Notes under the pieces: model-generated
The model's database searches: none
Told to the model about the DNA's origin: nothing
Seen by the model: only the letters and a program-made list of their open reading frames with translations
Translations under genes and position numbers: made by a program
Source of the DNA: a virus
Lineage: Duplodnaviria; Heunggongvirae; Uroviricota; Caudoviricetes
Virus record (IMG/VR): IMGVR_UViG_3300005660_000003
Location: 10,261 to 74,260 of that record
Direction: 5' to 3' (one strand)
DNA length: 64,000 nucleotides
Part shown: one piece after another, positions 1-64,000 of the stretch
How positions within the stretch are numbered: position 1 is the first letter of the stretch
How the letters are laid out: the number at the start of each line of letters is the position of its first letter

Positions 1-515
1 ATTTGATTTAAAAAATCCGCATTGTGCTCCTCTATATCCGAAATCAAAGATTTCGCATTTACTCCATCGCAGGCTTCCCAAATCCACGTCCTATATCTTG
101 CTTCACTTAAAAATTTGTCATCATAACTCACTTCTACGGAGTGATCTTTTAGAAAAAGCTCCTTCTTTTTAAAGTATCTGCCATATTGGGCAGATCTTAC
201 TAGATTTAGATTATGTTCATGGGCATTTTCTATAAAACAAGACTTAGAGCACCTATAATAAGACTTTTTAAAATCTTTGATTAAGCTTTCTTTGTACACT
301 TTGTGATGTATGAATAGATTGAAATCTTTCCCACTTTTTCTCTTTAATGGGAAATTTGTTAGGGCGTAATCTAACTTTATACGAAAAACATCATTCCACT
401 GAATACTTTCAAAACTTTTAGGAGATGACGCATAATTTACTATATTGCTTTCACAAGAAAGGATTCTAAAAGGTCCCTCTTTAACTTGTAGTATATCTTC
501 AAATTCGAAATGCAA
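1..515 (-). CDS. partial hypothetical protein (N-terminal part in window), third member of the local paralog family; probable TTG start preceded by AAGGAGG
   Basis: Hand translation gives an open frame from 515 to the window edge. It carries a G.YF...YDDK motif like the ORFs at 1125..2198 and 2195..3328. A strong RBS (aaggagg) lies 6 nt upstream of TTG. The frame has no ATG, so the start is uncertain. Confidence 0.4.
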   Translation of the reverse strand, partial: MHFEFEDILQVKEGPFRILSCESNIVNYASSPKSFESIQWNDVFRIKLDYALTNFPLKRKSGKDFNLFIHHKVYKESLIKDFKKSYYRCSKSCFIENAHEHNLNLVRSAQYGRYFKKKELFLKDHSVEVSYDDKFLSEARYRTWIWEACDGVNAKSLISDIEEHNADFLNQ

Positions 516-1128
516 GATTGTCCTCCTTATTGTTTTCAGGTAGGCTTATACTCACCTTTAGGTGACCTTTTGCAGCGGGTAAAATGTCGTACTCATTAAA
601 TACCATCTGTGAGAATTCCCAAAAAAGGGGCTTATTGTAGATTTTATTTAAGTTAATGTAATTTATTAAGGCTATAGAAGTTGCTGCTGTATAATACGGT
701 ATTGTTTGATTTACTAAATCAGACAATTTTTGAAACAAAGAATACATGGTAGAAAAAGAAGATTTTAAATTATGTTGAAGTATGCATGAGGTAAAATACT
801 GAACATCTATGTACTTACTAGCGTCTAAACCGTAAAGTATATCAATACCTAACTTACTACTTTTGTCATCCAGTGCTACGCATTGCTTAAAAACATTAAA
901 GATTTCACTTAAGGGAAGTTCCTTTTTACTGTGTAATGCCCGCCAAGCTTTTGTATATTGCAAATAATCCTTTTTCATATAGAAAGCATTATGTCCATTC
1001 TCACCAAATATGTGTTCAGGGTCACTAAGCACTTCAGTATGCCCGTTTACTTTCGCTAACTTTCTTATATCTTCAAAAACCCTTCTATTAAGTCCTTGTG
1101 CTGTTTCCTCAAATGCAAAGGTGCTCAT
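499..1128 (-). CDS. hypothetical protein
   Basis: 209-aa ORF in the minus-strand gene chain with a 4-nt overlap to the upstream gene. Confidence 0.5.
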   Translation of the reverse strand: MSTFAFEETAQGLNRRVFEDIRKLAKVNGHTEVLSDPEHIFGENGHNAFYMKKDYLQYTKAWRALHSKKELPLSEIFNVFKQCVALDDKSSKLGIDILYGLDASKYIDVQYFTSCILQHNLKSSFSTMYSLFQKLSDLVNQTIPYYTAATSIALINYINLNKIYNKPLFWEFSQMVFNEYDILPAAKGHLKVSISLPENNKEDNLAFRI

Positions 1129-2198
1129 ATCTTAAAATTCTCTATGTTTAACTCGCCACTACTTTTTGCGGTTGTAGTGGTGAGCACTTCAAACTTTATC
1201 TTAAATCTATTTGATTTTTTCATAAACAAGCCCTGAAAAGCATCACAGTTAATAATGCCCGCCACCATTTCAAGGTTTTTGCTTGAATATTTACCACTGT
1301 TAATTTTTTTAACCACATCATTTACAAAGCTAAAGATGGCGGTATTTCCATATTTACTATACCGAATAAGTTCCTCTGAATTAACTTTAACAAAATAACT
1401 CAACTTACTGGATTTCATTCTTGATCTTTGCCCGCACAAAGAGGCTATTATTAATTTTATTAACTTGTAGTCATCAGAATAGTTAAGAATAGTTTCCACG
1501 GCAGTTTTCTTAGTGGAAAGATTATTAGAAAGTGCCTGATTAACAAGAGTCAAACAAGTATCCATATCCATGTCGTTTATTATTAATTCTGATTCTTTTA
1601 AATTAATCAAGTCTTCAATTCTAATAAGTTTACCAGTTAGATTAGAAAAGTCTTTTATTTTGTACAATGTGAAATACTTGTGTTCAAGATTTGAACTAAT
1701 ATTTTTAAGATCTTTATCAATACAGTTCTTTAAAAAATCCACATCATCTCTATGGTTTAATACATATAAACACTTATCAAGCGTATAACAATAAGCCGCA
1801 ATATTTTTTATATCATACATTTTTTTCATAACGCCATAATCATCATAGATGACAAGATCGGCATTTTCAATTATTCTTGTATACACAAGGTCCGGATATA
1901 ATCTTTTAAAATACGCCCTATCAAACTTAGTTTGAGGGCAGAAATAATAGGTTTTAGCTTCTCCTATCTTTTTCTTGTTCAAGAATAACTTTTTATCAAG
2001 CTTTTTAATCTCATCTTTTAAACACCCAGAATTATAATAGTTGTTGTTTTTTTGTGTGTATCCGGTTATGTCAGTTTCTTTAAAAGTGAAGTCCGACCTA
2101 AGTATTGGGGTGCCTAATGTGAAAGTGGTTGCCGTGTTCCATCGTCCATAATTTTTTATACTATTTATTCCGGAATACTTAATTTCTATCATTTTCAT
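1125..2198 (-). CDS. hypothetical protein, tandem paralog (FDRAYFKRLYP...YDD motif)
   Basis: 357-aa ORF. It shares the FDR(A/S)YF(K/R)RLYP...(V/I)IYDD block with 2195..3328. Confidence 0.55.
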   Translation of the reverse strand: MKMIEIKYSGINSIKNYGRWNTATTFTLGTPILRSDFTFKETDITGYTQKNNNYYNSGCLKDEIKKLDKKLFLNKKKIGEAKTYYFCPQTKFDRAYFKRLYPDLVYTRIIENADLVIYDDYGVMKKMYDIKNIAAYCYTLDKCLYVLNHRDDVDFLKNCIDKDLKNISSNLEHKYFTLYKIKDFSNLTGKLIRIEDLINLKESELIINDMDMDTCLTLVNQALSNNLSTKKTAVETILNYSDDYKLIKLIIASLCGQRSRMKSSKLSYFVKVNSEELIRYSKYGNTAIFSFVNDVVKKINSGKYSSKNLEMVAGIINCDAFQGLFMKKSNRFKIKFEVLTTTTAKSSGELNIENFKI

Positions 2199-3328
2199 AA
2201 CATAAACTCCGAAGCGGCTGACGCCGTTGTAACAGGTGCTTGCACTTCCTTTAACTTAGGATGTTTGCAAGTAAAAGAAATGTGGTTAACATCAATATGC
2301 GGTATTATATAATGATTTAGTTTTTTAAATAGAGTGGGTTCGTTCATAAACTGTTTACAAATTTCCCAGTCTATATTATAATTTGATTTATCAAAATCAT
2401 CCACTATATTGACGAAAAGATTTAATACACTAATAAAGTCTGTTGGTAGTGTATACTTCTTAAACCCAAACACTTTAGTGCCCTCAACAGATTTTAAAAA
2501 GAGATCTAACTTAGTGGAATTCTTTTTTTGGTACATACAGGTATTTTTAGAAATGGTTAATAGATATAAAAAGTATTGTATTGGGGCAAATTTATCTGAA
2601 TTATACATGATTAATGAATCAAGGGCCGCACAAATTACAGAGTAATTCCCGCTTGTTAACTGCTCTATGTAAACTATTAAATCACTTATTGATAGATCGT
2701 CCTGCTTAGAGTTAGACGGTATTTTATTTAAAGCGTCATCACTTAGCATGTACGGCAATTTAGAAGATTCCAATTTGTCAAAGTAATCATTTTCCACTGA
2801 TAAATAGGCGTATTCTGATTCGATGGTTGGATCTAAAATTTGCCCAATAATTTTTGAATTATTCTTATCTAAGGATAAAAACTTATTATACACATTGTAT
2901 TCATAAGTACTGGGCCTAAAAGCCATTCTTAGTCTATTGAATTCATTGGGGTGAAAATAAATATCTGTGTTTTTAATCTTAAGACAACATGTGGGCTTTT
3001 TATCATTTTCAAATATGGCTTTATCGTCATAAATTATAACCTCTGCTAAATCTAAATTATTTCTAATATTTATGTTGGGGTACAATCTTCTAAAGTATGA
3101 TCTATCAAAATAGGTACCTTTTATAAAATGGACATTCTTAATTTTAGAAAAATCCCCGCTAAATCTATTGGATGTATTTAAGTTTTTTCCTTGTGGGGAT
3201 GCAATCTTTATGTTTTTTAAAGTGTTTTTTATTAAATGCCCATCTGATACTGCGGTTATTGGAATCGCAGCATTATATGGATTGGGCATTAAAAAGGTAG
3301 GGGATAGGCTGTAAAAATCAATATCCAA
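2195..3328 (-). CDS. hypothetical protein, tandem paralog
   Basis: 377-aa ORF paralogous to 1125..2198, with a 4-nt overlap. Confidence 0.55.
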   Translation of the reverse strand: MDIDFYSLSPTFLMPNPYNAAIPITAVSDGHLIKNTLKNIKIASPQGKNLNTSNRFSGDFSKIKNVHFIKGTYFDRSYFRRLYPNINIRNNLDLAEVIIYDDKAIFENDKKPTCCLKIKNTDIYFHPNEFNRLRMAFRPSTYEYNVYNKFLSLDKNNSKIIGQILDPTIESEYAYLSVENDYFDKLESSKLPYMLSDDALNKIPSNSKQDDLSISDLIVYIEQLTSGNYSVICAALDSLIMYNSDKFAPIQYFLYLLTISKNTCMYQKKNSTKLDLFLKSVEGTKVFGFKKYTLPTDFISVLNLFVNIVDDFDKSNYNIDWEICKQFMNEPTLFKKLNHYIIPHIDVNHISFTCKHPKLKEVQAPVTTASAASEFML

Positions 3329-3370
3329 GGTTCACCTCCGGTGGAAAGGAAAAGGGTGAGAAACAACACG

Positions 3371-3415
3371 GAATTTAGAAAAAGAAGCGAATATAGAGAA
3401 GTATAAGTAGAGTTT
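3371..3415 (+). promoter_or_regulatory. promoter-like cassette variant (tttagaaaaag...gagaagtataagtag) 26 nt upstream of HNH gene
   Basis: Shares the core with the motifs at 5431, 7757, 33407, 34213 and 16025 (minus). Confidence 0.45.
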
Positions 3416-3440
3416 AAATTTACATCTTGAAGGGAATAAC

Positions 3441-4250
3441 ATGGAAAAGAAGAATTGTACTAAGTGCGGTGAATTAAAAGAATTGGGATTATTTGATAAA
3501 CAGAAAGCTGGCAAATATGGTCGTACATCTAAGTGTAAGTCTTGTAAAAGTATTATTGCTAAAGAGTATGCAGCTAAGAATCCTGATAAAATCAAGGAGG
3601 CGACTTACAAACAGAGTATTATAAGAAAAGAAAGCGGATATTATAAGAAATATGAAGAAATCAATAAAGAAAAACTTAAAAAGTATAGAACTGAGTACGC
3701 CGAACAGAATAGGGCGTGGATCGTTGAAAAGAAAAGTGAACACTATTTTAAAAATAAAGAAAAACATTTAGAAATTAGTAAAAAGTTTGCACAAGAAAAC
3801 AAGGAAAAAGTTAATGGTTACAAAAAGAAATACAAACTTAATAACAAGGATAAATCAAATTTGCAAGTTAGAGAAAGACGAAAAGTAGATCATAATTTTA
3901 GAATAAAAAGTGCATTAAGATCTAGGGTTTATATAGCCTTAAAAGCACAAAATGCTAAAAAGGTAAAACACACTATGGAATTAATTGGGTGTTCCCCAAA
4001 GTTTCTTTATAAGTATATTGAATCAAAGTTTACACAGGGTATGACTTGGAAAAATCATAAGGTTGACGGATGGCACATAGACCATGTTATTCCCTGCTCA
4101 TCTTTTGATCTAACAGATCCTGCTCAACAACTTAAATGTTTTCACTACACAAATCTCCAACCACTCTGGTCCACGCGTGACATTGCTATGTCTTACGGCG
4201 AAGATCCAGAGTACGTTGGAAACCTTGAAAAGGCTGATAAAATTATTTAG
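3441..4250 (+). CDS. HNH homing endonuclease (N-terminal CxxC...CxxC zinc finger, Lys-rich NK(E/D)KI repeats, C-terminal HNH: GMTWKNH..GWHIDHV.PC...NLQPLW)
   Basis: The conserved C-terminal HNH module is shared with four other copies. It is a plus-strand insertion between minus-strand genes. Confidence 0.8.
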   Translation: MEKKNCTKCGELKELGLFDKQKAGKYGRTSKCKSCKSIIAKEYAAKNPDKIKEATYKQSIIRKESGYYKKYEEINKEKLKKYRTEYAEQNRAWIVEKKSEHYFKNKEKHLEISKKFAQENKEKVNGYKKKYKLNNKDKSNLQVRERRKVDHNFRIKSALRSRVYIALKAQNAKKVKHTMELIGCSPKFLYKYIESKFTQGMTWKNHKVDGWHIDHVIPCSSFDLTDPAQQLKCFHYTNLQPLWSTRDIAMSYGEDPEYVGNLEKADKII

Positions 4251-5412
4251 TGACAATACTAATTATTTCTTTATGTTCAATTAAAGCAGCAAATTGTTTC
4301 CTCATGTTAAGGCTCTTTATGAGATTATAGCTAATGTCACCAGAAAAGCATCCACTCTTAACAATTTCAGCAATTCTGTCAACATCCTTTTTCTTATTGA
4401 AGGTTTTTTCTTCAATTATTTTATCAGAATAGTTGATGAGTCTAGAAGATAAAACACTAGCAATATTCTGCTTGTAACCTGAGGTCTCTACTTTACCTAC
4501 TACGGCACTTATCTTGGCGATAGCAGCCTCATGGTCCTTAGCCTCAAAAATATCTTTTGGGGAAGGGACTCTATCTAACTTGTTATTAATGAATAAGGCA
4601 AAGCAGGCTGAGAATTCGGGGCCGACTGAACCCTCTCCTAAAAGCTGAATTAGGTTAAGGGTCTCTGGTGATCCGAAGTCTTCTAAGCTAGATATACTAT
4701 TAAAGTAGTCTGTGGCAAGTCTTGCGTTAGTTTTACCTTTAATCATTTCGGGATTTAACATGAGGAAGTTAATGCAGCGTGAATCTACTCCATCTCTTTC
4801 GGCCCAAGCCGCCCACTCATCAACCGCGAACTTCATTTCTAGTTTAATAAAGCGTGAGGATTGGGCGGAATCAAGATCACATACAATATACTCCCCATTG
4901 GATGGATTGCTAGTAAGGAATACGTGGCAGTCTGAAGGGAGTTTCCAACTGATGAACTCACCACGATCTATAAGCTCTAAGCAAGCCTGAATGACATGAG
5001 TGGCTCCGCGAGTCCAATCATCGAGCAAAAGAATCACTCCACTACCGTCTTTTGGAACCCAAGCTGGCGGTGAATATGAGGTTCTAGTGTTACCCGTCAA
5101 GGCAACAGTATTTTTATAACTATCTATTTGCTTACCTGATGCCCATGCAACACTGCTCCCTTCACTAGCAACATACTCATATTCTATGAAGGGAAACCCG
5201 CATAGATCACCAGCCTGTTCAATTTGGGCCAAGTTTATCTTAACCAAGCCTAATCCATTTTCCTTAGCTATCTGGCACATTAAGGAAGTTTTACCCAGTC
5301 CAGATTCACCCTCAATAAGAATAGAGTTCTTCTTTTTACCAACCTTTTCAAGGTGACGATTGTTATTAATCACGTGATTAAGCACACTTTTTACTTGAGA
5401 AATCTTAAGCAT
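4243..5412 (-). CDS. cobS: MoxR/CobS-like AAA+ ATPase
   Basis: Walker A GESGLGKTS and Walker B VILLLDDW. It has CbbQ/NorQ/CobS-like architecture and is paired with a VWA protein nearby. Confidence 0.7.
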   Translation of the reverse strand: MLKISQVKSVLNHVINNNRHLEKVGKKKNSILIEGESGLGKTSLMCQIAKENGLGLVKINLAQIEQAGDLCGFPFIEYEYVASEGSSVAWASGKQIDSYKNTVALTGNTRTSYSPPAWVPKDGSGVILLLDDWTRGATHVIQACLELIDRGEFISWKLPSDCHVFLTSNPSNGEYIVCDLDSAQSSRFIKLEMKFAVDEWAAWAERDGVDSRCINFLMLNPEMIKGKTNARLATDYFNSISSLEDFGSPETLNLIQLLGEGSVGPEFSACFALFINNKLDRVPSPKDIFEAKDHEAAIAKISAVVGKVETSGYKQNIASVLSSRLINYSDKIIEEKTFNKKKDVDRIAEIVKSGCFSGDISYNLIKSLNMRKQFAALIEHKEIISIVTK

Positions 5413-5430
5413 CTAAAAACTTTCTACGAA

Positions 5431-5473
5431 AAATAGAAAAAACATCAAATCTAGAGAAGTACTAGATAAGGGA
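5431..5473 (+). promoter_or_regulatory. promoter-like cassette aaatagaaaaaa-N8-tagagaagtactagataag, 28 nt upstream of HNH gene
   Basis: Conserved motif family (see findings). Confidence 0.5.
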
Positions 5474-5500
5474 TATGTAATTTACGCTAATTTAAACTGA

Positions 5501-6319
5501 ATGGGGAAATTTGTGAAAACTTGTAGAATTTGTAATATTATAAAGAGTTTTTCTGAATTTGATAAAAATAAAGACAGTAGGGATAAACTTAGGCACGAAT
5601 GTAAGATATGTCTTAAAAAACGCCGCTCAGAACGTTATTTTAAAAATAAAAAACCAAAAGATATTACAAATAAAAAGATTATTAGTGTTAATAAAAAATG
5701 TTGCAAGTGTAAAGAAACTAAGAACTTGGACATGTTTAGTAAAAATAAGAACAGATTTGATGGTGTAAACGGAATGTGTAAAAAGTGTTATGTTACATAT
5801 AAATCTCAATATCAAGTAGAAAATAAAGAAAAGATTAAGCAGTACAACGATATGTATACCGTTAAAAACAAAGTAGCTAGACAAAAATATAAAAAGAAAT
5901 ATAGTTTAGAAAATAAAGATAAAATAAATCAGACTAATAAAAAATATTATTCTAATAACCCGAGTGTTAAAATAGGTAGAAGTTTAAGTGGTAGAGTTAG
6001 AAGTGCTATAAAAAATTCTGGCGGGACAAAATCCCAATCTTCTTGCGAATTTCTTGGATGTACAAGAGATGAAGTCTGTAAGTATTTAGAATCTAAATTT
6101 ACAACAGGGATGACTTGGGAGAATCACGGATTATATGGTTGGCATATAGACCACATAAAGCCGTGCGATTCTTTTGATTTAACAAATCCTGAGCAGCAAA
6201 GAGTTTGCTTTCATTATACCAATCTCCAACCACTTTGGGCGACTCGTGACATAGCAATGAGTTACGGTGAAGGCCCGGATTATGTAGGTAATTTGGAAAA
6301 ACATAACAAGCTATTGTAA
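5501..6319 (+). CDS. HNH homing endonuclease (two CxxC zinc-finger modules plus Lys-rich repeats plus HNH)
   Basis: C-terminal 80 aa are about 80 percent identical to the copy at 7832..8524. Confidence 0.8.
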   Translation: MGKFVKTCRICNIIKSFSEFDKNKDSRDKLRHECKICLKKRRSERYFKNKKPKDITNKKIISVNKKCCKCKETKNLDMFSKNKNRFDGVNGMCKKCYVTYKSQYQVENKEKIKQYNDMYTVKNKVARQKYKKKYSLENKDKINQTNKKYYSNNPSVKIGRSLSGRVRSAIKNSGGTKSQSSCEFLGCTRDEVCKYLESKFTTGMTWENHGLYGWHIDHIKPCDSFDLTNPEQQRVCFHYTNLQPLWATRDIAMSYGEGPDYVGNLEKHNKLL

Positions 6320-6541
6320 TTCCCAAGCCCACGGGCTTTGTCTAAAATTAATGATGCTTTTGGCACTTATATCGTTTTCTTTGAAAAATTCTAATACCTC
6401 TTTTCTAACATCACCTAAGTAGTCTTCATTAAATGGTAAGCTTGTCCATATAATTTTGTGTCCATTATCTAGGGTAAAAATATCCAAGTAACAATAATCC
6501 TTATATAAATAGTCTTTTCTACAAGCAATATATCTTTTCAT
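6311..6541 (-). CDS. small hypothetical protein
   Basis: 76-aa ORF with a 4-nt overlap to the VWA gene. Confidence 0.35.
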   Translation of the reverse strand: MKRYIACRKDYLYKDYCYLDIFTLDNGHKIIWTSLPFNEDYLGDVRKEVLEFFKENDISAKSIINFRQSPWAWELQ

Positions 6542-7725
6542 TTTAGGCCCTCAGCTAGGATTTTTTTTCCGGGGAAATTAACCAATTTAGGGTCTCCCCC
6601 AGCGGTAACCACCCACAAAATTGGCCTAGATCTCATTAAGTACTTTCCCGAAACGTATCCATCGGTAAACATTATAAGGGCGTTATATTTATTGCCTTTA
6701 TTAAGTAACTGGATCACTTCAGTGGGGTCAGTACCGCCGCCGCCCTTTACCTGACTATTCTGCCATTTCTTTTTATTTGAAAAATCAAATTTATCTTGAA
6801 TTCCAAAGTCCCAAGTAACTATCTCTATTTCTACACCAGATTTATTCATATATGAAATTTGATTAAAGAATTCAGAGAGCTGACTAGGACTAATTGACCC
6901 GCTAACGTCTACCCCCACAAGCATTTTTCTTCTTTGGTTTAAGGTTATTGCTGCCTGATCTGGATACCTCTTATTGGGTTTATTTTGTGTAAACTTTATA
7001 ACCTGCTTATCACAAAAGGATTTAAACTGCCGCATAACCTGTCGCCAATCCAGTACTGGTGGAGTTTTAATGTAAAGATTTAGAATAAAATCCCTAAGGT
7101 GTCCGGGAACACTTCCGGGCTGTTTATTAAAGGTGTGCTCATACACCTCTTTCATTTGGTGTTCTATTTGGGCTTTTATAAGCTCCTTCATACCGTCAGG
7201 GATAGGCTCCCCATCTTCTGCTGAGTCCCACAATGGATGCCCGCACACAGTTTTGCCGCCCTGCTTCATGAAGTTGACTAAACCCTTCAACTTCGGGGAC
7301 TTATTGTTTTGATTAGCTTTACACAACTCGTCGTAGTAAAACTTAGTGTCTTTAAATGGTGGAAGATTTAATTCTGGGAAAGAGGTTGGAAGCATAGCGT
7401 TTGGCGGAAGGTAATCTGTTTCGATATATTGATTTATTACCATATCGGCAGCTATGTTATAAATCTCTTTCTCTGCGTAGTTATCCCAATAAATTAAATG
7501 AAACAAACATATATGACCTACTTCGTGTTCCATTAGTCCTATCTTTTGTTTGTCTGTAAGCTTATTAAAATATTCCTCATTAAACCACATATCGATCATC
7601 ATTCCATTAATTTGGCAGCAAGCAGTTGGAATATGATCTGAAAAAGCCTTTTGAATTCCAAGTGCGAGGTGCCCATAGTACGGTGACCGGTACAGAAGCC
7701 CTTTACTACATTGTACTAAATCCAA
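6538..7725 (-). CDS. VWA-domain protein with N-terminal HExxH metallopeptidase-like motif (CobT-like partner of the AAA ATPase)
   Basis: HEVGHICLFH zincin motif. MIDAS-type VGVDVSGSIS motif of the VWA fold. Confidence 0.65.
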   Translation of the reverse strand: MDLVQCSKGLLYRSPYYGHLALGIQKAFSDHIPTACCQINGMMIDMWFNEEYFNKLTDKQKIGLMEHEVGHICLFHLIYWDNYAEKEIYNIAADMVINQYIETDYLPPNAMLPTSFPELNLPPFKDTKFYYDELCKANQNNKSPKLKGLVNFMKQGGKTVCGHPLWDSAEDGEPIPDGMKELIKAQIEHQMKEVYEHTFNKQPGSVPGHLRDFILNLYIKTPPVLDWRQVMRQFKSFCDKQVIKFTQNKPNKRYPDQAAITLNQRRKMLVGVDVSGSISPSQLSEFFNQISYMNKSGVEIEIVTWDFGIQDKFDFSNKKKWQNSQVKGGGGTDPTEVIQLLNKGNKYNALIMFTDGYVSGKYLMRSRPILWVVTAGGDPKLVNFPGKKILAEGLK

Positions 7726-7756
7726 GGTGAACTCCTTTGTTTTAAATTAGGGGTGG

Positions 7757-7800
7757 AAAATAGAAAAAAAGAATAAAAAATGAGAAGTATACTATATGGG
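7757..7800 (+). promoter_or_regulatory. promoter-like cassette aaaatagaaaaaaag-N10-gagaagtatactatatggg, 32 nt upstream of HNH gene
   Basis: Conserved motif family. Confidence 0.5.
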
Positions 7801-7831
7801 CCGTATTTACTATAAATGAAATGAGAATTCA

Positions 7832-8524
7832 ATGGACAAAGACAAAATTAAACAATATAAAAGAGAACACTATCTAGCTAATAAGGAAAAATACCACGAA
7901 GATAATAAAAAATATAGGGAGGAAAACAAAGATAAAATCCGGGAATCAAAGAAACAGTATAATATAAACAATAAGGAAAAGATTAAAGAAAGACAGAAGA
8001 GGTACTACCTAAATAATCAAGATAAAATAAAAAGCTATAGATTCAACAACAAAGAGAAGATTAGTAGTGAAAATAAAGAATATTGTAGGGCAAATAGGGA
8101 TAAAATAAATGCTCAAATAAGACTTAGAAAAAAGACTAACCCTAAACCAATGTTATTAAATAATAGACTTAAGAATAATTTAAGAAGAAGAATTGTTCAT
8201 GTAATACGAGGTAATAATAAATCTGCGGTTACGATGAAACTAATTGGGTGTGATATAGATTTTCTTAAAACCCACTTATCTTCCAAGTTTACTACTGGAA
8301 TGACTTGGGAAAACTATGGTTTATACGGTTGGCACATTGATCATATTAAACCCTGTGCTTCCTTTGATCTTTCAAACCCTATCGAGCAGACTGCCTGCTT
8401 CCACTACACAAATCTCCAACCTTTATGGGCAACTAAAGAAATTGCTCTATCTTATGGAGAGGGACTGGACTACGTGGGAAACCTAGAGAAGGGTTCACTG
8501 AACTTTAGTTCAGCTTCAAGGTAG
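7832..8524 (+). CDS. HNH homing endonuclease (Lys-rich NK(E/D)KI repeats plus HNH, no obvious zinc finger)
   Basis: HNH block GMTWENYGLYGWHIDHIKPC...NLQPLWA. Confidence 0.8.
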   Translation: MDKDKIKQYKREHYLANKEKYHEDNKKYREENKDKIRESKKQYNINNKEKIKERQKRYYLNNQDKIKSYRFNNKEKISSENKEYCRANRDKINAQIRLRKKTNPKPMLLNNRLKNNLRRRIVHVIRGNNKSAVTMKLIGCDIDFLKTHLSSKFTTGMTWENYGLYGWHIDHIKPCASFDLSNPIEQTACFHYTNLQPLWATKEIALSYGEGLDYVGNLEKGSLNFSSASR

Positions 8525-8938
8525 GCTCTTTACGTGAAGAATCACGGCAACAATGAAAGGCACGCAAGCGTGATTATACATGGCTGCATTAAACCCCAGA
8601 AAGAGTGCTTTATGCGATAGCACATCCACTTTACCCAAAAGCTTCATACCTAGGGTCCTACTGGCTTCATCTTTTGAGTTTATCATCATTATAATGTTTT
8701 CTACTTGCTCAGTGGTGTACTCTACTTTGGGGATATACTTAAGGAAAAACTCAATGGGATTGACTATCGGAACCCCTTTCTCACCGTAAGGGCAGATTCT
8801 AGAGATCAACGTATTAGATACAATTACCTCTGCTTTATTTACGTCTTTAACTGTTTCAAAATAGCAAGCATAATCTCTTAGTAATTCCCAATAATAGTCA
8901 TAGCGGCTGTTCGTATAGAAGTGAATCTTAATGGGCAA
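8516..8938 (-). CDS. hypothetical protein (shares SKDEA..L...LLGK motif with 10042..10596)
   Basis: 140-aa ORF. Confidence 0.45.
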   Translation of the reverse strand: MPIKIHFYTNSRYDYYWELLRDYACYFETVKDVNKAEVIVSNTLISRICPYGEKGVPIVNPIEFFLKYIPKVEYTTEQVENIIMMINSKDEASRTLGMKLLGKVDVLSHKALFLGFNAAMYNHACVPFIVAVILHVKSLP

Positions 8939-8949
8939 AATCTTCTCCT

Positions 8950-10035
8950 TTATTCATAATTCCTAATACAAATCATAACTGGAAATCTTGGTATACCATC
9001 AGATGTCAATTCAAAATATCTTATGGTAGCATATAAACCAATTAGAGTATCTGCCTCTTCAAGATATCTAAGTCTTTCGTTATCTGTACCCTTAGGTACA
9101 GCTTCAAACGTTTTGCCATTATCCATTTCAAATTCAAATGTAGGAATTAATTCAAATCTTCCCTTGCCAACTTTCCACCCAATAATTTTGTATTCAAAAT
9201 CTGTGAAGTCTTTTAATTTTAAGAGATCACAACTTCTTTTATTGGGTTGATATAAAGAAGTAATATTTCTTATCATGGTTCCTTCGCTGCCAGAAGAAGC
9301 TAATTTCTTGTGCCAAGAGTATAGTTCTTCTTCTGTTTTTAATATTTTCCACGGTACAATTTTTGTATGCTTTAAACCAATAACAAGTAGATCTAGCTCT
9401 ACTACTCTTTCGTGGTAAGTTTTTTCATTAATAATATCAAAAGCATAGAAAAATATATCCTCCATTCGAGGGTCTGTTGATTTACTCTTGCGGACAATTG
9501 ATATGATCTCCTCAAAAGAATAGGTGTCACTATACAATTCCCCATCTAACACAACATCATCTTTATTAAGTCTAATCAATTCTTCTGTAATATGATTAAG
9601 GCCAACAAGCTCTTTTCCTGTTCGACTAACACATGTTGCAACTCCATCTTTAATGGTTATTATACAACGTATTCCGTCAATTTTAATAGATCCAATAGCT
9701 GGCCAAGAAATTTTATGAGTATAATCTTTATATTTATGGGCCAACATAGGCAGGTTAGGCTTCTCCTCTGGTATAACCTTACTATACCCTTTCCTATCTA
9801 TTTGTTTCTGATGTTTTGCATCAGCTTCCGCAATACACTGCTCCTCTGGGGTTGTCTCATTGCTTCTACCAATATTTTTCCCTTTTAATACATAAACCAC
9901 AGCTTCCTGCATAGCTCCACCCACGGAGCCGTGGGTGACTTTATAGAAGTGGCCCTTGGCATCTTTTCCGGTAGAAATTTCCCATTCTCTTATCTTATCT
10001 TTAGAATCTTTTTTATATAGTTTCAAGTTCTGCAA
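8950..10035 (-). CDS. ATP-dependent DNA ligase (T7-like size)
   Basis: Nucleotidyltransferase motif I KIDGIRC and motif DGELY. The 361-aa length is similar to minimal phage DNA ligases. Confidence 0.65.
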   Translation of the reverse strand: MQNLKLYKKDSKDKIREWEISTGKDAKGHFYKVTHGSVGGAMQEAVVYVLKGKNIGRSNETTPEEQCIAEADAKHQKQIDRKGYSKVIPEEKPNLPMLAHKYKDYTHKISWPAIGSIKIDGIRCIITIKDGVATCVSRTGKELVGLNHITEELIRLNKDDVVLDGELYSDTYSFEEIISIVRKSKSTDPRMEDIFFYAFDIINEKTYHERVVELDLLVIGLKHTKIVPWKILKTEEELYSWHKKLASSGSEGTMIRNITSLYQPNKRSCDLLKLKDFTDFEYKIIGWKVGKGRFELIPTFEFEMDNGKTFEAVPKGTDNERLRYLEEADTLIGLYATIRYFELTSDGIPRFPVMICIRNYE

Positions 10036-10041
10036 AGCTCC

Positions 10042-10596
10042 TTATGTATTTTTTTCCACTAATTTTTGAATATCCCCACAAGTGGAAATATTCTTCATAA
10101 TATATTTAAATCCTTTATACACTGAATCCTGATTTAAAATCTTCAACAATAAAAACTGCTCATATTTTGTAGCTAGCAGAAATACAAGTCCTGCCAATAT
10201 GGTGCGTTCTCTATTATGCACAGTAAATATATTATCTTCAAAATTCATTTTACCTAATAGGTCTTCTGCTAATTTTTTAGTAGCCTCATCTTTTGATATA
10301 AACATGTCCACAAGTGTTTTAGGATTTATTTCGTTAGAAAACGTAGTAAATTTTCTTTCATATGTACTTTTTATGCAGAAAAGATTTCCAACTGTAATTT
10401 TGGGATCATACTTTAGGGCGGTTGATATTAATGCGTTAGTAAAAGTTCTATCTACATAATATGTAAAACGCACATCAGGCTGATGATAATCAACTATCTT
10501 TATCTTTTCATTATATTTTTCTTCCATTAGATCTTCAATGTAAGTTTTTTCACCAGCACCCAAATTTATAAACGAACAAGCAAAGGCTTTACCCAA
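10042..10596 (-). CDS. hypothetical protein
   Basis: 184-aa ORF. Confidence 0.45.
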   Translation of the reverse strand: MGKAFACSFINLGAGEKTYIEDLMEEKYNEKIKIVDYHQPDVRFTYYVDRTFTNALISTALKYDPKITVGNLFCIKSTYERKFTTFSNEINPKTLVDMFISKDEATKKLAEDLLGKMNFEDNIFTVHNRERTILAGLVFLLATKYEQFLLLKILNQDSVYKGFKYIMKNISTCGDIQKLVEKNT

Positions 10597-11212
10597 GAAT
10601 TTTAACCTTTTTATAAAGTAGATTAGGGAAAAAGTGATCTAGTATCATTTGATAAAAGCCGTATTGTTCAGTGTTTTTAAATATTGGAAGAAAAGCACCT
10701 AGGAAATAGTGTTTTATATGCAAGAAGTGATAGATACTTACTAGATCAGAATCATTTTCATTATAACCATTAATAATTAAAAACTTTATAGCTGTAATAA
10801 ATTCTTTTATCATAGGTCCATTTGTATTAAAATATTGTGTAGCGTAGTAACCATTTGATAATACATACTGTGTTAACAGGTGTTTGCCCATTACAGCGGA
10901 AGAAATATCTTTACACAATGCCATTTTAAATACTTCAAACATTTGTTGTTTGTTAAATTTTTGACTAAAATTTTCATGTTTTCTATAAAGAATATGTTCT
11001 AAAGAATCAGAGTTTATATTCTTAAACTTATAGAGAGAGGTTGTGGCGGGATCAGCATCTAACGCTGTTAAGCAGATAAGCCCCTCCCACTCTCCTTCTT
11101 CCGCCCATCTATAATTATCTTCAATGTTTTCTTCAAAATAACGATATATCAACTCTTTTTTTGGCAGAAGAGACTCATCCAAATAGTAAATCTTGGTGCT
11201 TTCTATCCGCAT
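10589..11212 (-). CDS. hypothetical protein
   Basis: 207-aa ORF. Confidence 0.45.
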   Translation of the reverse strand: MRIESTKIYYLDESLLPKKELIYRYFEENIEDNYRWAEEGEWEGLICLTALDADPATTSLYKFKNINSDSLEHILYRKHENFSQKFNKQQMFEVFKMALCKDISSAVMGKHLLTQYVLSNGYYATQYFNTNGPMIKEFITAIKFLIINGYNENDSDLVSIYHFLHIKHYFLGAFLPIFKNTEQYGFYQMILDHFFPNLLYKKVKILG

Positions 11213-11216
11213 ATTA

Positions 11217-11426
11217 CTACGCCCTGATGGTTAGGTCCGTCAGAACCTCCTCTTTTATCTCTACAAAGTACGAAGAAGAGAGGGTAGTCCTTGGAACTAC
11301 GCTACCCTCTATAAAACTTTTATCATAAACATTTATGCGGTATCTGTCCACCCCTACTGAGGCGATTGTTACTTCAGAAGAATCTGAAATATTTAAAGAT
11401 TTCCTAACCATCTTTTTATGTTCCAA
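11217..11426 (-). CDS. small hypothetical protein
   Basis: 69-aa ORF. Confidence 0.3.
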   Translation of the reverse strand: MEHKKMVRKSLNISDSSEVTIASVGVDRYRINVYDKSFIEGSVVPRTTLSSSYFVEIKEEVLTDLTIRA

Positions 11427-11436
11427 AGGAATACTC

Positions 11437-11685
11437 CTAGTATTGTGGGCCTGTAGAAATGATTCGGTTTCCGAAGGGTCTAATGGTGGTGCGTTGACCA
11501 GTTGACCAACGTATTACCGTGTTCGTCCCGAAGGGACGCACTTGTCCAGTAACTGTACTATGCCCATTTTGTTTAACGGTTATTTTGCTACCATTTCCAA
11601 AACGTTGCGAACTACGAAAACCCCAACCTGCTAACGATGTTTCTGCAAAACATAACAAACAAATAATAAATACTAAAGTTTTCAA
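11437..11685 (-). CDS. small secreted protein (signal peptide, Gly/Thr/Arg-rich)
   Basis: N-terminal hydrophobic leader MKTLVFIICLLCFAETSLA. The locus is locally GC-richer. Confidence 0.4.
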   Translation of the reverse strand: MKTLVFIICLLCFAETSLAGWGFRSSQRFGNGSKITVKQNGHSTVTGQVRPFGTNTVIRWSTGQRTTIRPFGNRIISTGPQY

Positions 11686-11891
11686 ATTACCCTCCTAGGA
11701 TAAGGTGGCAATACCACCCTCAATTGATAAAACACCTTTCCGGCAATCACACAAAATGGTTGCCTTTTTCTATTTTTACTTTCTGTGGGAACTTTACAAA
11801 TAATCTTTTCCACGGAAGTACACTGCCCCATATAATGTAATGTTAATATGGGCTTCCCAGCGGCCTTAGACGCTGAACTTATTATACTTAC

Positions 11892-12335
11892 TCAAGGTTT
11901 TTTGCTTTCCAAAACAATATTATTATAAGTAAAAGGAATACTGCTAGCTATATACCCACTTGCACCAATATTTAAATTACTGTAATTGTACTGCCAATCC
12001 CAATAATCAACTGCGTTTTTAGCATTTATTGGTAAATCTGCCCGAACATATTTAACTAATATTTGCCTAATATGATCTAGAGTATTATAAATTTCTGAAC
12101 GTATTTGTAAAGCGGTCGGGCCTTTGTAGTCCGCTATTCCATGCAAAGTTAAAACTTTATCCACATCGTCTTCTGATAAGTAACTTACTAATGTAAGCCC
12201 CATAACAAAAGAACCAACATCGGCACTTGTAAGTAAAGTGTAGACTTCGTCTAGTCCTTTTTCTGTAAGACTTATACGATGTTTTAAGTTATGTTTTTTA
12301 TATTCTTCTATAAGAAAAACCTGTATTGAATTCAA
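11892..12335 (-). CDS. hypothetical protein
   Basis: 147-aa ORF. Confidence 0.45.
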   Translation of the reverse strand: MNSIQVFLIEEYKKHNLKHRISLTEKGLDEVYTLLTSADVGSFVMGLTLVSYLSEDDVDKVLTLHGIADYKGPTALQIRSEIYNTLDHIRQILVKYVRADLPINAKNAVDYWDWQYNYSNLNIGASGYIASSIPFTYNNIVLESKKP

Positions 12336-12338
12336 GTC

Positions 12339-13016
12339 TTATACTCCAAAAGCTTCTAGGGAATACTTAAAAGGGTTACCTTCTAGGGCTTTTACAAGAT
12401 CAAGCATTTCTTGAGCCACTTCTCTGGTTTCAGCTTGAGCGTCTGGCTTTAGTCTTAATCCCCACAAGTGAAGAAAAGACAATAGAGAGCCAGTCCAAAT
12501 AAAAGTAGTATTAAGACTTAAAGGTAAAACTGTGCGGGCCTGCTCTTTGGAAACCCCGAGATCAATTAGGTCCTGATAAGCTTGTTTGCAAAATTCTATT
12601 ACCTGTCGTTCAATAATAGAGCATGATTCTTGATATTCCACAAGACCCTCGCTACCCTGCTTAGAAGAAGTGGATTGTTTCCTCCACTCTTTAATAGTGG
12701 TGTAGGAATCACTAAAGTCTATATATCGCCCGGAAATGCTATTTATTGAACTGTTCGGCTCTGGAGAAGTTCCCACTTCCATTCCTATTTCATGTTTTCG
12801 AAGTTGCCTCTCTACATAAATCGGGCAAGAGATTCTAAACTGTAGCTGAGGATGTCTAAACACACTTATATGCTTATGTTCTTTTAGATACTTAAGTAAC
12901 TTCTCATCCCTTTGATCGAAGATGGACTTGTTCTTACCATAACTTACACGGGCGGCATTTACTACCATTAAATCATTACCAAAAACTTCTAAAAGTTCAA
13001 CCAAGTTACACCTCAC
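12339..13016 (-). CDS. thyX: flavin-dependent thymidylate synthase ThyX-like (diverged)
   Basis: SVFRHPQLQFRISCPIYVERQLRKH aligns to the ThyX block H.VF.F.I.G.SR....QLVRHR. The downstream ...S...RY is diverged and carries an insertion. Confidence 0.5.
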   Translation of the reverse strand: MRCNLVELLEVFGNDLMVVNAARVSYGKNKSIFDQRDEKLLKYLKEHKHISVFRHPQLQFRISCPIYVERQLRKHEIGMEVGTSPEPNSSINSISGRYIDFSDSYTTIKEWRKQSTSSKQGSEGLVEYQESCSIIERQVIEFCKQAYQDLIDLGVSKEQARTVLPLSLNTTFIWTGSLLSFLHLWGLRLKPDAQAETREVAQEMLDLVKALEGNPFKYSLEAFGV

Positions 13017-13175
13017 TCACGATTCTAATCTTATAACTATTCAAAACCCAAATGCCCTGCTTTTGTTTTCTAGTAATAACCATCCGTTCTGAAACCACCT
13101 CTTCTTTGATTTCATCAGTAGTTCTAAACTTTTCGGGCAGATTAAACTGTAATGTATCTTTAGACAAGTGGGACA

Positions 13176-14135
13176 TTAGAACTCCTCATCAGTCTGATTA
13201 CAGTCAAATACGAAAAGCCCTTCTTCTACCCACATGCGTTTTACACTTTTCCTATCATCGTAAACACCCACTACGTGGTACTTGGGTTTAATATATATTT
13301 CGTATAATTCTTTTTTAATAATGGTGTCTTTTCTATTATCTTTTAATTCCCGCATAAAGAATAAGTCATAAGAAATTCTATTAGTTTCTAACCAGTCAAG
13401 TGTTTCATCTTTGCAAATACCATCTCGCCCAGTCATTATAATAATTACATGACCGGCTGCTTTATGGGCCAGAAGAGCCTCTACAACTGGTTCATTAGAT
13501 AAGTCAGTGCCAACCTTATTCCAATTAAAGGGGCTGCGTCCGTTCATAAGGGCCAAAGTCCCGTCAATATCAAATATACAAGCAGCCTGTTTATTTTCAC
13601 ACTCAGCAACAGCTTCACGTTCAATGCTTGTTCTTTTGGGTATTACTTTATTCAGATCAAAAGTTGTCTTAACGGCAACAAGGCCCTTAGCCATTCTATT
13701 AATGATCTCGGGTCCCACCTTTTTATCTCGCACGGCATCCCTTTGGATGCAGGTTGCCGTAGGCACATCAAAGACTTGAAAAGTCACTTCATCAAAAGCT
13801 GTACAGAATTTAATGAGTTTTTTCAAGAACTCGACAGAGCAATTCGTCTGATCTATAACAAGATCCTTATCACCTTTATTGGCAATAGCCTGCTCTATCA
13901 TCTTTGTTACTATCTTTTCCCCACGAGGATCTAAGAATGGGGCGTTTCCTAGCATCGCTCGAAGATCATCCCGACATAATCGTAGAGTATTTGGATTCTT
14001 CTGAATCCAGCTTTTTGCCCACGTACTTTTCCCAGATCCGGGAACACCAACTGCTAGATATATCAAGTTTTTACTCCTGTTAATTCTGAGGTATCCTAGA
14101 TACCGAGGAACTTCTTCTTGTAGGTAATGGTCCAA
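13176..14135 (-). CDS. pnk: polynucleotide 5'-kinase/3'-phosphatase (T4 Pnk-like)
   Basis: N-terminal P-loop GVPGSGKST. C-terminal HAD phosphatase motif IFDIDGTLA. Confidence 0.8.
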   Translation of the reverse strand: MDHYLQEEVPRYLGYLRINRSKNLIYLAVGVPGSGKSTWAKSWIQKNPNTLRLCRDDLRAMLGNAPFLDPRGEKIVTKMIEQAIANKGDKDLVIDQTNCSVEFLKKLIKFCTAFDEVTFQVFDVPTATCIQRDAVRDKKVGPEIINRMAKGLVAVKTTFDLNKVIPKRTSIEREAVAECENKQAACIFDIDGTLALMNGRSPFNWNKVGTDLSNEPVVEALLAHKAAGHVIIIMTGRDGICKDETLDWLETNRISYDLFFMRELKDNRKDTIIKKELYEIYIKPKYHVVGVYDDRKSVKRMWVEEGLFVFDCNQTDEEF

Positions 14136-14593
14136 TCATATACAAAATTATATGCATATTCTAAAGCATCTCCTAGAACAAACCTTAAGATACTAATGGG
14201 CCAGCAAATGATACGGTCACAAAAAGTGTTGAAAGAAGGTTCAGTTCTATATATGTAGAGATGCTCACTATCTAAATTGTGTTTCTTAAAAGATTCGCCG
14301 GTTAAATTGTTGGCACGTAAGTATTTACGTAACTTCCAAAGCTTTAAGTTAAAGATAGAAAACCACCACACTATGCCAACTATTAGATAGTTAAGTACCC
14401 ACAACCAACTTAAGCTACTAACTACTGTAGGTACATTAGTAAAACTTACTAAGAAAATGGTCAAAATAATTAGTGGAATTGTGCCATAATAATCTTCTTC
14501 ACCAAGAAAATAATAGCACCAAAAAAGAAAAGGCAAACAAATTGCCCAAAAGATGATTGAATTGAAAAGGACTAGTTCAAAAAGCAAAGTCAT
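14096..14593 (-). CDS. membrane protein (multiple TM helices)
   Basis: Hydrophobic 165-aa ORF. Confidence 0.45.
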   Translation of the reverse strand: MTLLFELVLFNSIIFWAICLPFLFWCYYFLGEEDYYGTIPLIILTIFLVSFTNVPTVVSSLSWLWVLNYLIVGIVWWFSIFNLKLWKLRKYLRANNLTGESFKKHNLDSEHLYIYRTEPSFNTFCDRIICWPISILRFVLGDALEYAYNFVYDWTITYKKKFLGI

Positions 14594-14859
14594 TTCTCCA
14601 AGTAATTTTGATATTCTGGTGGTAATTTATCAACTGTGTAATACTTACTAATTCTACCTAATCTAAAGTTTAAGGTAAAAAATGGTATTTTTATATTTTT
14701 AGGTGGATTTATATGATATCCAATATTTATAAAATACTTTATCTGACCTAATGGTAAATTTCTTGATTTAGCTTTAGAATAAGCTAAGTGTTTTAAAAAT
14801 GCATAAAGTTCATCTTTATAATATCTATTAACTAAAATAGAATAGGTGTTTATCTTCAA
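14590..14859 (-). CDS. hypothetical protein
   Basis: 89-aa ORF with a 4-nt overlap. Confidence 0.4.
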   Translation of the reverse strand: MKINTYSILVNRYYKDELYAFLKHLAYSKAKSRNLPLGQIKYFINIGYHINPPKNIKIPFFTLNFRLGRISKYYTVDKLPPEYQNYLEK

Positions 14860-14862
14860 GTT

Positions 14863-15228
14863 TTAATCCTTCAGTTGTTTAAAAAAGGCCAAATATAAAG
14901 CATATTCCTCAAGAGAAAGAAGTTTAACATGCTTTTCAATAGTAGACTCATAAGGTGAATCAAAGCCATAACTGATAACATTTTCATAAACTTCAGTACC
15001 ATAAGATACCAATAACCAATCTGGATCGTCATCTTCTGGCAGGCATTCACATTCTATCTCTACATCAAATCCGGGGAAAAGTTTATCTAGGCCCACGCAG
15101 AAGTCCGCATCCCCAAGAACTATTAATATTTTATTTTCTGTGCGATGTATGTAAGACTGCCCATAGTCTCCTCCATGTTCTTGTAAATCGAGCTTATTTT
15201 TTATCATGAACAATGTATAGCGATTCAT
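14863..15228 (-). CDS. hypothetical protein
   Basis: 121-aa acidic ORF. Confidence 0.45.
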   Translation of the reverse strand: MNRYTLFMIKNKLDLQEHGGDYGQSYIHRTENKILIVLGDADFCVGLDKLFPGFDVEIECECLPEDDDPDWLLVSYGTEVYENVISYGFDSPYESTIEKHVKLLSLEEYALYLAFFKQLKD

Positions 15229-15313
15229 TTTATATCCTTTTCCTTATTTTGCCCAAGAAACTGTAATATTGCTTTTTTCATAGTTAAGGCCGTAAGGCCA
15301 TTTGTCTTTTATG

Positions 15314-15372
15314 GTTAGAGTTCTAAACTCCTTTCACAATGCTAATCGCATTGTTCATCCCGTTTAGAACTC
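15314..15372. other. nested hairpin element (11-bp outer stem gagttctaaac/gtttagaactc enclosing 7-bp inner stem caatgc/gcattg) in a 420-bp non-coding gap
   Basis: Inverted repeats read directly from the sequence. Possible ncRNA or terminator-like element. Confidence 0.4.
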
Positions 15373-15647
15373 ATTTTAACTCTTTATAGCAGAAGTCAGT
15401 GCATACCTTCCCCCTTTGAGCGGACCATGTAAATAAAAATTTACACAGATACATACTAAGGAAGGTTAATTAAAATCCTTCAAATGCTGGTAAGGGGAAT
15501 TACTACACCCAGCCGAAGCTCATATTTCATCCCATTATTTTTTCTGGGAAATAGTAGGTTGTATTAGGTTCGTATGCCGAATTGCTAATTTGTTTATGAA
15601 GCCCTACGTGCTCCATGATAGTTGTGACTATTAAATTATACAAAATA

Positions 15648-15923
15648 TTATTGTAGTATTTTGTTAGCTTTTTCTTTTAGTTTTTCTTTATTCTTCTTTT
15701 TGTATTTTTCTAAATATCCAGATTCTTTTTGTTTTTGGTATGACTTTTTAGATCTTATTTTAATCTTATCTTTATTTTCTAAACGGTATTTTTTATTAAT
15801 TAAACTCATACACAATTTGCATTTAACTCTATACCCACCCTTACACTTTTTATGTTTGGAGAAAAGATTAATATTTTTCATTTCTTTACAGTTTGGACAA
15901 ATCTTTTCCATTTTTTCTCTCAT
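15648..15923 (-). CDS. stand-alone N-terminal module of the HNH family (CxxC...CxxC zinc finger plus Lys-rich repeats, no HNH domain)
   Basis: CPNCKEMKNINLFSKHKKCKGGYRVKCKLC resembles the N-termini of the 3441 and 5501 HNH genes. It is preceded by the same promoter cassette in minus orientation. Confidence 0.55.
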   Translation of the reverse strand: MREKMEKICPNCKEMKNINLFSKHKKCKGGYRVKCKLCMSLINKKYRLENKDKIKIRSKKSYQKQKESGYLEKYKKKNKEKLKEKANKILQ

Positions 15924-16024
15924 TAAATTACATCAAATACCAGATAGAGGTTACGCTCCACTTGCCGACTACCTATCTTAATGCGGCACCCATTTTACAG
16001 ACGGGCGATAGGATTATCTGGTGC

Positions 16025-16066
16025 TTATATACTATACTTCTCTAGATTCTTCTTTTTTTCTAAAAA
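16025..16066 (-). promoter_or_regulatory. promoter-like cassette (minus orientation: tagaaaaaaagaagaatctagagaagtatagtatataag)
   Basis: Reverse complement of the plus sequence matches the cassette. It lies about 100 nt upstream of the 15923 start. Confidence 0.45.
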
Positions 16067-16193
16067 ACGTACTCAAATTATTCACTTTATTTTTTTTCTC
16101 AATGTTTTGAAGGGGATTGCCAACAAAATTACACTCCCCTTATCAAATCCCGCTTTTTCAATCCGAGGCCCGCACAGGGCCTCCTGTGCGATT

Positions 16194-16862
16194 CTAGGGT
16201 ACTTCCAGCTCACAACTCTCTAACTCTGCTAAGCACCTAAAGTTGACTCCGTCAATGTTTGTTGTGAAGCTCTTATGCATATGTCCGCAGTACCAAGCTT
16301 TGGGTTTGTGGATTTTAAGAAGTTGATCCCCCAAGCGGGCTGTATTTTCCTTAAATCCTACATGGAATTTGTATTTCTGCAAAATGGAGTGTTTTCCACA
16401 TACTATTTTATCCCCAAAAGAAGCTGGTGGAACATGGGAAATTACTATCTCAGGCAAAGCCTGAGCGTACAGCCGCATACATTCCATCATTTCATCAAGG
16501 TTTAATTCCTCTTGGGACCAGTAAGTTTTGGGAGATCCTCCCAGTTCGTCACCTATTCTGTAGACTCTATCTATAGAGAGACCACCTCTAATAAAAAAGA
16601 AGTTGGCTCCGCCAAGCGTGGCTTCGCCAAAATCTCCCAATGAGTGGGCTTTGTGCGGACTTTCGTATGAACAATGATTCCCCTTGAGCACTTTATGTTT
16701 CTTTGGATCTAAGTCACTATAATGAAGCTTATTGTAAGCTGAGCCAAATCCAAAATCTCCAACCTGTACTGTGTATTCAGATTTTGATGCTATTTCGTAA
16801 TATTCGTTGTATTTTCCGTGGCAGTCTCCTATTAGGGTAATTGACATAATAATTTTGTCCAA
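16194..16862 (-). CDS. calcineurin-like metallophosphoesterase
   Basis: GDCHG...GDFGFG...GNHC/GHMH motif series. Confidence 0.7.
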   Translation of the reverse strand: MDKIIMSITLIGDCHGKYNEYYEIASKSEYTVQVGDFGFGSAYNKLHYSDLDPKKHKVLKGNHCSYESPHKAHSLGDFGEATLGGANFFFIRGGLSIDRVYRIGDELGGSPKTYWSQEELNLDEMMECMRLYAQALPEIVISHVPPASFGDKIVCGKHSILQKYKFHVGFKENTARLGDQLLKIHKPKAWYCGHMHKSFTTNIDGVNFRCLAELESCELEVP

Positions 16863-16950
16863 ATTAAAGTAATGAAAAAAGTAAATTTAAAGAAACCTGA
16901 TGCCTTTTGCGGACAAGTGTTTTACCATACTCAACATTTGGTCTAGTTAC

Positions 16951-17151
16951 TTATTCGGGGCTATCATTTTGTCCTTCTTCCCTTAGCTTCTTATTAAAAA
17001 ACATCATCTTGTCTTCAATTGCCCCAAGTAATTCATATTTACAAACAGTGGTCACAGTTGTATCTTCATTAATAGAAAAATCATAAGATCTACAGTCTAG
17101 TATAATCTCTTTTAATAGTTTTAAAATTTCTACCTTAGCGTCATTGTTCAA
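16951..17151 (-). CDS. small hypothetical protein
   Basis: 66-aa ORF. Confidence 0.35.
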   Translation of the reverse strand: MNNDAKVEILKLLKEIILDCRSYDFSINEDTTVTTVCKYELLGAIEDKMMFFNKKLREEGQNDSPE

Positions 17152-17301
17152 GAGTCTTTTCCTTTACATGAGTGGTAATTTGTTAGTAATTCCAATGAAT
17201 TTTCTATTTAGGCGATATATTTTATAAATATAAACTAATTGGATCCTCCCAGATTAAGGGTATAAATTAGAAAAATTATAAGAAAAAGAGAAGAATATAA
17301 T

Positions 17302-17613
17302 ATGAAGTTATCTGGTGTTAAAAAATCTAATTCGTGTTCAATTTTATTAGGTTGCTCTCCAGATTTTTTTAAATCTTACATAGAAGAAAAGTTTACAACC
17401 GGGATGACTTGGGAAAATCATGGGGTATATGGATGGCACCTAGATCATATAAAACCTTGTAATTCTTTCGATTTATCAAATCCAGAACAACAAAAAGAGT
17501 GTTTTCATTATACTAATATACGTCCCTTGTGGGCTACAACCGATATAGCGATGAGCTACGGAGAAGGCCCGGACTACATTGGGAATTTAGAGAAAGGAAA
17601 GACTGTCACATAA
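17302..17613 (+). pseudogene. 5'-truncated HNH endonuclease copy (HNH domain only, 103 aa)
   Basis: Retains GMTWENHGVYGWHLDHIKPC...NIRPLWA but lacks the zinc-finger/repeat N-terminus. The promoter cassette abuts the ATG. Confidence 0.6.
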
Positions 17614-17980
17614 GTTTTAAATGATCTGTTATACCAATAAATTTTTCTGAAAAATCTGGTCCTATAGCTACCACTGTATTCGTTGGTATATTTTTAAATT
17701 CAGTTTTTCCAGAATCTGTAATTAAATTAGTTATTAATCCTGCTTTTTTTGCTTTATTATAAACTTCCAATAGTTCTTTCTCTGTGTCAACGTACACTAC
17801 TACTTTTGTAGTACCTGTATTAAGCCACTCTAATTCGCTTTCCGAAAAACGTAAACTGTCTAGTTTTTTTAGTAAAAAGGCCATACTTCCGTGGCAAATT
17901 TGCGCGGCCATCTTGCCGGTTCTTATAGTCTTTGTTTCCACCCCTTCTTCATCGGGAAAATATCTGCGCATCACTATCAC
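17606..17980 (-). CDS. PTH2-family peptidyl-tRNA hydrolase-like protein
   Basis: GKMAAQICHGSMAF matches the PTH2 signature GK.AAQ..HA. Confidence 0.6.
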   Translation of the reverse strand: MIVMRRYFPDEEGVETKTIRTGKMAAQICHGSMAFLLKKLDSLRFSESELEWLNTGTTKVVVYVDTEKELLEVYNKAKKAGLITNLITDSGKTEFKNIPTNTVVAIGPDFSEKFIGITDHLKLM

Positions 17981-18182
17981 TTGTTTTGTTGAAATTGCTG
18001 TTTCTCCCTTGCTTTATTGTCTTCTATTTTTTTTGCAACACCATATGCACCTATACCACCTATTAAAATGCCAGTGATAAAAATTATTATTACAATTTTA
18101 AAAATAGAAGATAATAAGTCTTCACCCATTTTATGTACCGCATCACTATCCAAGATTATCTCCTTTGTTAACTACAAAATAA

Positions 18183-18431
18183 TCAACATTCTATATTAAC
18201 GCAATCAACAGTAACCATAATTCCAAAGTTCCAATTACAGCGACCCGCAACCTTGTCAATCATCTCTTCTGTATCTTTGAATAGGCGTTTGGGGTTTCTT
18301 ATATTATAATTTAAAATGATTTGATCCATCTTACGATCTGCTGAATCGCGGTCACGATAGAAAAATTCGCTCCATGTTTTTCCAATCATACCACCATCAC
18401 AGCTAAGTGTACGGCATCTCCAAATAATCAT
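18183..18431 (-). CDS. hypothetical protein
   Basis: 82-aa ORF. Confidence 0.35.
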   Translation of the reverse strand: MIIWRCRTLSCDGGMIGKTWSEFFYRDRDSADRKMDQIILNYNIRNPKRLFKDTEEMIDKVAGRCNWNFGIMVTVDCVNIEC

Positions 18432-18465
18432 TATAAATATCCCATAAGTAGTTTAAAATAAAGAT

Positions 18466-18538
18466 TGCGGCACACGGGATTTGAACCCGCAACCTCCGGT
18501 TTGGAAAACCAGTACTCTGCCAATTGAGTTAATGTCGC
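18466..18538 (-). tRNA. tRNA, probable Gly (anticodon UCC)
   Basis: Hand-folded cloverleaf: acceptor 7 bp with one A-C mismatch; D arm actc/aattggcag/gagt; anticodon stem ctggt/accgg; loop tttccaa; T arm gcggg-ttcaaat-cccgt. No encoded CCA. Confidence 0.55.
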
Positions 18539-18649
18539 ATAAATAGTTAGATGGTTCCTTAAGTGGACTTGTCTCGAATGATCTAGGCCGGTATCCAGAT
18601 CACCGTCTATATCTAACTAAGTATAAACCTCAGAATCATTCTTCGGTTT

Positions 18650-18958
18650 TTATCCGATAGGCACTAATTTTCGCCCGCCATTTACATCTTCTTCCACTTT
18701 AATACCGGGGACATAAGTGATGGCCTCTGCAACATGATCACCCTGCTGTGTAGTCACTTGAACCACACACCCGCCGACAACCTCCATAGCCTTACAAGAC
18801 TTCATCCACCTTTGTTCTTTGGAAGATGCTTTACAAAGGAGCTGGAACATGTTGCTGTTGCCGACAACTACAACGTCTGATACTTTTGCTTTTGTGTCTT
18901 CGACACTAATTACGTCCAATGACTTTTCCATTTGTTTATCTTTCTTTTTAAAATACAC
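18650..18958 (-). CDS. hypothetical protein
   Basis: 102-aa ORF between tRNA genes. Confidence 0.4.
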   Translation of the reverse strand: MYFKKKDKQMEKSLDVISVEDTKAKVSDVVVVGNSNMFQLLCKASSKEQRWMKSCKAMEVVGGCVVQVTTQQGDHVAEAITYVPGIKVEEDVNGGRKLVPIG

Positions 18959-18985
18959 ATATTTATCTTTACCGCGTCAGCGGAT

Positions 18986-19096
18986 TGAGTCCGGCAGGAT
19001 TCGAACCTACAATCTACTAATCCCCGAGCACTTCTTGTTTACGGGAAAATTCGAAGCACAGTATAGTGTGCCGCGTTTGCATTTCGCCACAGACTC
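18986..19096 (-). ncRNA. tRNA-like element of atypical length (111 nt): good acceptor stem and T arm (gtagg-ttcgaat-cctgc) but oversized interior with extra hairpins
   Basis: Acceptor gagtctg/cggactc pairs over 7 bp. The interior contains hairpins gcaca-ctatac-tgtgc and cccg-N15-cggg. It cannot be folded by hand into a canonical cloverleaf. Confidence 0.3.
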
Positions 19097-19100
19097 ATTT

Positions 19101-19319
19101 TCACCAATATTTTTCTACTGACTCTTTTAATGTTTTGCAACCTCCGGGGAGAGTAGAAAGTACGCACTCTTGGACAATCCACTTATTAACTTTTTCAGCA
19201 TATCTAAATTCTTCAATAGTTTCACATTCAAGCTCGTATGCCGCCGCCTCGATAGAGTCAGCCATACATATTACATTATCCCAACCATTTTGGGGTTGAA
19301 TTACTTTAATAATTTTCAT
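19101..19319 (-). CDS. hypothetical protein
   Basis: 72-aa ORF. Confidence 0.35.
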   Translation of the reverse strand: MKIIKVIQPQNGWDNVICMADSIEAAAYELECETIEEFRYAEKVNKWIVQECVLSTLPGGCKTLKESVEKYW

Positions 19320-19752
19320 TTACCTCTTTCCTTCCGTGTGTAAGAGTTACAATTACTGGGCCATTCTCAGAGGGCCTAGCTTCTTGCCAAGTAGCGGACC
19401 AAGGACCGCGAAAAGTTAAAGCCCAAGAATCTCCTTTGGAGGTTACTTTATGAAAGCAGTCTCGTTTAGTAATTTTAGGTACTAATGAAGGCCAAAAGTA
19501 TTTGATGTTACGTAATGGATAGTGTTGCTCTATAATAAAACCTCGTAACCACCAAGTGCATGCCCAAAAGGCATGACTGTGGTAACTTTCACGAGAACCA
19601 TTTTTAAAATGAAGTAATCCAATTGAGAATAGAGGCTTAAACTCTATAAGCATGTATCCTGTTACTCCAGAAGTTGGCCCACCATCACACTTCTTAAAGA
19701 AGAATCTTGGACACCAAGGATGAAGATAAATCTTTTTAAACCACTTCAACAT
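19306..19752 (-). CDS. hypothetical protein
   Basis: 148-aa ORF overlapping the dCMP deaminase gene by 17 nt. Confidence 0.45.
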   Translation of the reverse strand: MLKWFKKIYLHPWCPRFFFKKCDGGPTSGVTGYMLIEFKPLFSIGLLHFKNGSRESYHSHAFWACTWWLRGFIIEQHYPLRNIKYFWPSLVPKITKRDCFHKVTSKGDSWALTFRGPWSATWQEARPSENGPVIVTLTHGRKEVNENY

Positions 19753-20203
19753 ACTCTATTCCCGCTTCTTTTAATAATTCTTCTGATAGTCTTAAACTTT
19801 CCGCCCATTTGGTTGGTATACTTTTCTTTGGATAACTTATAATTTTCTTTATACCCGATTGTATAATGTGTTTGCAACATTGGTCACATGGTGCCCCGCC
19901 CCAAATTTTCCCTGAAGAATCTGTTGCACAAATATACATTGTATAGCCATCTATTTTAATTCCTATTCGGGCAGCGAACAACATAGAGTTAAGCTCTGCG
20001 TGAACAACAAGCCTAAGTTTTTCCTCCCTATTATTCAGTCTCTCTTTAGTATCTTCAATCCCCCGTGGAAATCCATTAAAACCAGTAGAAACAAGTTGGT
20101 TATCAGGAGTTACTATAACAGAGCCCACGCCCGTCGAAGGATCTTTTGATAAACCCGCTGTAAGCAAAGCTACGTCTAGGAAGTATTTATCCCATTTATT
20201 CAA
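19736..20203 (-). CDS. cd: dCMP deaminase
   Basis: Zinc-binding HAE...PCDQC cytidine/dCMP deaminase motifs. Confidence 0.8.
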   Translation of the reverse strand: MNKWDKYFLDVALLTAGLSKDPSTGVGSVIVTPDNQLVSTGFNGFPRGIEDTKERLNNREEKLRLVVHAELNSMLFAARIGIKIDGYTMYICATDSSGKIWGGAPCDQCCKHIIQSGIKKIISYPKKSIPTKWAESLRLSEELLKEAGIEYVEVV

Positions 20204-20478
20204 GAGCTTCGCTCCTTATTGATTCTTACTAGGATACACATACCGTTGTATTGTGATACCTTTATTACATGTTCTGACTTTTTTAATTTGTTAATAATTA
20301 GGTCTATCATATCTTGTCTTAGGCTACAAAATGGGTTATATAAATAATTATCTTCACCTCTTAATATAGCCTTAATAATTTTTTTCTTAATGTATTCAAT
20401 GTGTTCATCAACCTCTGAATTGATTGTAAGCACTCTTTTTTCTTTGGCTTTACTTATTTTTTTATCGAATTCACTCAT
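20200..20478 (-). CDS. hypothetical protein
   Basis: 92-aa ORF. Confidence 0.4.
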   Translation of the reverse strand: MSEFDKKISKAKEKRVLTINSEVDEHIEYIKKKIIKAILRGEDNYLYNPFCSLRQDMIDLIINKLKKSEHVIKVSQYNGMCILVRINKERSS

Positions 20479-20484
20479 CTAACC

Positions 20485-20937
20485 TCACTTCTGTGCTATT
20501 CCATAACAACTAAAAAAATGACACCTAAGGTTTTTATTGTAACAAGCATTCTTGTTTTCTTTACAAAATTCAGTAGCGTTAATCCACTTATCTAGTTCGT
20601 CTTCATATTCGACAATTATTAAATTCACCTTATGGTATCTCTTTAGTAAGCCCCACAAATTCCATATGGTACGCGGAGCCTTATCATCCTGTAGGTAAAT
20701 ATATAAAATAACTGTATCATTTCCCCACCCAAAATAATAGTTATATGGTTCTTTTACTTTGTAATTTTCACATAGATTATTTATAAGTTCTCTGTGATCT
20801 GACGTAGTCAGCACAAAATCCCAATCGGAAGAGGGGCGTTCCACGCCTATTGCCCTAGAACCAGTGAAGTGTGGGTTGACACCAAAAGAAGCTAGATCCG
20901 CTAGGAGCTTTTGTATGACAATAGGGAAAGTATCCAA
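20485..20937 (-). CDS. minimal nucleotidyltransferase (Pol-beta superfamily) -like protein
   Basis: GS...DxD signature: TGSRAIGVERPSSDWDFVL. Confidence 0.45.
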   Translation of the reverse strand: MDTFPIVIQKLLADLASFGVNPHFTGSRAIGVERPSSDWDFVLTTSDHRELINNLCENYKVKEPYNYYFGWGNDTVILYIYLQDDKAPRTIWNLWGLLKRYHKVNLIIVEYEDELDKWINATEFCKENKNACYNKNLRCHFFSCYGIAQK

Positions 20938-20944
20938 GTTTTAT

Positions 20945-21022
20945 TACCCCTCCGTGGATTTGAACCACGACTATGATAATGACAATCAAAGTGTCATGCA
21001 CTAAAAAGACCAGTAGCCTATC
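20945..21022 (-). tRNA. tRNA-like, Gln (UUG) anticodon arm and canonical T arm; acceptor stem not convincingly foldable (possible pseudo-tRNA)
   Basis: Anticodon arm tgaca-ctTTGat-tgtca and T arm cgtgg-ttcaaat-ccacg read on the minus strand. Confidence 0.3.
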
Positions 21023-21405
21023 ACGGTTTTGGGCGGGCTACTCCGCTTTCGTTATACGCTCATTCCACGGGTTAATGCCCGGATTTCCAACCGCCCCATT
21101 ATTTCTAATATCTGCCCAACTCCAAGATTCCGCCCCGTCAACATGAAGTAGGAAATTTATCTCCCCCTTGGGTAGTTCCGGGTGATCAGTATCTCTTAAG
21201 ATTTGCTGTACGGCGGCTGATATTGCTCTTTTTTGTTCTAGTGAAAAGATGGTATTCTCCTACTTGTTAAACTTTTTCCAAAGACTTTTTGTGTCTTCTT
21301 TTATAATTTTAAAAATTTCTACCGGGAGTATAAAGATACAAAAGAGTATAGCTAAGATGAGTGTTCTAAAGAATTTATTCAGGTTCGTGATCGATATAGC
21401 CATAA

Positions 21406-21639
21406 TTAATCTAACCCATTTCCGTCTGAGCAATCTCCACATTCCTCTTCGTCCATCCTAAAGTCTTCAAGAATATTTAGCACATCATGATAATCTGTAT
21501 ATTCGCCCTCTTGGTTAATCTCCATACGTGTATCATATTTTTCGTAAGAGTATCTAGTCAGATTACACTTCATTGCTACCCTAATCTCATCCAGCAACTC
21601 ATTAATTATTTGGTTTGCTTCTATTTCTTTCAAGTTCAT
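21406..21639 (-). CDS. small acidic hypothetical protein
   Basis: 77-aa ORF. Confidence 0.35.
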   Translation of the reverse strand: MNLKEIEANQIINELLDEIRVAMKCNLTRYSYEKYDTRMEINQEGEYTDYHDVLNILEDFRMDEEECGDCSDGNGLD

Positions 21640-21847
21640 TTCTCCATACTTTTACCAATAAATACCAATAAAACGTTTGCTATAGAATAGCACAAAAAGA
21701 GAAGGGCTACAAGATAGTTACCCTTCTTAAATTCATATATGGTTGCGGCCGTTTGAACAATAGCTTGTATTATCATAAATGGATTCAAGTTTTCTACCCC
21801 TTTAATTCCTGCTGAGCTTATCCGAGTTTCTAGAATTTAATCTATTC

Positions 21848-21925
21848 AGGGGTACAGGATTTGAACCTTATAAGATTAGTATATATCACTCGCTTAATAT
21901 ACCTGTTCGACCATTAAGAATAAAA
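21848..21925 (-). tRNA. tRNA-like fragment (T-loop/3' acceptor-like ggttcaaatcctgtacccct) without a foldable full cloverleaf
   Basis: Only the 3' third resembles a tRNA. Confidence 0.2.
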
Positions 21926-21986
21926 TCTGCATACGTTACAGATAAGATTATGCCGCTCATTTAAATCTTATAATAGCTCCGAAAAA

Positions 21987-22070
21987 TCCGCAAGACAGGA
22001 GTCGAACCTGCACGGGTTGTTAACCCAATAGCTTCTAACGCTACCGTGACTACCATTTCACCACTCGCGG
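21987..22070 (-). tRNA. tRNA-Leu (anticodon UAG), type II with long variable arm
   Basis: Hand fold: acceptor ccgcgag/cttgcgg; D arm gtga-aatggtag-tcac; anticodon stem gtagc/gctat with loop gtTAGaa; variable arm gggtt-aac-aaccc; T arm gcagg-ttcgact-cctgt. Length 84 nt. Confidence 0.6.
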
Positions 22071-22236
22071 GATAACGAACACACCTGCTAAGGCCAATCC
22101 CACTAAGTCTGGGTTGTTGTGTATTTTAGGACTCGGTTCATCCTGTTACTTTATACGAAAGTAACCAAACGAATAGATCATAGCTGCAGCTAAACCATCT
22201 ATTAGGGTAATGGCGGGATAAACCACTACCATGTTT

Positions 22237-22464
22237 TCAAATAAGAGCTCTACGAGACAGAGCTTTTCGGGCCACATCTCTAGCTCTATCAGATCCATCT
22301 GACGTAACTAGAGTACGAAAAGTTCCCGCGTGTTTTGTATTTTTTAGAATACTTTCTATTCCACGCCTGCTAAGTTCTCCTTTAACAAACTTAATGTAGG
22401 CAGCTTGCACGGTGGGGTTATCCAATTCTTTAGACCATTCAATTCTCGTTCTTTTGCTTTTCAA
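22237..22464 (-). CDS. hypothetical protein
   Basis: 75-aa basic ORF. Confidence 0.35.
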   Translation of the reverse strand: MKSKRTRIEWSKELDNPTVQAAYIKFVKGELSRRGIESILKNTKHAGTFRTLVTSDGSDRARDVARKALSRRALI

Positions 22465-22699
22465 GTTTCTTTTCCTTTAAAATATTACACTTCGTAATTC
22501 TTTTCAATATCACACCACTTTTGGACCCAACTATCTTTTAGGTTAGGTTCCCCATTTTCTTCATTACAAACCACAACAGAAGGCTCTGTTACTTCATAAG
22601 AGATCCGGCCATCTAAAGTATCCAATACCACAGTTCCTTCTGTTACTTCTTTAAGTATATAGATGGGATATTTATCAAAAGATCCACTCTTTGAAGAAG

Positions 22700-23250
22700 G
22701 AACCCAGCCGACTGGAGCGGTTTTATCATCGTTTGGCTGTACTAGATGACTTACGCCTTTTGGCGTTACCTTTTAAAAAGCTCCATTCGGAGCACTCTGA
22801 AAATTATCTTCAGCCCCGCCCCAAGATGCTCGTTTGTCTATTGTTATTTGCGATCTTCCTGCCCGTTTACATAGTTCATCGCCGAGTGCAGACTGTTCCT
22901 TGTAGCCTGCACTCGCATCAGCACTGTCGAACAAAACTTGACGAGACTTTCTTCTCCGAATTCTTTGTCGAATTCCGCCGGAGTGGAGAAATTCATCGCT
23001 CCGGAAATCCTCCACAGCATCGACTGCTCTTGCTTCGATAGATCGCAAATCAACACGCCACACCTCGCAAATAACAAAAAAATGCACAAGAGCCGCGATG
23101 GTCAGTTTTCACACATGGACGCTGGGCTCGTCGCGGCCATGTGATTTTTGGCGTTATTGGGTCTTCACACCAAATGAAGGGAACATTACGTTGTTTGCTT
23201 AATACTTTCTTCAAGATTCTTCTCCTAATACCAAAAATATTTAGAAGCAT
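22700..23250. other. GC-rich compositional island (about 50 percent GC in a one-third-GC genome) with only short, mutually overlapping ORFs on both strands
   Basis: Visible base-composition shift. No ORF product has recognisable motifs. One minus-strand frame is open from 23087 to about 22487 except for a single TAA at 22771-22773. Confidence 0.4.
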
Positions 23251-23437
23251 CATCTACAGACGATAGTTCTTCGGGCTCAAACACATGGGCGTCCTGCATA
23301 TTGCACTCACCATGTTTATATACAAGACATTTACCTGATCTGGTATAGTAACCAAATTCAAACAAAAAAGAGAAAGGCTTTTTAATAACTTTGTTAAAGC
23401 CATATGTAGCTAACACCGCTTGTTCTCTTTTAAACAT
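23225..23437 (-). CDS. small hypothetical protein
   Basis: 70-aa ORF downstream of nrdB. Confidence 0.35.
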   Translation of the reverse strand: MFKREQAVLATYGFNKVIKKPFSFLFEFGYYTRSGKCLVYKHGECNMQDAHVFEPEELSSVDDASKYFWY

Positions 23438-23444
23438 ATGACCC

Positions 23445-24503
23445 TCAATTCAAAAAGTCAAAATTCATAGTATCAACATCATTTACAGAAGCCCCAATTT
23501 TATAGGCATTATCAAGTTCTGTTTCTTGAGGGGCTTGTTGCGTAGAACTTGGGTTCATCCAATTGTTTACCCAACCACCTATAGGATTTTTAGTATTAAA
23601 CTCTTTCTCAAATCCAATATTCGTTAATCTGCTGTCTGTCAGCCACTCAATATACCCATGAAGAATGTGCTCATTTAGTCCAATAATCGCCCCATTTTTA
23701 AATAAGTGGGTCGCCCAATCCTTTTCTTGTTGGGCCGCCTCAATAAACATTAGTCTAGATTCCCCAGCTAGATCTTTAGCCACTTCTACAAAGCCCTCGT
23801 CTTTTTCTTTTTGTAGAATATCTATAATAGACTTTGTAATGGTTAAGTGAATAGCCTCATCTGCCCGAATCTTACTAATAATCTTAGCATTACCGATCAT
23901 CTTTTTGTTTTCAGCAAACGCAAAAGAACAAACAAAAGACACATAAAACCTAAGGGCTTCTAAAACATTAACACTTATTAGGGTCAAGTATATTTGTTCT
24001 TTTATATCTCTTGTGCCAAACTTAAGATTATCATACTGTTGAGACGCTACTTCTGCCCTTTTCATAATCTCTACATTTTGTAATATCCCGTCAAAAATTT
24101 CACTTGAACTCGGATAAACAGCCTGTATTACGGTTGAATATGATTTTGAGTGTATATTTTCATAAAATGCCCACGCACTCATACAGGTTTCTAGTTCGGT
24201 ATTTGTAACATGGTCCATTAGAATAGGAACACCCCTACTAATTACAGAGTCTAGTAAAGTTTGATATTGTAAGTTAGATGTAAAAATAAACCGTTCATTT
24301 TCATTCATATTCTTAAAATCTGTTTTATCTTGGGCCAAATTAAATTCATTCGGGGTCCAAAATAAGTCGGTTTGTTTGTCGAATAGGGATACGAATATTG
24401 GGTACTTGGGATCGTCATATCTTTGAATTGATAGATCTTCCCCTAGGAAAAGTGGCTGTGTTTTATTGTCTACTAAATTTCTATTTAAAATAGTTTTTTT
24501 CAT
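23445..24503 (-). CDS. nrdB: ribonucleotide reductase class Ia beta subunit
   Basis: Di-iron ligand pattern (E..H twice) and 352 aa. Immediately downstream of nrdA. Confidence 0.8.
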   Translation of the reverse strand: MKKTILNRNLVDNKTQPLFLGEDLSIQRYDDPKYPIFVSLFDKQTDLFWTPNEFNLAQDKTDFKNMNENERFIFTSNLQYQTLLDSVISRGVPILMDHVTNTELETCMSAWAFYENIHSKSYSTVIQAVYPSSSEIFDGILQNVEIMKRAEVASQQYDNLKFGTRDIKEQIYLTLISVNVLEALRFYVSFVCSFAFAENKKMIGNAKIISKIRADEAIHLTITKSIIDILQKEKDEGFVEVAKDLAGESRLMFIEAAQQEKDWATHLFKNGAIIGLNEHILHGYIEWLTDSRLTNIGFEKEFNTKNPIGGWVNNWMNPSSTQQAPQETELDNAYKIGASVNDVDTMNFDFLN

Positions 24504-24512
24504 TTGTTTTTT

Positions 24513-27500
24513 CTAAATTGAACAGGCCCCACCAGAACACCCTGACTCAACAGTCATATCGTCGGTGCCGTCTGGGGTTACTAAGTAATACAGGTTTTTA
24601 ATACCCAATTTGTGTGAGTATATCATTTGTTTAATTATTTCAGATAGTGGAATTTTACCATTAGGATAATTATTATAATCCATAAAAAGATTTAGAGATA
24701 TACTCATACATATCCATCTTTGCATTGATGCATAGATTTTAATATGATGGAGCTGATCTACCATTTCAAATGCTGTTGTGTAATAATTCTTATTTTTAGG
24801 CCAAGACGGAGGAATAACCTTAATTGCCCCAGAGCCAGATTTTTTAGTAGTCAAAAAACTACGTATTGCATCTACCCCATTTGTAGAATTTTGCACAACC
24901 GAAGACGATTCTACCGGCATTTCTGCAAGTAATGTAGAATTCATAAGACCGAACTCTAATATTCTTCCACGTAATTTTTCCCAATCCATTTTAGGTTTAT
25001 CTAAAAACTTTAACTCTTTAGCTGTGTCAATTGGTAAAATTCCATCTGCCCATTTAGTTTTTTCAAACCAAGGCATTCTTTCACCCAACTCTTCTGCTAT
25101 TTTACAAGAGGCACTTATCATATAATAGGAAACTTTTTCAAAAATATCAGAGGTTTCCTGCAGTACTTCTTGAGATGTAAGCTTTATCTTTTTGCTAGCC
25201 ATATAGGCCGCATAATTAGTGATTCCTATCCCTAGCGACCTATAGTTCTTACAAAAGTTTTCTGCTGCCGGGAATCTATACTCTTGAGAATCTATGACTT
25301 CGTGCAATATTCTAGATATAATATAGCACACACTTTCATACTCTTCTTCTTTTGTTGTAAGAACATTAACAGCAGATAGCACGCACACACCAATTAATCC
25401 ATCAGGGTCCTGTAGGTGTTGTACTGGTTTAAGTGGGTGAACGACCTCTTGGCAATTTCCAGTTAAAATCCCATTAAATACAGCTTTATGTTCTAACGGC
25501 TCATTTAAACAATACGTATCATCTTTTCTACCGTCGTCCGTTATATTGGCTACCGTAATAAATTGAGATGCCTCTCTCTGTGGTAATCTTTGATTAAATT
25601 TTAATCTATTTGTTTTAAACCCCATCAATGAAAGCTTATATAAATCATTTGAATTTATTAATAGTCTTTTTGTTTCCTTGCATGAGAATAATTTATACCC
25701 GCCACGACCATCTGGTAAAAGTCTGTCTCCAGTTTCTACTCCATTTACAATTTTACTATTTATACCAAGGGTTTGAAGCATTAATTGTAATTCATAAATA
25801 AATTCTTGCTCTATAGAAGAAACCTGTATTGACTCATTTGTTCCATTTCTAGCTATAGTTCCATCTCCATCTAAATAACCAGCTAACCAAGCGAGTTTTA
25901 TTTTAACCGAAGAGTTAGTTGGTATTTTAAATTTCATAGGCATATCTTCATGCATTACAACATTTCTTCTACCAGAGGTGTCTTCTCCTCTATCTTTTTT
26001 AATATCTAGAAACTTAACAAGATTTTTCTTTTCTCCATATAGAGATATTCTTCTTGCCGATCCAGTCTCATGTGTTCCGTCAGCACAAAATAGTCCGTGG
26101 GTATATGGATATTTAAAATCTTCTGATCCATCTACAATAGGTAGATCAAATTTACATAGCTTGTCACCCACCTTAAGATCTTTAGTTTCTTTAATGGTTA
26201 ACTTACCCTTAACTTGATCTGCATATGACTCAACAATATACCACTTGTGGTATGGTGTGCATTCTAAATATTTACCATCTGAAAGTATAACTTTAACAAG
26301 TTTTTTATTAACCCCAGTTTTTACAACTTGCGTTTTTGACCATTGTTTACCATTCCAAACAGATACAATTTCATTTTCTAGTTCACGTATTGGAATGTGA
26401 CCATCTTTCGTTAGTAACAATGTCTCTGGAGCAACACACAAATTACTAGTAGTAACTCTTTCTTTAAAAGTACTGTGCTCATTCACATTATCTATGTGCA
26501 TAATATATATACGGCCAGTTTCAAGTCTTTCTTTTGCTATTTGGTTTAATAACTCAGATGCCTTTATTCTCTTTGAGAACTTTCCCCCTTTTTCTTCTGC
26601 TCTTGTGTAGATCTCATCAAATTCGGGTAGTCCAAAACTATTATAAACCTCGGGAAATTCATGATAACTCATTAAGGTAACGTCCTCACCCTTCATAAAT
26701 CTATTATAAAGAATTCCACTAATCTGTATACAATAATCCATCCATCTTACCTTATTTTCATCCGCCCCCTTATTATTCTTATAAGTGAGAATATCCTCTA
26801 TCTCTGGATGAAAGAATGGGAAATTTATTGTAGCAGAACCTTTTCTAATTCCTCCTTGTGAGGTTGAATTAACAGAACTTTCAAGTAGCTTTGCAAACGG
26901 GCGAATACCTGTATGTTTAACTTCCCCGTTTCTAATAGGGGCATTTCTAGCCCGGATAGATCCCATGTCTAAGCCAATTCCAGACCTATCTGCTACATAC
27001 TGCCCGACTATATGACTAGACGAAAAGATGGAGTTTAATGTATCATCAATTTTAATTAATATACAGCTTGAGTAATTCTTTAGTTTAGTTCTTACGCCAG
27101 CTAAAATGGGGGTAGGGAGATTTATTTTAAACAAAGAAAGATAATCATAAGTTTTCTTTATTAAGTCTAATCTATTCTCGTAACTCTTAAATAAAACCAT
27201 TGGAATTAATATAAAAGCGAATTGGGGAGTTTCATATATTTTCCCCGTTGATCTATCCTTAATTAGATACTTATCACACATTTGCTGAATACCAGCGTGG
27301 GTAAACATAAAGTCTCTATCATGTTTAACCATTTTATTTATTTTGTGTATTTCAGACTCTGAGTATTCCTTTAGTATGTCCTCATTGTAAATAGTCTTAT
27401 TTTTTCTAAGATGGTCATACAACCTAGGTGGGTCACTTTCTCCCCAGACTTGTTTTCTTAGGGCGTATGTCCGCAGCCTCCCGGCAACATATTGATAATT

Positions 27501-27719
27501 AGGATTATCTAATGTTATTAGGTCATACGCCGATCTTACTAATATCTCTTGTATATCAGAGGTTTTCATCTTATTTGATATTGAAATCTTAGCGTTCATG
27601 GCTACATCACTAGCTGATACGTCACTTAAATCGCTACATGCCCACTCAAGGACTTTGTTAATTTTTTCAGCATTAAATTCTTCTAATTTACCATTTCTCT
27701 TTTTTATTTGTAAAGTCAC
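24513..27719 (-). CDS. nrdA: ribonucleotide reductase class Ia alpha subunit containing an intein
   Basis: N-terminal ATP-cone, then SNL-C...N-CQEV. The extein is about 740 aa. The 328-aa insert has Hint blocks and LAGLIDADG motifs. Confidence 0.9.
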   Translation of the reverse strand: MTLQIKKRNGKLEEFNAEKINKVLEWACSDLSDVSASDVAMNAKISISNKMKTSDIQEILVRSAYDLITLDNPNYQYVAGRLRTYALRKQVWGESDPPRLYDHLRKNKTIYNEDILKEYSESEIHKINKMVKHDRDFMFTHAGIQQMCDKYLIKDRSTGKIYETPQFAFILIPMVLFKSYENRLDLIKKTYDYLSLFKINLPTPILAGVRTKLKNYSSCILIKIDDTLNSIFSSSHIVGQYVADRSGIGLDMGSIRARNAPIRNGEVKHTGIRPFAKLLESSVNSTSQGGIRKGSATINFPFFHPEIEDILTYKNNKGADENKVRWMDYCIQISGILYNRFMKGEDVTLMSYHEFPEVYNSFGLPEFDEIYTRAEEKGGKFSKRIKASELLNQIAKERLETGRIYIMHIDNVNEHSTFKERVTTSNLCVAPETLLLTKDGHIPIRELENEIVSVWNGKQWSKTQVVKTGVNKKLVKVILSDGKYLECTPYHKWYIVESYADQVKGKLTIKETKDLKVGDKLCKFDLPIVDGSEDFKYPYTHGLFCADGTHETGSARRISLYGEKKNLVKFLDIKKDRGEDTSGRRNVVMHEDMPMKFKIPTNSSVKIKLAWLAGYLDGDGTIARNGTNESIQVSSIEQEFIYELQLMLQTLGINSKIVNGVETGDRLLPDGRGGYKLFSCKETKRLLINSNDLYKLSLMGFKTNRLKFNQRLPQREASQFITVANITDDGRKDDTYCLNEPLEHKAVFNGILTGNCQEVVHPLKPVQHLQDPDGLIGVCVLSAVNVLTTKEEEYESVCYIISRILHEVIDSQEYRFPAAENFCKNYRSLGIGITNYAAYMASKKIKLTSQEVLQETSDIFEKVSYYMISASCKIAEELGERMPWFEKTKWADGILPIDTAKELKFLDKPKMDWEKLRGRILEFGLMNSTLLAEMPVESSSVVQNSTNGVDAIRSFLTTKKSGSGAIKVIPPSWPKNKNYYTTAFEMVDQLHHIKIYASMQRWICMSISLNLFMDYNNYPNGKIPLSEIIKQMIYSHKLGIKNLYYLVTPDGTDDMTVESGCSGGACSI
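25455..26438 (-). mobile_element. intein (residues 428-755 of NrdA) with LAGLIDADG homing-endonuclease domain, inserted at the thiyl-radical Cys (SNL|C)
   Basis: Starts CVAPETLLLTKDG (block A). TPYH (block B). HGLFCADGT and LAGYLDGDGT motifs. Ends ...TGN followed by +1 Cys. Confidence 0.8.
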
Positions 27720-27819
27720 TATCGTTCTTTCATGTACTAAATTCTCCTGTAATTAAAAGTTAAAACCGAAAATATTACTTAAAAATCTTTGTGGGCAACA
27801 AGCCCGTACTACATATGTC

Positions 27820-28173
27820 TCACCAGTCGTAGGTAAAGCTCCATATAAACTTATCTAATATTTCTTCTTTAAGCTGGTCAATATTTATTTTGGGATAAGT
27901 TTCCCCATTATCAAGCTCTATGCTATTGATAACATTTATTAATTTTACTGTTTCGTACCTACTCACTGAATAATCCCCGTCGTATGATATAAAGTTTTTG
28001 GGTAATGATTTAAATTTTTCTACATAAACTTTATTTACACCAACTAGATGTCCGCACATTTCAAATATTTCCCACCGTAATTTTAGTGGTATATTCTTGT
28101 CCTGACAATAAGACTTAACTGTATCACCAAGGCCCGCTAATGTTTTTAGTATAGCCTCTATTGTTTCTTTCAA
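27820..28173 (-). CDS. hypothetical protein
   Basis: 117-aa ORF. Confidence 0.4.
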   Translation of the reverse strand: MKETIEAILKTLAGLGDTVKSYCQDKNIPLKLRWEIFEMCGHLVGVNKVYVEKFKSLPKNFISYDGDYSVSRYETVKLINVINSIELDNGETYPKINIDQLKEEILDKFIWSFTYDW

Positions 28174-28350
28174 GTTATAATCTCCTGCCTAATTCATTTA
28201 GCCTAATGGCAACTTCATACTGTTTTATTTCATCGTCTACATTGAGCTTTAGAGATGGGTGACAATGCTCATCTATTTCTTTTTGATCGCACCCTAATAT
28301 CTTCATCCATTCTGCCCTAATTTCGTGGGCGGTTTTACCGATCACGCTTT

Positions 28351-28623
28351 TCAAGATCTTGGCTCCTTCTTTATGTATTCTTCAACATTCATCTCTTTTA
28401 ATTGATAAAACCTAAAGCCTCGTTCATCGCCCCAAAAGCCATTCCCTTTAATATAAAATACAAAAGAGGTTCGACCTAAGAACAATTGCTCAAATTCTTC
28501 ACCCTTATATTTAGTTTTTAAGTCTCTAAACTGTGGGAAGATATCTTCAAAGGTTCCGCAGTCAATCACAACCCTATCAATGTTATCAAAATCTTCAACA
28601 AAGAGCTCTAGTACCCAATTCAT
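28351..28623 (-). CDS. hypothetical protein
   Basis: 90-aa ORF. Confidence 0.4.
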   Translation of the reverse strand: MNWVLELFVEDFDNIDRVVIDCGTFEDIFPQFRDLKTKYKGEEFEQLFLGRTSFVFYIKGNGFWGDERGFRFYQLKEMNVEEYIKKEPRS

Positions 28624-28641
28624 AAGGACAGCCTTTCAAAG

Positions 28642-28860
28642 TTACATCTTTCTTCCAGTTGGTTCAGTTAGTGGGGTATTACCCCACTCACACTCTTGGA
28701 GATACGTAGATTTTAAATTATGTGTTTCATTTTCCTCATTTATGTCTACGAGTAGTGTTTTACCAGAGTAATATATTTTAACTATCTCTGTTACTTCATT
28801 ATTCCATTTAACCCAATAATATCCGGGTCTGCTTGGCTTTGTTTTGGTCCAGTATTGCAA
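28642..28860 (-). CDS. hypothetical protein
   Basis: 72-aa ORF. Confidence 0.35.
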   Translation of the reverse strand: MQYWTKTKPSRPGYYWVKWNNEVTEIVKIYYSGKTLLVDINEENETHNLKSTYLQECEWGNTPLTEPTGRKM

Positions 28861-28872
28861 GATTATGATCCT

Positions 28873-30102
28873 TTAAGAACGTAAAATTTTTGCTTGTAAA
28901 TCAGATTGTGATACAGGAAAGGTTAAGGTATCAAGTAAATATAACTTAGATACATCTATGAACTCTATCATTGCTTTAGCCATACATTTGTCCGCAGCCC
29001 CCATCTCTACCCTTATATCAAAACGCCCAGATCTAGTAAGAGCCTCATCTAGAATTTCTAAATTGTTAGTAGTGGCAAATACGACGGAACCCTCGGGAAG
29101 ATCAACACCGTCTAACATGCGTAGAATAAGAGATAGATCGGAAGACTTTTCATTTTCTTCTGTTCTTTTATGTAAACATTTATGACAATCTATATCTTCT
29201 AGTACAATAAATGGGCAATCTTTTAATTTTGCCAAATTTTTAAGGACCGAAGTTAGGTTTTTATTATTTTCACTAAAATCAACGTACAAAATGTTCTTGT
29301 TGTATTTGGTCGCTAATGCTTGTATAAGCGAACTTTTTCCGGTACCGGGTGGCCCATGAAGCAATATTCCTAAATTTTTATTTTGCCCAAGCTTTGTAAA
29401 TCTTACATCTTCGTGAAAAGAAGACTCTATGGCGTGGTCTATGGTCAACAGGTCTACCTTATCCATAAAAATAGAGTCAATAGATCTTGGTTTTATTTCT
29501 CTTATTTTGTATTCATCACCGTAATCGCCCATTTTATAATAACTTGGCTTTTTGGTATTTAGTTCATGAAAAGAAGTGAATTCTTCGTAAAAATTGTTAC
29601 GGTTCTGCCTAGGAGAAACCCCCATAAAGTATACACTAATAGTTTCTGTTTTGTCTTGTGTGTGGTTAGAAGAATCTTGAGAGACAGCAACTTTAACTAC
29701 CGTGTGCCAGTTATAAATAAACCAATGGGCCCCAAAACCTATTTGGTGTAGTGAGTTTAATCTATTGGGTCTTTTGGGCGTTATATTTTTATGTGTTCTT
29801 GTCCCATCTAAACTAAAATTTACACGGTACGCTTCACTTTTTTTACCAACATACTCTTCTGTTATTTTAATGCTTTTAGGGTTTTTAATAAATCGTGAAA
29901 TAAAAGAACTAAAGCTATTATAGTAGTCAACTTCTCTATGGGAAGATATTGTAATTTCTCTAATAAAGAAACTTCTAAAGATACTCCAAGCAAACATAAA
30001 CCAATTTTTGGCATATGCTAAAATAGTAAAGCTAAGACTACCACCTATGGCTCCAGATAAGAATTGATTTGTTTTAACTTGGTCTAAGATCCAATCGTAC
30101 AT
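28873..30102 (-). CDS. AAA ATPase, BCS1-like (N-terminal membrane anchor)
   Basis: Walker A GPPGTGKSS. Walker B FIVLEDID. SRH ...TTNNLEILDEALTRSGRFD. Confidence 0.65.
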   Translation of the reverse strand: MYDWILDQVKTNQFLSGAIGGSLSFTILAYAKNWFMFAWSIFRSFFIREITISSHREVDYYNSFSSFISRFIKNPKSIKITEEYVGKKSEAYRVNFSLDGTRTHKNITPKRPNRLNSLHQIGFGAHWFIYNWHTVVKVAVSQDSSNHTQDKTETISVYFMGVSPRQNRNNFYEEFTSFHELNTKKPSYYKMGDYGDEYKIREIKPRSIDSIFMDKVDLLTIDHAIESSFHEDVRFTKLGQNKNLGILLHGPPGTGKSSLIQALATKYNKNILYVDFSENNKNLTSVLKNLAKLKDCPFIVLEDIDCHKCLHKRTEENEKSSDLSLILRMLDGVDLPEGSVVFATTNNLEILDEALTRSGRFDIRVEMGAADKCMAKAMIEFIDVSKLYLLDTLTFPVSQSDLQAKILRS

Positions 30103-30116
30103 AATAATACTTATCC

Positions 30117-30332
30117 TTATTTGGTTCTAAAACTTCTTGTAAACAAATGTGTTAAAATACAACCATCTCTTACGTCACGCCCCTCTGCGTCTAAATCTCT
30201 GGGAGATTCGACTCTAGTGCTCATTGGAACATAATTCATACACTCCATGTATTTATCATATTCCCACTCTGTAACACTCTTTTCTATTTCTAGGGCTAAG
30301 TCTATATCTTCTTGCGGCGTTTCAAATTTCAC
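30117..30332 (-). CDS. small hypothetical protein
   Basis: 71-aa ORF. Confidence 0.3.
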   Translation of the reverse strand: MKFETPQEDIDLALEIEKSVTEWEYDKYMECMNYVPMSTRVESPRDLDAEGRDVRDGCILTHLFTRSFRTK

Positions 30333-30337
30333 AATTA

Positions 30338-30955
30338 TTAATCCTTTAGAAATTCCACTATATATTTAGCTGGCACGAAATGTGCTTCATTTTCCCCATT
30401 AATTCTAGAAGATAAAACCCCCACAAGTTTTCCGTTCCTAATCAGTGGACCTCCGCTCATTCCAAGTTCAACAGATCCTCGTGTAACCATGAATTGGGCC
30501 TTCGTACTACCAACAAACATATTATAGCTTTCTACTACCACATATCTGCTATCATAGTTACCGCCCAAAGGAAAACCGCAAGATAAACATCTAGTGCCCG
30601 GTTCTACAAATTTAGGATCAACAACAAAGGGTCGGCAAATTATATGAGTGTTTTCTGCTGAAAGCAGCATTAAGTCTTGGTCTCTGTTAATTGTTTTAAC
30701 CATCATAGGTAAGGTTGCGGACACTTGCGTAGTATTGAAGATACGAAATTCGGCATCCACAACATCTCCCTCACCACCTTCACCTATACCGTGAGCACAA
30801 GTTAGAATTAATATTTCTTCTTTACATTTAATTATAGTGCCAGAAAATTTTTCTTTGGAGTTATAAATAAGCTTGACATGGGGGCTGTAGCTGTATTCTT
30901 GAGCATGGATTGTGGTTGAAAAGAGTAAAAATATAAAGGTAAAGATTTTTAACAC
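30338..30955 (-). CDS. secreted trypsin-like (S1) serine protease
   Basis: Signal peptide. TCAHG (His) and GMSGGP (Ser) catalytic motifs. Confidence 0.7.
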   Translation of the reverse strand: MLKIFTFIFLLFSTTIHAQEYSYSPHVKLIYNSKEKFSGTIIKCKEEILILTCAHGIGEGGEGDVVDAEFRIFNTTQVSATLPMMVKTINRDQDLMLLSAENTHIICRPFVVDPKFVEPGTRCLSCGFPLGGNYDSRYVVVESYNMFVGSTKAQFMVTRGSVELGMSGGPLIRNGKLVGVLSSRINGENEAHFVPAKYIVEFLKD

Positions 30956-31125
30956 GTTAATCCTTCAGGTTCTGATAATGGTTCATTACTATACAAGTAT
31001 ATTCCATAAGAAGGGTTTTTATTAAATGGGCGGAAATCCCCATCTTCATATAGAAATCCCAACACTTCGTCTTCCTCAACCAATATCCCGGCCTATTAGG
31101 AAAATCATACGTCCAATGTAAAGGT

Positions 31126-31716
31126 TTATTCATTTAGATCACCAAACTGCTTATAATACTCGGGCAAATCGTGTCCTTTACGGACACTCAATATTCCGTT
31201 AATCTCTTCTTCTGAAAAGATTCCGAATTCTCCGAAATGCTTCTTATAGGATTCGGGGCTAACATCTAGGCTTCTCATTTCTGGCTCTAACTGATTCATG
31301 TAATCTGTACGCTGGGAGTGCACATGTCCGAAAAGGTGGTAAGATCCGTGGTGTGACTTATTCCAGTACAAGATTGGATAGTGAAAAAGAATAGTTGGAA
31401 CGCCGCACACTTTTGTTTCGTAAGTTATGCGAAACCTGTATCCAAAAACTTCTTGGCAAATGGAAATTGCTGGTTCATGATTGCCGACGATTAACCATAC
31501 ATCCTTAATCTGTATTAATTGTCGATATTTCATGAACTCTTTTCTTTGCCCAAAAGCAAAATCTCCCAAAATATATAATCTATCATGTTTAGTTAATTTC
31601 TCATTTATTATACTTGATGTATGATCAATCCAACTTTGTACAGTAAAACCTTTTCTTCCCGGAAAATTTATAGCTCTTTCGTGACCCCAATGAAGATCGG
31701 CTGTAAAATAATTCAA
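31126..31716 (-). CDS. metallophosphoesterase (phage Ser/Thr phosphatase-like)
   Basis: DLHWGH...GDFAFG...GNHE motifs. Confidence 0.7.
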   Translation of the reverse strand: MNYFTADLHWGHERAINFPGRKGFTVQSWIDHTSSIINEKLTKHDRLYILGDFAFGQRKEFMKYRQLIQIKDVWLIVGNHEPAISICQEVFGYRFRITYETKVCGVPTILFHYPILYWNKSHHGSYHLFGHVHSQRTDYMNQLEPEMRSLDVSPESYKKHFGEFGIFSEEEINGILSVRKGHDLPEYYKQFGDLNE

Positions 31717-31726
31717 GTTTAAACCT

Positions 31727-32257
31727 TTATTTTTCTGTGTTACTAAGTAAGCTTATTGCTGTTGTTTTTATAAAGCTATTAAGGCGAATATACTCTGTTT
31801 CAATTCCTAGAAATTCCGCATCTACAGTTATTAATTCAGTAAGCTCATTGTCTATAGTTTCAGAGTGTTGAATTTCTTCAAACGTCATACCTCTAAGTTT
31901 TTTACATAAAACCGCCGAAATTAATTCAGCTAATGCTAAATCTGAATCATAATTTTCAACAAGATACGCTATTGGGTCTGTTATATAATATGTTATAGAA
32001 CAATCTACCGCACAACTTATTCCGTCTTTTGTTGTTAATTGTATTGTAGAAATATCTAATGGTTGTCTAACCTTTGTTAAGATTACTATTTCAGTCAAGA
32101 ATGGGTAATGCCAACGAAGGCCAGAGCCAACTTCTAAAACAGATCCGTCGTATTTAAATTTTACCATACAATCAGTTGCTTTAACAATTGTACGTCTTGG
32201 TATAAAGAGACCCAATGTCTCCATTACCTCTTTGATCCAACTAAATGCTGATTCCAA
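31727..32257 (-). CDS. hypothetical protein
   Basis: 176-aa ORF. Confidence 0.4.
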   Translation of the reverse strand: MESAFSWIKEVMETLGLFIPRRTIVKATDCMVKFKYDGSVLEVGSGLRWHYPFLTEIVILTKVRQPLDISTIQLTTKDGISCAVDCSITYYITDPIAYLVENYDSDLALAELISAVLCKKLRGMTFEEIQHSETIDNELTELITVDAEFLGIETEYIRLNSFIKTTAISLLSNTEK

Positions 32258-32272
32258 GATAATGCTCCAATT

Positions 32273-32557
32273 TTATAAAAAGATACATTTGGTCCCATAT
32301 AGATCAATGGTGTTAATCTCTATTCCGTCTTTTGTGTATTTCCCATTTTTTAATCTATATTCAACATACACACCTCTTCCTTTATCAAGATACTGCGTTA
32401 TTTGTTCCGCAAGTTTTCCAGAATAAAAGACATCAACATATAGGGTCTCATCGCTGGTCTCGTTTTCCGCCACACGAATTTTTGTCCAAGGCCCATTGGC
32501 CCCCTTGTTTAAAATGGGCTTTTTAACAAGATTTCCAATTATAGAATTATTTTGCAA
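32273..32557 (-). CDS. hypothetical protein
   Basis: 94-aa ORF. Confidence 0.35.
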   Translation of the reverse strand: MQNNSIIGNLVKKPILNKGANGPWTKIRVAENETSDETLYVDVFYSGKLAEQITQYLDKGRGVYVEYRLKNGKYTKDGIEINTIDLYGTKCIFL

Positions 32558-32603
32558 TATTACACTCCCGATAAAGGTACTTCTCTATTTTTTGATTTTA
32601 AAT

Positions 32604-32864
32604 TTATAAGCGAACTACGTTCGAAGCATAAAGAATTGGATTCTTTGAATAAGCACGGCGTCTATTGGTTTTTTGTACACAAATTTCGACTTTGTCTGGA
32701 TCAAAATATATCTTACATTGTTTAGATTTAAGAATTTTAACTATTTCCCCGACTGAATATTCTGTGCCCGCCCCTGTCTTTATGCTAAAAAGAACCATAT
32801 CTCCTACTGAGATTGGGCATTTAAATGCGTCTCTAGTCATGTAGTTTCTACTTCTTCTAACCAA
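32604..32864 (-). CDS. hypothetical protein
   Basis: 86-aa ORF. Confidence 0.35.
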   Translation of the reverse strand: MVRRSRNYMTRDAFKCPISVGDMVLFSIKTGAGTEYSVGEIVKILKSKQCKIYFDPDKVEICVQKTNRRRAYSKNPILYASNVVRL

Positions 32865-33083
32865 CTTATGGCGTGGGCAATTGTCCGCAAATAATCCTCT
32901 TCACTAAAGTCCTTTAGGTTTTTCCCCACTGGGTAATACCTATCATCTAAACTTGCCCCGTTTGTCCAGCCAATATTGTTTAATTGCATGCCAAATAACC
33001 CAGTAGATTGCCCAAACAAGTAAGTTAGGTCTTAAGTTATATATTGCAATCTAGCTAATTCTGTATCTTTCAAGAGGTGTTCC

Positions 33084-33380
33084 TTATAACTGCTTTATTT
33101 TAGTTTTGATGTATTTTTGCCATCTGTCTTCTAAATCTCCATAAGTAAATAACCACAATCTTTCATCTTCTTTGTCTACCAAAAGGTAAGCATTTTCTCC
33201 ACCATTAGTACTTCTACCAGCTTTAAAATAATCGAACTGATATCCACGATATTCGTAAGAATCTGTGGATTCAATATATTTAATTTCTGGATACATTTTA
33301 CATAGCACTATTTGAGCTTCTTGCTTATCGCTTGGTAAAGATGAACCGGGTATTGTTAATTCTTGTGTTTTATTAGCCAT
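33084..33380 (-). CDS. hypothetical protein
   Basis: 98-aa ORF. Confidence 0.4.
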   Translation of the reverse strand: MANKTQELTIPGSSLPSDKQEAQIVLCKMYPEIKYIESTDSYEYRGYQFDYFKAGRSTNGGENAYLLVDKEDERLWLFTYGDLEDRWQKYIKTKIKQL

Positions 33381-33406
33381 ATTTTATGCCTCATCTAGCG
33401 TAGATA

Positions 33407-33446
33407 AATAGAAAAAAAGAAGAAAAAAGAGAAGTATTATATAGGA
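33407..33446 (+). promoter_or_regulatory. promoter-like cassette aaatagaaaaaaagaagaaaaaagagaagtattatatagg
   Basis: It lies 34 nt upstream of the Met at 33480 (signal-peptide start). This implies that 33480 is the real start rather than the ORF-track start at 33450. Confidence 0.5.
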
Positions 33447-33479
33447 AAGATGAATCTTTTAATTATTGGAGAAAGAAAT

Positions 33480-34172
33480 ATGGGAAAAATCCTAAGAATA
33501 TTTATCATTTTATTGTTATTTTGTTCAGTTTCTGTGGGCGACCTAATACCACGTTACCTAAACATTCCACCTTACGGAAGGATAGATTTACAAACATACT
33601 CTAGACAATACAGAGACGGATCAGCTTGTCAGTGTGACATGTGCCTTTCAATATATCCTTATCAAAACACTTATTTCGCACAACAGAATCAGCCTCAAAT
33701 TAAAGCTTCTGAGGAATTACCACTTAACGTGGGGCAAGAAGCCACACCTATGGAGCTAGTTAATGCTGGAATTAAAGTCGCCAGACTAAAGTCTAGCGAT
33801 ACCTTTTGTGACATTGGTGCTGGGGATGCCCGTTGGGTAATAGCTGCAGTAAAAAGTTCTGGGTGTACAGGTATAGGTGTAGAATACGATAAAAGATTAG
33901 TAAAATTAGCCCGTAAAAATGTGGAAGATGCTGGCTTATCTGGTAAGATCACCATTATTGAAGGAGATGCTCGCAAATACGATTACTCAAAAATTACTGT
34001 AATATCCGTGCATTTATATGATGATCTACTCAATGAACTAAAAAACTTAGGGGCTTTTAATTATGCACAAACCATTATAGCTCCATACCATGACATACAA
34101 GGATTAGACATGAAGCAGGTTGATGGTATCTGGATTTATAATCGGCCAACAAAGGCAAATGCCCGCATATAA
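33480..34172 (+). CDS. secreted class I SAM-dependent methyltransferase
   Basis: Signal peptide MGKILRIFIILLLFCSVSVG. SAM-binding DIGAGDARW...GIGVEYD...IEGDARK. Confidence 0.6.
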   Translation: MGKILRIFIILLLFCSVSVGDLIPRYLNIPPYGRIDLQTYSRQYRDGSACQCDMCLSIYPYQNTYFAQQNQPQIKASEELPLNVGQEATPMELVNAGIKVARLKSSDTFCDIGAGDARWVIAAVKSSGCTGIGVEYDKRLVKLARKNVEDAGLSGKITIIEGDARKYDYSKITVISVHLYDDLLNELKNLGAFNYAQTIIAPYHDIQGLDMKQVDGIWIYNRPTKANARI

Positions 34173-34212
34173 ATGCGGGCAAAAGTCCGAGAAAAAAATA
34201 AAAATGATATGA

Positions 34213-34254
34213 AAAATAGAAAAAAACAAGAAAAAAGAGAAGTATATAATAGGG
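34213..34254 (+). promoter_or_regulatory. promoter-like cassette aaaatagaaaaaaacaagaaaaaagagaagtatataataggg (contains TATAAT)
   Basis: 40 nt upstream of the 34295 ATG. Confidence 0.5.
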
Positions 34255-34294
34255 CGATATTCTTTTTAACACTTAAATAAAGGTAATTATAATA

Positions 34295-34813
34295 ATGGCA
34301 ACATTTTCTCGTGGTACGTACGGAACATCCGATAATGGTGGTGGTGGAGTAACTCTTGGTAATGGTACAGTAAGTGCAATACAAGGGCAGTCAGCAATTG
34401 CTGGAGAAGCTGGCACTTCTGTTTTACCTTCTGGGAGCACGAACAAAACCTATTCTTCTGGTACACTTGATTACAATAGAACCGGTGGCTTTGTTCAGCA
34501 TTCAGTTTTGGTCGAAGACGTAAACGGAGTTGCTGCTAATGATTTCTATATGACTAACAATGGGTCAATTGCTGATGAACAACACTCAAGTAAGTATGCT
34601 GTCAAACGATCTATTACTAGCTATGATCAGTACGGGCGACCAACTTATGGTGCTACTGACGGTACGCGTTATGGTCTTTACACAACTAGCGGAACCCCAG
34701 TAGATAAGCCAATTGACGCCGCAAAAGATCCATATGGAACACCGGCGACATTTGTTACCCTTGATGGATTAGCACCAGTGGTTCATTCATTTTCAGCACT
34801 AACTTCTTACTAG
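34295..34813 (+). CDS. Gly/Thr/Ser-rich hypothetical protein (possible structural or surface protein)
   Basis: 172-aa ORF of low-complexity composition. Confidence 0.45.
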   Translation: MATFSRGTYGTSDNGGGGVTLGNGTVSAIQGQSAIAGEAGTSVLPSGSTNKTYSSGTLDYNRTGGFVQHSVLVEDVNGVAANDFYMTNNGSIADEQHSSKYAVKRSITSYDQYGRPTYGATDGTRYGLYTTSGTPVDKPIDAAKDPYGTPATFVTLDGLAPVVHSFSALTSY

Positions 34814-34822
34814 GATAAGACT

Positions 34823-35071
34823 ATGAACTTTTTAACAAAACTTACAAGTGTATTTACAAAAAATGTACCAGATACTTCGGATTCTGGCAAAGTAGACACA
34901 ACGGATGTAGCAAAAGTATTGCGGACATCTGTCTTCATTGCTCTATCTTCTGGTCTAGCTTACTTATTAAACGCTATAGACCCAACCGTTTTTGGAAGCT
35001 ACAGTCCACTTGTTGTTGTAGCTGGAACAGCATTAATGGAATTTTTCACAAAATTGTCAAAGGGAAACTAA
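34823..35071 (+). CDS. small membrane protein
   Basis: 82 aa with a C-terminal TM segment. Confidence 0.4.
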   Translation: MNFLTKLTSVFTKNVPDTSDSGKVDTTDVAKVLRTSVFIALSSGLAYLLNAIDPTVFGSYSPLVVVAGTALMEFFTKLSKGN

Positions 35072-35395
35072 ATGTTAGAACCGCTTAGTCAGTATTGGAT
35101 TATACCAATTGGAATAGTAATATTGCTTGGGCCGAAAGTTTATAGCTATTTTAAAGATAGTGTATCAAATATTAAACTACCTTCTTTTGCAAAGGGTAAA
35201 GTGGAAAGCGTGGATCAAGTTGGTGTAGTTAATAAAGATGTTGAAGCCGTACAATGGTTGGCAAATCGTGCCGTAGACGTTGGTGATAAAGACCTAATTT
35301 TGGAGTTAGAAAATGTTAATAAGAAATTTTTTCATATTCACTGCGATATGCGTAAGCCAAATATTAGTAATAGCTCAAACGAGCCCGCAAAGTAA
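35072..35395 (+). CDS. small membrane protein
   Basis: 107 aa with an N-terminal TM segment. Confidence 0.4.
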   Translation: MLEPLSQYWIIPIGIVILLGPKVYSYFKDSVSNIKLPSFAKGKVESVDQVGVVNKDVEAVQWLANRAVDVGDKDLILELENVNKKFFHIHCDMRKPNISNSSNEPAK

Positions 35396-35741
35396 CATAG
35401 CTGACTCTATAAAAAATGTTGCTAACACTGAGAATATAAGTAATATTGAGCTTGAAAAGGCTTACATTGCTTACATGGGTGCGTATCAATATGGAAAACT
35501 ACTTGACTTTGAAGGCTGTGAAGACTTCGCTGAATTATTTGACAAGATGCGGCTCGTTACCACTCGCCTACAATATGTTAGGAATGCTAAACTGAGTGAT
35601 GCGGCCTATGCAGAATTAAAAGAATTCGAAAAAGATGATAAGGGAAACCCCATTCCTTTTGATTCCGAGCATCAGGCTGCCTTTATGGAGAAGGCTTATC
35701 AAGTAGCGGAAGGTCTAAAGGCAGCAATTGAACGTGAATAA
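35313..35741 (+). CDS. secreted hypothetical protein (start uncertain, overlaps upstream ORF)
   Basis: Signal-peptide-like N-terminus. 142 aa. Confidence 0.35.
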   Translation: MLIRNFFIFTAICVSQILVIAQTSPQSNIADSIKNVANTENISNIELEKAYIAYMGAYQYGKLLDFEGCEDFAELFDKMRLVTTRLQYVRNAKLSDAAYAELKEFEKDDKGNPIPFDSEHQAAFMEKAYQVAEGLKAAIERE

Positions 35742-36798
35742 AACAAGGCATTATGTTTATAAAATAACAAATAAGATTAATGGTAAGTTTTATATTGGTA
35801 TTAAATCTTCTAGGCTTAACTTTTTAGATACTAATTATTATGGAAGTGGGAGGTTAATTAAAGCTTCTATTAAAAAACACGGTAAAGAAAATTTCTTAAG
35901 AGAAGTTCTTTTTGAATTTAGAACTCGTGAAGAAGTCTTAAGTAAAGAAAAAGAATTGGTTACCAAAGATTTAGTTAGTAGCCATAATTGTTACAATATA
36001 ACAGTTGGTGGTGGAGGATTTACCAATCTCAATTATCGTTCACTTCCTATAAAGAGTCTTGATTTTATGGGTAAAATAACTTACTATAAGTCTATGCTTG
36101 ATGCCTCACTTTTAGTTAAGGGATGTAATAGAACTGGCGTGCGTAATGCTATTATTGGTAAAGCAAATACCCATAATAATTTATATTGGTCTAAAGCTGA
36201 TAAAGACTTTTTAATCAAGAAAAATAGAAACTCTATTACCCCGTGCTTTTCACTAGATGAAAATAGTAGTAAAATTTACTATAATTCATTTTCAGAAGCC
36301 TCAAAGGCTACAGGGGTAGCTTGTAGTATAATCAGGAGATGTGTGGTTTCTGGTAAGGGCACTGGTGGCGGATTTAATTGGTATAAAACTACATCAAAAT
36401 TAGACTCATCTAGTTTCCGTGGAAAAAATTATTTAACTAGAAAACCTTGTATTTCTATAGATAAGACTGGTGCAAAGAAATATTATTCTTCTATTACTGA
36501 AGCTAGTAAGCAAACTGGTATTTGTAATACAAATATTTGTTTATGCTTAAAATTAAAAGCACGTTCTGCTGGTGGATTATCTTGGTATTATACCGATTCT
36601 GAAACAAATAAATTTAATGGAGTCGGTCCCCGCACCAAGTGTTACGAAAGTACAGATTCTAGAGGAAATAAAAAACGTTATAAATCCTTAAAAGAAGCTG
36701 CAAAAAGCAACAATTACAGTGTAGATTATATCTCTAAAGCTGCTAAAAATAATTTATTAGTTGCTGGATTAAAATGGGAGAGAATAAATGCTAAATAA
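35728..36798 (+). CDS. GIY-YIG homing endonuclease with C-terminal repeated helix-turn-helix (NUMOD/IENR-like) DNA-binding modules
   Basis: HYVYKITNKINGKFYIGIKS is GIY-(10)-YIG. Repeats YY(N/S)S(F/I)(S/T)EASK.TG. Overlaps the intein-containing gene start by 11 nt. Confidence 0.8.
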   Translation: MNVNKTRHYVYKITNKINGKFYIGIKSSRLNFLDTNYYGSGRLIKASIKKHGKENFLREVLFEFRTREEVLSKEKELVTKDLVSSHNCYNITVGGGGFTNLNYRSLPIKSLDFMGKITYYKSMLDASLLVKGCNRTGVRNAIIGKANTHNNLYWSKADKDFLIKKNRNSITPCFSLDENSSKIYYNSFSEASKATGVACSIIRRCVVSGKGTGGGFNWYKTTSKLDSSSFRGKNYLTRKPCISIDKTGAKKYYSSITEASKQTGICNTNICLCLKLKARSAGGLSWYYTDSETNKFNGVGPRTKCYESTDSRGNKKRYKSLKEAAKSNNYSVDYISKAAKNNLLVAGLKWERINAK

Positions 36799-38773
36799 TA
36801 CTGAGGGGTGGATTCACGACCCACGAGCCATAGAAGAGGTGATGTCTTCTCTTGAGCAACCATTCTTTTTTCAAGCGGCTGACGTTTTACAAGCTACTGG
36901 TAAGGGTAAATCAGCTTACCTTTATGAGAATTTTAAAAAGTTAAATATTCCATATCCCAAGCCACTCCAAGCTGGCGAAGGAGACTGTTTTAATCCGTCT
37001 TCATTAGTTACTATGGCTGACGGCTCTAAGAAATCTATCATTGATATTAAGGTTGGTGATTTAGTAATTTCTGCAATTGGTAATATTAAAAAGGTTTTAT
37101 CGGTATTTAATAAACCGTTTACTGGTAAAATGATTAAAATAACTACTCAGAGTTACCATAAACCATTGATTTGCACACCTGACCATAAATTAGTTCAATG
37201 TGTTAGTAAAAATACCACTAGATGGAATCGAGCGGATCTATTAGATCTTAAAGATTATATTCTAGTTTCAAAAATGCCTAACATAAATAATGAAAAAATA
37301 TACGATTTATCACAAATTTGTCCGAAGTCTGAGAACGTAGGTACTGATCAAATTAAAGCAATTAGATCTAATAAATTAGCTAACAGATTTATTAAGAATT
37401 CAGAAAAATTATTTTGGTTATTCGGTATGTATTTAGCTGAGGGAAGTTGTGACTTAGGTGGTGACAAATTACCAAAAAGAATTACATTTAACCTATCTAA
37501 TGATGAAATTTTAATAGCTGAAAAAATTAAACAATACATTAAAGATGTTTTTAATCTTGATGCTATTATTTGTAGTGTCCCATCGAAACCAAGTGTTTTG
37601 TACGTAAGAATTGGTAGTTATTTATTTGCTAATTTTGTTAAACATTTTTGTACCGGAAACGTTTATTCTAAATCATTTAGTGATGACTTTAAAATAGAAT
37701 CATTTTCTAATAAGTTAGCATTGCTTGAGGGATGGATGGATGGTGATGGATGGGAAGATAGAAAAGGCGTAACCGTAAGTGAAAATTTAGCTTATAATTT
37801 TTTTGATATAGCTAATTCTTTGGGCATGAATGTTAGAATTGATCATCGTAAAGCATACAAACAAAGTAAAAAAAGTTATTCGGTCGATATTAATTGTAGT
37901 GTTAAAACTTATGAAAAAGCTAAAGTTTTTACGAAAACTAGACTAAGTTATAATTTTATCACTAAGGTAGGTAAAGCTGCTAAAATAAAAAATGTAGAAT
38001 ATATTGAGCCAGAAACTGACAAGGTTTATTGTATTGAGGTAGAGGGTGATAACTCATTTATCTGTGACGGTTATGGTGTTCATAACTGCGTCTCTCACGC
38101 CACATCTTTGGCACTCGACACTTTATCTGTTACTGAAATTGTAAATGGCGATAGAGAAGTTTGGGTTGCAAGATCCGCTAGCGAATACGTTTATCATGTT
38201 TCTAGGATGGTAATCGGTAAAGGTAGATTTGGCTCCGGCGGAGGGTCCGTGAATGCTTATGCCGCTAAGGGTCTTCAGGAATATGGTAGTTTACGACGAA
38301 CCCAATATAACTCTGTAGATTTAACTAAATACTCTGAGAAAAGAGCGTATTCTTGGGGTCGTGGTTCTATTCCTAAAGATCTTTATGACATAGCTAAGGC
38401 CCAGAATATTGGTAAATTTGCAGCTATTAAAAATTTTAGTGATGCGTGCGACAGTCTTTATAATGGATATCCAATTGTTGTTGCGTCAAGCCAAGGGTTT
38501 TCTTCTACGAGAGATAAGGATGGTTTTTGTAGACCTCAGGGTAGCTGGATGCATTCCATGAGTGTACTTGGATATAAAGACGGTAGTCGTCCCGGTGTTG
38601 CAATTTGTAATTCTTGGCCCAGCTTTTTACCCGGAGAAAATGAGTTTGGGTTACCACCATCGTGTTTCTTCTGCGATGCTTCTGTCTTTGATAATATGTG
38701 TAAAATGGGTGACACTTTTTCATTAGCCGGATTTAACGGTTTTAAACCACGTGCCGACGCTCGTGTAATTTAA
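36788..38773 (+). CDS. papain-like (C1 family) cysteine peptidase interrupted by an intein
   Basis: The 294-aa extein has Q-x5-C (QAGEGD|C), ...HSMSVLGYKDGS... and NSWP...GENEFG, matching papain Q19/C25/H159/N175 plus NSWG...GENGY. Confidence 0.7.
   Translation: MLNNTEGWIHDPRAIEEVMSSLEQPFFFQAADVLQATGKGKSAYLYENFKKLNIPYPKPLQAGEGDCFNPSSLVTMADGSKKSIIDIKVGDLVISAIGNIKKVLSVFNKPFTGKMIKITTQSYHKPLICTPDHKLVQCVSKNTTRWNRADLLDLKDYILVSKMPNINNEKIYDLSQICPKSENVGTDQIKAIRSNKLANRFIKNSEKLFWLFGMYLAEGSCDLGGDKLPKRITFNLSNDEILIAEKIKQYIKDVFNLDAIICSVPSKPSVLYVRIGSYLFANFVKHFCTGNVYSKSFSDDFKIESFSNKLALLEGWMDGDGWEDRKGVTVSENLAYNFFDIANSLGMNVRIDHRKAYKQSKKSYSVDINCSVKTYEKAKVFTKTRLSYNFITKVGKAAKIKNVEYIEPETDKVYCIEVEGDNSFICDGYGVHNCVSHATSLALDTLSVTEIVNGDREVWVARSASEYVYHVSRMVIGKGRFGSGGGSVNAYAAKGLQEYGSLRRTQYNSVDLTKYSEKRAYSWGRGSIPKDLYDIAKAQNIGKFAAIKNFSDACDSLYNGYPIVVASSQGFSSTRDKDGFCRPQGSWMHSMSVLGYKDGSRPGVAICNSWPSFLPGENEFGLPPSCFFCDASVFDNMCKMGDTFSLAGFNGFKPRADARVI
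36986..38086 (+). mobile_element. intein (367 aa) with LAGLIDADG endonuclease domain, inserted immediately before the catalytic Cys of the peptidase
   Basis: CFNPSSLVTMADG (block A). CTPDH (block B). LFGMYLAEGS and LLEGWMDGDGW. Ends GVHN|C. Confidence 0.8.
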
Positions 38774-38785
38774 GGATAAATCTTC

Positions 38786-39379
38786 ATGAAGTATAGAATT
38801 GTAATCTTGTTAGTTCTTTTTTTTGTTTGGCAAAATATGGGTGGCCTTGGACCTCTAAGTCCCCCATTTATTGCTGATCTATCCGCCCAAGAATTAGAAG
38901 CTAAAGTTATAGCTGCTCTTTTGGTTTTATCTGATGATGGGCCTACGCCCATCCCCGTAGTTATACCAGAAGTTAAAATTATTACACCTCTGGAAGAGCC
39001 TAGAGAGGTAGTCGAGATCGAAGATCTCGCCACTATTCCCGGTCGCAGGCCAAGGGTAATTTTACTTACAGACACTAAGCGTTGTTCTCCATGTGTGCTT
39101 ATGGATAGAACAATAGTTAATGTCCTTAAGCAAGATAACTTTAAATCCGCTGGGTGGACAGTTGGCAGGGATAATATTAACACTTTAGAAGTAGTAGACA
39201 TAAATAAAGACAAAGAAAAGTTTTGGGAGTATTCTACCCTACTCTCTAATAGTAATTTGAACTATAACTCTACTATTCCAGTTTTTGTTAGAGTAAATAA
39301 AAAGGGAGTTATAGATAAGATTAGCGGACCCATGACACTAGAACAATTTATCACCTTTAGTACAAAGTTTGAAGAGTAA
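38786..39379 (+). CDS. secreted thioredoxin-fold protein (CSPC motif)
   Basis: Signal peptide. C-x-x-C and a thioredoxin-like beta-alpha-beta context. Confidence 0.5.
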   Translation: MKYRIVILLVLFFVWQNMGGLGPLSPPFIADLSAQELEAKVIAALLVLSDDGPTPIPVVIPEVKIITPLEEPREVVEIEDLATIPGRRPRVILLTDTKRCSPCVLMDRTIVNVLKQDNFKSAGWTVGRDNINTLEVVDINKDKEKFWEYSTLLSNSNLNYNSTIPVFVRVNKKGVIDKISGPMTLEQFITFSTKFEE

Positions 39380-39671
39380 CATGGAATTTGGAATAAATTC
39401 AATCACCGAACTAATAATAAAAAAAGAACTTATAATTGAAGACGGTGTCAAAATTATTTGTGGCGATAAGGTGCGGCCAATATTCTTTTCAGATGGGGAG
39501 AATATAGTTATTGATTTTGAGGCCCCTTTTGTCTACTTGATTATCAGCAAGTTGGGCCCAGTTACTATATTTGAAATTAAAAGAAAAATTAATAAGATTA
39601 TAATCGGGCCCAAAACCTACACGATAGATATCGCAGACTTCCCTAATATAACTAGGAATATAAAAACATGA
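39369..39671 (+). CDS. hypothetical protein
   Basis: 100-aa ORF. Confidence 0.4.
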   Translation: MKSNMEFGINSITELIIKKELIIEDGVKIICGDKVRPIFFSDGENIVIDFEAPFVYLIISKLGPVTIFEIKRKINKIIIGPKTYTIDIADFPNITRNIKT

Positions 39672-39958
39672 TGGGCGAACTATTATATTCTGAATATACT
39701 CAAGAAAACCCGACTATTGTTGGTGCTAAGGGTGAAATTAAAAGAAGATTGCGACCCGGTCTAAGGCGTGAAAAATTCATAAGTATCGGCAACACCGCCT
39801 ATGGCGAAGGGCTACCCATTTCTAAGGGTAGAGATGCTTGTGAGCGAGAGATGCTTAATCGCGTTAGTGGGTCTCTTGGGTTCATTGAGTATTTCTTACT
39901 AAAGGCAATAATCATGTGGATTATTCGTAAGATACTTGACTGGAAGTTTCCAACGTAA
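39668..39958 (+). CDS. hypothetical protein
   Basis: 96-aa ORF. Confidence 0.4.
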   Translation: MMGELLYSEYTQENPTIVGAKGEIKRRLRPGLRREKFISIGNTAYGEGLPISKGRDACEREMLNRVSGSLGFIEYFLLKAIIMWIIRKILDWKFPT

Positions 39959-40283
39959 ACATAATTGCTTCGTCATTTTCATCTAAATCGGCCATCTCTA
40001 GATGGCTTTTTTTCGTATATGACACATTGTCAATGATCTGAAACTCAAAAGAACGCTTAGCTTTAATAGCAAAAATTTTTCTACTAAAATTAGAGTATAT
40101 AGATTTATAAAGATATGAATTGAAATTCCCTCGATCTTTATCAAAATTCTTATTGCACACTAATGCCGTGTAGCAAATATCAGACAAGATCTCATCTTCT
40201 TCAATATTCAGGCCCTTTAGGGCTTGCACTTGTTTAGAGAATCTTTTCATCAGTGATTCGGTCTCTATTTTACCAATCTTCAT
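39921..40283 (-). CDS. hypothetical protein
   Basis: 120-aa ORF. Confidence 0.4.
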   Translation of the reverse strand: MKIGKIETESLMKRFSKQVQALKGLNIEEDEILSDICYTALVCNKNFDKDRGNFNSYLYKSIYSNFSRKIFAIKAKRSFEFQIIDNVSYTKKSHLEMADLDENDEAIMFTLETSSQVSYE

Positions 40284-40963
40284 TTTACAACTCCATTTTC
40301 TATAACAATAGAATCTTTAATCTTGCTTTGAATATCAGCCATTTCTATAATTTTTTCAGCATAGTCGGGGTCTGTGGGTAGTGTTATTGCTGTTTTCCCA
40401 TTGGGGAATATTATAGCAACATAATTATTGATATTTTTTTCATTAACCTCTTGTATAAATTTCTCTACCGCGACATTTACAGTGGGGGATTTTTCGACTT
40501 CTTCCTGAATAAGTAATTTATCGTCTATATTTTTTGCTACTTCTTCCCAAGTATATAATCTAGCCTTACCTACAATAAAGCAATATGGATCGAGAGCCTT
40601 CCATAGAGCAACGCCCTCTACACCATCCATTACATCAACAAATTTTGGTATTGTAAATGAAGAGAATCCCCGGAAGTGGGCAATCTTAAGACTGTAAAAA
40701 TTAAATGGGGCAAATTTATTATCTATTTGGAACTGACCCCAAGGGGTAGATACTAATTCTCCGGTAAACATAGTTTGGGGCATACCGATAATCATTTTAC
40801 CCATTCTAATCGTATCTATCTCTTGCATTTCATCTTCGTCAAAATCCTCAAAGTCATCTTCTTCTATTTCATTATTTACCTCTGACTTTTCATAATCTTT
40901 ATCAACATAATTAGCCTTATAATCCTCCCAAAGAATTGATCTATTCATTAGAGTAAACCTCAC
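40280..40963 (-). CDS. hypothetical protein (acidic N-terminal region)
   Basis: 227-aa ORF. Confidence 0.45.
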   Translation of the reverse strand: MRFTLMNRSILWEDYKANYVDKDYEKSEVNNEIEEDDFEDFDEDEMQEIDTIRMGKMIIGMPQTMFTGELVSTPWGQFQIDNKFAPFNFYSLKIAHFRGFSSFTIPKFVDVMDGVEGVALWKALDPYCFIVGKARLYTWEEVAKNIDDKLLIQEEVEKSPTVNVAVEKFIQEVNEKNINNYVAIIFPNGKTAITLPTDPDYAEKIIEMADIQSKIKDSIVIENGVVK

Positions 40964-41237
40964 TAGCTTTTATTAAGCGATTAACTTTATTATTGTCTTT
41001 TAACGTTATTATACCTTTGACTACCTCTTCATATCCGTCTTCAATTAGAATTTCGTTTAGTATATCAAAGAGTTGATCATCTGTAGACATTAGGCTTATT
41101 GTGGCGATATATTGAACATCGGAGTATATTATTTCATCAGAACTAATAAGGATATAATCGTAAAGAGGATTGAATCTCTTGTACAATTTCAAAAGGAAGG
41201 TCGCTAGTTTGATTAATATACTTGATAGTATTTTCAT
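40941..41237 (-). CDS. hypothetical protein
   Basis: 98-aa ORF. Confidence 0.35.
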   Translation of the reverse strand: MKILSSILIKLATFLLKLYKRFNPLYDYILISSDEIIYSDVQYIATISLMSTDDQLFDILNEILIEDGYEEVVKGIITLKDNNKVNRLIKASEVYSNE

Positions 41238-41452
41238 TTATAAATCCTAAAGGGACAAAAGAAGAATAAAATATCGCAAGTTCCCCATCAATTATAGTAG
41301 TAGATACATGGCGGATATCAAGCCATTGATATACTAAATTATAATAGTCTTTTAAATAATTTGTTGTCTGTGTTATCAATGAAGAAGTGGAGTGTGCCAA
41401 AAAGTTTGGTAAAGTATTTTCTACATCATTATGACATATCATTTTAATTGAT

Positions 41453-42244
41453 TTATTCGTCATTACTTTTAACACTAAGTAAATTCGCACATTCATTTTT
41501 AAAGTACCCCTCTTTAAAAGAGTCTAAAAAATTACCCAATAATTCTAGTGGTTTTTTTCTAAATTGTTTGGGGGTTCTTGATATATTTGTTGCGTGCCAT
41601 AAGTATTTACACACTGGTAAGTTAATATATTTAAAATTTCCATAATCAGCAAAAGAAGAATATAATTCCCAGTCACATGCATTAATGGAAAAGTTTGGTT
41701 TTACATGATCGTACACTTCTGCTTTATATAAAAATTGCCCATTATCTATACCAACACTCTTTTTATGAGACTCATACTGAGGGCAGCTTACTGTTCGGTA
41801 ATAATGAAAATCTCCATTTGTATCTGCTGAATATTCTTCACGATCCCCATAAACTAATATGGTGCTGGCCTCTTTTAGCTCCTCTGAAATAATGAACTTC
41901 CTTTTCTTTGGCAAGCAGTCGTCGTCTGTATGGGATAGTATTGCCCCATTGGCGTAGGATATTCCTATATTCCTTGGTATCGTTACTGTGCCCGAATTAA
42001 TGTTTAACCTAACATACTGTATATTTGCCCAGTTTTTAGACAAAGAATTAAGTAAAGATACATTACTTGAGCTTGTAAATTCGTCTGAACCATCTTCTAC
42101 AACTATAATTTCTAGTTTTTTACCCAACTCACACTTAGCAAGTGAGTGCAGTGCTGCAGATAAAAAATTATGTCTATTATAAGTTGGAATTATCACGGTG
42201 ATAATATCCCTATCCAGTGATTCTATCCAAGTTTTTATTTCCAT
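41453..42244 (-). CDS. glycosyltransferase family 2
   Basis: N-terminal ITVIIPTYNRHNFL...VVEDGSDE (GT-A DxD). Confidence 0.7.
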   Translation of the reverse strand: MEIKTWIESLDRDIITVIIPTYNRHNFLSAALHSLAKCELGKKLEIIVVEDGSDEFTSSSNVSLLNSLSKNWANIQYVRLNINSGTVTIPRNIGISYANGAILSHTDDDCLPKKRKFIISEELKEASTILVYGDREEYSADTNGDFHYYRTVSCPQYESHKKSVGIDNGQFLYKAEVYDHVKPNFSINACDWELYSSFADYGNFKYINLPVCKYLWHATNISRTPKQFRKKPLELLGNFLDSFKEGYFKNECANLLSVKSNDE

Positions 42245-42247
42245 TTA

Positions 42248-42505
42248 TTAATTGCTCTCCCTAATTCTTTTTTCGTATTTTTCTTTTAGTATAACGCACA
42301 TTAAAATTACTGAGTGTCTCAAAAGACTATCTATTAACACTGGTGCGTCTGGTTCACCTAAAACTTGTACAGGGGTCAAATTACTTGATGACATCAAAAG
42401 CTCCTCCAAGTTTTCAATACTCATTTCATTAATTTTATTAAACAATTTACTTGAACACAACTCTTGTTTTATGTTGTCATAATTAATTATATTATGCATA
42501 TTCAT
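42248..42505 (-). CDS. hypothetical protein
   Basis: 85-aa ORF. Confidence 0.35.
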   Translation of the reverse strand: MNMHNIINYDNIKQELCSSKLFNKINEMSIENLEELLMSSSNLTPVQVLGEPDAPVLIDSLLRHSVILMCVILKEKYEKRIRESN

Positions 42506-43190
42506 CTATCCTTAGAAAGGTAAGAGTGTTACCCTCAACAAAGTTGCAAATTTTATCAAATTGATCGTAAATACTATTACCACAACTTAAGGAAGGGATC
42601 TGGGATGTGTGGCCATGCGACACTAGCGTGTCACTCTGAAGGGGATTTTCTAAGACGCCATAGGTATCCTTTAGGTTCCAATTGTAGTATACTACCGTAA
42701 TCTTATCTTTGTAAACCTCATTAAGTTTTTTAAAGTTAGTGTGTGAATAAATATGGGTGTAGCCCAAGTCACAAAGTGCGTCCATATTATGTTGGTTAAT
42801 GGTCCACTGAGGGGCCCTAAAAACCCTAACAAAAGGGAGCTTGGCAGCTCTAAAAATATTCTCAGAAAGTTTAATTTTATCAACGCTTTGTGTATAGTTG
42901 TAATATTTGTACTCTTCAGAAGAGTGATATGTGCCGTGTACACCTAAGCATACGTTTCCTGCGGAAATTAATGATCGTAACTTATCACACCAAGTTTTAT
43001 TAGCATAAAGAGGAACGTTGTTGTAGCACGGTGGAACAAAGAAATTAATGATTAAGTTTGGGAAAGTTTTAATTAATTCTTCAGCTACTGGTAGACAGTC
43101 TACATCTGGGTTGTGGTGTAGGTCATCAAACTCTAGTATTACCTTCAAGTGTTTTCTCCGTGTGCATATAAGTTTGAAAATTGCCCGCAA
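42492..43190 (-). CDS. hypothetical protein (possible carbohydrate esterase/deacetylase-like)
   Basis: 232-aa ORF with His-rich motifs. Assignment is weak. Confidence 0.3.
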   Translation of the reverse strand: MRAIFKLICTRRKHLKVILEFDDLHHNPDVDCLPVAEELIKTFPNLIINFFVPPCYNNVPLYANKTWCDKLRSLISAGNVCLGVHGTYHSSEEYKYYNYTQSVDKIKLSENIFRAAKLPFVRVFRAPQWTINQHNMDALCDLGYTHIYSHTNFKKLNEVYKDKITVVYYNWNLKDTYGVLENPLQSDTLVSHGHTSQIPSLSCGNSIYDQFDKICNFVEGNTLTFLRIDEYA

Positions 43191-43405
43191 GGAGAAAAGA
43201 TTTCAAAAAGTGTAACTTTGTTACACTTCCACCCTTTAGTTTCCTTGAGCAATGCTTCTTTGGATCGCTGATTATCTTTTGTGTCCAATGGAATAGTGTT
43301 AAATGACCAAGGAAATTTAGCAAATGATGTGAATAACTAACAGCACTTTGTGCCAGAATCTAAAAATTTAAATTTTTCATATGTTATAACTTTGTCTTTT
43401 CTTAA

Positions 43406-44149
43406 TTAAATCTTTATAAAAGGGTCTTCACCTTTTGGTAAGAGGTAGGAACCTAGTGGTATTGCATAAAACTTCTTCTTAACATATTCAAATCCTTCTA
43501 TTGTCCATTGTAAATAAGCTTCGTGATCATCACTGTAGTGTCCACAAGCGTAGGGATCATGACTCTCCACTAGAGCTATTACTCCAGTGTCCAATCTACC
43601 GAAGTCTACAGCTCCGCAGAAATCTTCTGGCCACGCAATATCCAGCTCTGGAGCTGGCTCCTCCTCGTCATCCCCATCATACCACCCAGTAGTTAAAACC
43701 TTACCATTGGAAACGTAATATCTCCATTCTTGGGTAAAGCTTACAGGGTCTACATAATAATTTATACCGTTTGGGCGTTTTTCACCCACTTTATAAATCC
43801 TAGAAACATTATGCTTGTAAGAGGTTGAATCTTTGATAAATACGTCGGTTGATATTGGTTTATCTTTTAACTCTGAAAAACCCTTACGATTTAAGTCAAT
43901 AATGTAAAAATGTCTAAACATTAGATGGCATAAAAATTCTGGGTAAAAATCTGGCACTGGCTTACTTATTCCCAGCCCGAGCAGGGCTGCTTCACAGTAT
44001 TCCACATCACCTATTGGTATACAGTTTTCTGTAAAGTCTTTCGGGTGCTTAACGCGCCACTCAAGATTCAAGGTTCTACAGGCTTGGGCGGCTTTAATTA
44101 CCTCTCGGCCATTGTAACCGGGCTGAAAACAAACAACGTAGTCGTTCAC
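43406..44149 (-). CDS. hypothetical protein
   Basis: 247-aa ORF. Confidence 0.45.
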   Translation of the reverse strand: MNDYVVCFQPGYNGREVIKAAQACRTLNLEWRVKHPKDFTENCIPIGDVEYCEAALLGLGISKPVPDFYPEFLCHLMFRHFYIIDLNRKGFSELKDKPISTDVFIKDSTSYKHNVSRIYKVGEKRPNGINYYVDPVSFTQEWRYYVSNGKVLTTGWYDGDDEEEPAPELDIAWPEDFCGAVDFGRLDTGVIALVESHDPYACGHYSDDHEAYLQWTIEGFEYVKKKFYAIPLGSYLLPKGEDPFIKI

Positions 44150-44613
44150 TTAAATTCCTTATAAAGTGCAGATACGGTAGCAAAGCCACCGCTCCAATCC
44201 CAAACATCTCTTACAAAACATTGAAACTCAGCGTGGGTTAGCTCTATAGTATCTCTTATATCCCAACTCATCATGTCGATTGCCGCATCATAATCATCTG
44301 AAAAATTATGAGGTACTTCAAGTTTAATACCAATTTGATCTACTAAGACTATATAACCACTAGTATTTTCTGGGGCGGCAGGATCAAAGGTTTCAATCTT
44401 TTTCATTGCTGCTTCGGCTCTCTCATCTAATCTAATGCTAGCTTTTTCATAAGCGTCCTTTAATCTTCCTTGAGCTACAACTTTATACCCCGTAAGGGCT
44501 TCTTCATATTCTGCAATATGCTTTACTTTATTAGCCTTAAGTTTTTCTAATAAGTCTTCTCGTTTTACTTCTACTACTCTTTTCTTTTGGTCATTCATTG
44601 CTTGTTGGGCCAA
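44146..44613 (-). CDS. hypothetical protein
   Basis: 155-aa ORF. Confidence 0.45.
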   Translation of the reverse strand: MAQQAMNDQKKRVVEVKREDLLEKLKANKVKHIAEYEEALTGYKVVAQGRLKDAYEKASIRLDERAEAAMKKIETFDPAAPENTSGYIVLVDQIGIKLEVPHNFSDDYDAAIDMMSWDIRDTIELTHAEFQCFVRDVWDWSGGFATVSALYKEFK

Positions 44614-44797
44614 GTGTGTGCTCCTTTTGCGGACTATTGTGTGGAATTAGTAAAATGTTTTTCTTCAGCCAATGCTAATAAATACGCTGCTTGAGCTACA
44701 TCTTTTGCAGCTTTAGCATAATGAGCAGAATTTTCTGCGGTAGATGCATTTCTAGACAAAGTAATTAATTTGTTTATTGCTTCATTGTATTCTTGGT

Positions 44798-45097
44798 TCA
44801 TTTATTTTCTCTATTATCTTTAAGTGATTCATACATTAAGAATTCTTCATATTCTTTTAATTCTCTTATGGTTTTCTTAAATTCTTTATACGATATTATT
44901 CCATCTGCCATGAGACTATTAATACGAAGTGCCATAAACTCAGGATATTTAATCTTATTTTCATTGAGTATTGATAATTCTGCTAGTGATATTTTCTGGT
45001 TTTCAACTATTGTTGGTAATTCAACAGTTGAATAATATAGTACGTAAATACTAAAAGAGGCAAGTAAAATACATGAAATTTTTTCTATAGTTTTCAA
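44798..45097 (-). CDS. membrane-anchored hypothetical protein
   Basis: 99 aa with an N-terminal TM segment. Confidence 0.4.
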   Translation of the reverse strand: MKTIEKISCILLASFSIYVLYYSTVELPTIVENQKISLAELSILNENKIKYPEFMALRINSLMADGIISYKEFKKTIRELKEYEEFLMYESLKDNRENK

Positions 45098-45339
45098 GTT
45101 ATTTTCTCCAATATATTAAAGTCACTTACGTTAAAATAAGTGGGGTCATAAAACCAATTTGCTTCTATAGTTTCTAGGCGGAAGTTGTTATACTTAAAAA
45201 CTATTCTATATTTTCCTGCGGCCTTTTTACGTAATATTTCATCTGGAATATTGTCAGCGGCAGATATGTAAACACCTACTATATCCCCCTCAAAAAGAGG
45301 TTCACCATTTCTATCTTTGCAATACGTATCTCTGTTCAT
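45094..45339 (-). CDS. hypothetical protein
   Basis: 81-aa ORF. Confidence 0.35.
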   Translation of the reverse strand: MNRDTYCKDRNGEPLFEGDIVGVYISAADNIPDEILRKKAAGKYRIVFKYNNFRLETIEANWFYDPTYFNVSDFNILEKIT

Positions 45340-45538
45340 TAAAGTCTTCTAAAGATACCATCTCAAAGAAACAGCCCTTAACGCTGCCCATCCTATCAAA
45401 ATCATTCATAATAAAACCAGTTAATACAAGTGGGAACTTAAGTGGTTTAATTAAATCTGCAAATTTAATATCGCTCTTAATTATATCTCTATCTTCATCT
45501 TCCCATTTCTCAAGCTCTTCTTCTAATTCTAGGCCCAT
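45311..45538 (-). CDS. hypothetical protein
   Basis: 75-aa ORF. Confidence 0.3.
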   Translation of the reverse strand: MGLELEEELEKWEDEDRDIIKSDIKFADLIKPLKFPLVLTGFIMNDFDRMGSVKGCFFEMVSLEDFNEQRYVLQR

Positions 45539-45802
45539 CCCTTCAAATATATCATGGATATTATTACCATAAAGAGCATCTCTTAATTCGATATATTTAT
45601 CTGCATAATTTTTCCTACATTCCTGATAAAAATCAAATGAAACCTTTACTTCTTCTGGCCATGTATCATATCTATTTATATTTTTAGACCATTGAAACCA
45701 CGGCTCTAATTGGGCCCTATCCTCTTCTTTCTTCTAAAACTAAAGGTTAAAGTCGCATTTCATGCGAGTAATTCATTCAATCTTCTTCTTCGCTCAATCT
45801 TT

Positions 45803-46384
45803 TTAGTTGAGTTCATACACCACATCCTCTGGGCCAAAATAGGTACGTTTATATCCTATTTCTTCCAATTTGCTAACCACTGCCGCAAATTCTTCAGGGC
45901 TTATATGGATGTGCTCAAATTGTATCTTCTTTATTGTTAGTCCAGTAAAATCACACCCCAATAAAACCTTAGCGTCATAACCTTCAGTGTCAATTTGTAA
46001 TATGTCCACTACTGACTCGTGGAAAAACTCATGGAGCGGATAACAAGTGACTCGGCGAGTCGATATTACTTGATCAGAATGACCGAGCTTATGTAGGTGG
46101 GACCTGTTCATAGATGCGTGTTGAGATCCTTCGTTTCCGGGAACGTCATTATCAATGAAAAGATCTAACTCTTCATGCGTGTCAGATATGCCGCAACAAA
46201 AAACAACAACATTAGTGAATCCAGCAACTCTGTAATTTTCTCTACAGATTTCTACAGCTTTTGGATTTGGTTCAATTAGATCAATTTTCCAATCTAAAGA
46301 GGCAGGCATGTTTTCTTGACATAGTTTCCAAACGGGATCATTGTCTGTATTACCTTTATTTGCACCAACTTGTATAATATGCAC
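45803..46384 (-). CDS. FkbM-family-like methyltransferase
   Basis: HIIQVGANKGNTDNDP...IDLIEPNP resembles the FkbM MTase N-terminal motif. Confidence 0.45.
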   Translation of the reverse strand: MHIIQVGANKGNTDNDPVWKLCQENMPASLDWKIDLIEPNPKAVEICRENYRVAGFTNVVVFCCGISDTHEELDLFIDNDVPGNEGSQHASMNRSHLHKLGHSDQVISTRRVTCYPLHEFFHESVVDILQIDTEGYDAKVLLGCDFTGLTIKKIQFEHIHISPEEFAAVVSKLEEIGYKRTYFGPEDVVYELN

Positions 46385-46396
46385 TGCGTGGCTCCC

Positions 46397-46606
46397 TTAA
46401 TTTTTTGTAAATTTTTTACTAATCCATTCTATCGTATCGTATAAAATTAGACCATACCTAATATTGTATCCATAATATATTAACATCCATAGTAAAAGTC
46501 CCGGCCAAAACCAAGGTAAAATTAATGTTGTACTTGCATCATTGATGTCAAAAAATATTAACACAAGAAACACAATAATAGCCATGTAAATTAGTACGTA
46601 TATCAT
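46397..46606 (-). CDS. small membrane protein
   Basis: 69 aa with two TM segments. Confidence 0.4.
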   Translation of the reverse strand: MIYVLIYMAIIVFLVLIFFDINDASTTLILPWFWPGLLLWMLIYYGYNIRYGLILYDTIEWISKKFTKN

Positions 46607-46616
46607 TATATATTTT

Positions 46617-47303
46617 CTAAACTAAAAAATCACCAAGTAATTTGCCGGGTATTAAAAATTTGGTGTGGGACTCTTTGTTTTTATCATTTAGATAAGACAA
46701 ATGATCTATGCCAGTTCCATAATGCATGGCAAAAAAGTCCCTTTTCTTTACTGCTGGGTAAAAATATTCCATTTCTTGCCACTCGGTGTCTTTCCTAGAT
46801 AATGGGCGTGGCCAATCATCTAATACTAATTCTTTTCTTATGCAAAAGTAAGAAGATTTTATAACAAAGGTATACTTCTTACCAAAGCCAATGTGCGGGC
46901 AAATTAATCCAATGGACTTATTCCCCTGAAACATATCGTTATATTCTTTTAGCCAGCCACCTCTTTTAGAAACCGCCATTTCTGCTATGAAAAAATAATA
47001 TTGATAATCACTCTTTAATACTTCTAAGTAACCTGCTCTATATGCTCCAATATCTTCACCGACATTTTGTCTTTCAAAGTATTTTATATTACTATATCTT
47101 TTGTCTAGGGCAATTCCCATTTTAGAAATGGTGTCAATTTCTTCCCGACTTCTTGATCTTCTATTTTGTATGTTTGTTTCAAACTTATTGTGAATTATAA
47201 ATATGTCGTGATCAAAACCTAAGTCAAAACTAAGTAAAGATTTAAGACATCGAGATACTCTATTGTAGTGAAAAGCTGGAACTATTAAACAAAATTTATT
47301 CAA
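46617..47303 (-). CDS. putative glycosyltransferase (GT-A-like)
   Basis: N-terminus CLIVPAFHYNRVSRCLKSL resembles the GT2 start. Confidence 0.4.
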   Translation of the reverse strand: MNKFCLIVPAFHYNRVSRCLKSLLSFDLGFDHDIFIIHNKFETNIQNRRSRSREEIDTISKMGIALDKRYSNIKYFERQNVGEDIGAYRAGYLEVLKSDYQYYFFIAEMAVSKRGGWLKEYNDMFQGNKSIGLICPHIGFGKKYTFVIKSSYFCIRKELVLDDWPRPLSRKDTEWQEMEYFYPAVKKRDFFAMHYGTGIDHLSYLNDKNKESHTKFLIPGKLLGDFLV

Positions 47304-47310
47304 GGTGATC

Positions 47311-47856
47311 TCATTTTTTTCTTAGTAAGCAGGAAGTATTTGCGTCTGTAGAAATGATTTTAACAATTTCGAAATCGAATCCAAATAAGTAAGTGAAAGC
47401 ATCCTTACTTAATCTCCAGTAGTCTCCAAAGCTTCCTGCTTCCCCATGATAATCTGGTGCCTTGGGACCCCAAGGTGAATCGACTATAACATATCCACCC
47501 CTATTTAATAAAGCATCAAAAGCTTCTGATAGCTCAGTAATGTGTGGTATATGTTCTATTACTTGAGTGATGTGGATTAGGTCGTAAGTAATTCCATTAG
47601 ACCAGTCGGTTGGTTCTACAATATTCCCAACAATATCTGGCTCCCATTTTTTATCAAAATCTAAAGTGGTTAGTGTATACCTACTAAATAGACGGGGATT
47701 GTCTAAGCCCGGCTTACCTTTATGGGTTCGCGGATTACCAGCGGTCCCTACCATTAACATGGTAGGATTTAATAAAGTTACATTGTTTAGATTGATAATA
47801 GCGGCAAAATCCGCTTCAGCGGCTTCGCAGTCTTGTCTCGTTTGGCTTTTACTCAT
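47311..47856 (-). CDS. putative methyltransferase-like protein
   Basis: 181-aa ORF. Weak class I MTase-like features. Confidence 0.35.
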   Translation of the reverse strand: MSKSQTRQDCEAAEADFAAIINLNNVTLLNPTMLMVGTAGNPRTHKGKPGLDNPRLFSRYTLTTLDFDKKWEPDIVGNIVEPTDWSNGITYDLIHITQVIEHIPHITELSEAFDALLNRGGYVIVDSPWGPKAPDYHGEAGSFGDYWRLSKDAFTYLFGFDFEIVKIISTDANTSCLLRKK

Positions 47857-48425
47857 TTATATATTTTTCCCCAGATTTCTGAACAATGTCTATATTTTTC
47901 TATTAGGCAATATTTATATCCAATGTTATCTAGTATTTTAATCAATTGTTCTTTATCTTTTATTGGTGATGTGTGGGAAGGGTTATATTTTTCAACCTCT
48001 TCTTTTGTTTCACCAATTGGCACAATAAAGAATAAGACTTTACGAACAACATTAATAAGAGTTTTCAGGGCCACTTCTAGGTCTAGGGCGTGTTCTAAAG
48101 TATGAGAACAAAATATATAATCAATGGATCCTTCTTCAAATTCACACAGTGTATGAAAATCTGAATTCAAAACTATGTGTCCACGCTCCTTAGCCTTGGC
48201 CAACTTTTCATCTGATAAATCTACACCAATTATATTGATAAATCCCATATCTTTGAGAGCATCTAAACCTCTACCTTCACCACATCCCACGTCTAATACG
48301 TGGGCTTCACGATCTATATCTTTGAAGGTTTCTCGTATTGCGGCTTCTATTGAGTCTCCCCAAGGTGATCCATATGACCAAGCAGATCCAGACACTTGGA
48401 TATCTATGTATTCTTTATCTAACAA
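47853..48425 (-). CDS. class I SAM-dependent methyltransferase
   Basis: [11 protein letters not shown]...GVDLS...[10 protein letters not shown] (Methyltransf_11-like). Confidence 0.7.
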
Positions 48426-48711
48426 GGTGATTCCTTATTCCATTGAGGGTATTAAAATTAACAAGGAAAATAGAAAATTTAAGAGAAAAGGTATGACTTG
48501 GGAAAACCGTGGAAAGGGCGGCTGGCATATTGATCATGTTCTTCCGTATGCAAGTTTCGATCTTTCAGACCCTGAACAACAGAAGATTTGTTTCCATTAC
48601 ACAAACCTACAACCATTATGGGCTACTACCGCGATTGCAATGAGCTACGGGGAAGGGTCAGAATATGTTGGAAACATTGAAAATCTGATAAACCCTATCC
48701 TCTTAATTTAA
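48406..48711 (+). pseudogene. HNH endonuclease remnant (HNH domain only)
   Basis: [46 protein letters not shown] with no N-terminal DNA-binding modules. The ORF-track frame overlaps the opposite-strand MTase. Confidence 0.5.
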
Positions 48712-49504
48712 AATAATCTTTATACCTTAAAGTTTGCGAAAGCGTGCCCTCGTTATGCTCAACGTAAATAGCTGTATCTAAATAATACATAGGGATGCTA
48801 TTATGTTGAGCGTACGTAGACAAATCCCCATCCTCTGTGCCAGAAATTCTACCACTTTTATCTAGATCGTTTGGAAATGTAAACCCTTCATAAATTTCTC
48901 TACGGGCAAATCTACATATTCCACCGACATGATGTACCCTGCGTAACTGGTAATATGAATCATTTTCTTCGTCATGTATAGAGGAGTGAGCATACCCCTT
49001 AACACCACAAAGATTATTCTGTAAGCCCCCAACCATTGGTGCCCAAATACTTTTACCCAACACGCTATCAAGAAACATACAATGACTAAAGAAATCCTTG
49101 CTAATAATCTTGCAGTCATCGTCAAACTTAAGGGTTAATTTTCCGGACAAATGCGGGACAATATAATTTATTCCCGCCCCTATGCCAATATTTTGTGGTA
49201 ATTCGTGGGCAATTACGTCAAAGTTCTTAAGCCCTAGGTCATATAGATTATTTTTGCAACCTTGGAAAATGACGTGATGTTCAATTGTAATGGGGTTTTC
49301 AGTGTGGATTGACAACATTTCTGCTTCATAGGTGGCTTGCCCAACCGAAGACACGCAGTCTCGTAAGTACTTATCCCGCCCGCCCAAAGTCATTGTAAAG
49401 ATAGATATATCCAAATTACCTTTTCCTTTTTCCAAGTTTCTCGTATGGGATTGTATGATGACATTCTCTACTATGTTGATAACAGTGGTCTCCACAAGAA
49501 TCAT
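48695..49504 (-). CDS. hypothetical protein (possibly glycan-modifying)
   Basis: 269-aa ORF in the glycosyltransferase island. Confidence 0.4.
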
Positions 49505-49751
49505 TCCAGTACCTTATACTAGAAGATCCGCAGTATAAACAAAGTCTACCAACAACCTTATATAGATTTGCAAATATAATTTCATCTAACTCTTGTTGGG
49601 TAAATAAAGAGTATGATTTTGCCCGCACATCTGATGCCGTTATCATCTCAAAAACCGCAGAAGTCATGTCGTCAGATTTGGGTGAATTTGGATATAAATA
49701 TTTACTATTCAAGTCTTTATCCCTTATCCAAAACCTTATCACACGCAACAC
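49416..49751 (-). CDS. Cys/His-rich hypothetical protein
   Basis: 111 aa. CxxC...C..HC...H..ECHH. Confidence 0.35.
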   Translation of the reverse strand: MLRVIRFWIRDKDLNSKYLYPNSPKSDDMTSAVFEMITASDVRAKSYSLFTQQELDEIIFANLYKVVGRLCLYCGSSSIRYWNDSCGDHCYQHSRECHHTIPYEKLGKRKR

Positions 49752-49877
49752 AAAACTCTACCCAATCACCATTTATCCCAAAAATCAACTCTTTATCTTT
49801 TTCTATATACTGGTAGGATGCCAGCCTAATGATTTGTTTTATTTGAGCACACCTTCTAGCTATGCTCACTTCGTGAT

Positions 49878-50117
49878 TCAAGATTGTATCCTTTTTGTTG
49901 ATTTATCAACAGCTTCAAAACAATCTGCCTCGTGGAGTTCTCCAGTAATACTAACTAACCATCGATTAGTTAAAGCTGACCATACTATGTTATCTATCGT
50001 ATAATTATGACCAGCGATACACTTACAATTCCCATTTTCTATTCCATTTATGCATACTTCTATCGCATCCTTTATACAAAATATCTTTTCACCTATACCA
50101 AAGGGCTGAGATTGCAT
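49878..50117 (-). CDS. hypothetical protein
   Basis: 79-aa ORF. Confidence 0.3.
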   Translation of the reverse strand: MQSQPFGIGEKIFCIKDAIEVCINGIENGNCKCIAGHNYTIDNIVWSALTNRWLVSITGELHEADCFEAVDKSTKRIQS

Positions 50118-50422
50118 TAAAACACCACCCCTAATTTTTCTAATTCTTCCTTATTCTCTTTGACTTTTTCGTTATTTATTCTTCTTTTCTGGTTGATTAT
50201 GGTAACTATTGTTGGGCACCCAATTTGTATTAGAGCGGGACAAATAAAGGATATGGACGAAACCTGAAGAAATGATTTACTGATAATACATGAAATAAAG
50301 AAAAAACAAATTTGTAAAAGGGTTATATTAAACCACGCTTCATATAAATCTATTTCTAATTTAGGCTTTGGCAAGCTGTAAGAATAGCATTTTAATGGAA
50401 GTGGATGGTAAGGATTATGCAT
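50117..50422 (-). CDS. hypothetical membrane protein
   Basis: 101-aa ORF. Confidence 0.3.
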   Translation of the reverse strand: MHNPYHPLPLKCYSYSLPKPKLEIDLYEAWFNITLLQICFFFISCIISKSFLQVSSISFICPALIQIGCPTIVTIINQKRRINNEKVKENKEELEKLGVVF

Positions 50423-50611
50423 ACAATATGATCTCTATAAAACACACTGGAACATTTTTAGAAAAAGGTGTAGCTGAAGCCACATAGATCACTTCTATCG
50501 AAGAATCTTGTTCACAAGTATCAGTAGAAATGTATACAAAATATTTATTCTCTTGTAGCCAAACCCCATAAATTGACACGGTCAGCATCAAATTTCGTGC
50601 AAGTGCGGGGT

Positions 50612-51319
50612 TCATACCCCGCTCCAATCAACAAAAGGAGATAGGAAGGGCTCATGGCAATGTGTTGAGGCACCCAACATGGGAGTAAAAAGCACTACGT
50701 GATTCTTACGAAGAAAACGAAACAATTCCCTATCTTGTAGCCCAAAAGACTTCGCTAACTTATACACCTTATCTAGATACAACCCTTGGGAAATTGCCCA
50801 CGTACAAGTGGTGCTTTCGGCAGTTCTCCAATATTTAAGATTTCCAAGTCTAATTAAAGTTTGGTGAAAATCTATGTCGTCGGTTCTTAGTAGTCTATCT
50901 AAATGATCATAAAGACTTATAACATTATCTTTATTTATGGCGTCAGCCACCTCAAATCCCTCTTTAAGTACTGCAAATGCGTCGTCAGTATGTAGGTAAT
51001 CATCTTCAACAAAATAAATAACATCTGTTTGTGGCAATTTTGCGGCAAAGTCTAAGCAATACTGAAGAGATCCGGCGTTAGAATTCAAATTTATTTTTTC
51101 AATATTAATGTCACAAAAATCTAGATGGGTATGCAGTTGTCCTTTTTCACCGTCGTGAACAGCAGTAAGAATAATTTCATCTTCTTTTGTAATTCCTTGT
51201 GGGTCATATTTAAAAACACCCAGTAAATTATCTAAACACTTTAGCTTAGAGAACCACCTTGGTCTAGCGTCCAGCTTTGTATCTAGTTCGCAACACCTGT
51301 AAATTACGTGTAGTTTCAT
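50612..51319 (-). CDS. hypothetical protein (possible GT-A glycosyltransferase, EDDY motif)
   Basis: 235-aa ORF. Confidence 0.35.
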   Translation of the reverse strand: MKLHVIYRCCELDTKLDARPRWFSKLKCLDNLLGVFKYDPQGITKEDEIILTAVHDGEKGQLHTHLDFCDINIEKINLNSNAGSLQYCLDFAAKLPQTDVIYFVEDDYLHTDDAFAVLKEGFEVADAINKDNVISLYDHLDRLLRTDDIDFHQTLIRLGNLKYWRTAESTTCTWAISQGLYLDKVYKLAKSFGLQDRELFRFLRKNHVVLFTPMLGASTHCHEPFLSPFVDWSGV

Positions 51320-51634
51320 ATAAATGTTTTACTTTTTTCCTGTGTTAAGTTCATTAATAAACAAAATTAAGATAAAACCGAAAATAAATAAATTTAAAAA
51401 TGGTATTAAACACCAAATTGATCCCCAGAAAGCGTTTGATACTGACGGATAATCTTTTATAAATGAATTATATATTTCGCCCAAAGACAATGCTGCGAAC
51501 GAGATAAGTAATGATACAAATTTCTATACTCATATTGGTAGCCCTACAGTTATTTTTTTAAATCATTCAAGCCATTCCTTAAACTTTGGTATGTAGTGGG
51601 CGGGTACATTGATATTGTAGGTGATCTACTACGT

Positions 51635-51979
51635 TCATTTTAATTCCAACTTAATCTTTACTTTTGCCTTAATCTTTTTAACAAAAATGTGATTATTAAA
51701 AGATTCTAGGTCATTTCCGCTCTCAACTGACATTCTATATGTAGAATTCTCTTCATCATACCACAAAGATACAGGAAACTCATTACAGCCACACCCAATA
51801 AAGTACGTAGGATTCGGGTCGTCTTCTCTTTGTGTATTAACCATTTGGAAAATAGTTCCCTGTTTTGCCCCATACATTTGCATTGGGCGAAGCAACTTTA
51901 TCTTTTTATCACTATCTTCTTTTTTTACTATTTTAATTTTCAAAATTATTTCTCCTAAGGTGTGTAAGCTCTTGCCCAC
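51635..51979 (-). CDS. hypothetical protein
   Basis: 114-aa ORF. Confidence 0.4.
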   Translation of the reverse strand: MGKSLHTLGEIILKIKIVKKEDSDKKIKLLRPMQMYGAKQGTIFQMVNTQREDDPNPTYFIGCGCNEFPVSLWYDEENSTYRMSVESGNDLESFNNHIFVKKIKAKVKIKLELK

Positions 51980-52081
51980 TTAATAAGTTCTCGTCCAGAA
52001 ACTTCTTTCTCTTTCATGTGTGAAAAAGTGGGGTAGGTTATTACAAATTTCTTTCTACTCAACTTTTCTACTTTACAACCT

Positions 52082-52333
52082 CTATCCTGTAGTATCTTCA
52101 TAGCTTTCTTGGTTTTCAAAGTCTGCACTCCCTACGTAGTGGGCACCAACAATTTCCGTTAAAGCTTCTATGCTGTAATTTATACTGGCGTTTGCACAAA
52201 GTAACACCTCCATATCTTTATTAAAATCTCTAAACACAGCGATATCTAGCCTAGACTTATTAAGGCTATCTTGTATTTGTTGGATTTCTTTGTTTGAATA
52301 ATCGGCAGTGTCTACAATGATTGAACGCCTCAT
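52082..52333 (-). CDS. hypothetical protein
   Basis: 83-aa ORF with a 4-nt overlap. Confidence 0.35.
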   Translation of the reverse strand: MRRSIIVDTADYSNKEIQQIQDSLNKSRLDIAVFRDFNKDMEVLLCANASINYSIEALTEIVGAHYVGSADFENQESYEDTTG

Positions 52334-53040
52334 GAAAATAGCTCCTTGTGCTTTTCGTCTATATATGCCATTGCTGAAAAATTAAAACTACCGTGGAACA
52401 TAAAAGATTTATAAGTACTTAGATCCCCATATTCATGAGGATCTTCTTTAATTGGACGCTCCACACTAAATCTACGGGCTAATTCAATACTAGGAAATTT
52501 AATACCCTTATTATTTTCTAAAAACTTTCTTGCTGTGACAGAAATAAACCAGTCTTCATTACTTATTATAAATCCACTCTGAGGTATTAAATCAGCCATT
52601 TGGGATGAGGCTTCTAGTAGCTTTTTTGATCGCAGACAAGCACCACCGTTAAAACCCGTGTGTTCATTATCCCAACAGGCCCCAATGTAATCATACAACA
52701 AGAACTCCTCAATCCAAAGATCTGGATTTATTATACAAGAATCCCATTGTTGAACTAGGCAAAAATCCGTATCAATAAAGTTAACAAGGTGTTTTAAAAT
52801 CCAATAAGAATAGGTCCCGTCGGCTTTGTATTCTGCCCATTTAATTACGGGATGGGTAAACTCTTGCGGACATATGATGAGGGCTTTTTCAAAAGAAAAG
52901 GACGCGAGCGACACCTCCATAGCCTTTATGGTTTGCTCTAAAAAATCTTGCGTATGGATTATTGATACTAGTGTTATTAATTTAGAAGGCATTCTACTCC
53001 TCCTCCTCGTCGTTGTCCTCTTCCTCTTCTTCGGTCTCAA
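52330..53040 (-). CDS. hypothetical protein
   Basis: 236-aa ORF. Confidence 0.45.
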   Translation of the reverse strand: MRPKKRKRTTTRRRSRMPSKLITLVSIIHTQDFLEQTIKAMEVSLASFSFEKALIICPQEFTHPVIKWAEYKADGTYSYWILKHLVNFIDTDFCLVQQWDSCIINPDLWIEEFLLYDYIGACWDNEHTGFNGGACLRSKKLLEASSQMADLIPQSGFIISNEDWFISVTARKFLENNKGIKFPSIELARRFSVERPIKEDPHEYGDLSTYKSFMFHGSFNFSAMAYIDEKHKELFS

Positions 53041-53347
53041 AATTATCTAGATCGCATACAAAATTGAGATTTGTCATACGAACAAACTCCTGCAATAAAT
53101 CATACATCTTATTGTGCTTATCGCTAGTGTAAAAATTAAGGCGTCCATTATAATTTGTTAAGGATTGCTGACTTAGACCTCTTTCACCATTAATAAGTTC
53201 TTGGAAAATAAAAGGTGAGTTACTTATATCATTTATTATTTCAATAGCTATTTGAAATGCTTCTAGTAGTGACTCCTTAGTATTCATGGTCACTAATTCG
53301 GCAAATCTTTTTGATAAATCTACAGTTTCTTTGTTTGCTATGATCAA
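52994..53347 (-). CDS. hypothetical protein with poly-Glu/Asp C-terminal tail
   Basis: 117 aa ending EEEEEDNDEEEE. Confidence 0.4.
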   Translation of the reverse strand: MIIANKETVDLSKRFAELVTMNTKESLLEAFQIAIEIINDISNSPFIFQELINGERGLSQQSLTNYNGRLNFYTSDKHNKMYDLLQEFVRMTNLNFVCDLDNFETEEEEEDNDEEEE

Positions 53348-54366
53348 GAGAGTAATTCCTTAAAAATGCGTGCTGTATTTTCCCAAGAGAACATCTTTGA
53401 AATTTGTATTCCTGTAATATTAACCTTATAGCCATTCTTATAGGAGGCTCTAAGGGCTTCAACAAGGTGATTTATGTCGAAGACGCCCCAATTTCCTTGT
53501 CCGAAAAACCACTTGTCATCAAATGCAGGTGTAAGACTAGTAACAGGAATAAGCGTCGAGTTATGTCCATTACAAAATTCTGTGTGCCCAGCATAGTCAG
53601 TAACAATTACTTCCTTGCCACACGCCATCATTTCTAAGGTTTCTAATCCCCACCCCTCAGCTTTAGAAGGGAAAACGCCGCAACTAACAGTGTTCATTAT
53701 TCGGGCTAAATCTTGCTGGGTTTTAAATGGGCCAACAAACTTTATCTTTTTAGCCTTACCCATTGGGGTATTCATGTATTTGTATCTAATACGGCCCATG
53801 AATTCTGTATCATGGAAAATGTTATTCATAGACATCCATAGCTCAACATTGTCCGTAGGTTTAAACGCAAGATTAAAAGCTTCTACTATTTCATCCTGAG
53901 ATTTTCTTATTTCCCACTTACCAGCAGAAAAGAAGATGTGTACATTTGGTGTGTGTTCTACCTCGTGAAATATATCGCGATCAACACCAAGTGGAACCAC
54001 TTTAACAGGAGTAGTAATACCGTTGTTTTTTACAACCCCTTTTGCCCACTCAGTACACACCCATATCTCATCAACACTAGATAGGTGGGCTTTTTCAATA
54101 TTGTTAAACGTATCTAATTCAAAAATGGTATAACCTATACGTTTATTTTTGCCCACCATCATAAGGTCAAACTGATGGAATAATCTAACTGTTGGTAAAG
54201 ATAGATCGTAAGGTTTGCTTCCTATGAATTTGTTAGTAATAGATTGCGGCAATCCGAAGGATGGTTGCCCTATTGGTATAATATTACAATCTAAATGTTT
54301 TGCAATATTTAGGGCAACCAATCCATATGAAGTTATATTACTTATAGGAGCGTTAAAATTAAACAA
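53344..54366 (-). CDS. glycosyltransferase family 1 (GT-B)
   Basis: EGWGLETLEMMACGKEVIVTD matches the GT1/GT4 E-x7-E motif. Confidence 0.7.
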   Translation of the reverse strand: MFNFNAPISNITSYGLVALNIAKHLDCNIIPIGQPSFGLPQSITNKFIGSKPYDLSLPTVRLFHQFDLMMVGKNKRIGYTIFELDTFNNIEKAHLSSVDEIWVCTEWAKGVVKNNGITTPVKVVPLGVDRDIFHEVEHTPNVHIFFSAGKWEIRKSQDEIVEAFNLAFKPTDNVELWMSMNNIFHDTEFMGRIRYKYMNTPMGKAKKIKFVGPFKTQQDLARIMNTVSCGVFPSKAEGWGLETLEMMACGKEVIVTDYAGHTEFCNGHNSTLIPVTSLTPAFDDKWFFGQGNWGVFDINHLVEALRASYKNGYKVNITGIQISKMFSWENTARIFKELLS

Positions 54367-54754
54367 GGTCTAAACTTGCTAGACGACTTTGCAGGTCGTT
54401 AATTTTTCTTGCTCTAGCTGGCAACATAGCATTAATAACCTCTCTTATTTTTATTGCCTCTGGAGATTTACCGCCTTCTTGTGACCAAATTTCTTTTGTT
54501 CTAGCATCGGTTGTGCTAAATTTTTGTTTGGTAAGGTGATTCCTTAATGGATGAAGTACGTCGTTTCTAAATTTTTGTGACGCAACAAGATCCTTCTTTT
54601 CATCTTCATCGGTGTATCCTAAATACTTCCTGCAGTCTAATAGAGTACCCGCTGAACTCTTTGCCACTTCTCTTACAAACTTAATCTTTCGAAGATCTGC
54701 GTCTGTAACAGATACACAAACAGTTTCAAAAATTTCTTTCAATTTGTCATTCAT
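54359..54754 (-). CDS. hypothetical protein
   Basis: 131-aa ORF. Confidence 0.4.
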   Translation of the reverse strand: MNDKLKEIFETVCVSVTDADLRKIKFVREVAKSSAGTLLDCRKYLGYTDEDEKKDLVASQKFRNDVLHPLRNHLTKQKFSTTDARTKEIWSQEGGKSPEAIKIREVINAMLPARARKINDLQSRLASLDLV

Positions 54755-55355
54755 CTTTTAATTTTCCTTTATAAACAAAAGAGTTTTTATTGTATGACCA
54801 GACACAATTTTCTGGATCATATAAATAATCTGCTTCAAGATAATACCCATTTTTATCTACTATTGGGCAACAACAACCGTTTTCTAATTTGTAGTTTGGG
54901 GTCATTTTTTTACACAACACACAAGGCTTAAGATCAGTTTCTTCATCTTCTGGGTGCCAATATCCACTATCACTATACTCAGATATTACACTATGCAGTA
55001 TTTGGGGAAAGATGGGAAGTGTTTTACTGTTGTGTAATGTACTGTATAAACCCCCTGTGCAAAATTTATTGTAGCACTCACCACTAAATCTAACTGAACA
55101 ACCAATATCAACATTGGGGTGGTGATAATTAAAGTAAAGACGTAACTCGTGTGAAGGTTCTACTAACATTCTTGGTTTTTCAAAACTGAAAAAACGATCA
55201 CAACTTGACTCACCATCTTCATCTTCATCTTTTGTGGCTACACAGGTTATTGGTTTAAATTCATATAGAGTGTAATTATTATTACTCTGCTTAATCTTCC
55301 TAGGTTTTTTTAACAATACATCCAACATAAAATTCCCCAAAAGGTATATTAACAC
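54747..55355 (-). CDS. Cys-rich hypothetical protein immediately downstream of the E1-like gene
   Basis: 202 aa with multiple Cys clusters (CVLCKK...GCCCP). Confidence 0.4.
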   Translation of the reverse strand: MLIYLLGNFMLDVLLKKPRKIKQSNNNYTLYEFKPITCVATKDEDEDGESSCDRFFSFEKPRMLVEPSHELRLYFNYHHPNVDIGCSVRFSGECYNKFCTGGLYSTLHNSKTLPIFPQILHSVISEYSDSGYWHPEDEETDLKPCVLCKKMTPNYKLENGCCCPIVDKNGYYLEADYLYDPENCVWSYNKNSFVYKGKLKDE

Positions 55356-55441
55356 CGTAGTAATTTTGTAATATATGTGTGTCCCTTGCAGTACAAGTCT
55401 TTAAGAAATCTAGTAGATCTTTGTCCGCACACACATTTATA

Positions 55442-56164
55442 TTACTTCTGTTCGTTGTTATTGTTACAGTTACCAAAGTACTCATCTGGGTTCTCCGGAG
55501 ATAAAACAGAATTAATAGAACAAAAACTCAACATCCTGTGAACGGGCCAACCTTTTCCACCCATCAAATTGGCGAATTGATTAACGCTGGTCCCAGCTGC
55601 AATGTTGGCTATATAGTTACTCATTGGTTGAACGCACCCAAAACTTGCTGATTCACTTGATGGGAAAATGGTTTTGAGATACCAATCATTAGTAGTCTCC
55701 ATGTCTTTTACAGTAAGAATTTGAGCAACAGAAGCCCCGATTCTAACATCAAAGAAATATTTGCACTTATCCCTGTAGTAGTTATACAGGAGTTTCCTTA
55801 TATCAATGTTGTCTACGGTACTCCATACTGCGTCATAGGTGGTGTTTTTCCCCACTATTCTAGGGGCCCATTTATTAGGGTAAGCACTTACTTTAATGGC
55901 TTCGCCCATTTGGGAAACAATTTCTTCAGCTAGAACTTCTACCTTTGTCTTGCCACAATCACCCTGTGACCAATTCTGAGGAATTATATTGTGCGCTTCT
56001 ACAATGTCATTATCAACTAAATCAATAGACTTGACTCCAAGTCTAGCTACACAACTCGCTACGTTTCTACCTATAGCCCCACATCCGACAATTAAGACCC
56101 GTACTTCTTCTAGGTTTTTAGCAGGGCAGAAGTACTCTTGGCGAGAATAGAAAGCCGCGCTCAT
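55442..56164 (-). CDS. E1-like (ThiF/MoeB/UBA superfamily) adenylating enzyme
   Basis: Rossmann motif VLIVGCGAIGRNVASCVARLGVKSIDLVDNDIVE. 4-nt overlap with the JAB gene. Confidence 0.7.
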   Translation of the reverse strand: MSAAFYSRQEYFCPAKNLEEVRVLIVGCGAIGRNVASCVARLGVKSIDLVDNDIVEAHNIIPQNWSQGDCGKTKVEVLAEEIVSQMGEAIKVSAYPNKWAPRIVGKNTTYDAVWSTVDNIDIRKLLYNYYRDKCKYFFDVRIGASVAQILTVKDMETTNDWYLKTIFPSSESASFGCVQPMSNYIANIAAGTSVNQFANLMGGKGWPVHRMLSFCSINSVLSPENPDEYFGNCNNNNEQK

Positions 56165-57285
56165 TTGAAATCTCCTGTATTAATTTTACTTGCTGTATCT
56201 TTAAATTGTGGATACTTTAATCCCGCTGTATTAATGGCTTTTACTCTGTCAAGTTTATTATTACTTTTATAGGCTATCTGGAAATCTTTTTCTAACAAAT
56301 CCCCGTGTATAGCTCCGAGAATAACAGATATTCCATCCATTGGATTATAAGGGTTGTCAAACTCAAATATTCTTTCCATGCTCTGCAAGGATGTAATATC
56401 CTCTATGTCTGCGAATGCAGCTTTCATTCTTTGTAGCTCGTTGTCAGTCATCACCCTAAATGATTCTCGGTGCTCTCCTAACTCGAGTAGCATTTCTGGG
56501 ATTATTTCCGGGGACGCACTTTTTTTAAAACTATTTTTAGCGGGTTGGTAATGACTATGGTTTCCACCATATCCTTGATACCCGCTTCTTATTACTGTGT
56601 AAGTATCTGGGCTAACTAATTTGTCATATTCAGTAATCAGTTCGTTAAATTCTGGGAAAATTTCAATTAGTGAAACATGTGGGAGGAGTGACTTCTTAGC
56701 TTTTTCCATACCCAATTTATCTACAGCCCTTTCCCCAAAAATATTTTTTAAACCTGTTAAAATTTTAGCATCGTATCCTTCATCTTTAATAATTTCAACA
56801 GGTATCTCTTTTTCTACTTCATACGGATGATCTAGCCCGTTTACTGATGTGCTAAGATTACCTCTAACTCTCAGTTTACAGGTAATTTGTCCTGTCTTTG
56901 ACAGGATCATCATTACCATAAAATTTTTCATAGCGTTATCTTGGTCGTTCCAAGTGCTCATATCTTTACCAGAGGGATTAGCTGAACTATCTCCAGTCAT
57001 TGGGTGAGTATGACACCAAACTCTTTCACAGTTAATAGGTGGTATTCCCGCCATAGCGTTAGTTTCTATATATTCCGCCATATACTCGGGGCAACAATCG
57101 GAACTAGTTGAATTTACTTTTTGTTTTACGATCCTGAAATCATAAACATGAAGTGGGTTTTCTTTGTGGGTGATTCCAAACATTGTAATTTCTGAGTCTT
57201 TGTGGTCTCTCATAAATACAAACTTATCAAATGCATACGCATCAATTTTAAGTGTAAGTTCTTTTTTGGGTGTAGTTGTGTTCAT
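56161..57285 (-). CDS. JAB/JAMM (MPN+) metallopeptidase with C-terminal extension (deconjugating/processing enzyme)
   Basis: E...HTHPMTGDSSANPSGKD fits E-x(n)-H-x-H-x(10)-S-x2-D. Confidence 0.65.
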   Translation of the reverse strand: MNTTTPKKELTLKIDAYAFDKFVFMRDHKDSEITMFGITHKENPLHVYDFRIVKQKVNSTSSDCCPEYMAEYIETNAMAGIPPINCERVWCHTHPMTGDSSANPSGKDMSTWNDQDNAMKNFMVMMILSKTGQITCKLRVRGNLSTSVNGLDHPYEVEKEIPVEIIKDEGYDAKILTGLKNIFGERAVDKLGMEKAKKSLLPHVSLIEIFPEFNELITEYDKLVSPDTYTVIRSGYQGYGGNHSHYQPAKNSFKKSASPEIIPEMLLELGEHRESFRVMTDNELQRMKAAFADIEDITSLQSMERIFEFDNPYNPMDGISVILGAIHGDLLEKDFQIAYKSNNKLDRVKAINTAGLKYPQFKDTASKINTGDFK

Positions 57286-58196
57286 ACTTTAATCTCTTCC
57301 TTTTCTTGACAAACTTCACAGATTGCCTTGTTGTTTATGGTAAAGTAATACGGGGTGGTTTTTTCACAAACTGAACACTTTTTAATGCAATTTAGGGAAT
57401 AAAATTTCCCATCAATTTCTTCAGAACAATCCTTGTGTATAATTGCTTTTGTTTTTTCACAACTAATTTGTTCTCCGTCAAATTGGTAGCAAACAGAGCA
57501 CTTTTGTCCTACCCAATTATCTATGTACGCCCCGCTCCAATTAAGTGAGTTAGCATTATACCTACATAGTAATCCACAGACATTGTACAAAATTGACATT
57601 ATATCAAATTTTTGGGTATCTGCTCCCGATAGACGCGGATTTAGATATCCTCCTAGGCACAGCCCTCCATTTGGTCCTATGTGTGGGTGAAAACAACTTT
57701 TACCCCCAATGTTTCGCGGGTTATTTTCTCCACTTGGAGTACTTACTGCAGATAGACCTACTGAACGTGGAGAACTACTAACGTAATCGTCGAAATATAA
57801 TCTTGTTTTAAATAGTCCTAGGTCTACTGTTAGGTTAGTATTTGTTTGGTGGTTTTTTTCTGATATTACGGCTCTAGATTCAAACATAATTGTTGATACA
57901 TACTCATCCATTTCTAGCATTGTAAAATCGTGCTTTTTAACTAATCCATCATAAAGGCTATCGAAGCCTTCTCTACTTACAGCCTTTAAGGGTTCGCGAT
58001 AGTATGTATCGCCATAGTTGGCCAATGTATTTACCGCAGAAGAAAGTTCTCGGATTGTTCTACTTCTAGCTTTTTCTAGTGTTTTGTAGCTTGTGTCTAT
58101 TACTGGAAGATGTTCATTCTCCCATTTTTTTCTTCTCGAACACCCAATAGTGTATTGTCCATAGAATTTTTCTTTAGTTAACATCACACGCTCCAC
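57282..58196 (-). CDS. E2-like (UBC-fold) conjugating enzyme with C-terminal Cys-rich zinc-ribbon domain
   Basis: CFHPHIGPNGGLCLGGYL matches the UBC active-site motif FHPNI...G.ICLDIL, with a candidate catalytic Cys. Confidence 0.65.
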   Translation of the reverse strand: MERVMLTKEKFYGQYTIGCSRRKKWENEHLPVIDTSYKTLEKARSRTIRELSSAVNTLANYGDTYYREPLKAVSREGFDSLYDGLVKKHDFTMLEMDEYVSTIMFESRAVISEKNHQTNTNLTVDLGLFKTRLYFDDYVSSSPRSVGLSAVSTPSGENNPRNIGGKSCFHPHIGPNGGLCLGGYLNPRLSGADTQKFDIMSILYNVCGLLCRYNANSLNWSGAYIDNWVGQKCSVCYQFDGEQISCEKTKAIIHKDCSEEIDGKFYSLNCIKKCSVCEKTTPYYFTINNKAICEVCQEKEEIKV

Positions 58197-59061
58197 ATAT
58201 TACTACATCAGATTTAATAATCCAATCCACTTTATCTTTTTTGCACACATAGCATTCTTTAACCATTGCTGGATTGTAAATAGTCCCATTTATTACCTTA
58301 CCACAGTTTGCGTGTAGGATCATGCCGGTTTTAGGGCAGGTAATCATGTTCTTCTTGGAGTATTCCTCGCATACGCAACATTTTCTACCAATAAAATTTT
58401 CCATTGAACTAGCAATGTATGACGAATTAAACACCGATAACTGTTTTATAATGTTATCAATTATATCATAAAAGAACTTGTTTGTATCAAATGCTTTTGT
58501 AAAAATGGCATAATGTATGAACTCTCCGTATATATCAAAATATGGATGTTTTATTTTTCCATCAGTTTTTAATTTAATTATTCTTGGATGTAAAATATTT
58601 TCTTTACTAGTAAAAGTAACATGAATTGGGAAATTTTCAAATTGTAGGGTCCAAAACTCACCTGTCTTTATATTTTTATTATGTAAATTTAAATCAACAC
58701 TAAAATATAAACTTTGGTTACCGGAATGTTTTATAAATTTTATGCTTGGGTACTTTTCTTCTAGTTCTTTTATTTGAGAATCTAGTGTGGCAGGGTTGAA
58801 TTCTTCAAAAGAATTTAAGTAATCCAAATCTATGTCTGAATATTTCGACATATTATCTCGTATCTCTGGATACTTTCTTTTTTCAATATATTCGTCAATT
58901 TTGTTTTTTTCTTTATGTAATCTGATTATCTTTGAAAGTAGGAGGTCGTATACATGTTGTAAGGCATGGTTTTCTTTAAGCGTATTTATTTGCTCAAGAA
59001 AAGCCTCTGTGTATACACTCTTATCTAGTGCGGGTTTTTTTGTTGGCATTGCTGTTACCAA
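58174..59061 (-). CDS. E2-like paralog lacking the catalytic Cys (UEV-like?), same C-terminal Cys-rich zinc-ribbon domain
   Basis: Same two-domain architecture as 57282..58196. The HP-containing loop ILHPRIIKLKTDGKIKHP has no Cys. Confidence 0.45.
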   Translation of the reverse strand: MVTAMPTKKPALDKSVYTEAFLEQINTLKENHALQHVYDLLLSKIIRLHKEKNKIDEYIEKRKYPEIRDNMSKYSDIDLDYLNSFEEFNPATLDSQIKELEEKYPSIKFIKHSGNQSLYFSVDLNLHNKNIKTGEFWTLQFENFPIHVTFTSKENILHPRIIKLKTDGKIKHPYFDIYGEFIHYAIFTKAFDTNKFFYDIIDNIIKQLSVFNSSYIASSMENFIGRKCCVCEEYSKKNMITCPKTGMILHANCGKVINGTIYNPAMVKECYVCKKDKVDWIIKSDVVICGACDVN

Positions 59062-59221
59062 GAGATTACTCCGTAAGAAAATTTTTAAATAATTAAAGTA
59101 GGTGGAGCGTTTCCACGAAGATGGTTATTGTTCCGAGTATAAAGTTTGCGCAAGTATTACAAACAAAGTAAAAGGGGTGGAATTAAATTCCACCCCTTTA
59201 TCCTTAAGCGGTCAGACTATT

Positions 59222-59437
59222 TTAGCCTGCATCGACCTTGCCCAAGCTCACAGTCAAAATATCGCCGTCACCAAGAGGCGTTTCTGTGTTTGCCTGCATT
59301 CCGTTCACGCGATATACAGATCCGCTTGGAGCCCCAACTCGTGAGCCAGCAGCCCCCGCAGTAGAGCCGTGAGACAGGGTTACTGATACCTGATTGCCGT
59401 CTGAAAAAGCCTTGATAACGTTTACTGTAATGTTCAA
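59222..59437 (-). CDS. ubiquitin-like beta-grasp protein (ThiS/MoaD-like), C-terminus ...GKVDAG
   Basis: 71 aa. PLGDGDILTVSLGKVDAG resembles the ThiS/MoaD C-terminal ...DGD.I....V.GG. First gene of the E2-E2-JAB-E1 chain. Confidence 0.6.
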   Translation of the reverse strand: MNITVNVIKAFSDGNQVSVTLSHGSTAGAAGSRVGAPSGSVYRVNGMQANTETPLGDGDILTVSLGKVDAG

Positions 59438-59528
59438 GTGATTACTCCAACTAAAAAACCAAAAAGATGTGGGTGGCCAACATTAACCACCCACTGAAAA
59501 CTAATCTCGGACTTTCGTCCTTCAAATA

Positions 59529-59942
59529 CTACTCAGCTTTTGGAGCTGGCACTGACCAAATCAGGTCGTCGTTTGTTGGAACAAGCAATCCCGCACACTG
59601 TGCGAACTGAATAGCAGACTGCTTAGCTCCAACCGCAGCAGCCAAGCAGAATATGTTCTGCGTTGACTGAGCGTGCGCAGCGGCCACATTGATTCTGTCA
59701 ATTTCTTTATGCACACTTGCCAACTCATCCTCAAGGTTCTTCTTGGCCCGAGCCAACGCTGTGGAACGGTTTTGAGCTGATGTAAGAACACCAACAGTAA
59801 ACCCTTCCAATTTTTCAAGAGCAGCAGCCTGCTTCTTTGCCAAAGCCTTACCAATTACGTCTGAACCAAACGTAGATGGGGCAATAACATCCGCAACAGT
59901 CAAAGTTGACAACGGATTCACAACACTCGTACTTTCACTCAT
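59529..59942 (-). CDS. Ala-rich hypothetical protein (start assigned to the internal Met with RBS; ORF-track start at 60011 is less likely)
   Basis: agggaag lies 8 nt upstream of the ATG at 59942. Coiled-coil-like Ala/Lys/Glu-rich sequence. GC-rich. Confidence 0.4.
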   Translation of the reverse strand: MSESTSVVNPLSTLTVADVIAPSTFGSDVIGKALAKKQAAALEKLEGFTVGVLTSAQNRSTALARAKKNLEDELASVHKEIDRINVAAAHAQSTQNIFCLAAAVGAKQSAIQFAQCAGLLVPTNDDLIWSVPAPKAE

Positions 59943-60010
59943 AAAACTTCCCTTTGCAAAGGAAACTATAAAATGGGAGCAACTACATATTACCCCCGGT
60001 AAACTACACA

Positions 60011-60583
60011 CTAATCACCAAAGCCATCATTAAGTAAAAATGGCCTTTGTGGACTCGAATCAGAAATTGTCCAACTAATTTCTGGACTTCTTAATTGATT
60101 TTTGTTTTTAACTACACCTATAATCTTCCTGTCGAAATTAGGTAAAAGCATTTCTATCTTATTGTTATTATTTATCGACAATTCAAAATCTTGGAAAGCG
60201 AAACTTTTTGAGTCTTTATCATACGGTATGTTTTTCGTATAATATAGAAATGAAAAGTTTGTTTTGTCTTCGGTTTCTTTTAACCCTGTAATCACGCAGG
60301 AGAATATATGGTCGCACGCCAATGAAATCGCATATGGAAAACCATCTATCGTACGTTGGAATTTAGTGTGCCCAGTAAATCTTACTGAAGATCCATCGTA
60401 AATATTAATTACCTCGGCGTATCCTTCTGGGGTAATTTGTACGTATACCCTTCTACCATCTGGATTTTTCTTATTCGTAAAGAAATGTAGATCATTGCTA
60501 TATGTTTTTCCAACATATGTATGGTCAAACATTCTTCCCCATTTATGAAGTAGTGGGTGACTTTTATACTGTAATTGCGTCAT
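60011..60583 (-). CDS. hypothetical protein
   Basis: 190-aa ORF. Confidence 0.45.
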   Translation of the reverse strand: MTQLQYKSHPLLHKWGRMFDHTYVGKTYSNDLHFFTNKKNPDGRRVYVQITPEGYAEVINIYDGSSVRFTGHTKFQRTIDGFPYAISLACDHIFSCVITGLKETEDKTNFSFLYYTKNIPYDKDSKSFAFQDFELSINNNNKIEMLLPNFDRKIIGVVKNKNQLRSPEISWTISDSSPQRPFLLNDGFGD

Positions 60584-60606
60584 AAAAACTTTCTAAGAAA
60601 AGGGTG

Positions 60607-61029
60607 TTATGTTTGAAGAGACAATCTCTTCTTTATTTCACTAAAAGTAGAAGAGTTGCAGGATGCTCCGTTAAGAAAGATGGAGGTCAACTCTCCCTCT
60701 TTTTCCTGCTCCGGTGAACAATCATTAAGTAACACAAGGACTCCATTGTCTCTTTTGATTACTGAAAGTAATCCTTTTGCGGACTTCTTCATGCCATCGC
60801 CAGTTTTTGGATCTTTAAAGATGCTCTTGGCTACGCCAGAGATTTGGACCCAAGTAGCCTTGCAGGCAATAGAATATGTATCACGGGTAACATATTGGTA
60901 TGTGTAAGACCCAATACCAAACACTACATTAGTGGAAGCAAAACCCTTGTCGGCTAGTAATTTGCAAATTTGTTCACACCTATAGATGATTGGTGTGAAT
61001 AAATAAGCATTCAGGGATACCAGAAGCAT
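60607..61029 (-). pseudogene. nadV: C-terminal remnant (about 140 aa) of nicotinamide phosphoribosyltransferase NadV/NAMPT
   Basis: GIGS...QYVTRDTYSIACKATWVQISGVAKSIFKDPKTGDGMKKSAKGLLSV...TFSEIKKRL aligns by eye to the NAMPT C-terminus (GSGGG...LTRDLLNCSFK......VFKDP...KRSKKGRLSL...SFDEIRKN). The N-terminal ~350 aa are absent. Confidence 0.5.
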
Positions 61030-61357
61030 CCATTTCTACATCATCTAATATTAAGATCTTACCACTAACTGGGTTGCTTGCGATCCAGCTCTTGATCTCA
61101 TCTATTCTCCAACTACCCTCTATATCTGTACAGGGCAATATTGGCGTATGATCAAAGATAGTAAGCCCCGCCCACAATAACTCACTTCTTACGCGGGTTA
61201 TTGAGGCTGGGTGTCTACGCTAATCAGAAGAAAGAACTATCTTAGAACTGGTGCTCTCTACGAGAAATTTCAACAGTAGCAACTTGTCATTCTCAAAAGG
61301 TGTTTCGCTTATTGAGCGATTAAGAACACCATCCACGTCTAAGAAAATAATGTTCAC
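60980..61357 (-). pseudogene. small HAD-superfamily phosphatase with an in-frame TAG at codon 46 (probable TGG to TAG in the conserved SSDWR motif); GTG start overlapping upstream stop (GTGA)
   Basis: Hand translation: VNIIFLDVDGVLN...KIVLSSD*RRH...KILILDD.... HAD motifs I (DxDGxL) and IV (DD) are present. The ORF track shows only the post-stop part (60980..61177). Confidence 0.5.
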
Positions 61358-61602
61358 GCCGTTTTCCCACCAATTCCAAATTTTCTAACATCTTCTCTTG
61401 GGTTTACTACCCTAATCTTTTCGACTAGAATATTATCAATACTATCTATCAATTCTTCCGTTAGTTTTCCCAAATTTTTCCTTTCGGCAACGCTTGGGAT
61501 TCCCTCAACGGTAATTGAAAAATCTGTATTTTGATAACTACCAGAAGATATTTTAACTGATCTTGTTACAGTTACACTTTTGATTATCATGAAAATGCCC
61601 AA
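61354..61602 (-). CDS. hypothetical protein
   Basis: 82-aa ORF. Confidence 0.4.
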   Translation of the reverse strand: MGIFMIIKSVTVTRSVKISSGSYQNTDFSITVEGIPSVAERKNLGKLTEELIDSIDNILVEKIRVVNPREDVRKFGIGGKTA

Positions 61603-62696
61603 TGTTTAGTTTGGATTTCGTTTACAAACACATCAGCTTTTATGTGTTTCTCTGGAGCTGGATTTGATTTAATCCATTCTTCATAAATTACTTCTGTGTC
61701 TTTGTTATTAACTTCATCCCAAGCTTCATCCCAAGCTTTATATGCAGGATTTACCATAGTAACCATGAAGGTTTTTTCACCAGTTATACTAATTAAACAT
61801 ATAACATGGTTGCCGCCCTTATCATAAATCCAAGATCCGGGTGGTGAAAACCTTGTAAATGGTTCACATAGTTCAAGTTTTTCATGATATATTGTACCAT
61901 CTTTTGCATCTACTATTTGGTAGTTATATGAATATTTTTTGCCAACGCTTCTATTGCAGTTTAAAATACTAATAAATGCAGATGGCTTTTCATCATATAA
62001 ATTTGATTCATCTATTATTTCTATCACCGAATCTATAGAAATAGTATCCATTTTTGAAATTACTTCAATTGTGTCATCAGTAAATGCCACATTTTTAAGT
62101 CTATCTTGTACGATCTCTGTGATGGTGTCCTTGGTTAGATCTCCGTATTCTTTAACATATCTAATTCTACTTAGTCTATTAAGCAGATTTTCATTAACAA
62201 ACATGTGATTTGTTGTCAGAAGATACAAACACTTTTGCTTAGGAACTTGTACTCCATCCATACAGGATAGCAACACACCCCTAGTGTCCTGAGTGAAAAC
62301 CTTTTCATATTCATCAACAAGAATTACACAATCGAAATCTATCGTGTTAATGAATTCTGGTATTCCGGGTAGATTTTCACTAATCATAATTACGGGCAAT
62401 TTTAGCTCATTACATATAATTTTTGCCGTAAATGTTTTACCAGAACCCTTCATTCCATTTAGTAAAACGCCCAAATTTCTTTTTGATTGATTAAAGCTTT
62501 TTACAATCCTATCAATTAAGGTTTTGTCCACATCGTAGATCTTTTCTGGAAGCTTAAAAGACTCTCCTACGTGACTTAAATATAAGCCAATGCGTGGACT
62601 AAGACATAGTTGATACATTCCAGCTTCAATTTTTACTGGAACGTGTGGATCTGTAGAGTAAATACACCCGCTACTATTAACCCAAATTTTAGACAA
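61587..62696 (-). CDS. AAA ATPase
   Basis: Walker A GMKGSGKT. Walker B ILVDEYEK. LLSCMDGV (sensor region). Confidence 0.65.
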   Translation of the reverse strand: MSKIWVNSSGCIYSTDPHVPVKIEAGMYQLCLSPRIGLYLSHVGESFKLPEKIYDVDKTLIDRIVKSFNQSKRNLGVLLNGMKGSGKTFTAKIICNELKLPVIMISENLPGIPEFINTIDFDCVILVDEYEKVFTQDTRGVLLSCMDGVQVPKQKCLYLLTTNHMFVNENLLNRLSRIRYVKEYGDLTKDTITEIVQDRLKNVAFTDDTIEVISKMDTISIDSVIEIIDESNLYDEKPSAFISILNCNRSVGKKYSYNYQIVDAKDGTIYHEKLELCEPFTRFSPPGSWIYDKGGNHVICLISITGEKTFMVTMVNPAYKAWDEAWDEVNNKDTEVIYEEWIKSNPAPEKHIKADVFVNEIQTKHWAFS

Positions 62697-63011
62697 GGTT
62701 TTCTCCGTAAGTAAAAGATGAAAAGCTAGACTCTGAAGAAGGCTTCAGCTTCTGAAAGTGAAAGAGGGATAATTGACCCTTTGGGGCTGGTCAGAGTAAC
62801 ACTCTTAGTGCTAATATTTATTACGGTATAACCGTCTTTAGTGGTGCCAATTCCAATAGTAGGTGTTTGTTGTGTTTCGCTCAAGAGTCTTCTCCTAAAA
62901 GGTTTTTAACTTTTTCAAGTATTTCCGAAGTGGTTTCGCCGCCATCTATGTGACTTGCTTCATCTGTGATACTATGATAAAGGTCGTTTAGAGTACCACA
63001 TAGATCATCAA

Positions 63012-63620
63012 TTAAACATTTTTCCAAATCTTAATTCTATTTTTAGGACTCCACACATCGTCATCCTCATAATCTACATCTGGCTCAACCCCTTTAATAC
63101 CAAGAGGGACACAGCATTCCATTGTGATTAAATGTCTTACAGGTGCCTTTATGTAGGGCAGAGTATTTTCTATTCTAGCGTGAGAGTGTACGCACACAAT
63201 AACACAAGGTTTATTAAAGCTAAGCCAACAGTCTTCTATTTTGAATCTGTGTGTTGTAAGCCTTTCAATATTCCACTCCTTGTCCCTCATTTTGGGATCT
63301 ACTGAGTGACACTCCCATTTTGACATAAAGGCAAACGAGGCGGCTGTTCTTGGAGCGTGTCCATCGCCCACACAAACCACAGTAATATCCTCATTCCATT
63401 CTACTGGTAGGTGTCTGCAGGCTTCTACGGCTGCAAAACTTTCAGTGATTTCCTTAGCGTTTGGAAATAGGCCGCGTATGAGTAGGTCAGAGGCGGCCTT
63501 CATACCCATGAAGCGGTTAATATAACGGCCAGCATACCTTTTGTTATTGCCTTTTAGTTTGGAGTTTTTGAATTCAGTTGTCAATATTCTGCTCCTCTTC
63601 GCAATCTGAATAATTTTCAT
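63012..63620 (-). CDS. hypothetical protein
   Basis: 202-aa ORF. Confidence 0.45.
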   Translation of the reverse strand: MKIIQIAKRSRILTTEFKNSKLKGNNKRYAGRYINRFMGMKAASDLLIRGLFPNAKEITESFAAVEACRHLPVEWNEDITVVCVGDGHAPRTAASFAFMSKWECHSVDPKMRDKEWNIERLTTHRFKIEDCWLSFNKPCVIVCVHSHARIENTLPYIKAPVRHLITMECCVPLGIKGVEPDVDYEDDDVWSPKNRIKIWKNV

Positions 63621-63816
63621 CCTCTTTAGCGATTCCGGCCAAAATTTTGTACAACCAGCTCTTGTTTTTAAAGCATCGCCACCTGCTTCCGTTAATTCTT
63701 AAGCAGGTGCCTTCCATAGGGTGGCGTTTATCTATTGGGTCCGGACCATCGAAGGAGTCTACTCTCTTAAGTAAAGCATCGTAATCTCCATCAAATACGA
63801 ATCTATCTAATTCCAA
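63574..63816 (-). CDS. hypothetical acidic protein
   Basis: 80-aa ORF overlapping the downstream gene. Confidence 0.35.
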   Translation of the reverse strand: MELDRFVFDGDYDALLKRVDSFDGPDPIDKRHPMEGTCLRINGSRWRCFKNKSWLYKILAGIAKEDENYSDCEEEQNIDN

Positions 63817-64000
63817 GACATGTGGTATAGAGTGTAATATGCACCAATCTTTGACTTCATCCCAAGTTAGGTCTAACTCCTTACCGGAGGGTAATACATA
63901 AGAAATTCTGTAAACATATACTCCGAAATCCCCGTCGGCATGCCCATAAGAATAAGTGATAGTTTCGGGGTATAGTTTCTTATATTCCTTTTCTTTTACT

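Follow-up and report, generated by a model that had tools for sequence, protein, structure and literature searches.

Six pieces of one gene family in a phage genome

The stretch of phage DNA analysed here (64,000 nt, hereafter the window) carries six members of one gene family, A to F (Table 1). In tblastn searches of the 64-kb window, the five core-bearing copies matched one another at E 1e-30 to 1e-56, and F matched the N-terminus of A at E 1e-14. A family HMM run on the six-frame translation of the window returned exactly these six pieces and nothing else, and a repeat finder located five core copies in the window, of 215 nt each, with 63–76% DNA identity and no pair below 40%. All six ORFs stand at the coordinates given in the original prediction, made from the sequence alone, and their membership of one family is confirmed. 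A seventh copy, G, which consists of the core only, lies just beyond the window edge (L097:14462-14797), and the family as a whole comprises more than 34,000 cluster representatives from phages and giant viruses.

Table 1. Positions of family members and associated features in the window
Feature	Position	Strand	Remarks
Promoter-like motif of A	3376..3403	+	ends 38 nt upstream of A
Copy A	3441..4250	+	269 aa; zinc finger CxxC...CxxC at C6, C9, C32, C35; Lys-rich helical repeats; HNH-like core
Promoter-like motif of B	5434..5461	+	pattern search and repeat finder
Copy B	5501..6319	+	272 aa; two zinc fingers, repeats 94-172, core 181-267
Promoter-like motif of C	7761..7789	+	pattern search and repeat finder
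Copy C	7832..8524	+	230 aa; Lys-rich repeats and core, without zinc finger; HMM match from position 33
Non-coding stretch downstream of F	15229..15647		no recognisable family remnant
Piece F	15648..15923	-	91 aa (87 aa from ATG at 15911); zinc finger and Lys-rich repeats only
Promoter-like motif of F	16035..16062	-	upstream of F; inverted-repeat pairs I3, I5
Promoter-like motif of D	17268..17295	+	ends 7 nt upstream of D
Copy D	17302..17613	+	103 aa; complete core only
Copy E	48406..48711	+	101 aa; partial degenerate core, ~65 core residues left

The full family layout begins at the N-terminus with zero to three four-cysteine zinc fingers, perhaps of the kind seen in Stc1 and Hpy99I. A series of basic helical repeats of ~15 residues (Y-x3-N-K-E-K) follows, and then a C-terminal core of ~100 aa, which has a W-H-x-D-H motif and probably a zinc site of the Cys3-His type. 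DNA targeting would fall to the zinc fingers and repeats, and DNA cutting to the core. As predicted, the N-terminal modules differ, with one zinc finger in A, two in B (C8/C11/C34/C37 and C67-70/C93/C96) and none in C, so that of three genes first taken as full-length, A and B are complete and C is not. The core of A lies at DNA positions 4018-4232, and copy A matches the family HMM at E 3e-96. The protein of C is identical to HRA10091.1, which is named 'hypothetical protein [Chitinophagaceae bacterium]' at NCBI. The source of the window is an uncultivated phage known from contigs of at least 75 kb, one assembly of which was binned with a Chitinophagaceae MAG.

The remaining pieces are shorter. 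D and G consist of an intact core only: D keeps all conserved Cys, His, Asp and Asn of the core, and G likewise keeps every conserved core residue. E had been described, like D, as an HNH domain standing alone, but it is a degenerate core, which lacks the helix segment preceding GMTW and has Tyr in place of two conserved Cys. No N-terminal remnant was found upstream of D or E in any frame. F is a DNA-binding stump, nearest to the N-terminus of A (49% over 75 aa; HMM E 1e-12), and no core remnant was found downstream of it, in keeping with the description of F as an N-terminus only. F and the non-coding stretch together fill a 966-nt gap between a metallophosphoesterase gene and the gene at 14863-15228. 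In strain L093, the repeats of F carry an in-frame 12-nt deletion. A multi-copy family in varying states of truncation is an ordinary pattern for phage homing-endonuclease genes.

On the ORF maps, each of A to F occupies an intergenic gap and has a start codon of its own, with no intron or intein. These gaps belong to a replication and nucleotide-metabolism module, and most of the genes are opposite in strand to their neighbours. The map also bears out the arrangement first described for A, B and C, which lie on the plus strand amid minus-strand genes, with starts spaced 2060 and 2331 nt apart, and flank a MoxR/AAA-type ATPase gene (4243-5412) and a DUF2201 metallopeptidase/VWA-like gene (6538-7725). 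The 3' end of A overlaps the 3' end of the ATPase gene by 8 nt, that of B a 76-aa gene (6311-6541) by 9 nt, that of C the gene at 8516-8938 by 9 nt, and that of D the PTH2 gene by 8 nt; E overlaps its two neighbours by 20 and 17 nt.

A bipartite, phage-specific promoter-like motif, TAGAAAAA-N12-GAGAAGTA, was found seven times in the window by pattern search, against 0 matches expected from shuffled sequences. Five of the seven matches stand before family pieces (A, B, C, D and F); no such motif is present upstream of E. The motif also occurs at two other transcription units of the phage. Among the repeats detected by the repeat finder, direct repeat family D2 corresponds to the motif copies of B, C and D and those at 33.4 kb and 34.2 kb, and inverted pair I5 (arm 3374-3405) couples the motif site of A with the motif copy of F.

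The C-terminal core and related endonucleases

By predicted fold and motif, the C-terminal ~100 aa common to the core-bearing copies form a divergent nuclease core of the HNH (beta-beta-alpha-metal, His-Me finger) type, as originally proposed. The AlphaFold2 model of B (pLDDT 92) and the model of D (pLDDT 86) contain the beta-beta-alpha unit, formed by a beta-hairpin and an alpha-helix. D199, H200 and N223 (HMM columns) are present in 127/127 sequences, A to E and G included. They correspond to the D-H that closes strand 1, with the general-base His, and to the Asn ahead of strand 2. The column nine residues after this Asn holds N, E or D in 102/127 sequences (Asp in A, B and D, Glu in C, Asn in G, Ala in E), and, by reference to the canonical HNH motif, is the probable metal ligand; another candidate for this role is the Asn of G-N-L-E-K, which is invariant.

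A Foldseek search against viral models returned proteins labelled HNHc or HNH endonuclease, as well as Mimivirus L246, at E 1e-10 to 1e-4. Structure comparison of the full-length model also gave matches to Hpy99I, CAD and PacI. The core had no match at E<=1 among Pfam, NCBIfam and PADLOC models, including Pfam HNH, HNH_2-5 and Endonuclease_7, and its profile matched no chain at E<=10 among PDB sequences. Nuclease activity, site specificity and homing are inferred for the family.

The proteins of phrog_1035 and phrog_28061 and giant-virus homologs such as Mimivirus L246 belong to the same family by sequence and fold (25–36% identity in tblastn; Foldseek E down to 7e-10); copy B matches phrog_1035 at E 1e-25. 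Members of these groups occur in Flavobacterium elemo phages, Rhizobium phage 16-3 (p100), and Klebsiella and Pseudomonas phages, and are annotated by similarity only, as 'endonuclease VII' or 'HNH endonuclease'. The former name derives from the finger that they have in common, and the core is distinct from the Pfam domain Endonuclease_7. No match to PF02945, the model of endonuclease VII itself, was obtained, and only the N-terminal zinc finger is common with a PF02945 protein of contig L101. Hpy99I is a beta-beta-alpha-metal nuclease with Cys4 zinc fingers, and the match to it (PDB 3fc3) covers ~60 residues at 10.5 A rmsd, mainly in the zinc finger. It is a restriction enzyme, paired with a methyltransferase, whereas the family described here consists of free-standing phage genes.

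The pattern in the window matches the multi-copy endonuclease gene families of phages T4 and ICP1 (PMC2988022, PMC10448857). The mobA-E genes of T4-like phages, including MobE between nrdA and nrdB, are free-standing HNH homing endonuclease genes (PMC2988022, PMC2790892). Like them, the genes studied here are intergenic and intron-less, are wedged among conserved nucleotide-metabolism and replication genes, and occur as several paralogs per genome, sporadic among relatives and in part defunct (PMC2988022, PMC2790892). In Mob proteins the HNH domain is N-terminal and the zinc finger C-terminal, the reverse of the order found here; moreover, unlike in Mob, the core here lacks a Pfam HNH match, and its nuclease role is deduced from sequence and models.

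Vibrio phage ICP1 carries the multi-copy T5orf172 and IPA-HNH families (Barth et al. 2023, PMC10448857). These share with the present family the combination of one nuclease domain with varying DNA-binding modules, the many copies per genome adjoining essential genes, the inactive copies (frameshifted or split), and HNH domains too divergent for Pfam profiles (PMC10448857). The DNA-binding module is a C-terminal AP2 domain in ICP1, and an N-terminal zinc finger with Lys-rich helices here. The ICP1 families have experimental support (PMC10448857), whereas the present one is known from sequences and models.

Divergence of the copies and their sites in relatives

The copies are more divergent than the ~80% C-terminal identity first estimated. 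Their core proteins are 57–75% identical over 91 columns, or 63–79% over 70 residues. In the core, pS is 0.70–1.04, which means that synonymous sites are saturated, and pN is 0.12–0.25. The longest exact strings common to any pair of copies are 10–20 nt; of the supposedly long shared strings, the 15-mer quoted occurs exactly once, in D, and has one or two mismatches in the other four copies. The saturation and the short exact strings indicate old paralogs or separate acquisitions and not recent duplicates, and they make the copies poor substrates for recombination. Homologs on unrelated contigs are at least as near to the window copies (70–77%) as these are to one another (57–75%), and a neighbour-joining tree did not resolve the window copies as a clade. 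The most similar pair is B and D (75% in the core), which group together in 35% of bootstraps.

Comparison of the A, B and C sites at the level of the insertion rests on one close relative, L008 (ATPase 71% identical). In L008, the A site is closed, a single nt (1 nt) separating the stop of the ATPase gene from the start of its neighbour, the C site holds a different gene, and the B site holds a family member of 48% identity, at 84 nt from the ATPase start compared with 88 nt in the window; this gene could be a vertically inherited ortholog. The VWA and ATPase genes are adjacent in L100 and 80 distant IMG/VR relatives, and no family member was found within 8 kb of them in these genomes.

The other sites vary as well. 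L101 has a full-length family member at a different site and, at the site of F, a true Endonuclease_7 (PF02945) gene with the same finger (44% over 34 aa). The gap at the F site is only ~108 nt in L102, versus 966 nt in the window, and both L100 and L102 have a LAGLIDADG gene directly upstream of the metallophosphoesterase gene, beside the site of D. Among 68 near-identical records of cultured Flavobacterium 'elemo' phages, only five have a family member at one particular locus, and some of the others have one elsewhere in the genome. Presence/absence polymorphism at the A, C and F sites among relatives supports mobility, and, as first suggested, the genes behave as free-standing selfish insertions.

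Within the species of the window, the 17–20 contigs, which come from different samples, all carry A, B, C and D with little or no difference, and the exact protein of D was found on 20 contigs. No gene-minus allele was present among the same-species contigs, and ongoing homing was not observed.

Probable colonisation, possible domestication and the truncated copies

The relationship, architecture and age of the copies, the polymorphism of their sites and their truncations are probably explained (probability about 0.7) by repeated colonisation of the genome by free-standing HNH-type homing genes, of which old copies in varied states of truncation are left. Spread would most likely be by homing without an intron. 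Where related phages infect the same cell, the nuclease would cut the genome that lacks the gene, near the insertion site, and repair by recombination would then carry the gene, together with its flanks, into the cut genome. The copies may be paralogs of ancient origin, or they may have been acquired separately from a very large pool in the environment.

A much less probable alternative is that the genes are domesticated nucleases of homing-endonuclease descent, now kept for a phage function; they might exclude co-infecting relatives or satellites, break down host DNA, or take part in recombination and repair. Domestication, which is documented for such genes in ICP1 (PMC10448857), would account for fixation in the species and for wiring to a phage promoter class, since the promoter-like motif is common to two other transcription units. 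The low pN with saturated pS points to strong purifying selection on the core, and the tightly packed gene ends, with overlaps of 8–17 nt, are also consistent with this reading. However, fixation in one species is equally the expected end state of successful homing, the distribution among relatives is sporadic with variable sites, and the degenerate E and F are unexpected if the function is needed. As the ICP1 authors state for their own families, bioinformatics cannot tell active homing genes from domesticated nucleases (PMC10448857).

The predicted decay is real for F, reduced to finger and repeats in its 966-bp gap, and for E, in which two Cys and the probable metal ligand are lost. D and G keep every conserved core residue. 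The core-only proteins (D, G and similar phage proteins of 86–122 aa) and the finger-only F might, improbably, be retained trans-acting modules and not decay products, a reading suggested by the promoter-like motif that D and F keep in common with the full-length genes and by the invariance of D across 20 contigs. If so, F and D might be the targeting and the cutting part of a split endonuclease; alternatively, such modules might have a dominant-negative or immunity role, modulating the cleavage carried out by full-length paralogs or by competitor phage enzymes.

It is more doubtful still that D and F in particular form a two-part enzyme, either as gene halves split by rearrangement or as a split endonuclease acting in trans, with the zinc finger and repeats from F and the core from D. 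The two flank one metallophosphoesterase gene, 1.4 kb apart and divergent, with a promoter-like motif at each; their 91 and 103 aa add up to the complete family architecture, D retains all conserved core residues, and proteins that begin at this domain boundary and consist of the core only are found repeatedly in other places. Against this, F is nearest to A and D to B, an origin by inversion requires that the metallophosphoesterase gene was previously on the opposite strand, and the two sites are independent in relatives, with LAGLIDADG on one side and Endonuclease_7 or nothing on the other.

Just as improbable is a recent duplication series within the genome, with dispersed repeats driving rearrangement and truncated copies in ongoing decay, as in the original prediction: the ~2-kb clustering of A, B and C and the similarity of B and D would fit it, but it is already largely refuted by the saturation and identity data, and the copies are not monophyletic. 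In one contig, L007, window position 20308 is joined to position 5603, which falls within B; the other end of the junction lies outside any family copy, and this 1.7-kb contig may be chimeric through misassembly. Comparison with the same-species contigs L001, L003, L089 and L092-L094 showed them to be collinear with the window at 99.8–100% identity.

Members of the HNH-type family in the window

The locus carries a multi-copy, HNH-type, homing-endonuclease-like gene family with truncated derivatives (see the table below). The six ORFs of the original prediction were present, with translations as it described. In a tblastn search of the 64-kb window, the five ORFs that bear the core (the shared, HNH-like C-terminal region) matched one another at E values of 1e-30 to 1e-56, and F matched the N-terminus of A at 1e-14. 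A search of the six-frame translation of the window with the family profile returned exactly these six pieces, and a repeat finder, independent of the tblastn and profile searches, recovered five core copies of 215 nt with 63–76% identity. An extra, weak core match at 62784-62698 (- strand) recurred in tblastn, but was rejected as unsupported by the family HMM. A seventh piece, G, lies just outside the window, and no further family members were found in the sequence past the other window end. Extension past both ends did not close the genome into a circle, and a 117,774-bp contig exists, so the copy number is at least seven pieces.

Pieces of the HNH-type family, and promoter-like motif copies located away from them
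Feature	Position	Strand	Description
A	3441-4250	+	269 aa; one finger; complete
B	5501-6319	+	272 aa; two fingers; complete
C	7832-8524	+	230 aa; without finger; promoter-like motif immediately upstream
D	17302-17613	+	103 aa; core-only
E	48406-48711	+	101 aa; degenerate core
F	15648-15923	-	91 aa; finger and Lys-rich repeats, stump
G	L097:14462-14797	same as neighbours	111 aa; core-only; beyond window start
Promoter-like motif, remaining two copies	33409-33436, 34217-34244	+	head the + strand block; no link to the HNH family

Each of the five + strand copies runs 8–17 nt into the 3′ end of its convergent neighbour. D and G share one start boundary (HMM positions 142–145) and keep every conserved core residue. 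A search of all frames upstream of D and E turned up no family-like sequence, in agreement with their original description as truncated copies. In E, the helix segment that precedes G-M-T-W is missing, Tyr replaces two conserved Cys, and Ala stands in the position otherwise held by Asn, Glu or Asp; the gene sits in a 269-nt gap without a promoter-like motif. Because of these losses, the squeezed gap and the missing motif, E is probably inactive.

F is most similar to the N-terminus of A. The 419 nt beyond it contain no recognisable remnant, and a decayed core was looked for downstream of F and was absent. One strain carries an in-frame 12-nt deletion within the repeats of F. In the relative L101, the site of F holds an Endonuclease_7 gene, and we considered F as the stump of such a gene; this reading was rejected because F also bears Lys-rich repeats and a K-E-S-G-Y segment that is specific to copy A. 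A reading of F and D as the two halves of one gene split by an inversion was judged unlikely. Scans for tRNA and Rfam elements in the gaps around F and D were empty. Of the birth-and-decay series proposed originally, decay is thus retained for E and F, and would be no more than a possible reading of C, D and G.

Fold and annotation of the core

The C-terminal domain had no match at E ≤ 1 among Pfam, NCBIfam and PADLOC models. A search of PDB sequences with the core profile was also empty. PHROGs assigns the proteins to phrog_1035 ("endonuclease VII"; B at 1e-25) and the core by itself to phrog_28061, a group of unknown function. Membership of Pfam Endonuclease_7 was rejected, as a true Endonuclease_7 protein shares only the N-terminal finger. 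The family is nevertheless large, with more than 7,293 homologs of B at E ≤ 1e-5 and 34,633 representatives of 50%-identity clusters matching D at E ≤ 1e-3, almost all of them unnamed, and ranges over phages and giant viruses.

AlphaFold2 models were confident for B (pLDDT 92) and D (pLDDT 86). The model of B contains two four-cysteine zinc ribbons (residues 5–37 and 64–96), five basic helices with the repeat Y-x3-N-K-E-K (residues 94–172), and a compact core with a strand-strand-helix arrangement (residues 181–267). Across 127 aligned sequences, the residues of W-H-x-D-H and Y-T-N-L-Q-P-L-W are invariant or nearly so, and Asn, Glu or Asp occupies the position nine residues past the Asn in 102. 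In the same alignment, three Cys and one His (HMM columns 169, 204, 218 and 220) are 94–99% conserved, and would form a structural zinc site. Based on the modelled fold together with this residue conservation, we accept the core as an HNH-type nuclease at the level of fold and motif, with cleavage a predicted activity.

Among 238 relatives, fingers number none in 53, one in 150, two in 23 and three in 12, and core-only forms under 140 aa are found in only 4. Other phage contigs, too, encode proteins of 86–122 aa that resemble D and G. Of the short homologs of D, the best, P0121, lies on a 2-kb contig in a different context and is not a positional ortholog; P0370 likewise lies in a different context. 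The metagenomic homolog P0005 (311 aa) has tandem cores, the first without the His and the Asp-His (G-W-Y-I-N-C) and the second intact; it reads as an internal duplication followed by decay, an example from the wider family. Two cores are also present in the homologs P0046 and P0168.

The gap in Pfam, NCBIfam and PADLOC leaves this HNH clade unannotated, or misnamed "endonuclease VII", "tail fiber" or "prophage protein", and a curated model would correct many annotations.

Divergence of the copies and their insertion sites

The copies had been described as about 80% identical over roughly their last 80 aa, with long identical DNA strings. Their membership of one family holds, but the figures were too high, the cores being 63–79% identical in protein over 70 residues and 57–75% over 91 columns. 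The 15-mer quoted as shared is exact only in D, and the longest string common to any pair is 10–20 nt. In codon-aligned cores, proportions of synonymous differences are 0.70–1.04, indicating saturation, and those of non-synonymous differences 0.12–0.25. Synonymous saturation alongside low non-synonymous difference suggests purifying selection on the cores through a long divergence. The window copies are 70–77% identical to homologs on unrelated contigs, compared with 57–75% to their genomic siblings. A bootstrapped neighbour-joining tree of the 91 core columns was unresolved and left the window copies ungrouped; B and D, the best pair, came together in 35% of replicates. A recent expansion within this genome does not accord with the saturated synonymous sites and ungrouped copies; judged by their sequences, the copies are ancient paralogs or separate acquisitions, and a recent burst is not their origin.

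The copies had also been proposed as substrates for genome rearrangement. With exact identity of at most 20 nt they are poor recombination substrates, and those contigs of the same species that were compared run collinear with the window; rearrangement driven by the family is not plausible. One 1.7-kb contig (L007; ENA ERZ27275116 k141_65261) fuses window 20448-20308, in reverse, to 5603-7214, the two parts overlapping by 8 nt, and its junction (20308/5603) cuts B down to 195 aa. This contig is a chimera made in assembly or else a rare variant carrying a rearrangement or deletion.

A single-protein scan of IMG/VR with the MoxR/AAA-type ATPase, whose gene separates A from B, was empty; relatives, about 40% identical, came only from a scan based on an alignment. 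A metagenome scan found a single close relative, L008, the only one close enough for fine comparison of the A, B and C sites; its ATPase is 71% identical and its VWA-like protein 60% identical to those of the window. The single family member in L008 shares the place and orientation of B; the two are 48% identical, and it lies 84 nt from the ATPase start (88 nt in the window). At the A site, L008 has 1 nt between the ATPase stop and the next gene start, compared with the roughly 950-nt A cassette in the window, and its C site is occupied by an unrelated 375-aa gene. In the contig L100 and 80 IMG/VR relatives, the VWA-like gene adjoins the ATPase gene and no family member occurs within 8 kb. The contig L102 has about 108 nt at the position of the 966-nt gap that contains F in the window. 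L101 carries a full-length member elsewhere, between rIIB and GP88. Beside the site of D, L100 (9280-9969, -) and L102 (9283-9969, -) carry a free-standing LAGLIDADG_3 gene on the opposite strand, directly upstream of the metallophosphoesterase gene.

Among cultured Flavobacterium "elemo" phages, a family member is present at one locus in 5 of 68 near-identical records, where it replaces two other ORFs, and in further strains one lies at a different locus. Contigs of the window phage's own species showed no gene-minus allele. Free-standing homing endonuclease genes have a sporadic, site-variable distribution as their signature (PMC2988022, PMC10448857). The family shows such a pattern, with cleavage and homing putative.

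Multi-copy selfish nuclease families are already known in phage genomes such as those of T4 and ICP1. Here, one genome provides a compact natural series of complete, finger-less, core-only, degenerate-core and finger-only forms, and gene-less junctions can be reconstructed from relatives, making tests of target sites and domain functions straightforward.

Promoter-like motif, source phage and other selfish elements

The window contains seven occurrences of the bipartite motif TAGAAAAA-N12/13-GAGAAGTA, where none is expected. Five copies precede A, B, C, D and F; G has the downstream half only. The motif was absent from the relatives' loci that were checked, and for this reason it resembles a promoter class of the phage more than a piece of a mobile cassette. 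The endonuclease genes would use this class in the way that those of T4 rely on T4 promoters. The motif would mark a transcription class of an uncultivated phage group, possibly infecting Bacteroidota.

The + strand block sits in an otherwise - strand genome, and GC skew changes sign at 34–40 kb. The block encodes a methyltransferase-like protein with a hydrophobic N-terminus, small membrane-like proteins, a GIY-YIG gene and an intein-bearing gene.

ENA contig ERZ27275351:k141_530864 (75,199 bp) matches the window at 100% identity, and the same phage is present in many metagenome assemblies at 99.8–100% identity, one of which was binned as a Chitinophagaceae MAG. Samples with this phage include ERZ27275351/376/391, JGI 3300005655 and 3300027802, SRR28148161, SRR5580760 and SRR6266368. 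A megablast of 3000-9000 found no close relative among cultured phages. The neighbouring genes form a replication and nucleotide-metabolism module (MoxR-like AAA ATPase, DUF2201 metallopeptidase/VWA-like protein, DNA ligase, ThyX, PNKP, metallophosphoesterase, PTH2, dCMP deaminase and RNR). A 111-nt Rfam tRNA match (18986-19096, -; 39 bits), not called by ARAGORN, may be a tRNA interrupted by an insertion or intron; nearby are tRNA-Gly (18465-18539) and tRNA-Leu (21987-22070).

The GIY-YIG gene (35728-36798, +) encodes a 356-aa SegE-like endonuclease with NUMOD/I-HmuI-like DNA-binding repeats (Pfam SegE_GIY-YIG, 3.5e-6; I-HmuI_NUMOD-like, 3e-10) and, going by its predicted domains, adds a second kind of free-standing homing endonuclease gene to the window. 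A 661-aa protein (36788-38773, +) contains an intein with a LAGLIDADG-like domain (Pfam Intein_splicing, 1.7e-11; Hom_end_hint; LAGLIDADG_3). The RNR large subunit (about 24513-27719, -; called as 1068 aa) has a LAGLIDADG_3 intein between two Ribonuc_red_lgC segments, and the RNR of L101 has an intein too. One GIY-YIG gene and two inteins in the same genome fit a selfish-element-rich phage lineage. About 7 kb past the window end, an opposite-strand, 121-aa ORF (L106 1725-2090, -) has the ending ...CEDCKLTQWKNQPISLEIHHVNGDRKKN..., which resembles a different, canonical HNH motif; the ORF has no Pfam match at E ≤ 0.01 and may be truncated.

The phage group is rich in selfish nuclease genes. In the same module, the relatives carry other endonuclease types besides the LAGLIDADG_3 gene (L102 11563-12360, +, and 6439-7128, +): a GIY-YIG/NUMOD3 gene adjoins thyX, and a DUF723 gene follows that of the RNR small subunit. 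The DNA ligase gene is fractured in the closest relatives (L008 1939-4374, L102 16216-18651), in the order N-terminal part with a Hint/intein segment, separate endonuclease gene (276–280 aa; DUF7487 and Vsr-like, DUF559/MTES_1575), and C-terminal part with an intein segment, an arrangement of the "fractured gene/split intein" type (PMC2677866).

Follow-up and report, generated by a model that had tools for sequence, protein, structure and literature searches.

The window analysed here is a 64,000-nucleotide stretch of the genome of an uncultured phage found in many wastewater metagenomes, its contigs 100% identical from sample to sample. The genome has a G+C content of 35%, with A/T-rich intergenic regions, and is probably 160–170 kb in size; no match was returned when 10 kb was compared by megablast with 50,697 phage records, so the phage has no annotated close relative. 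The initial annotation had described seven copies of a promoter-like cassette in this window, and all seven were confirmed. Each is oriented toward the adjacent gene. This arm of the genome is otherwise read leftward and the cassette-headed units rightward, and the cassettes precede genes that oppose, or are inserted into, the main gene array.

Three copies lie upstream of plus-strand genes for HNH-type endonuclease paralogues. The copy at 3371–3415 (TAGAAAAA at 3376–3383, GAGAAG at 3396–3401) precedes a full-length gene of 269 aa (3441–4250) that is antisense to the flanking minus-strand genes, the copy at 5431–5473 (TAGAAAAA at 5434, GAGAAG at 5454) a full-length gene of 272 aa (5501–6319, or 5513–6319), and the copy at 7757–7800 a gene of 230 aa (7832–8524). 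Two more stand before truncated HNH fragments, at atypical distances. One (17262–17300, +) abuts the ATG of a 103-aa gene comprising the C-terminal domain only (17302–17613, +), probably a deletion derivative; the other (16025–16066, −; repeat families I4, I6 and I8) precedes a 91-aa fragment comprising the N-terminal zinc-finger part only (15648–15923, −). The leader of this minus-strand copy, put at about 100 nt in the initial annotation, measures 102 nt, and its structure is not unusual (z = −0.45). The remaining copies precede two non-HNH genes on the plus strand, as had also been described: 33407–33446 lies upstream of a methyltransferase gene, and 34213–34254, whose core is kept in relatives, heads an operon. 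These two, 808 nt apart, are 88% identical over 43 nt (family D2). An Rfam search of the window found tRNAs and nothing else.

Within the cassette, GAGAAG and an upstream TAGAAAAA box embedded in a polypurine tract are invariant and the flanks are variable. A motif scan of the window gave exactly seven matches to the composite pattern TAGAAAAA-N{11,14}-GAGAAG. In the six plus-strand matches TAGAAAAA starts at 3376, 5434, 7761, 17268, 33409 and 34217, and the minus-strand match runs from 16062 to 16037; 0.02 matches were expected, and none of 100 dinucleotide shuffles reached seven. All seven are intergenic, although intergenic sequence makes up 9.9% of the window (P about 9 × 10−8). Six copies have a 12-nt spacer between the two elements; the copy at 7757 alone has one of 13 nt, and a pattern with fixed N13 spacing matched a single copy. 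The informative signal is the composite pattern only, because GAGAAGTAT alone, with one mismatch allowed, showed no enrichment (18 seen versus 19 expected). With a position weight matrix of the downstream half, the seven sites scored 16.6–28.9 bits, compared with at most 15.9 for the best shuffles. An independent repeat finder recovered the cassette as families D2, D5 and D6, and the window has no other non-coding repeat family.

The position of the cassette relative to its genes is also regular. From GAGAAG to the start codon the distance is 45–59 nt for every intact gene, with the methyltransferase start taken as 33480. The copies had been placed 26–40 nt upstream of a start codon; this holds for those at 3371, 5431, 7757, 34213 (41 nt) and, with the gene start at 33480, 33407, but fails for the 17262 copy, which ends 2 nt before its ATG. 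At the presumed transcription start the copies begin with G(G/A), and the first G lies 14, 15, 15, 16, 16, 16 and 18 nt from GAGAAG across the seven copies.

The operon headed by the 34213 copy (34295–39958, +) encodes a conserved 172-aa protein, small membrane and signal-peptide proteins, a GIY-YIG homing endonuclease, a 661-aa intein-containing protein, a glutaredoxin-like protein and two small ORFs. An intrinsic-terminator-like hairpin and T run (GGCCATCTCTAGATGGCT TTTTTT; 39990–40014, +) lies 32 nt past its last stop codon. The core GAGAA-N4-WWTATAG is kept before the orthologous operon in four lineages (40–54% protein identity), at 57–61 nt from the ATG and with diverged flanks, and relatives without HNH insertions also have this promoter copy. 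The TAGAAAAA box is specific to this phage lineage and missing in the relatives, which have no conserved −35 either; in one of them (L027) the orthologous promoter contains TATAAATA at the equivalent place. From this sequence comparison, the promoter of the 172-aa operon appears to be the ancestral copy of the cassette. Viral-contig searches with SSB or the 172-aa protein singly reached at most one relative, and three further relatives (L020–L022; Band_7 alignment, 27–32% identity) lack the motif and are too far diverged to be of use. A sigma-70-like TTAACA-16-TATAAT at 34266–34293 was dismissed as a chance match: just 2 nt separate its end from the ATG, and relatives do not keep it.

The methyltransferase gene (33480–34172, +) encodes a SAM-dependent enzyme with an N-terminal signal-peptide-like segment. 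It is a moron-like insertion, absent from all relatives examined. The start at 33480, which the initial annotation had favoured on the strength of the cassette, is supported by a GGAG 9 nt upstream, by an N-terminus (MGKILRIFIILLLF) that resembles a signal peptide and by a distance from GAGAAG of 51 nt, within the 45–59-nt range, as against 21 nt with the alternative start. Gene callers chose 33480 on five of six identical contigs. A possible core-only variant of the cassette, AAAAAATAGAGAAGTACCTTTATCGGGAG (32566–32594, −; motif match at 32585), lacks the TAGAAAAA box and lies 28 nt upstream of the SSB gene (32273–32557, −); it is ambiguous, because the same GAGAAGT occurs at Shine–Dalgarno distance in three relatives. 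Another, weaker core-only copy lies about 3.3 kb past the left end of the window (L014, 14442).

Of the seven copies, five stand before HNH genes or gene fragments, and the cassette had been proposed to precede every HNH-family gene and possibly to travel with them. The generalization breaks down at a fifth HNH remnant, C-terminal, which has no cassette (48406–48711, +). Nor is travel with the family from genome to genome supported: the full cassette was found at none of 80 HNH-homologue loci of other phages (474 kb); the only core matches among the homologue loci, in L041 and L042, are both from this same phage. Spread of the cassette alongside the HNH paralogues may have taken place inside this single genome. 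A stronger version, in which the cassette is part of a mobile HNH element (as a promoter, an autorepression operator or a target-site mimic) and moves with the endonuclease gene, the two non-HNH copies being secondary, would account for the five HNH-associated copies and has a parallel in T4 I-TevI, which binds an operator overlapping its own late promoter (PMC2988022). We consider it very improbable, given not only the 80 loci and the remnant but also an HNH paralogue on co-occurring viral contigs from the same metagenomes (L028/L029), which points the same way as its neighbour and lacks a cassette. Moreover, the motif is not HNH-restricted, relatives keep the core before a non-HNH operon with no HNH gene nearby, and the repeat finder detected no paired or inverted copies flanking genes in the window. 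That the copies are functionless, chance similarities among A/T-rich, purine-rich intergenic stretches has next to no probability. The base composition of the genome is of the kind that such resemblance needs, and an IMG/VR pattern scan gave more than 119 single, apparently chance matches; among those listed, most are inside coding sequence, and a recurring look-alike (for example, L142) is on contigs with no protein in common with the window. This view is nevertheless refuted in practice by the statistics, by invariant boxes inside variable flanks and by retention of the core at orthologous positions in relatives. A scan of genome contigs gave one weak partial match, in a Planctomycetales MAG, which is uninformative on the host.

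From its sequence and placement, the cassette is very likely to be a promoter, and the best explanation, which we hold with good though somewhat lower confidence, is that it represents one class of the phage's own promoters. The promoter-like character claimed initially stands as regards position, orientation, the constant distance to the start codon, conservation in distant relatives and the downstream terminator; the cassette as a whole does not match a consensus sigma-70 promoter. An ordinary host sigma-70/sigma-A promoter, with the TATAnT after GAGAAG as its −10, no phage sigma, and the A-rich polypurine tract as an UP-like element or activator site replacing the −35 (compare T4 MotA/AsiA), is unlikely. 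Upstream A-tracts stimulate transcription from promoters, a TATAAT-like hexamer follows GAGAAG by 0–3 nt in most copies (a perfect TATAAT in those at 34213 and 17262), and TAGAAAAA, 18–19 nt upstream of the hexamer, occupies the −35 position. However, in place of a TTGACA-like −35 (16–18 nt from the −10) stands TAGAAAAA, no MotA box is present, and none of the seven copies passed a −35/−10 scan, made with a consensus from which that of the host may differ. The hexamers directly past GAGAAG are TATAAG, TACTAG, TATACT, TATAGT, AATATA, TATTAT and TATATA; in this fixed register T occurs at −7 in three of seven, and a good hexamer requires a slide of 0–3 nt while GAGAAG stays invariant. Rather less probable still is a promoter for a phage single-subunit (T7/N4-type) or other phage RNA polymerase, with GAGAA at −15 to −11, TATA at −4 to −1 and G at +1. 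The string GAGAAN-N3-WWTATAG-(G/A), with identical spacing in four lineages, recalls the ...TATA|G end of T7/SP6-type promoters; the relatives lack a conserved −35, and the copies begin with G(G/A). Single-subunit polymerase promoters have fixed geometry, in the T7-like case a rigid block of about 23 bp whose spacing to the start site is the same in every copy of a genome. The cassettes of this phage instead show 14 to 18 nt between GAGAAG and the first G, and a box spacer of either 12 or 13 nt. The invariant box at about −35 lies beyond the footprint of such enzymes, and Pfam lists for window coordinates −9,500 to 67,500 (about 77 kb of an incomplete genome) contain no RNA polymerase domain.

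For a promoter of the phage's own class, we give about an even chance to reading by a multisubunit polymerase together with a phage factor. A candidate for this factor is a 120-aa protein resembling sigma region 2, encoded on the minus strand (39921–40283) and syntenically conserved. The model of this protein has a four-helix core (residues 8–79) followed by a disordered tail. It has no Sigma70_r4 match and is too short for region 4; no similarity to gp55 or any solved sigma was detectable, a family profile searched against PDB sequences gave no match, and Foldseek returned no significant match. Although a word-indexed homologue search found only the protein itself, exhaustive HMMER, which was needed to reach relatives, placed it in a family with 16 representatives among 1.8 billion clusters, all uncharacterised and 120–160 aa long. 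The protein may work in a gp55-like way but is no full sigma-70 family member. Its tie to the cassette is circumstantial, and we regard its role as the trans-acting specificity factor as a tentative suggestion; that the cassette is read by an undescribed minimal sigma family (120–160 aa, region 2 only) is a slightly more doubtful one.

We propose that a conserved core, GAGAA(G)-N3/4-(A/T-rich, TATA-like)-G, with the invariant TAGAAAAA box 12–13 nt upstream in this lineage only, would initiate rightward transcription units in a leftward-read arm. These units would comprise the conserved 172-aa operon, with the ancestral copy and the terminator at 39990–40014, and the later-inserted HNH paralogues and methyltransferase, which would have acquired or kept a copy of the resident promoter. 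Transcription would most likely start at the G(G/A) 14–18 nt past the first base of GAGAAG. The reader would probably be host multisubunit RNA polymerase with phage-directed specificity rather than the unaided host primary sigma, since the invariant bases do not resemble a sigma-70 promoter; as specificity factor the 120-aa protein would be the best candidate, acting in the manner of T4 gp55. Such a cassette would give an uncultured wastewater phage a promoter consensus that is concrete and open to test, delimit its transcription units, fix one start codon (33480) and show how selfish genes that insert antisense achieve expression. Should the small sigma-like protein prove to be the reader, it would be a new minimal sigma family among the few known polymerase-redirecting phage systems: a transcription switch resembling that of gp55, but unrelated to it in sequence, in an uncultured lineage of phages of about 160–170 kb, with the lineage-specific TAGAAAAA polypurine box as a second recognition or activator site and with antisense-inserted homing endonucleases surviving by copying the switch's promoter.

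Among known systems, T4 late promoters (gp55, with gp33 and the gp45 clamp) share several traits with the cassette: they are short, A/T-rich and phage-specific, have no functional −35 (here, in the relatives) and serve operons, late ones in T4, as well as homing-endonuclease genes embedded in earlier units, and a very small protein that may resemble sigma region 2 only is encoded here. They differ in that TATAAATA is in none of the seven window copies, TATATAAT and TATAATAG coming closest, and that the cassette's invariant element is GAGAAG with the upstream TAGAAAAA box. With T4 middle promoters, which combine a MotA box at −30 with a sigma-70 −10 and use sigma appropriation by AsiA/MotA, the cassette has in common a bipartite layout, in which an A/T-rich, −10-like element is paired at nearly fixed spacing with a phage-specific upstream box in place of the −35. 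The box is TAGAAAAA, however, and not (a/t)(a/t)TGCTT(t/c)A, with TGCTT in none of the seven cassettes; it stands 18–19 nt from the hexamer, compared with 11–13 nt in T4; and no MotA or AsiA homologue was seen and relatives lack the upstream box. The T7/SP6-type promoters resemble it in their conserved block of about 20 bp ending in TATA before an initiating G, but the cassette varies in its spacing and has a further conserved box near −35, and the inspected part of the genome yielded no polymerase gene. In Bacillus phage SPO1 (gp28, gp33/34) and phiEco32 (gp36), phage-encoded proteins of sigma-like type turn the host core polymerase towards promoters with phage-specific hexamers; these sigmas have regions 2 and 4 and use bipartite −35/−10 promoters, whereas the 120-aa protein is too short for region 4.

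The inserted genes invite comparison with the morons of lambdoid phages, promoter–gene–terminator units inserted between resident genes. Like morons, the methyltransferase and HNH genes are lineage-specific insertions with their own promoter and an orientation independent of their neighbours; unlike them, they carry a promoter of the phage's own class, common to a conserved operon, rather than a host-type promoter active in the lysogen, and no terminator was seen downstream of the HNH genes. In T4, endonuclease genes, both free-standing and intron-borne, rely on resident phage promoter classes, and some homing endonuclease genes have no promoter and share transcripts with adjacent genes (Edgell, Gibb & Belfort 2010, PMC2988022). 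Similar arrangements are seen here, where the antisense-inserted copies have a cassette and the co-oriented L029 paralogue has none; the difference is that here the endonuclease genes sit in antisense between main-array genes, each with a full copy of one promoter type. T4 and other large phages offer well-known cases of a phage-specific promoter motif common to resident operons and homing endonuclease genes, and the kind of feature is ordinary; the motif itself and its possible very small sigma-like reader are undescribed.

The 40–45-bp cassette is a real and highly non-random repeat. All seven copies described in the initial annotation were found, at 3371, 5431, 7757, 17262, 33407 and 34213 on the plus strand and at 16025–16066 on the minus strand. 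The composite motif TAGAAAAA-N11–14-GAGAAG, which joins the invariant upstream box to the downstream core (GAGAAG plus a TATA-like stretch), has exactly seven matches in the window against 0.02 expected; the spacer is 12 nt long in every copy but the one at 7757, where it is 13 nt. A weight matrix of the downstream half scored the seven sites at 16.6–28.9 bits, compared with at most 15.9 bits for shuffled sequence. Apart from repeats within the HNH genes, the cassette is the only repeated family that an independent repeat finder recovered in the window (families D2, D5 and D6; inverted pairs I4, I6 and I8). Every copy lies in intergenic DNA, which makes up 9.9% of the window, and is directed at the adjacent gene. 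The stretch from TAGAAAAA to GAGAAG is 73–96% purine on the sense strand; at least 90% purine is reached in just 0.03% of 26-nt windows. A weaker, core-only copy lacking the TAGAAAAA box occurs at 32585, 28 nt before the SSB gene, which is read leftward. Another such copy lies about 3.3 kb past the left end of the window, at position 14442 of the matching contig L014 and also in L041 and L042 (loci of the window phage), and the gene behind it is another HNH gene with the C-terminal domain only. In keeping with the promoter-like nature first proposed, we judge a predicted phage-specific promoter class to be the best explanation of the repeat, and a quite likely one. Features of this kind are well known and would hold little surprise for a specialist in phage transcription; this particular consensus is new.

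The window has a G+C content of 35% and is read almost wholly leftward (minus strand), with a few rightward islands. Its gene content is that of a large virulent phage: a class I ribonucleotide reductase with an intein, ThyX, dCMP deaminase, DNA ligase, PNKP, SSB, AAA ATPases, glycosyl- and methyltransferases, three tRNA matches and several homing endonucleases. The intein, in the large reductase subunit (24513–27719, minus strand), is of the LAGLIDADG type. Two of the tRNA matches are tRNA-Gly(TCC) at 18465–18539 and tRNA-Leu(TAG) at 21987–22070; the third, a 111-nt match next to tRNA-Gly (18986–19096, minus strand; 39 bits by Rfam, no ARAGORN call), may be an intron-containing or otherwise atypical tRNA. 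No annotated phage close to the window at the DNA level was found, and protein identity to the best matches is about 40%. Contigs with 100% identity, over 50.8 kb and with two SNPs in one contig, occur in more than ten wastewater or activated-sludge metagenomes (JGI, ENA, Logan and one NCBI MAG); in IMG/VR these wastewater contigs are not listed as viral. Most longer assemblies with mappable ends stop near window coordinate 65,485, and one (L013) runs on to about 67,570. A relative at 54% identity sits on a 169-kb contig (ERZ724505 NODE-9), and the window probably represents the non-structural arm of a genome some 160–170 kb long.

Cassettes lie upstream of three full-length HNH-type endonuclease paralogues (3441–4250, 5501–6319 and 7832–8524), and one abuts an HNH gene reduced to its C-terminal domain (17302–17613). 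The minus-strand copy precedes a fragment that retains only the N-terminal zinc-finger part (15648–15923, minus strand). As initially reported, two plus-strand genes outside the HNH family are also preceded by the cassette: a methyltransferase gene (33480–34172) and the head of a 5.7-kb rightward operon (34295–39958). In intact genes, GAGAAG lies 45, 47 (or 59), 50 and 58 nt from the start codon; the two truncated HNH fragments give the outlying values of 14 and 119 nt.

All three full-length HNH genes (3441–8524) are antisense, each between two leftward genes, and the stop codon of each overlaps that of the right-hand gene by 8–9 nt. No terminator was found after these genes, and HNH transcripts started at the cassette would run antisense into the leftward neighbours unless terminated. 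The minus-strand fragment, probably a decaying endonuclease gene, has a 102-nt leader with no unusual degree of structure (z −0.45), and 419 nt of non-coding DNA lie downstream of the fragment (region 15229–16024). At the nucleotide level, the HNH loci resemble one another in two islands only, namely the cassette and a 215-nt C-terminal domain (63–76% identical); the roughly 600 nt between these islands show no detectable similarity, and the sequence flanking the cassette and between its boxes differs from locus to locus. This pattern indicates that the cassette is not the residue of a recent whole-gene duplication.

The proposal that the methyltransferase starts at 33480 rather than 33450 gained support, because this start lies 51 nt from GAGAAG, as opposed to 21 nt. 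It also has a GGAG 9 nt upstream, was picked by gene callers on five of six identical contigs, and yields an N-terminal sequence, MGKILRIFIILLLF, that is predicted to resemble a signal peptide. The gene is missing from all five related lineages, in which the SSB gene and the 172-aa gene at the head of the rightward operon are direct, divergent neighbours; the methyltransferase gene therefore looks like a lineage-specific, moron-type insertion. Its cassette is 88% identical over 43 nt to the next copy, 808 nt away (D2), which suggests that it is a local copy of a resident promoter. A perfect hairpin with a 9-bp stem lies at the 3′ end of the gene (34160–34181), with a T run on the minus strand only.

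Orthologues of the 172-aa gene, with 40–54% identity, were found in L011/L228, L229, L025, L027 and L026, loci from distant relatives, which together provide a phylogenetic footprint; the loci long enough to show gene order share that of the window, with the SSB gene again divergent. The sequence upstream of the gene reads AAAAAAGAGAAGTATATAATAGGGCG in the window, AAAAATAGAGAAGTCTTATATAGATC in L011/L228, AAAAAAAGAGAAATCTATTATAGATC in L229, TTTTGGAGAATCTATATATAGATA in L025, AAAAAAAGAGTATATATAAATAGGGC in L027 and AAAAAAGAGTAATAGATAGTATAGC in L026. Four lineages share a GAGAA-N4-WWTATAG-(G/A) core, 57–61 nt from the ATG where measured (window, L011 and L025), and L027 and L026 have an altered core in which GAG is followed directly by a TATA-rich stretch. 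Except for the ribosome-binding site, the leader has diverged among lineages, and among those compared only the window phage has the TAGAAAAA box at this operon. Across 10–20 kb of each relative, the core occurs only at the 172-aa operon and, in L011/L228, additionally at SSB. The SSB core is ambiguous: in L025, L026 and L027, GAGAAGT lies 7–10 nt before the ATG, within an AAGGAG ribosome-binding site. In L025, a G+C-rich stretch of some 140 nt (7060–7200) lies between the divergent 172-aa and SSB genes; it may be a small RNA or an insertion, and the window lacks it.

A terminator-like hairpin with a T run (39990–40014, plus strand) lies 32 nt past the last gene of the rightward operon, making a complete unit of cassette, genes and terminator; the hairpin itself falls within the coding sequence of the sigma-like gene, which is convergent with the operon. 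Within the operon, a GIY-YIG/NUMOD homing endonuclease gene (35728–36798, plus strand) has no cassette of its own and is thus presumably transcribed along with the other operon genes; L025, L027, L228 and L229 lack it, and L024 has a GIY-YIG gene at the same place. A 661-aa protein of the operon (36788–38773, plus strand) carries a LAGLIDADG-type intein, as do its orthologues in L027 and L229; those in L025 (297 aa, with a weak peptidase C39-like match) and L228 (293 aa) have none. In the scenario that we propose, an ancestral cassette copy would drive this conserved operon, and later copies would serve antisense-inserted genes, namely the HNH endonucleases (two now truncated) and the methyltransferase.

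The sequence argues against an unaided primary sigma factor as the reader of the cassette. A −10-like TATAAT/TATACT had been described after GAGAAG, and a TATAnT-like hexamer is indeed found directly there, but T occupies −7 in only three of seven copies, and good hexamers require a register slide of 0–3 nt against the invariant GAGAAG and TAGAAAAA; none of the seven cassettes passes a scan for the sigma-70 −35/−10 consensus. Between the 34213 cassette and the ATG at 34295 there is one near-consensus match, TTAACA-16-TATAAT (11 of 12 positions; 34266–34293, plus strand), which is probably due to chance because it ends 2 nt before that ATG and is not conserved in relatives. A single-subunit polymerase would account for the end of the core, TATA followed by G, which resembles the promoters of such enzymes. 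It fits less well with a GAGAAG-to-first-G distance of 14–18 nt within this one genome, a box spacer of two lengths (12 and 13 nt) and the presence of an invariant box near −35, and no gene for such a polymerase was found in the roughly 77 kb inspected. This flexible geometry better suits a sigma-dependent multisubunit enzyme, and the cassette is probably read by a multisubunit polymerase whose specificity is directed by the phage. A plausible but unproven specificity factor is the minimal sigma-like protein of 120 aa (39921–40283, minus strand), which resembles sigma-70 region 2 in its predicted fold and in its motif. This protein is a member of a family of small uncharacterized proteins (97–160 aa; 13 aligned with it) that has 16 matches among 1.8 billion cluster representatives, and its gene is syntenic in all relatives, beside that of a protein of about 227 aa (40280–40963); a further conserved neighbour lies at 40941–41237. 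L029, a viral contig from the same metagenomes with features of note at 877–2254 (minus strand) and 4500–6800, carries an HNH paralogue and also two adjacent genes, one for a 162-aa sigma-region-2-like protein (Pfam E 3e-4), the other for a 302-aa protein whose N terminus is HTH/sigma-region-4-like.

The initial annotation placed the cassette before every HNH-family gene and suggested that it may travel with them. The first statement did not hold, and the second was not supported between genomes. No cassette accompanies a fifth HNH C-terminal remnant (48406–48711, plus strand; 73% protein identity over 64 residues); the 5′ side of this remnant and the start of a leftward methyltransferase gene (47853–48395) are 10 nt apart. 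When IMG/VR was searched with an HNH alignment, 80 loci (474 kb) from many phages were retrieved; the full cassette is in none of them, and the only core matches belong to the window phage. The HNH paralogue in L028/L029 lacks the cassette; it overlaps its upstream neighbour and is read in the same direction. The right-hand part of L029 shifts to 45–52% G+C, which may mark a chimeric assembly or a boundary. We infer from these loci that the cassette belongs to the resident genome rather than to the endonuclease family, although it is possible that promoter and gene spread together inside this one genome. In phage T4, homing endonuclease genes either depend on middle or late promoters of the phage itself or have no promoter and are co-transcribed with their neighbours (PMC2988022). 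The pattern here is similar: the antisense HNH genes of the window phage lie behind predicted resident phage promoters, whereas the co-oriented paralogue in L029 has no cassette.

Follow-up and report, generated by a model that had tools for sequence, protein, structure and literature searches.

What does the GC-rich island between the tRNA genes and nrdB of this phage contain, and how did a segment of such deviant composition come to lie there? In the window, i.e., the whole 64-kb stretch of DNA that was analyzed, the mean GC content is 35.3%, with a standard deviation of 4.0% for 500-nt segments, versus 47.9% for positions 22700-23200, and a GC content equal to or higher than the latter is found in 0.29% of the 500-nt segments. 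In 200-nt segments, the GC content is 0.47-0.485 at ~22700-23200 and 0.31-0.38 in the surroundings, and the 300-nt peak of 50.3% is located at 22854. The preliminary description had reported a compositional island with no convincing gene, and the calculation shows that the difference in composition is real; the ORFs of the island overlap on both strands, as was also described there. A second 300-nt stretch with a GC content of 50.3% is present at ~59041-59990; i.e., the island is not the sole one in the window.

The minus strand carries all the genes near the island, and the coordinates of these genes and of the features discussed below are listed in Table 1. At least 10 independent assemblies hold the same phage and are 100% identical over the region, and comparative RNA analysis from these copies is therefore precluded. 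In L001-L003, the NrdB of which is 80% identical, the island is absent and the gene order is different. The island gave no match in blastn and tblastn searches against INPHARED phages and PLSDB plasmids, and the searches of Pfam, PHROGs, PADLOC, and PDB sequences with all of the island ORFs and with the two families described below gave none either. On the evidence presented here, we consider it very probable that the island is a mosaic, in which a foreign cassette carrying a 70-aa gene was inserted by horizontal transfer into a resident 139-aa gene.

Table 1. Features of the island and its surroundings, in the direction of transcription of the minus strand; all positions are those of the window.
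Feature	Position	Strand	Remarks
nrdA	24513-27719	-	Contains a LAGLIDADG intein
nrdB	23445-24503	-	
Upstream neighbor ORF, 70 aa	23225-23437	-	Between nrdB and the island; separate from the 70-aa gene of the cassette
Shine-Dalgarno sequence AGGAG	23222..23226	-	7 nt upstream of the resident TTG start; read from the sequence
Resident gene, 5' fragment	23153..23214	-	TTG start, then MKKVLSKQRNVPFIWCEDPIT; 20 codons + 2 nt; ends in the left AATAAC
Left direct repeat AATAAC	23153..23158	-	Resident codons CCA-ATA-AC
Foreign cassette	22849..23152	-	304 bp, 50.3% GC (310 bp with one repeat copy); absent at the site in 27 relatives; bounded by contig breaks
Cassette leader	23057..23152	-	96 nt, 52% GC; hairpin + U7, then a GAGG site 6 nt before the GTG
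GC-rich hairpin of the leader	23143-23085	-	-18.1 kcal/mol; whole leader, -26.5
U7 run	23082-23076	-	Looks terminator-like together with the hairpin
Foreign 70-aa gene	22844..23056	-	GTG start, TAA stop at 22844-22846: MLICDLSKQEQSMLWRISGAMNFSTPAEFDKEFGEESLVKFCSTVLMRVQATRNSLHSAMNYVNGQEDRK; homologues in six clusters
UGA closing the remnant 5' ORF (23050..23253)	23050..23052	-	2 nt past the foreign GUG start (GUGUUGA)
Right direct repeat AATAAC	22843..22848	-	AATAA shared by the foreign ORF end (AAA-TAA) and the resident A-ATA-AC
Resident gene, 3' fragment	22485..22842	-	IDKRASWGG...EKNYEV + stop; same frame as the long open frame
In-frame TAA, codon 44 of the resident gene	22773..22775	-	Replaces a near-invariant Leu in the motif NGAF-L-K
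75-aa ORF		-	Between the island and tRNA-Leu
tRNA-Leu	21987-22070	-	

The preliminary description had drawn attention to a long minus-strand frame, which indeed contains only one TAA between 23087 and 22488, is otherwise open, and has no ATG after this codon; the TAA itself had been placed at 22771-22773 and is actually the one given in Table 1. An exhaustive HMMER search, in which the two halves of this frame joined by X served as the query, retrieved 47 proteins besides the predicted ORF of the frame itself, with E values down to 1e-30. Most of them are 130-170 aa in length and were aligned to residues 79-200, a range that spans the TAA and begins 25 codons upstream of it. The N-termini of the homologues (e.g., MKKVKSKQRNVKFSYCPSPVTIDKS) are absent from the long frame and are matched by another minus-strand frame, which lies further upstream than the insert. 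When 23214-23153 and 22842-22488 are joined, a 139-aa protein results, and the joined model matched 85 proteins of 139-144 aa with a coverage of 99-100%, an identity of up to 69%, and E values down to 4e-56. The resident gene thus spans from the TTG at 23214 to the stop codon at 22485 on the minus strand, and the N-terminus predicted from this TTG agrees with those of the homologues, e.g., MKKVLSKQRSVAFIICRSPL.

The break lies after codon 21, within the most conserved motif of the family, C-x-x-P-x-T/I-D-K (the slash marks the break), which is aligned without indels. The site is uninterrupted in all of the relatives' loci examined (27/27). The AlphaFold2 model of the 139-aa protein has a pLDDT of 95 and consists of β-strands and one C-terminal helix; comparison of the model with solved structures gave no convincing fold match. 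No relative of the 139-aa family was found in Pfam, PHROGs, PADLOC, or the PDB; two are present in IMG/VR and none in INPHARED.

In comparison with the intact homologues, the frame of the resident gene is disrupted by the 310-nt insertion, which shifts the frame, and by the TAA at Leu44. The earlier suggestion of a decayed gene is thereby borne out for a member of a conserved protein family, and, since the insertion splits the gene and a premature stop codon is also present, the resident gene appears to be a recent pseudogene, which may have served as a neutral landing pad for the insert. Despite the two lesions, all 28 columns that are invariant in the alignment are kept in the remnant, and the identity to the homologues after the stop codon is 0.60 versus 0.62 between homologues. 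Judged by these columns, either both lesions would be very recent or the gene may not be simply dead. Other members of the family are damaged in various ways, i.e., L109 has a deletion with a frameshift, L136 is frameshifted by 1 nt, and L107 lacks the N-terminal part, and these varied lesions suggest that the 139-aa family may represent a dispensable gene that is frequently lost.

A third minus-strand frame, which lies in the insert, has homologues in six clusters with amino acid identities of 81-94% and E values down to 3e-36. The absence of any convincing gene or recognizable motif, as stated in the preliminary description, is therefore not upheld: two minus-strand frames have clear protein homologues. 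The homologues of the 70-aa protein are encoded by free-standing genes of 70-71 aa located among other small genes in L137-L146, and the contigs that carry them have a GC content of 50-52%. The nucleotide identity between L145 and the window is 82.8%, ungapped, over 23058-22844, i.e., over exactly the ORF, and L137-L144 show a nucleotide similarity of 76% over 23055-22848. Outside the 70-aa ORF, including the region upstream of it, no similarity to the relatives' loci was found. The differences between the window and L145 are distributed over codon positions 1, 2, and 3 as 7, 1, and 29, respectively, and the codon changes comprise 28 synonymous and 4 non-synonymous ones; such a substitution pattern is characteristic of a gene that is translated and subject to purifying selection. 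The GC3 of the 70-aa ORF is 0.61, which resembles those of its relatives (0.62 and 0.54) and is twice as high as that of the long ORFs of the window (0.30). For the 304-bp core of the island, the earlier proposal of horizontally acquired DNA thus agrees with both the codon usage and the GC content of the phages in which the homologues occur. The protein is predicted by AlphaFold2 to have three helices (pLDDT 83), and its family was not found in searches of INPHARED and IMG/VR.

The cassette is oriented in the direction of the resident gene. Its 96-nt leader had no match in any of the sequences searched and looks like the terminator of what lay before the 70-aa gene in the donor. A sigma-70-like promoter was not detected within the insert. 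The 70-aa gene is probably still expressed, because the ORF is intact and the GAGG site and the start codon are kept. Since the remnant 5' ORF ends 2 nt past the GUG, translation of the 70-aa gene could be coupled through this ORF to the resident TTG with its strong AGGAG site.

The coding statistics of the long frame can be understood from this arrangement. We used a codon-usage log-odds score trained on 50 long ORFs of the window, with which true frames score 0.27 ± 0.08 per codon, and wrong frames have a mean of -0.70 and a 95th percentile of -0.17. The long frame scores 0.19 per codon upstream of the TAA and 0.32 downstream of it, and the 47 codons that directly follow the TAA without a start codon score 0.29; such scores are reached by 0.1-0.5% of shuffles. 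The 3' fragment of the resident gene scores 0.32-0.40, again as compared with 0.27 ± 0.08 for true frames. Within the insert alone, the long frame has a marginal score of 0.10 (p about 0.05), and this weak coding signal arises because the GC3 of the 70-aa gene is the GC1 (0.60) of that frame. The long ORF o104 is a chimera, the first 79 codons of which read the foreign 70-aa gene out of phase and the last 25 of which belong to the resident gene. Such an arrangement misleads readers and gene callers in two respects: the chimeric 104-aa ORF is called in a wrong frame, and both of the real genes are missed, the resident one because of the split and the foreign one because it begins at a GTG and lies across the chimera.

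The junctions indicate how the cassette may have arrived. In L145, the gene ends with GAT CGC AAA TAA G, and the window has GAT CGC AAA TAA C, followed by the resident AATAGAC. Since the gene of L145 also ends with AAA TAA, the right AATAA(C) is native to the incoming gene and predates the insertion. Two Logan contigs from SRR28148161, the flanks of which are 99.9% identical to the window, end at these junctions; SRR28148161_521354 stops exactly at 23153 with ...CCAATAAC, and SRR28148161_687542 begins exactly at 22848, so that each break coincides with the outer edge of one copy of the repeat. Judging from the positions of the contig ends, such breaks are as expected of a de Bruijn bubble, and alleles with and without the insert likely coexist. 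An allele lacking 23152-22843 would read GAAGACCCAATAAC/AATAGACAAA at the junction. The 24-mer of the empty site is absent from the JGI metagenome contigs, and the insert-free sequence was not recovered there.

According to the mechanism that we propose, a phage lineage of ~50% GC would have donated a 304-bp piece consisting of the terminator-like leader and the complete 70-aa gene, and this piece would have entered the resident gene after codon 21 in the same orientation. Because the right junction lies within 5-6 nt of identity (AAA-TAA-C and CCA-ATA-AC), microhomology-mediated illegitimate recombination at this identity is the most likely route. The outcome would be AATAAC at both junctions, i.e., an apparent 6-nt duplication.

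The premature TAA is present in all the assemblies of the phage, including L099, and is therefore not a sequencing error. According to the alignment, Leu is conserved at codon 44 in at least 90% of the family members; in 24 relatives' loci, the codon is TTG, CTN, or TTA, and TAA is found only in L108. The latter is ~58% identical to the copy in the window, its sequence after the TAA is intact and conserved, and closer relatives carry TTG. The contexts of the TAA are GGAGCTTTTTAAAAGGTAACGCCAAAAGGCGT in the window and GCATTCTAAAGGATG in L108. In SRR28148161, the TAA sits on the flank common to the putative alleles with and without the insert and is therefore probably older than the insertion, which would thus have landed in a gene already inactivated by the TAA.

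The recurrence of the stop codon raises the possibility that codon 44 serves for recoding or regulation and that its TAA is read through, or suppressed by a suppressor tRNA of the phage or the host, so that the insert-free allele gives a functional full-length protein. The diverged L108 has its TAA at the identical Leu codon with the downstream part intact, and the presence of TTG in closer relatives makes the two stops look independent. The part after the stop codon retains the invariant residues and an identity to homologues close to that among the homologues themselves, and a hairpin begins 7 nt past the TAA. However, ARAGORN at credible thresholds detected no ochre-suppressor tRNA in the window, and TAA is used more often than any other genuine stop codon, terminating 23 of the 50 long ORFs of the window. 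The plainly disabling lesions of L109, L136, and L107 fit a dispensable gene, and the chance of two hits on one codon among ~60 stop-mutable codons is ~2%, which is low yet not negligible. On balance, we regard recoding or regulation at this codon as unlikely. The candidate suppressor tRNAs that ARAGORN reports at -ps70 to -ps85 are noise, and frameshifting at U-UUU-UAA-AAG was rejected, as both shifted frames meet stop codons within 3-17 codons. The 521-nt contig of L108, which was seen in two samples, starts exactly at the homologous T-I-D-K codons. Together with the position of the insertion in the most conserved motif of the resident gene, this start gives a hint that T/IDK is a preferred rather than a random landing site; the wider proposal, in which the TAA is a conserved read-through or suppressor-dependent site and T/IDK may, in connection with it, be preferred by cassettes, is one that we doubt.

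Insertion of foreign coding DNA into a resident gene also has to be weighed against a mobile intron, which had been raised in the preliminary description as an intron remnant. In this case, the 310-nt segment with its 70-aa ORF would be self-splicing or otherwise spliced, and the 139-aa gene would be expressed after splicing. Excision of the insert restores the family consensus exactly, the position within the most conserved motif is typical of homing introns, and the presumed presence or absence of the insert in near-identical genomes would be consistent with a mobile intron. The nrdA gene of the same phage has an intein, the RNA of the insert is more structured than shuffles (z of -3.1 for the sense strand), and an internal 13-mer (23077-23065) has complementarity to the 3' junction, as its GUUAUU has to the end of the 5' exon. 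Nevertheless, no group I or group II covariance model matched the insert alone at E≤10 with lax filters; for the group I core, RF00028, neither the window nor a 1.8-kb segment nor the 361-nt insert segment, the last with lax filters, gave a match at E≤10. Rfam searches of the window, the 1.8-kb segment, the insert, and the relatives' loci (gathering thresholds and E≤10) returned tRNAs only. None of the seven possible cuts within the repeat (0/7) gives an intron-terminal G, and one (1/7) gives an exon-terminal U; when all the splice-site pairs that obey the U/G rule were enumerated by hand, each was found to break the indel-free C-x-x-P-x-T-I-D-K motif.

The characteristics of a group II intron are also lacking: the insert begins with GCCAA, the GUGYG...AY ends are absent, the length is 304-310 nt as compared with at least ~400 nt, and the only domain V-like match is a 14-nt hairpin with an E value of 10. 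The relatives of the ORF are free-standing, and the similarity stops at the ORF ends with no conserved flanking ribozyme parts. Moreover, the right repeat copy is the stop region of the foreign ORF itself, G-U pairs are equally frequent on the sense and antisense strands, and splicing would rescue nothing because the TAA lies 22 codons downstream. We therefore judge an intron to be very improbable.

Even less credence is due to the view of the insert as a transposable element of the non-autonomous type (a MITE, an IS200/IS605-type PATE, or an IS110-type element with a guide RNA) that transposed into the gene and left AATAAC as a target-site duplication. The 6-nt direct repeat at both junctions, the presumed precise presence/absence polymorphism, the strong hairpins close to the left end, and the internal sequence complementary to the junction would all be compatible with such an element. 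The ends, GCCAAAAATCAC... and ...GAAGATCGCA, however, form no terminal inverted repeats, no second copy of the insert is present within the 64-kb window, and translated searches did not find the whole unit at other sites. The relatives have the ORF in common but not the ends or the leader, and the right repeat, being native to the stop region of the ORF in L145, is older than the insertion.

A structured RNA had also been proposed; the reading in which the island encodes such a non-coding RNA as an entity of its own, on either strand, is the least credible of these and is already largely refuted: the region is GC-rich in an AT-rich genome, adjoins tRNA genes, folds with z of -2.9 and -4.8 on the two strands (-3.1 for the sense and -6.0 for the antisense strand of the insert alone), and contains terminator-like hairpins at 22753-22793, but protein-coding sequences that have homologues explain all of it except the 96-nt leader, the similarity is confined to the ORF and the divergence from the relatives is mainly at third codon positions, the conserved peptide A-P-N-G-A largely dictates the hairpin GCUCC-GAAU-GGAGC at the TAA, the complementarity between the 5' and 3' parts of the ORF is not preserved in L137, and Rfam gave no hits at E≤10. 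The fold stability of the insert exceeds that of shuffles on both strands, which is not required of a plain coding cassette.

Several other candidates were rejected. An intein is incompatible with a length of 310 nt, which is not divisible by 3, and with the stop codons that the frame contains, and translational bypass does not fit because the length is wrong and a real gene lies inside the insert. A 19-mer match in L096, a phage with 72% GC, and a 22-mer match to a gene of the Bug/TctC family in L135, a betaproteobacterial MAG, were both confined to the seed (7 aa, STPAEFD) and were judged to be due to chance.

GC-rich islands without an obvious ORF in AT-rich phages are often flagged as structured RNAs or introns, and the present locus corrects this tempting reading. 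Phage mosaicism is caught in progress here at the resolution of single bases: the donor codon usage is retained, the junction lies at a microhomology of 5-6 nt, the landing site is in a dispensable and probably pre-inactivated gene, and the alleles likely coexist in nature. In addition, two uncharacterized families of phage proteins are defined, one with an all-β model of 139 aa and the other with three helices and 70 aa. The recurrent stop codon is flagged here as a feature that may merit a direct test; known principles are unchanged.

Among known systems, the cassette most closely recalls phage 'morons', i.e., the acquisition of genes in a mosaic manner by illegitimate recombination, a concept that is reportedly due to Hendrix, Juhala, and colleagues; a discussion is found in, e.g., PMC3029335. 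It resembles them in being an extra small gene with a deviant composition, its own translation signals, and relatives in unrelated phages, in having joints with a microhomology of a few bases, and in being present or absent among near-identical genomes, although the last feature is deduced here from the contig ends. On the other hand, classical morons are intergenic and have their own promoter and terminator, whereas the cassette splits a gene, no promoter was found, and the terminator-like hairpin with U7 is located upstream of the ORF.

In T-even phages, the group I introns of td, nrdB, and nrdD contain ORFs. The insert shares with these introns an ORF-bearing segment of a few hundred nucleotides at a conserved site of a conserved gene, a presumed polymorphism among close relatives, and the proximity of nrd genes, but it differs from them in having neither a ribozyme core by covariance model nor the exon U/intron G, and its ORF, which does not belong to a homing endonuclease family, has relatives without flanking intron sequence. 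The bypass element of T4 gene 60, an insert of 50 nt, has take-off and landing codons that match each other and is mobile together with mobA. Both are inserts in a coding sequence between identical short sequences (AAU-AAC in the present case); however, the insert described here is 310 nt rather than 50 nt in length, contains a complete gene, lacks a stop codon immediately following the take-off codon, and owes its matched sequence to the stop region of the foreign ORF.

Finally, the resident gene is comparable to recent pseudogenes of dispensable accessory genes of phages, in that it has a stop codon and an insertion with no other decay and its relatives are independently damaged, whereas the recurrence of the identical nonsense codon in a second, diverged lineage is unexpected for random decay. 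Taken together, the biology of the island is of a known kind, namely a moron-like acquisition inside a decaying accessory gene, and represents the ordinary shuffling of phage genes.

The conserved minus-strand phage gene of 139 aa, which is split by the 304-bp cassette in the window, has a diverged homologue at locus L108 (ENA ERZ27234785 k141_1619518) that carries an in-frame TAA at positions 70-72. This stop codon occupies the same near-invariant Leu codon as the TAA at 22773-22775 of the window (..PNGAF*RMSSETE..), and the part downstream of it in L108 is fully conserved. The T-I-D-K codons, at which the gene of the window is broken, are also the exact starting point of the L108 contig, which is present in two samples. 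As listed in the table below, further members of the family are also damaged, and the damage differs by locus.

Damaged relatives of the 139-aa gene, ORFs of a second GC-rich island and tRNA-like sequences
Sequence	Feature	Position	Strand	Description
L109	139-aa family member	1084-1200		deletion of ~14 nt and frameshift after KQRN
L136	139-aa family member	180-310		frameshift of 1 nt after DW
L107	139-aa family member	350-440		N-terminal part lost; in its place, a GC-rich stretch and a 78-aa Cys-rich ORF
Window	ORF, 71 aa	59222-59437	minus	coding-like score; in second island
Window	ORF, 160 aa	59529-60011	minus	coding-like score; in second island
Window	tRNA-like gene	18985-19097	minus	odd; 111-113 nt
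Window	tRNA-like sequence	20945-21010	minus	degenerate; Rfam, 23 bits; D arm absent
Window	tRNA-like sequence	~21860-21960	minus	degenerate; GGTTCAAATCC T-loop; called by no tool

Within the cassette, positions 22967-22988, which encode STPAEFD, are identical over 22 nt to positions 1464-1485 of L135, a locus from a Betaproteobacteria MAG, in a gene of the Bug/TctC family. We regard this match as a chance one because the two sequences share no similarity beyond the 22 nt. The 3' end of the foreign 70-aa ORF in the cassette (22841-22856) is complementary to its own codons 2 to 5 (23040-23050; 11 bp) and also to a stretch of the leader that takes in the ribosome-binding region (23065-23077; 13 bp). 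Judged from related sequences, the 11-bp pairing is probably incidental, since it is nearly kept in the relative of the ORF at L145 but not in that at L137.

Around the island, position 22670 of the window is the exact end or start of short contigs in two independent assemblies (Logan SRR29748406 and ENA ERZ27275116), and another ENA contig ends at 23200; these contig ends may reflect low coverage or more variation in this region. A second island lies at 59041-59990, where the GC content reaches 50.3% in a 300-nt window, equal to that of the island studied, and this region may be another foreign acquisition.

On the minus strand at 21038-21262, a 70-codon ORF (21250-21041; stop codon at 21038-21040) scores 0.25 per codon, a coding-like value, and no ATG, GTG, or TTG occurs anywhere in it. 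It comes immediately after the TAG (21260-21262) of a small membrane-like ORF, whose frame it shares, and has an ATC codon preceded by an AGGAG site at 6 nt. Its translation could begin at a noncanonical start or result from read-through, or the 70-codon ORF could be another broken gene.

The odd tRNA-like gene is assigned by Rfam to tRNA (39 bits) with a 41-nt insertion. In ARAGORN, a call requires that introns be permitted; the gene is then tRNA-Leu(CAA), and the insert of 27 nt between its positions 33 and 34 is much too small to be a group I intron. As for the nrd genes, the nrdA of the closest relative (L001) encodes an intein-free protein of 740 aa, and the class I ribonucleotide reductase large subunit of the window (24513-27719, minus strand; 1068 aa) contains an intein carrying a LAGLIDADG endonuclease domain (CVAPETLLL...).
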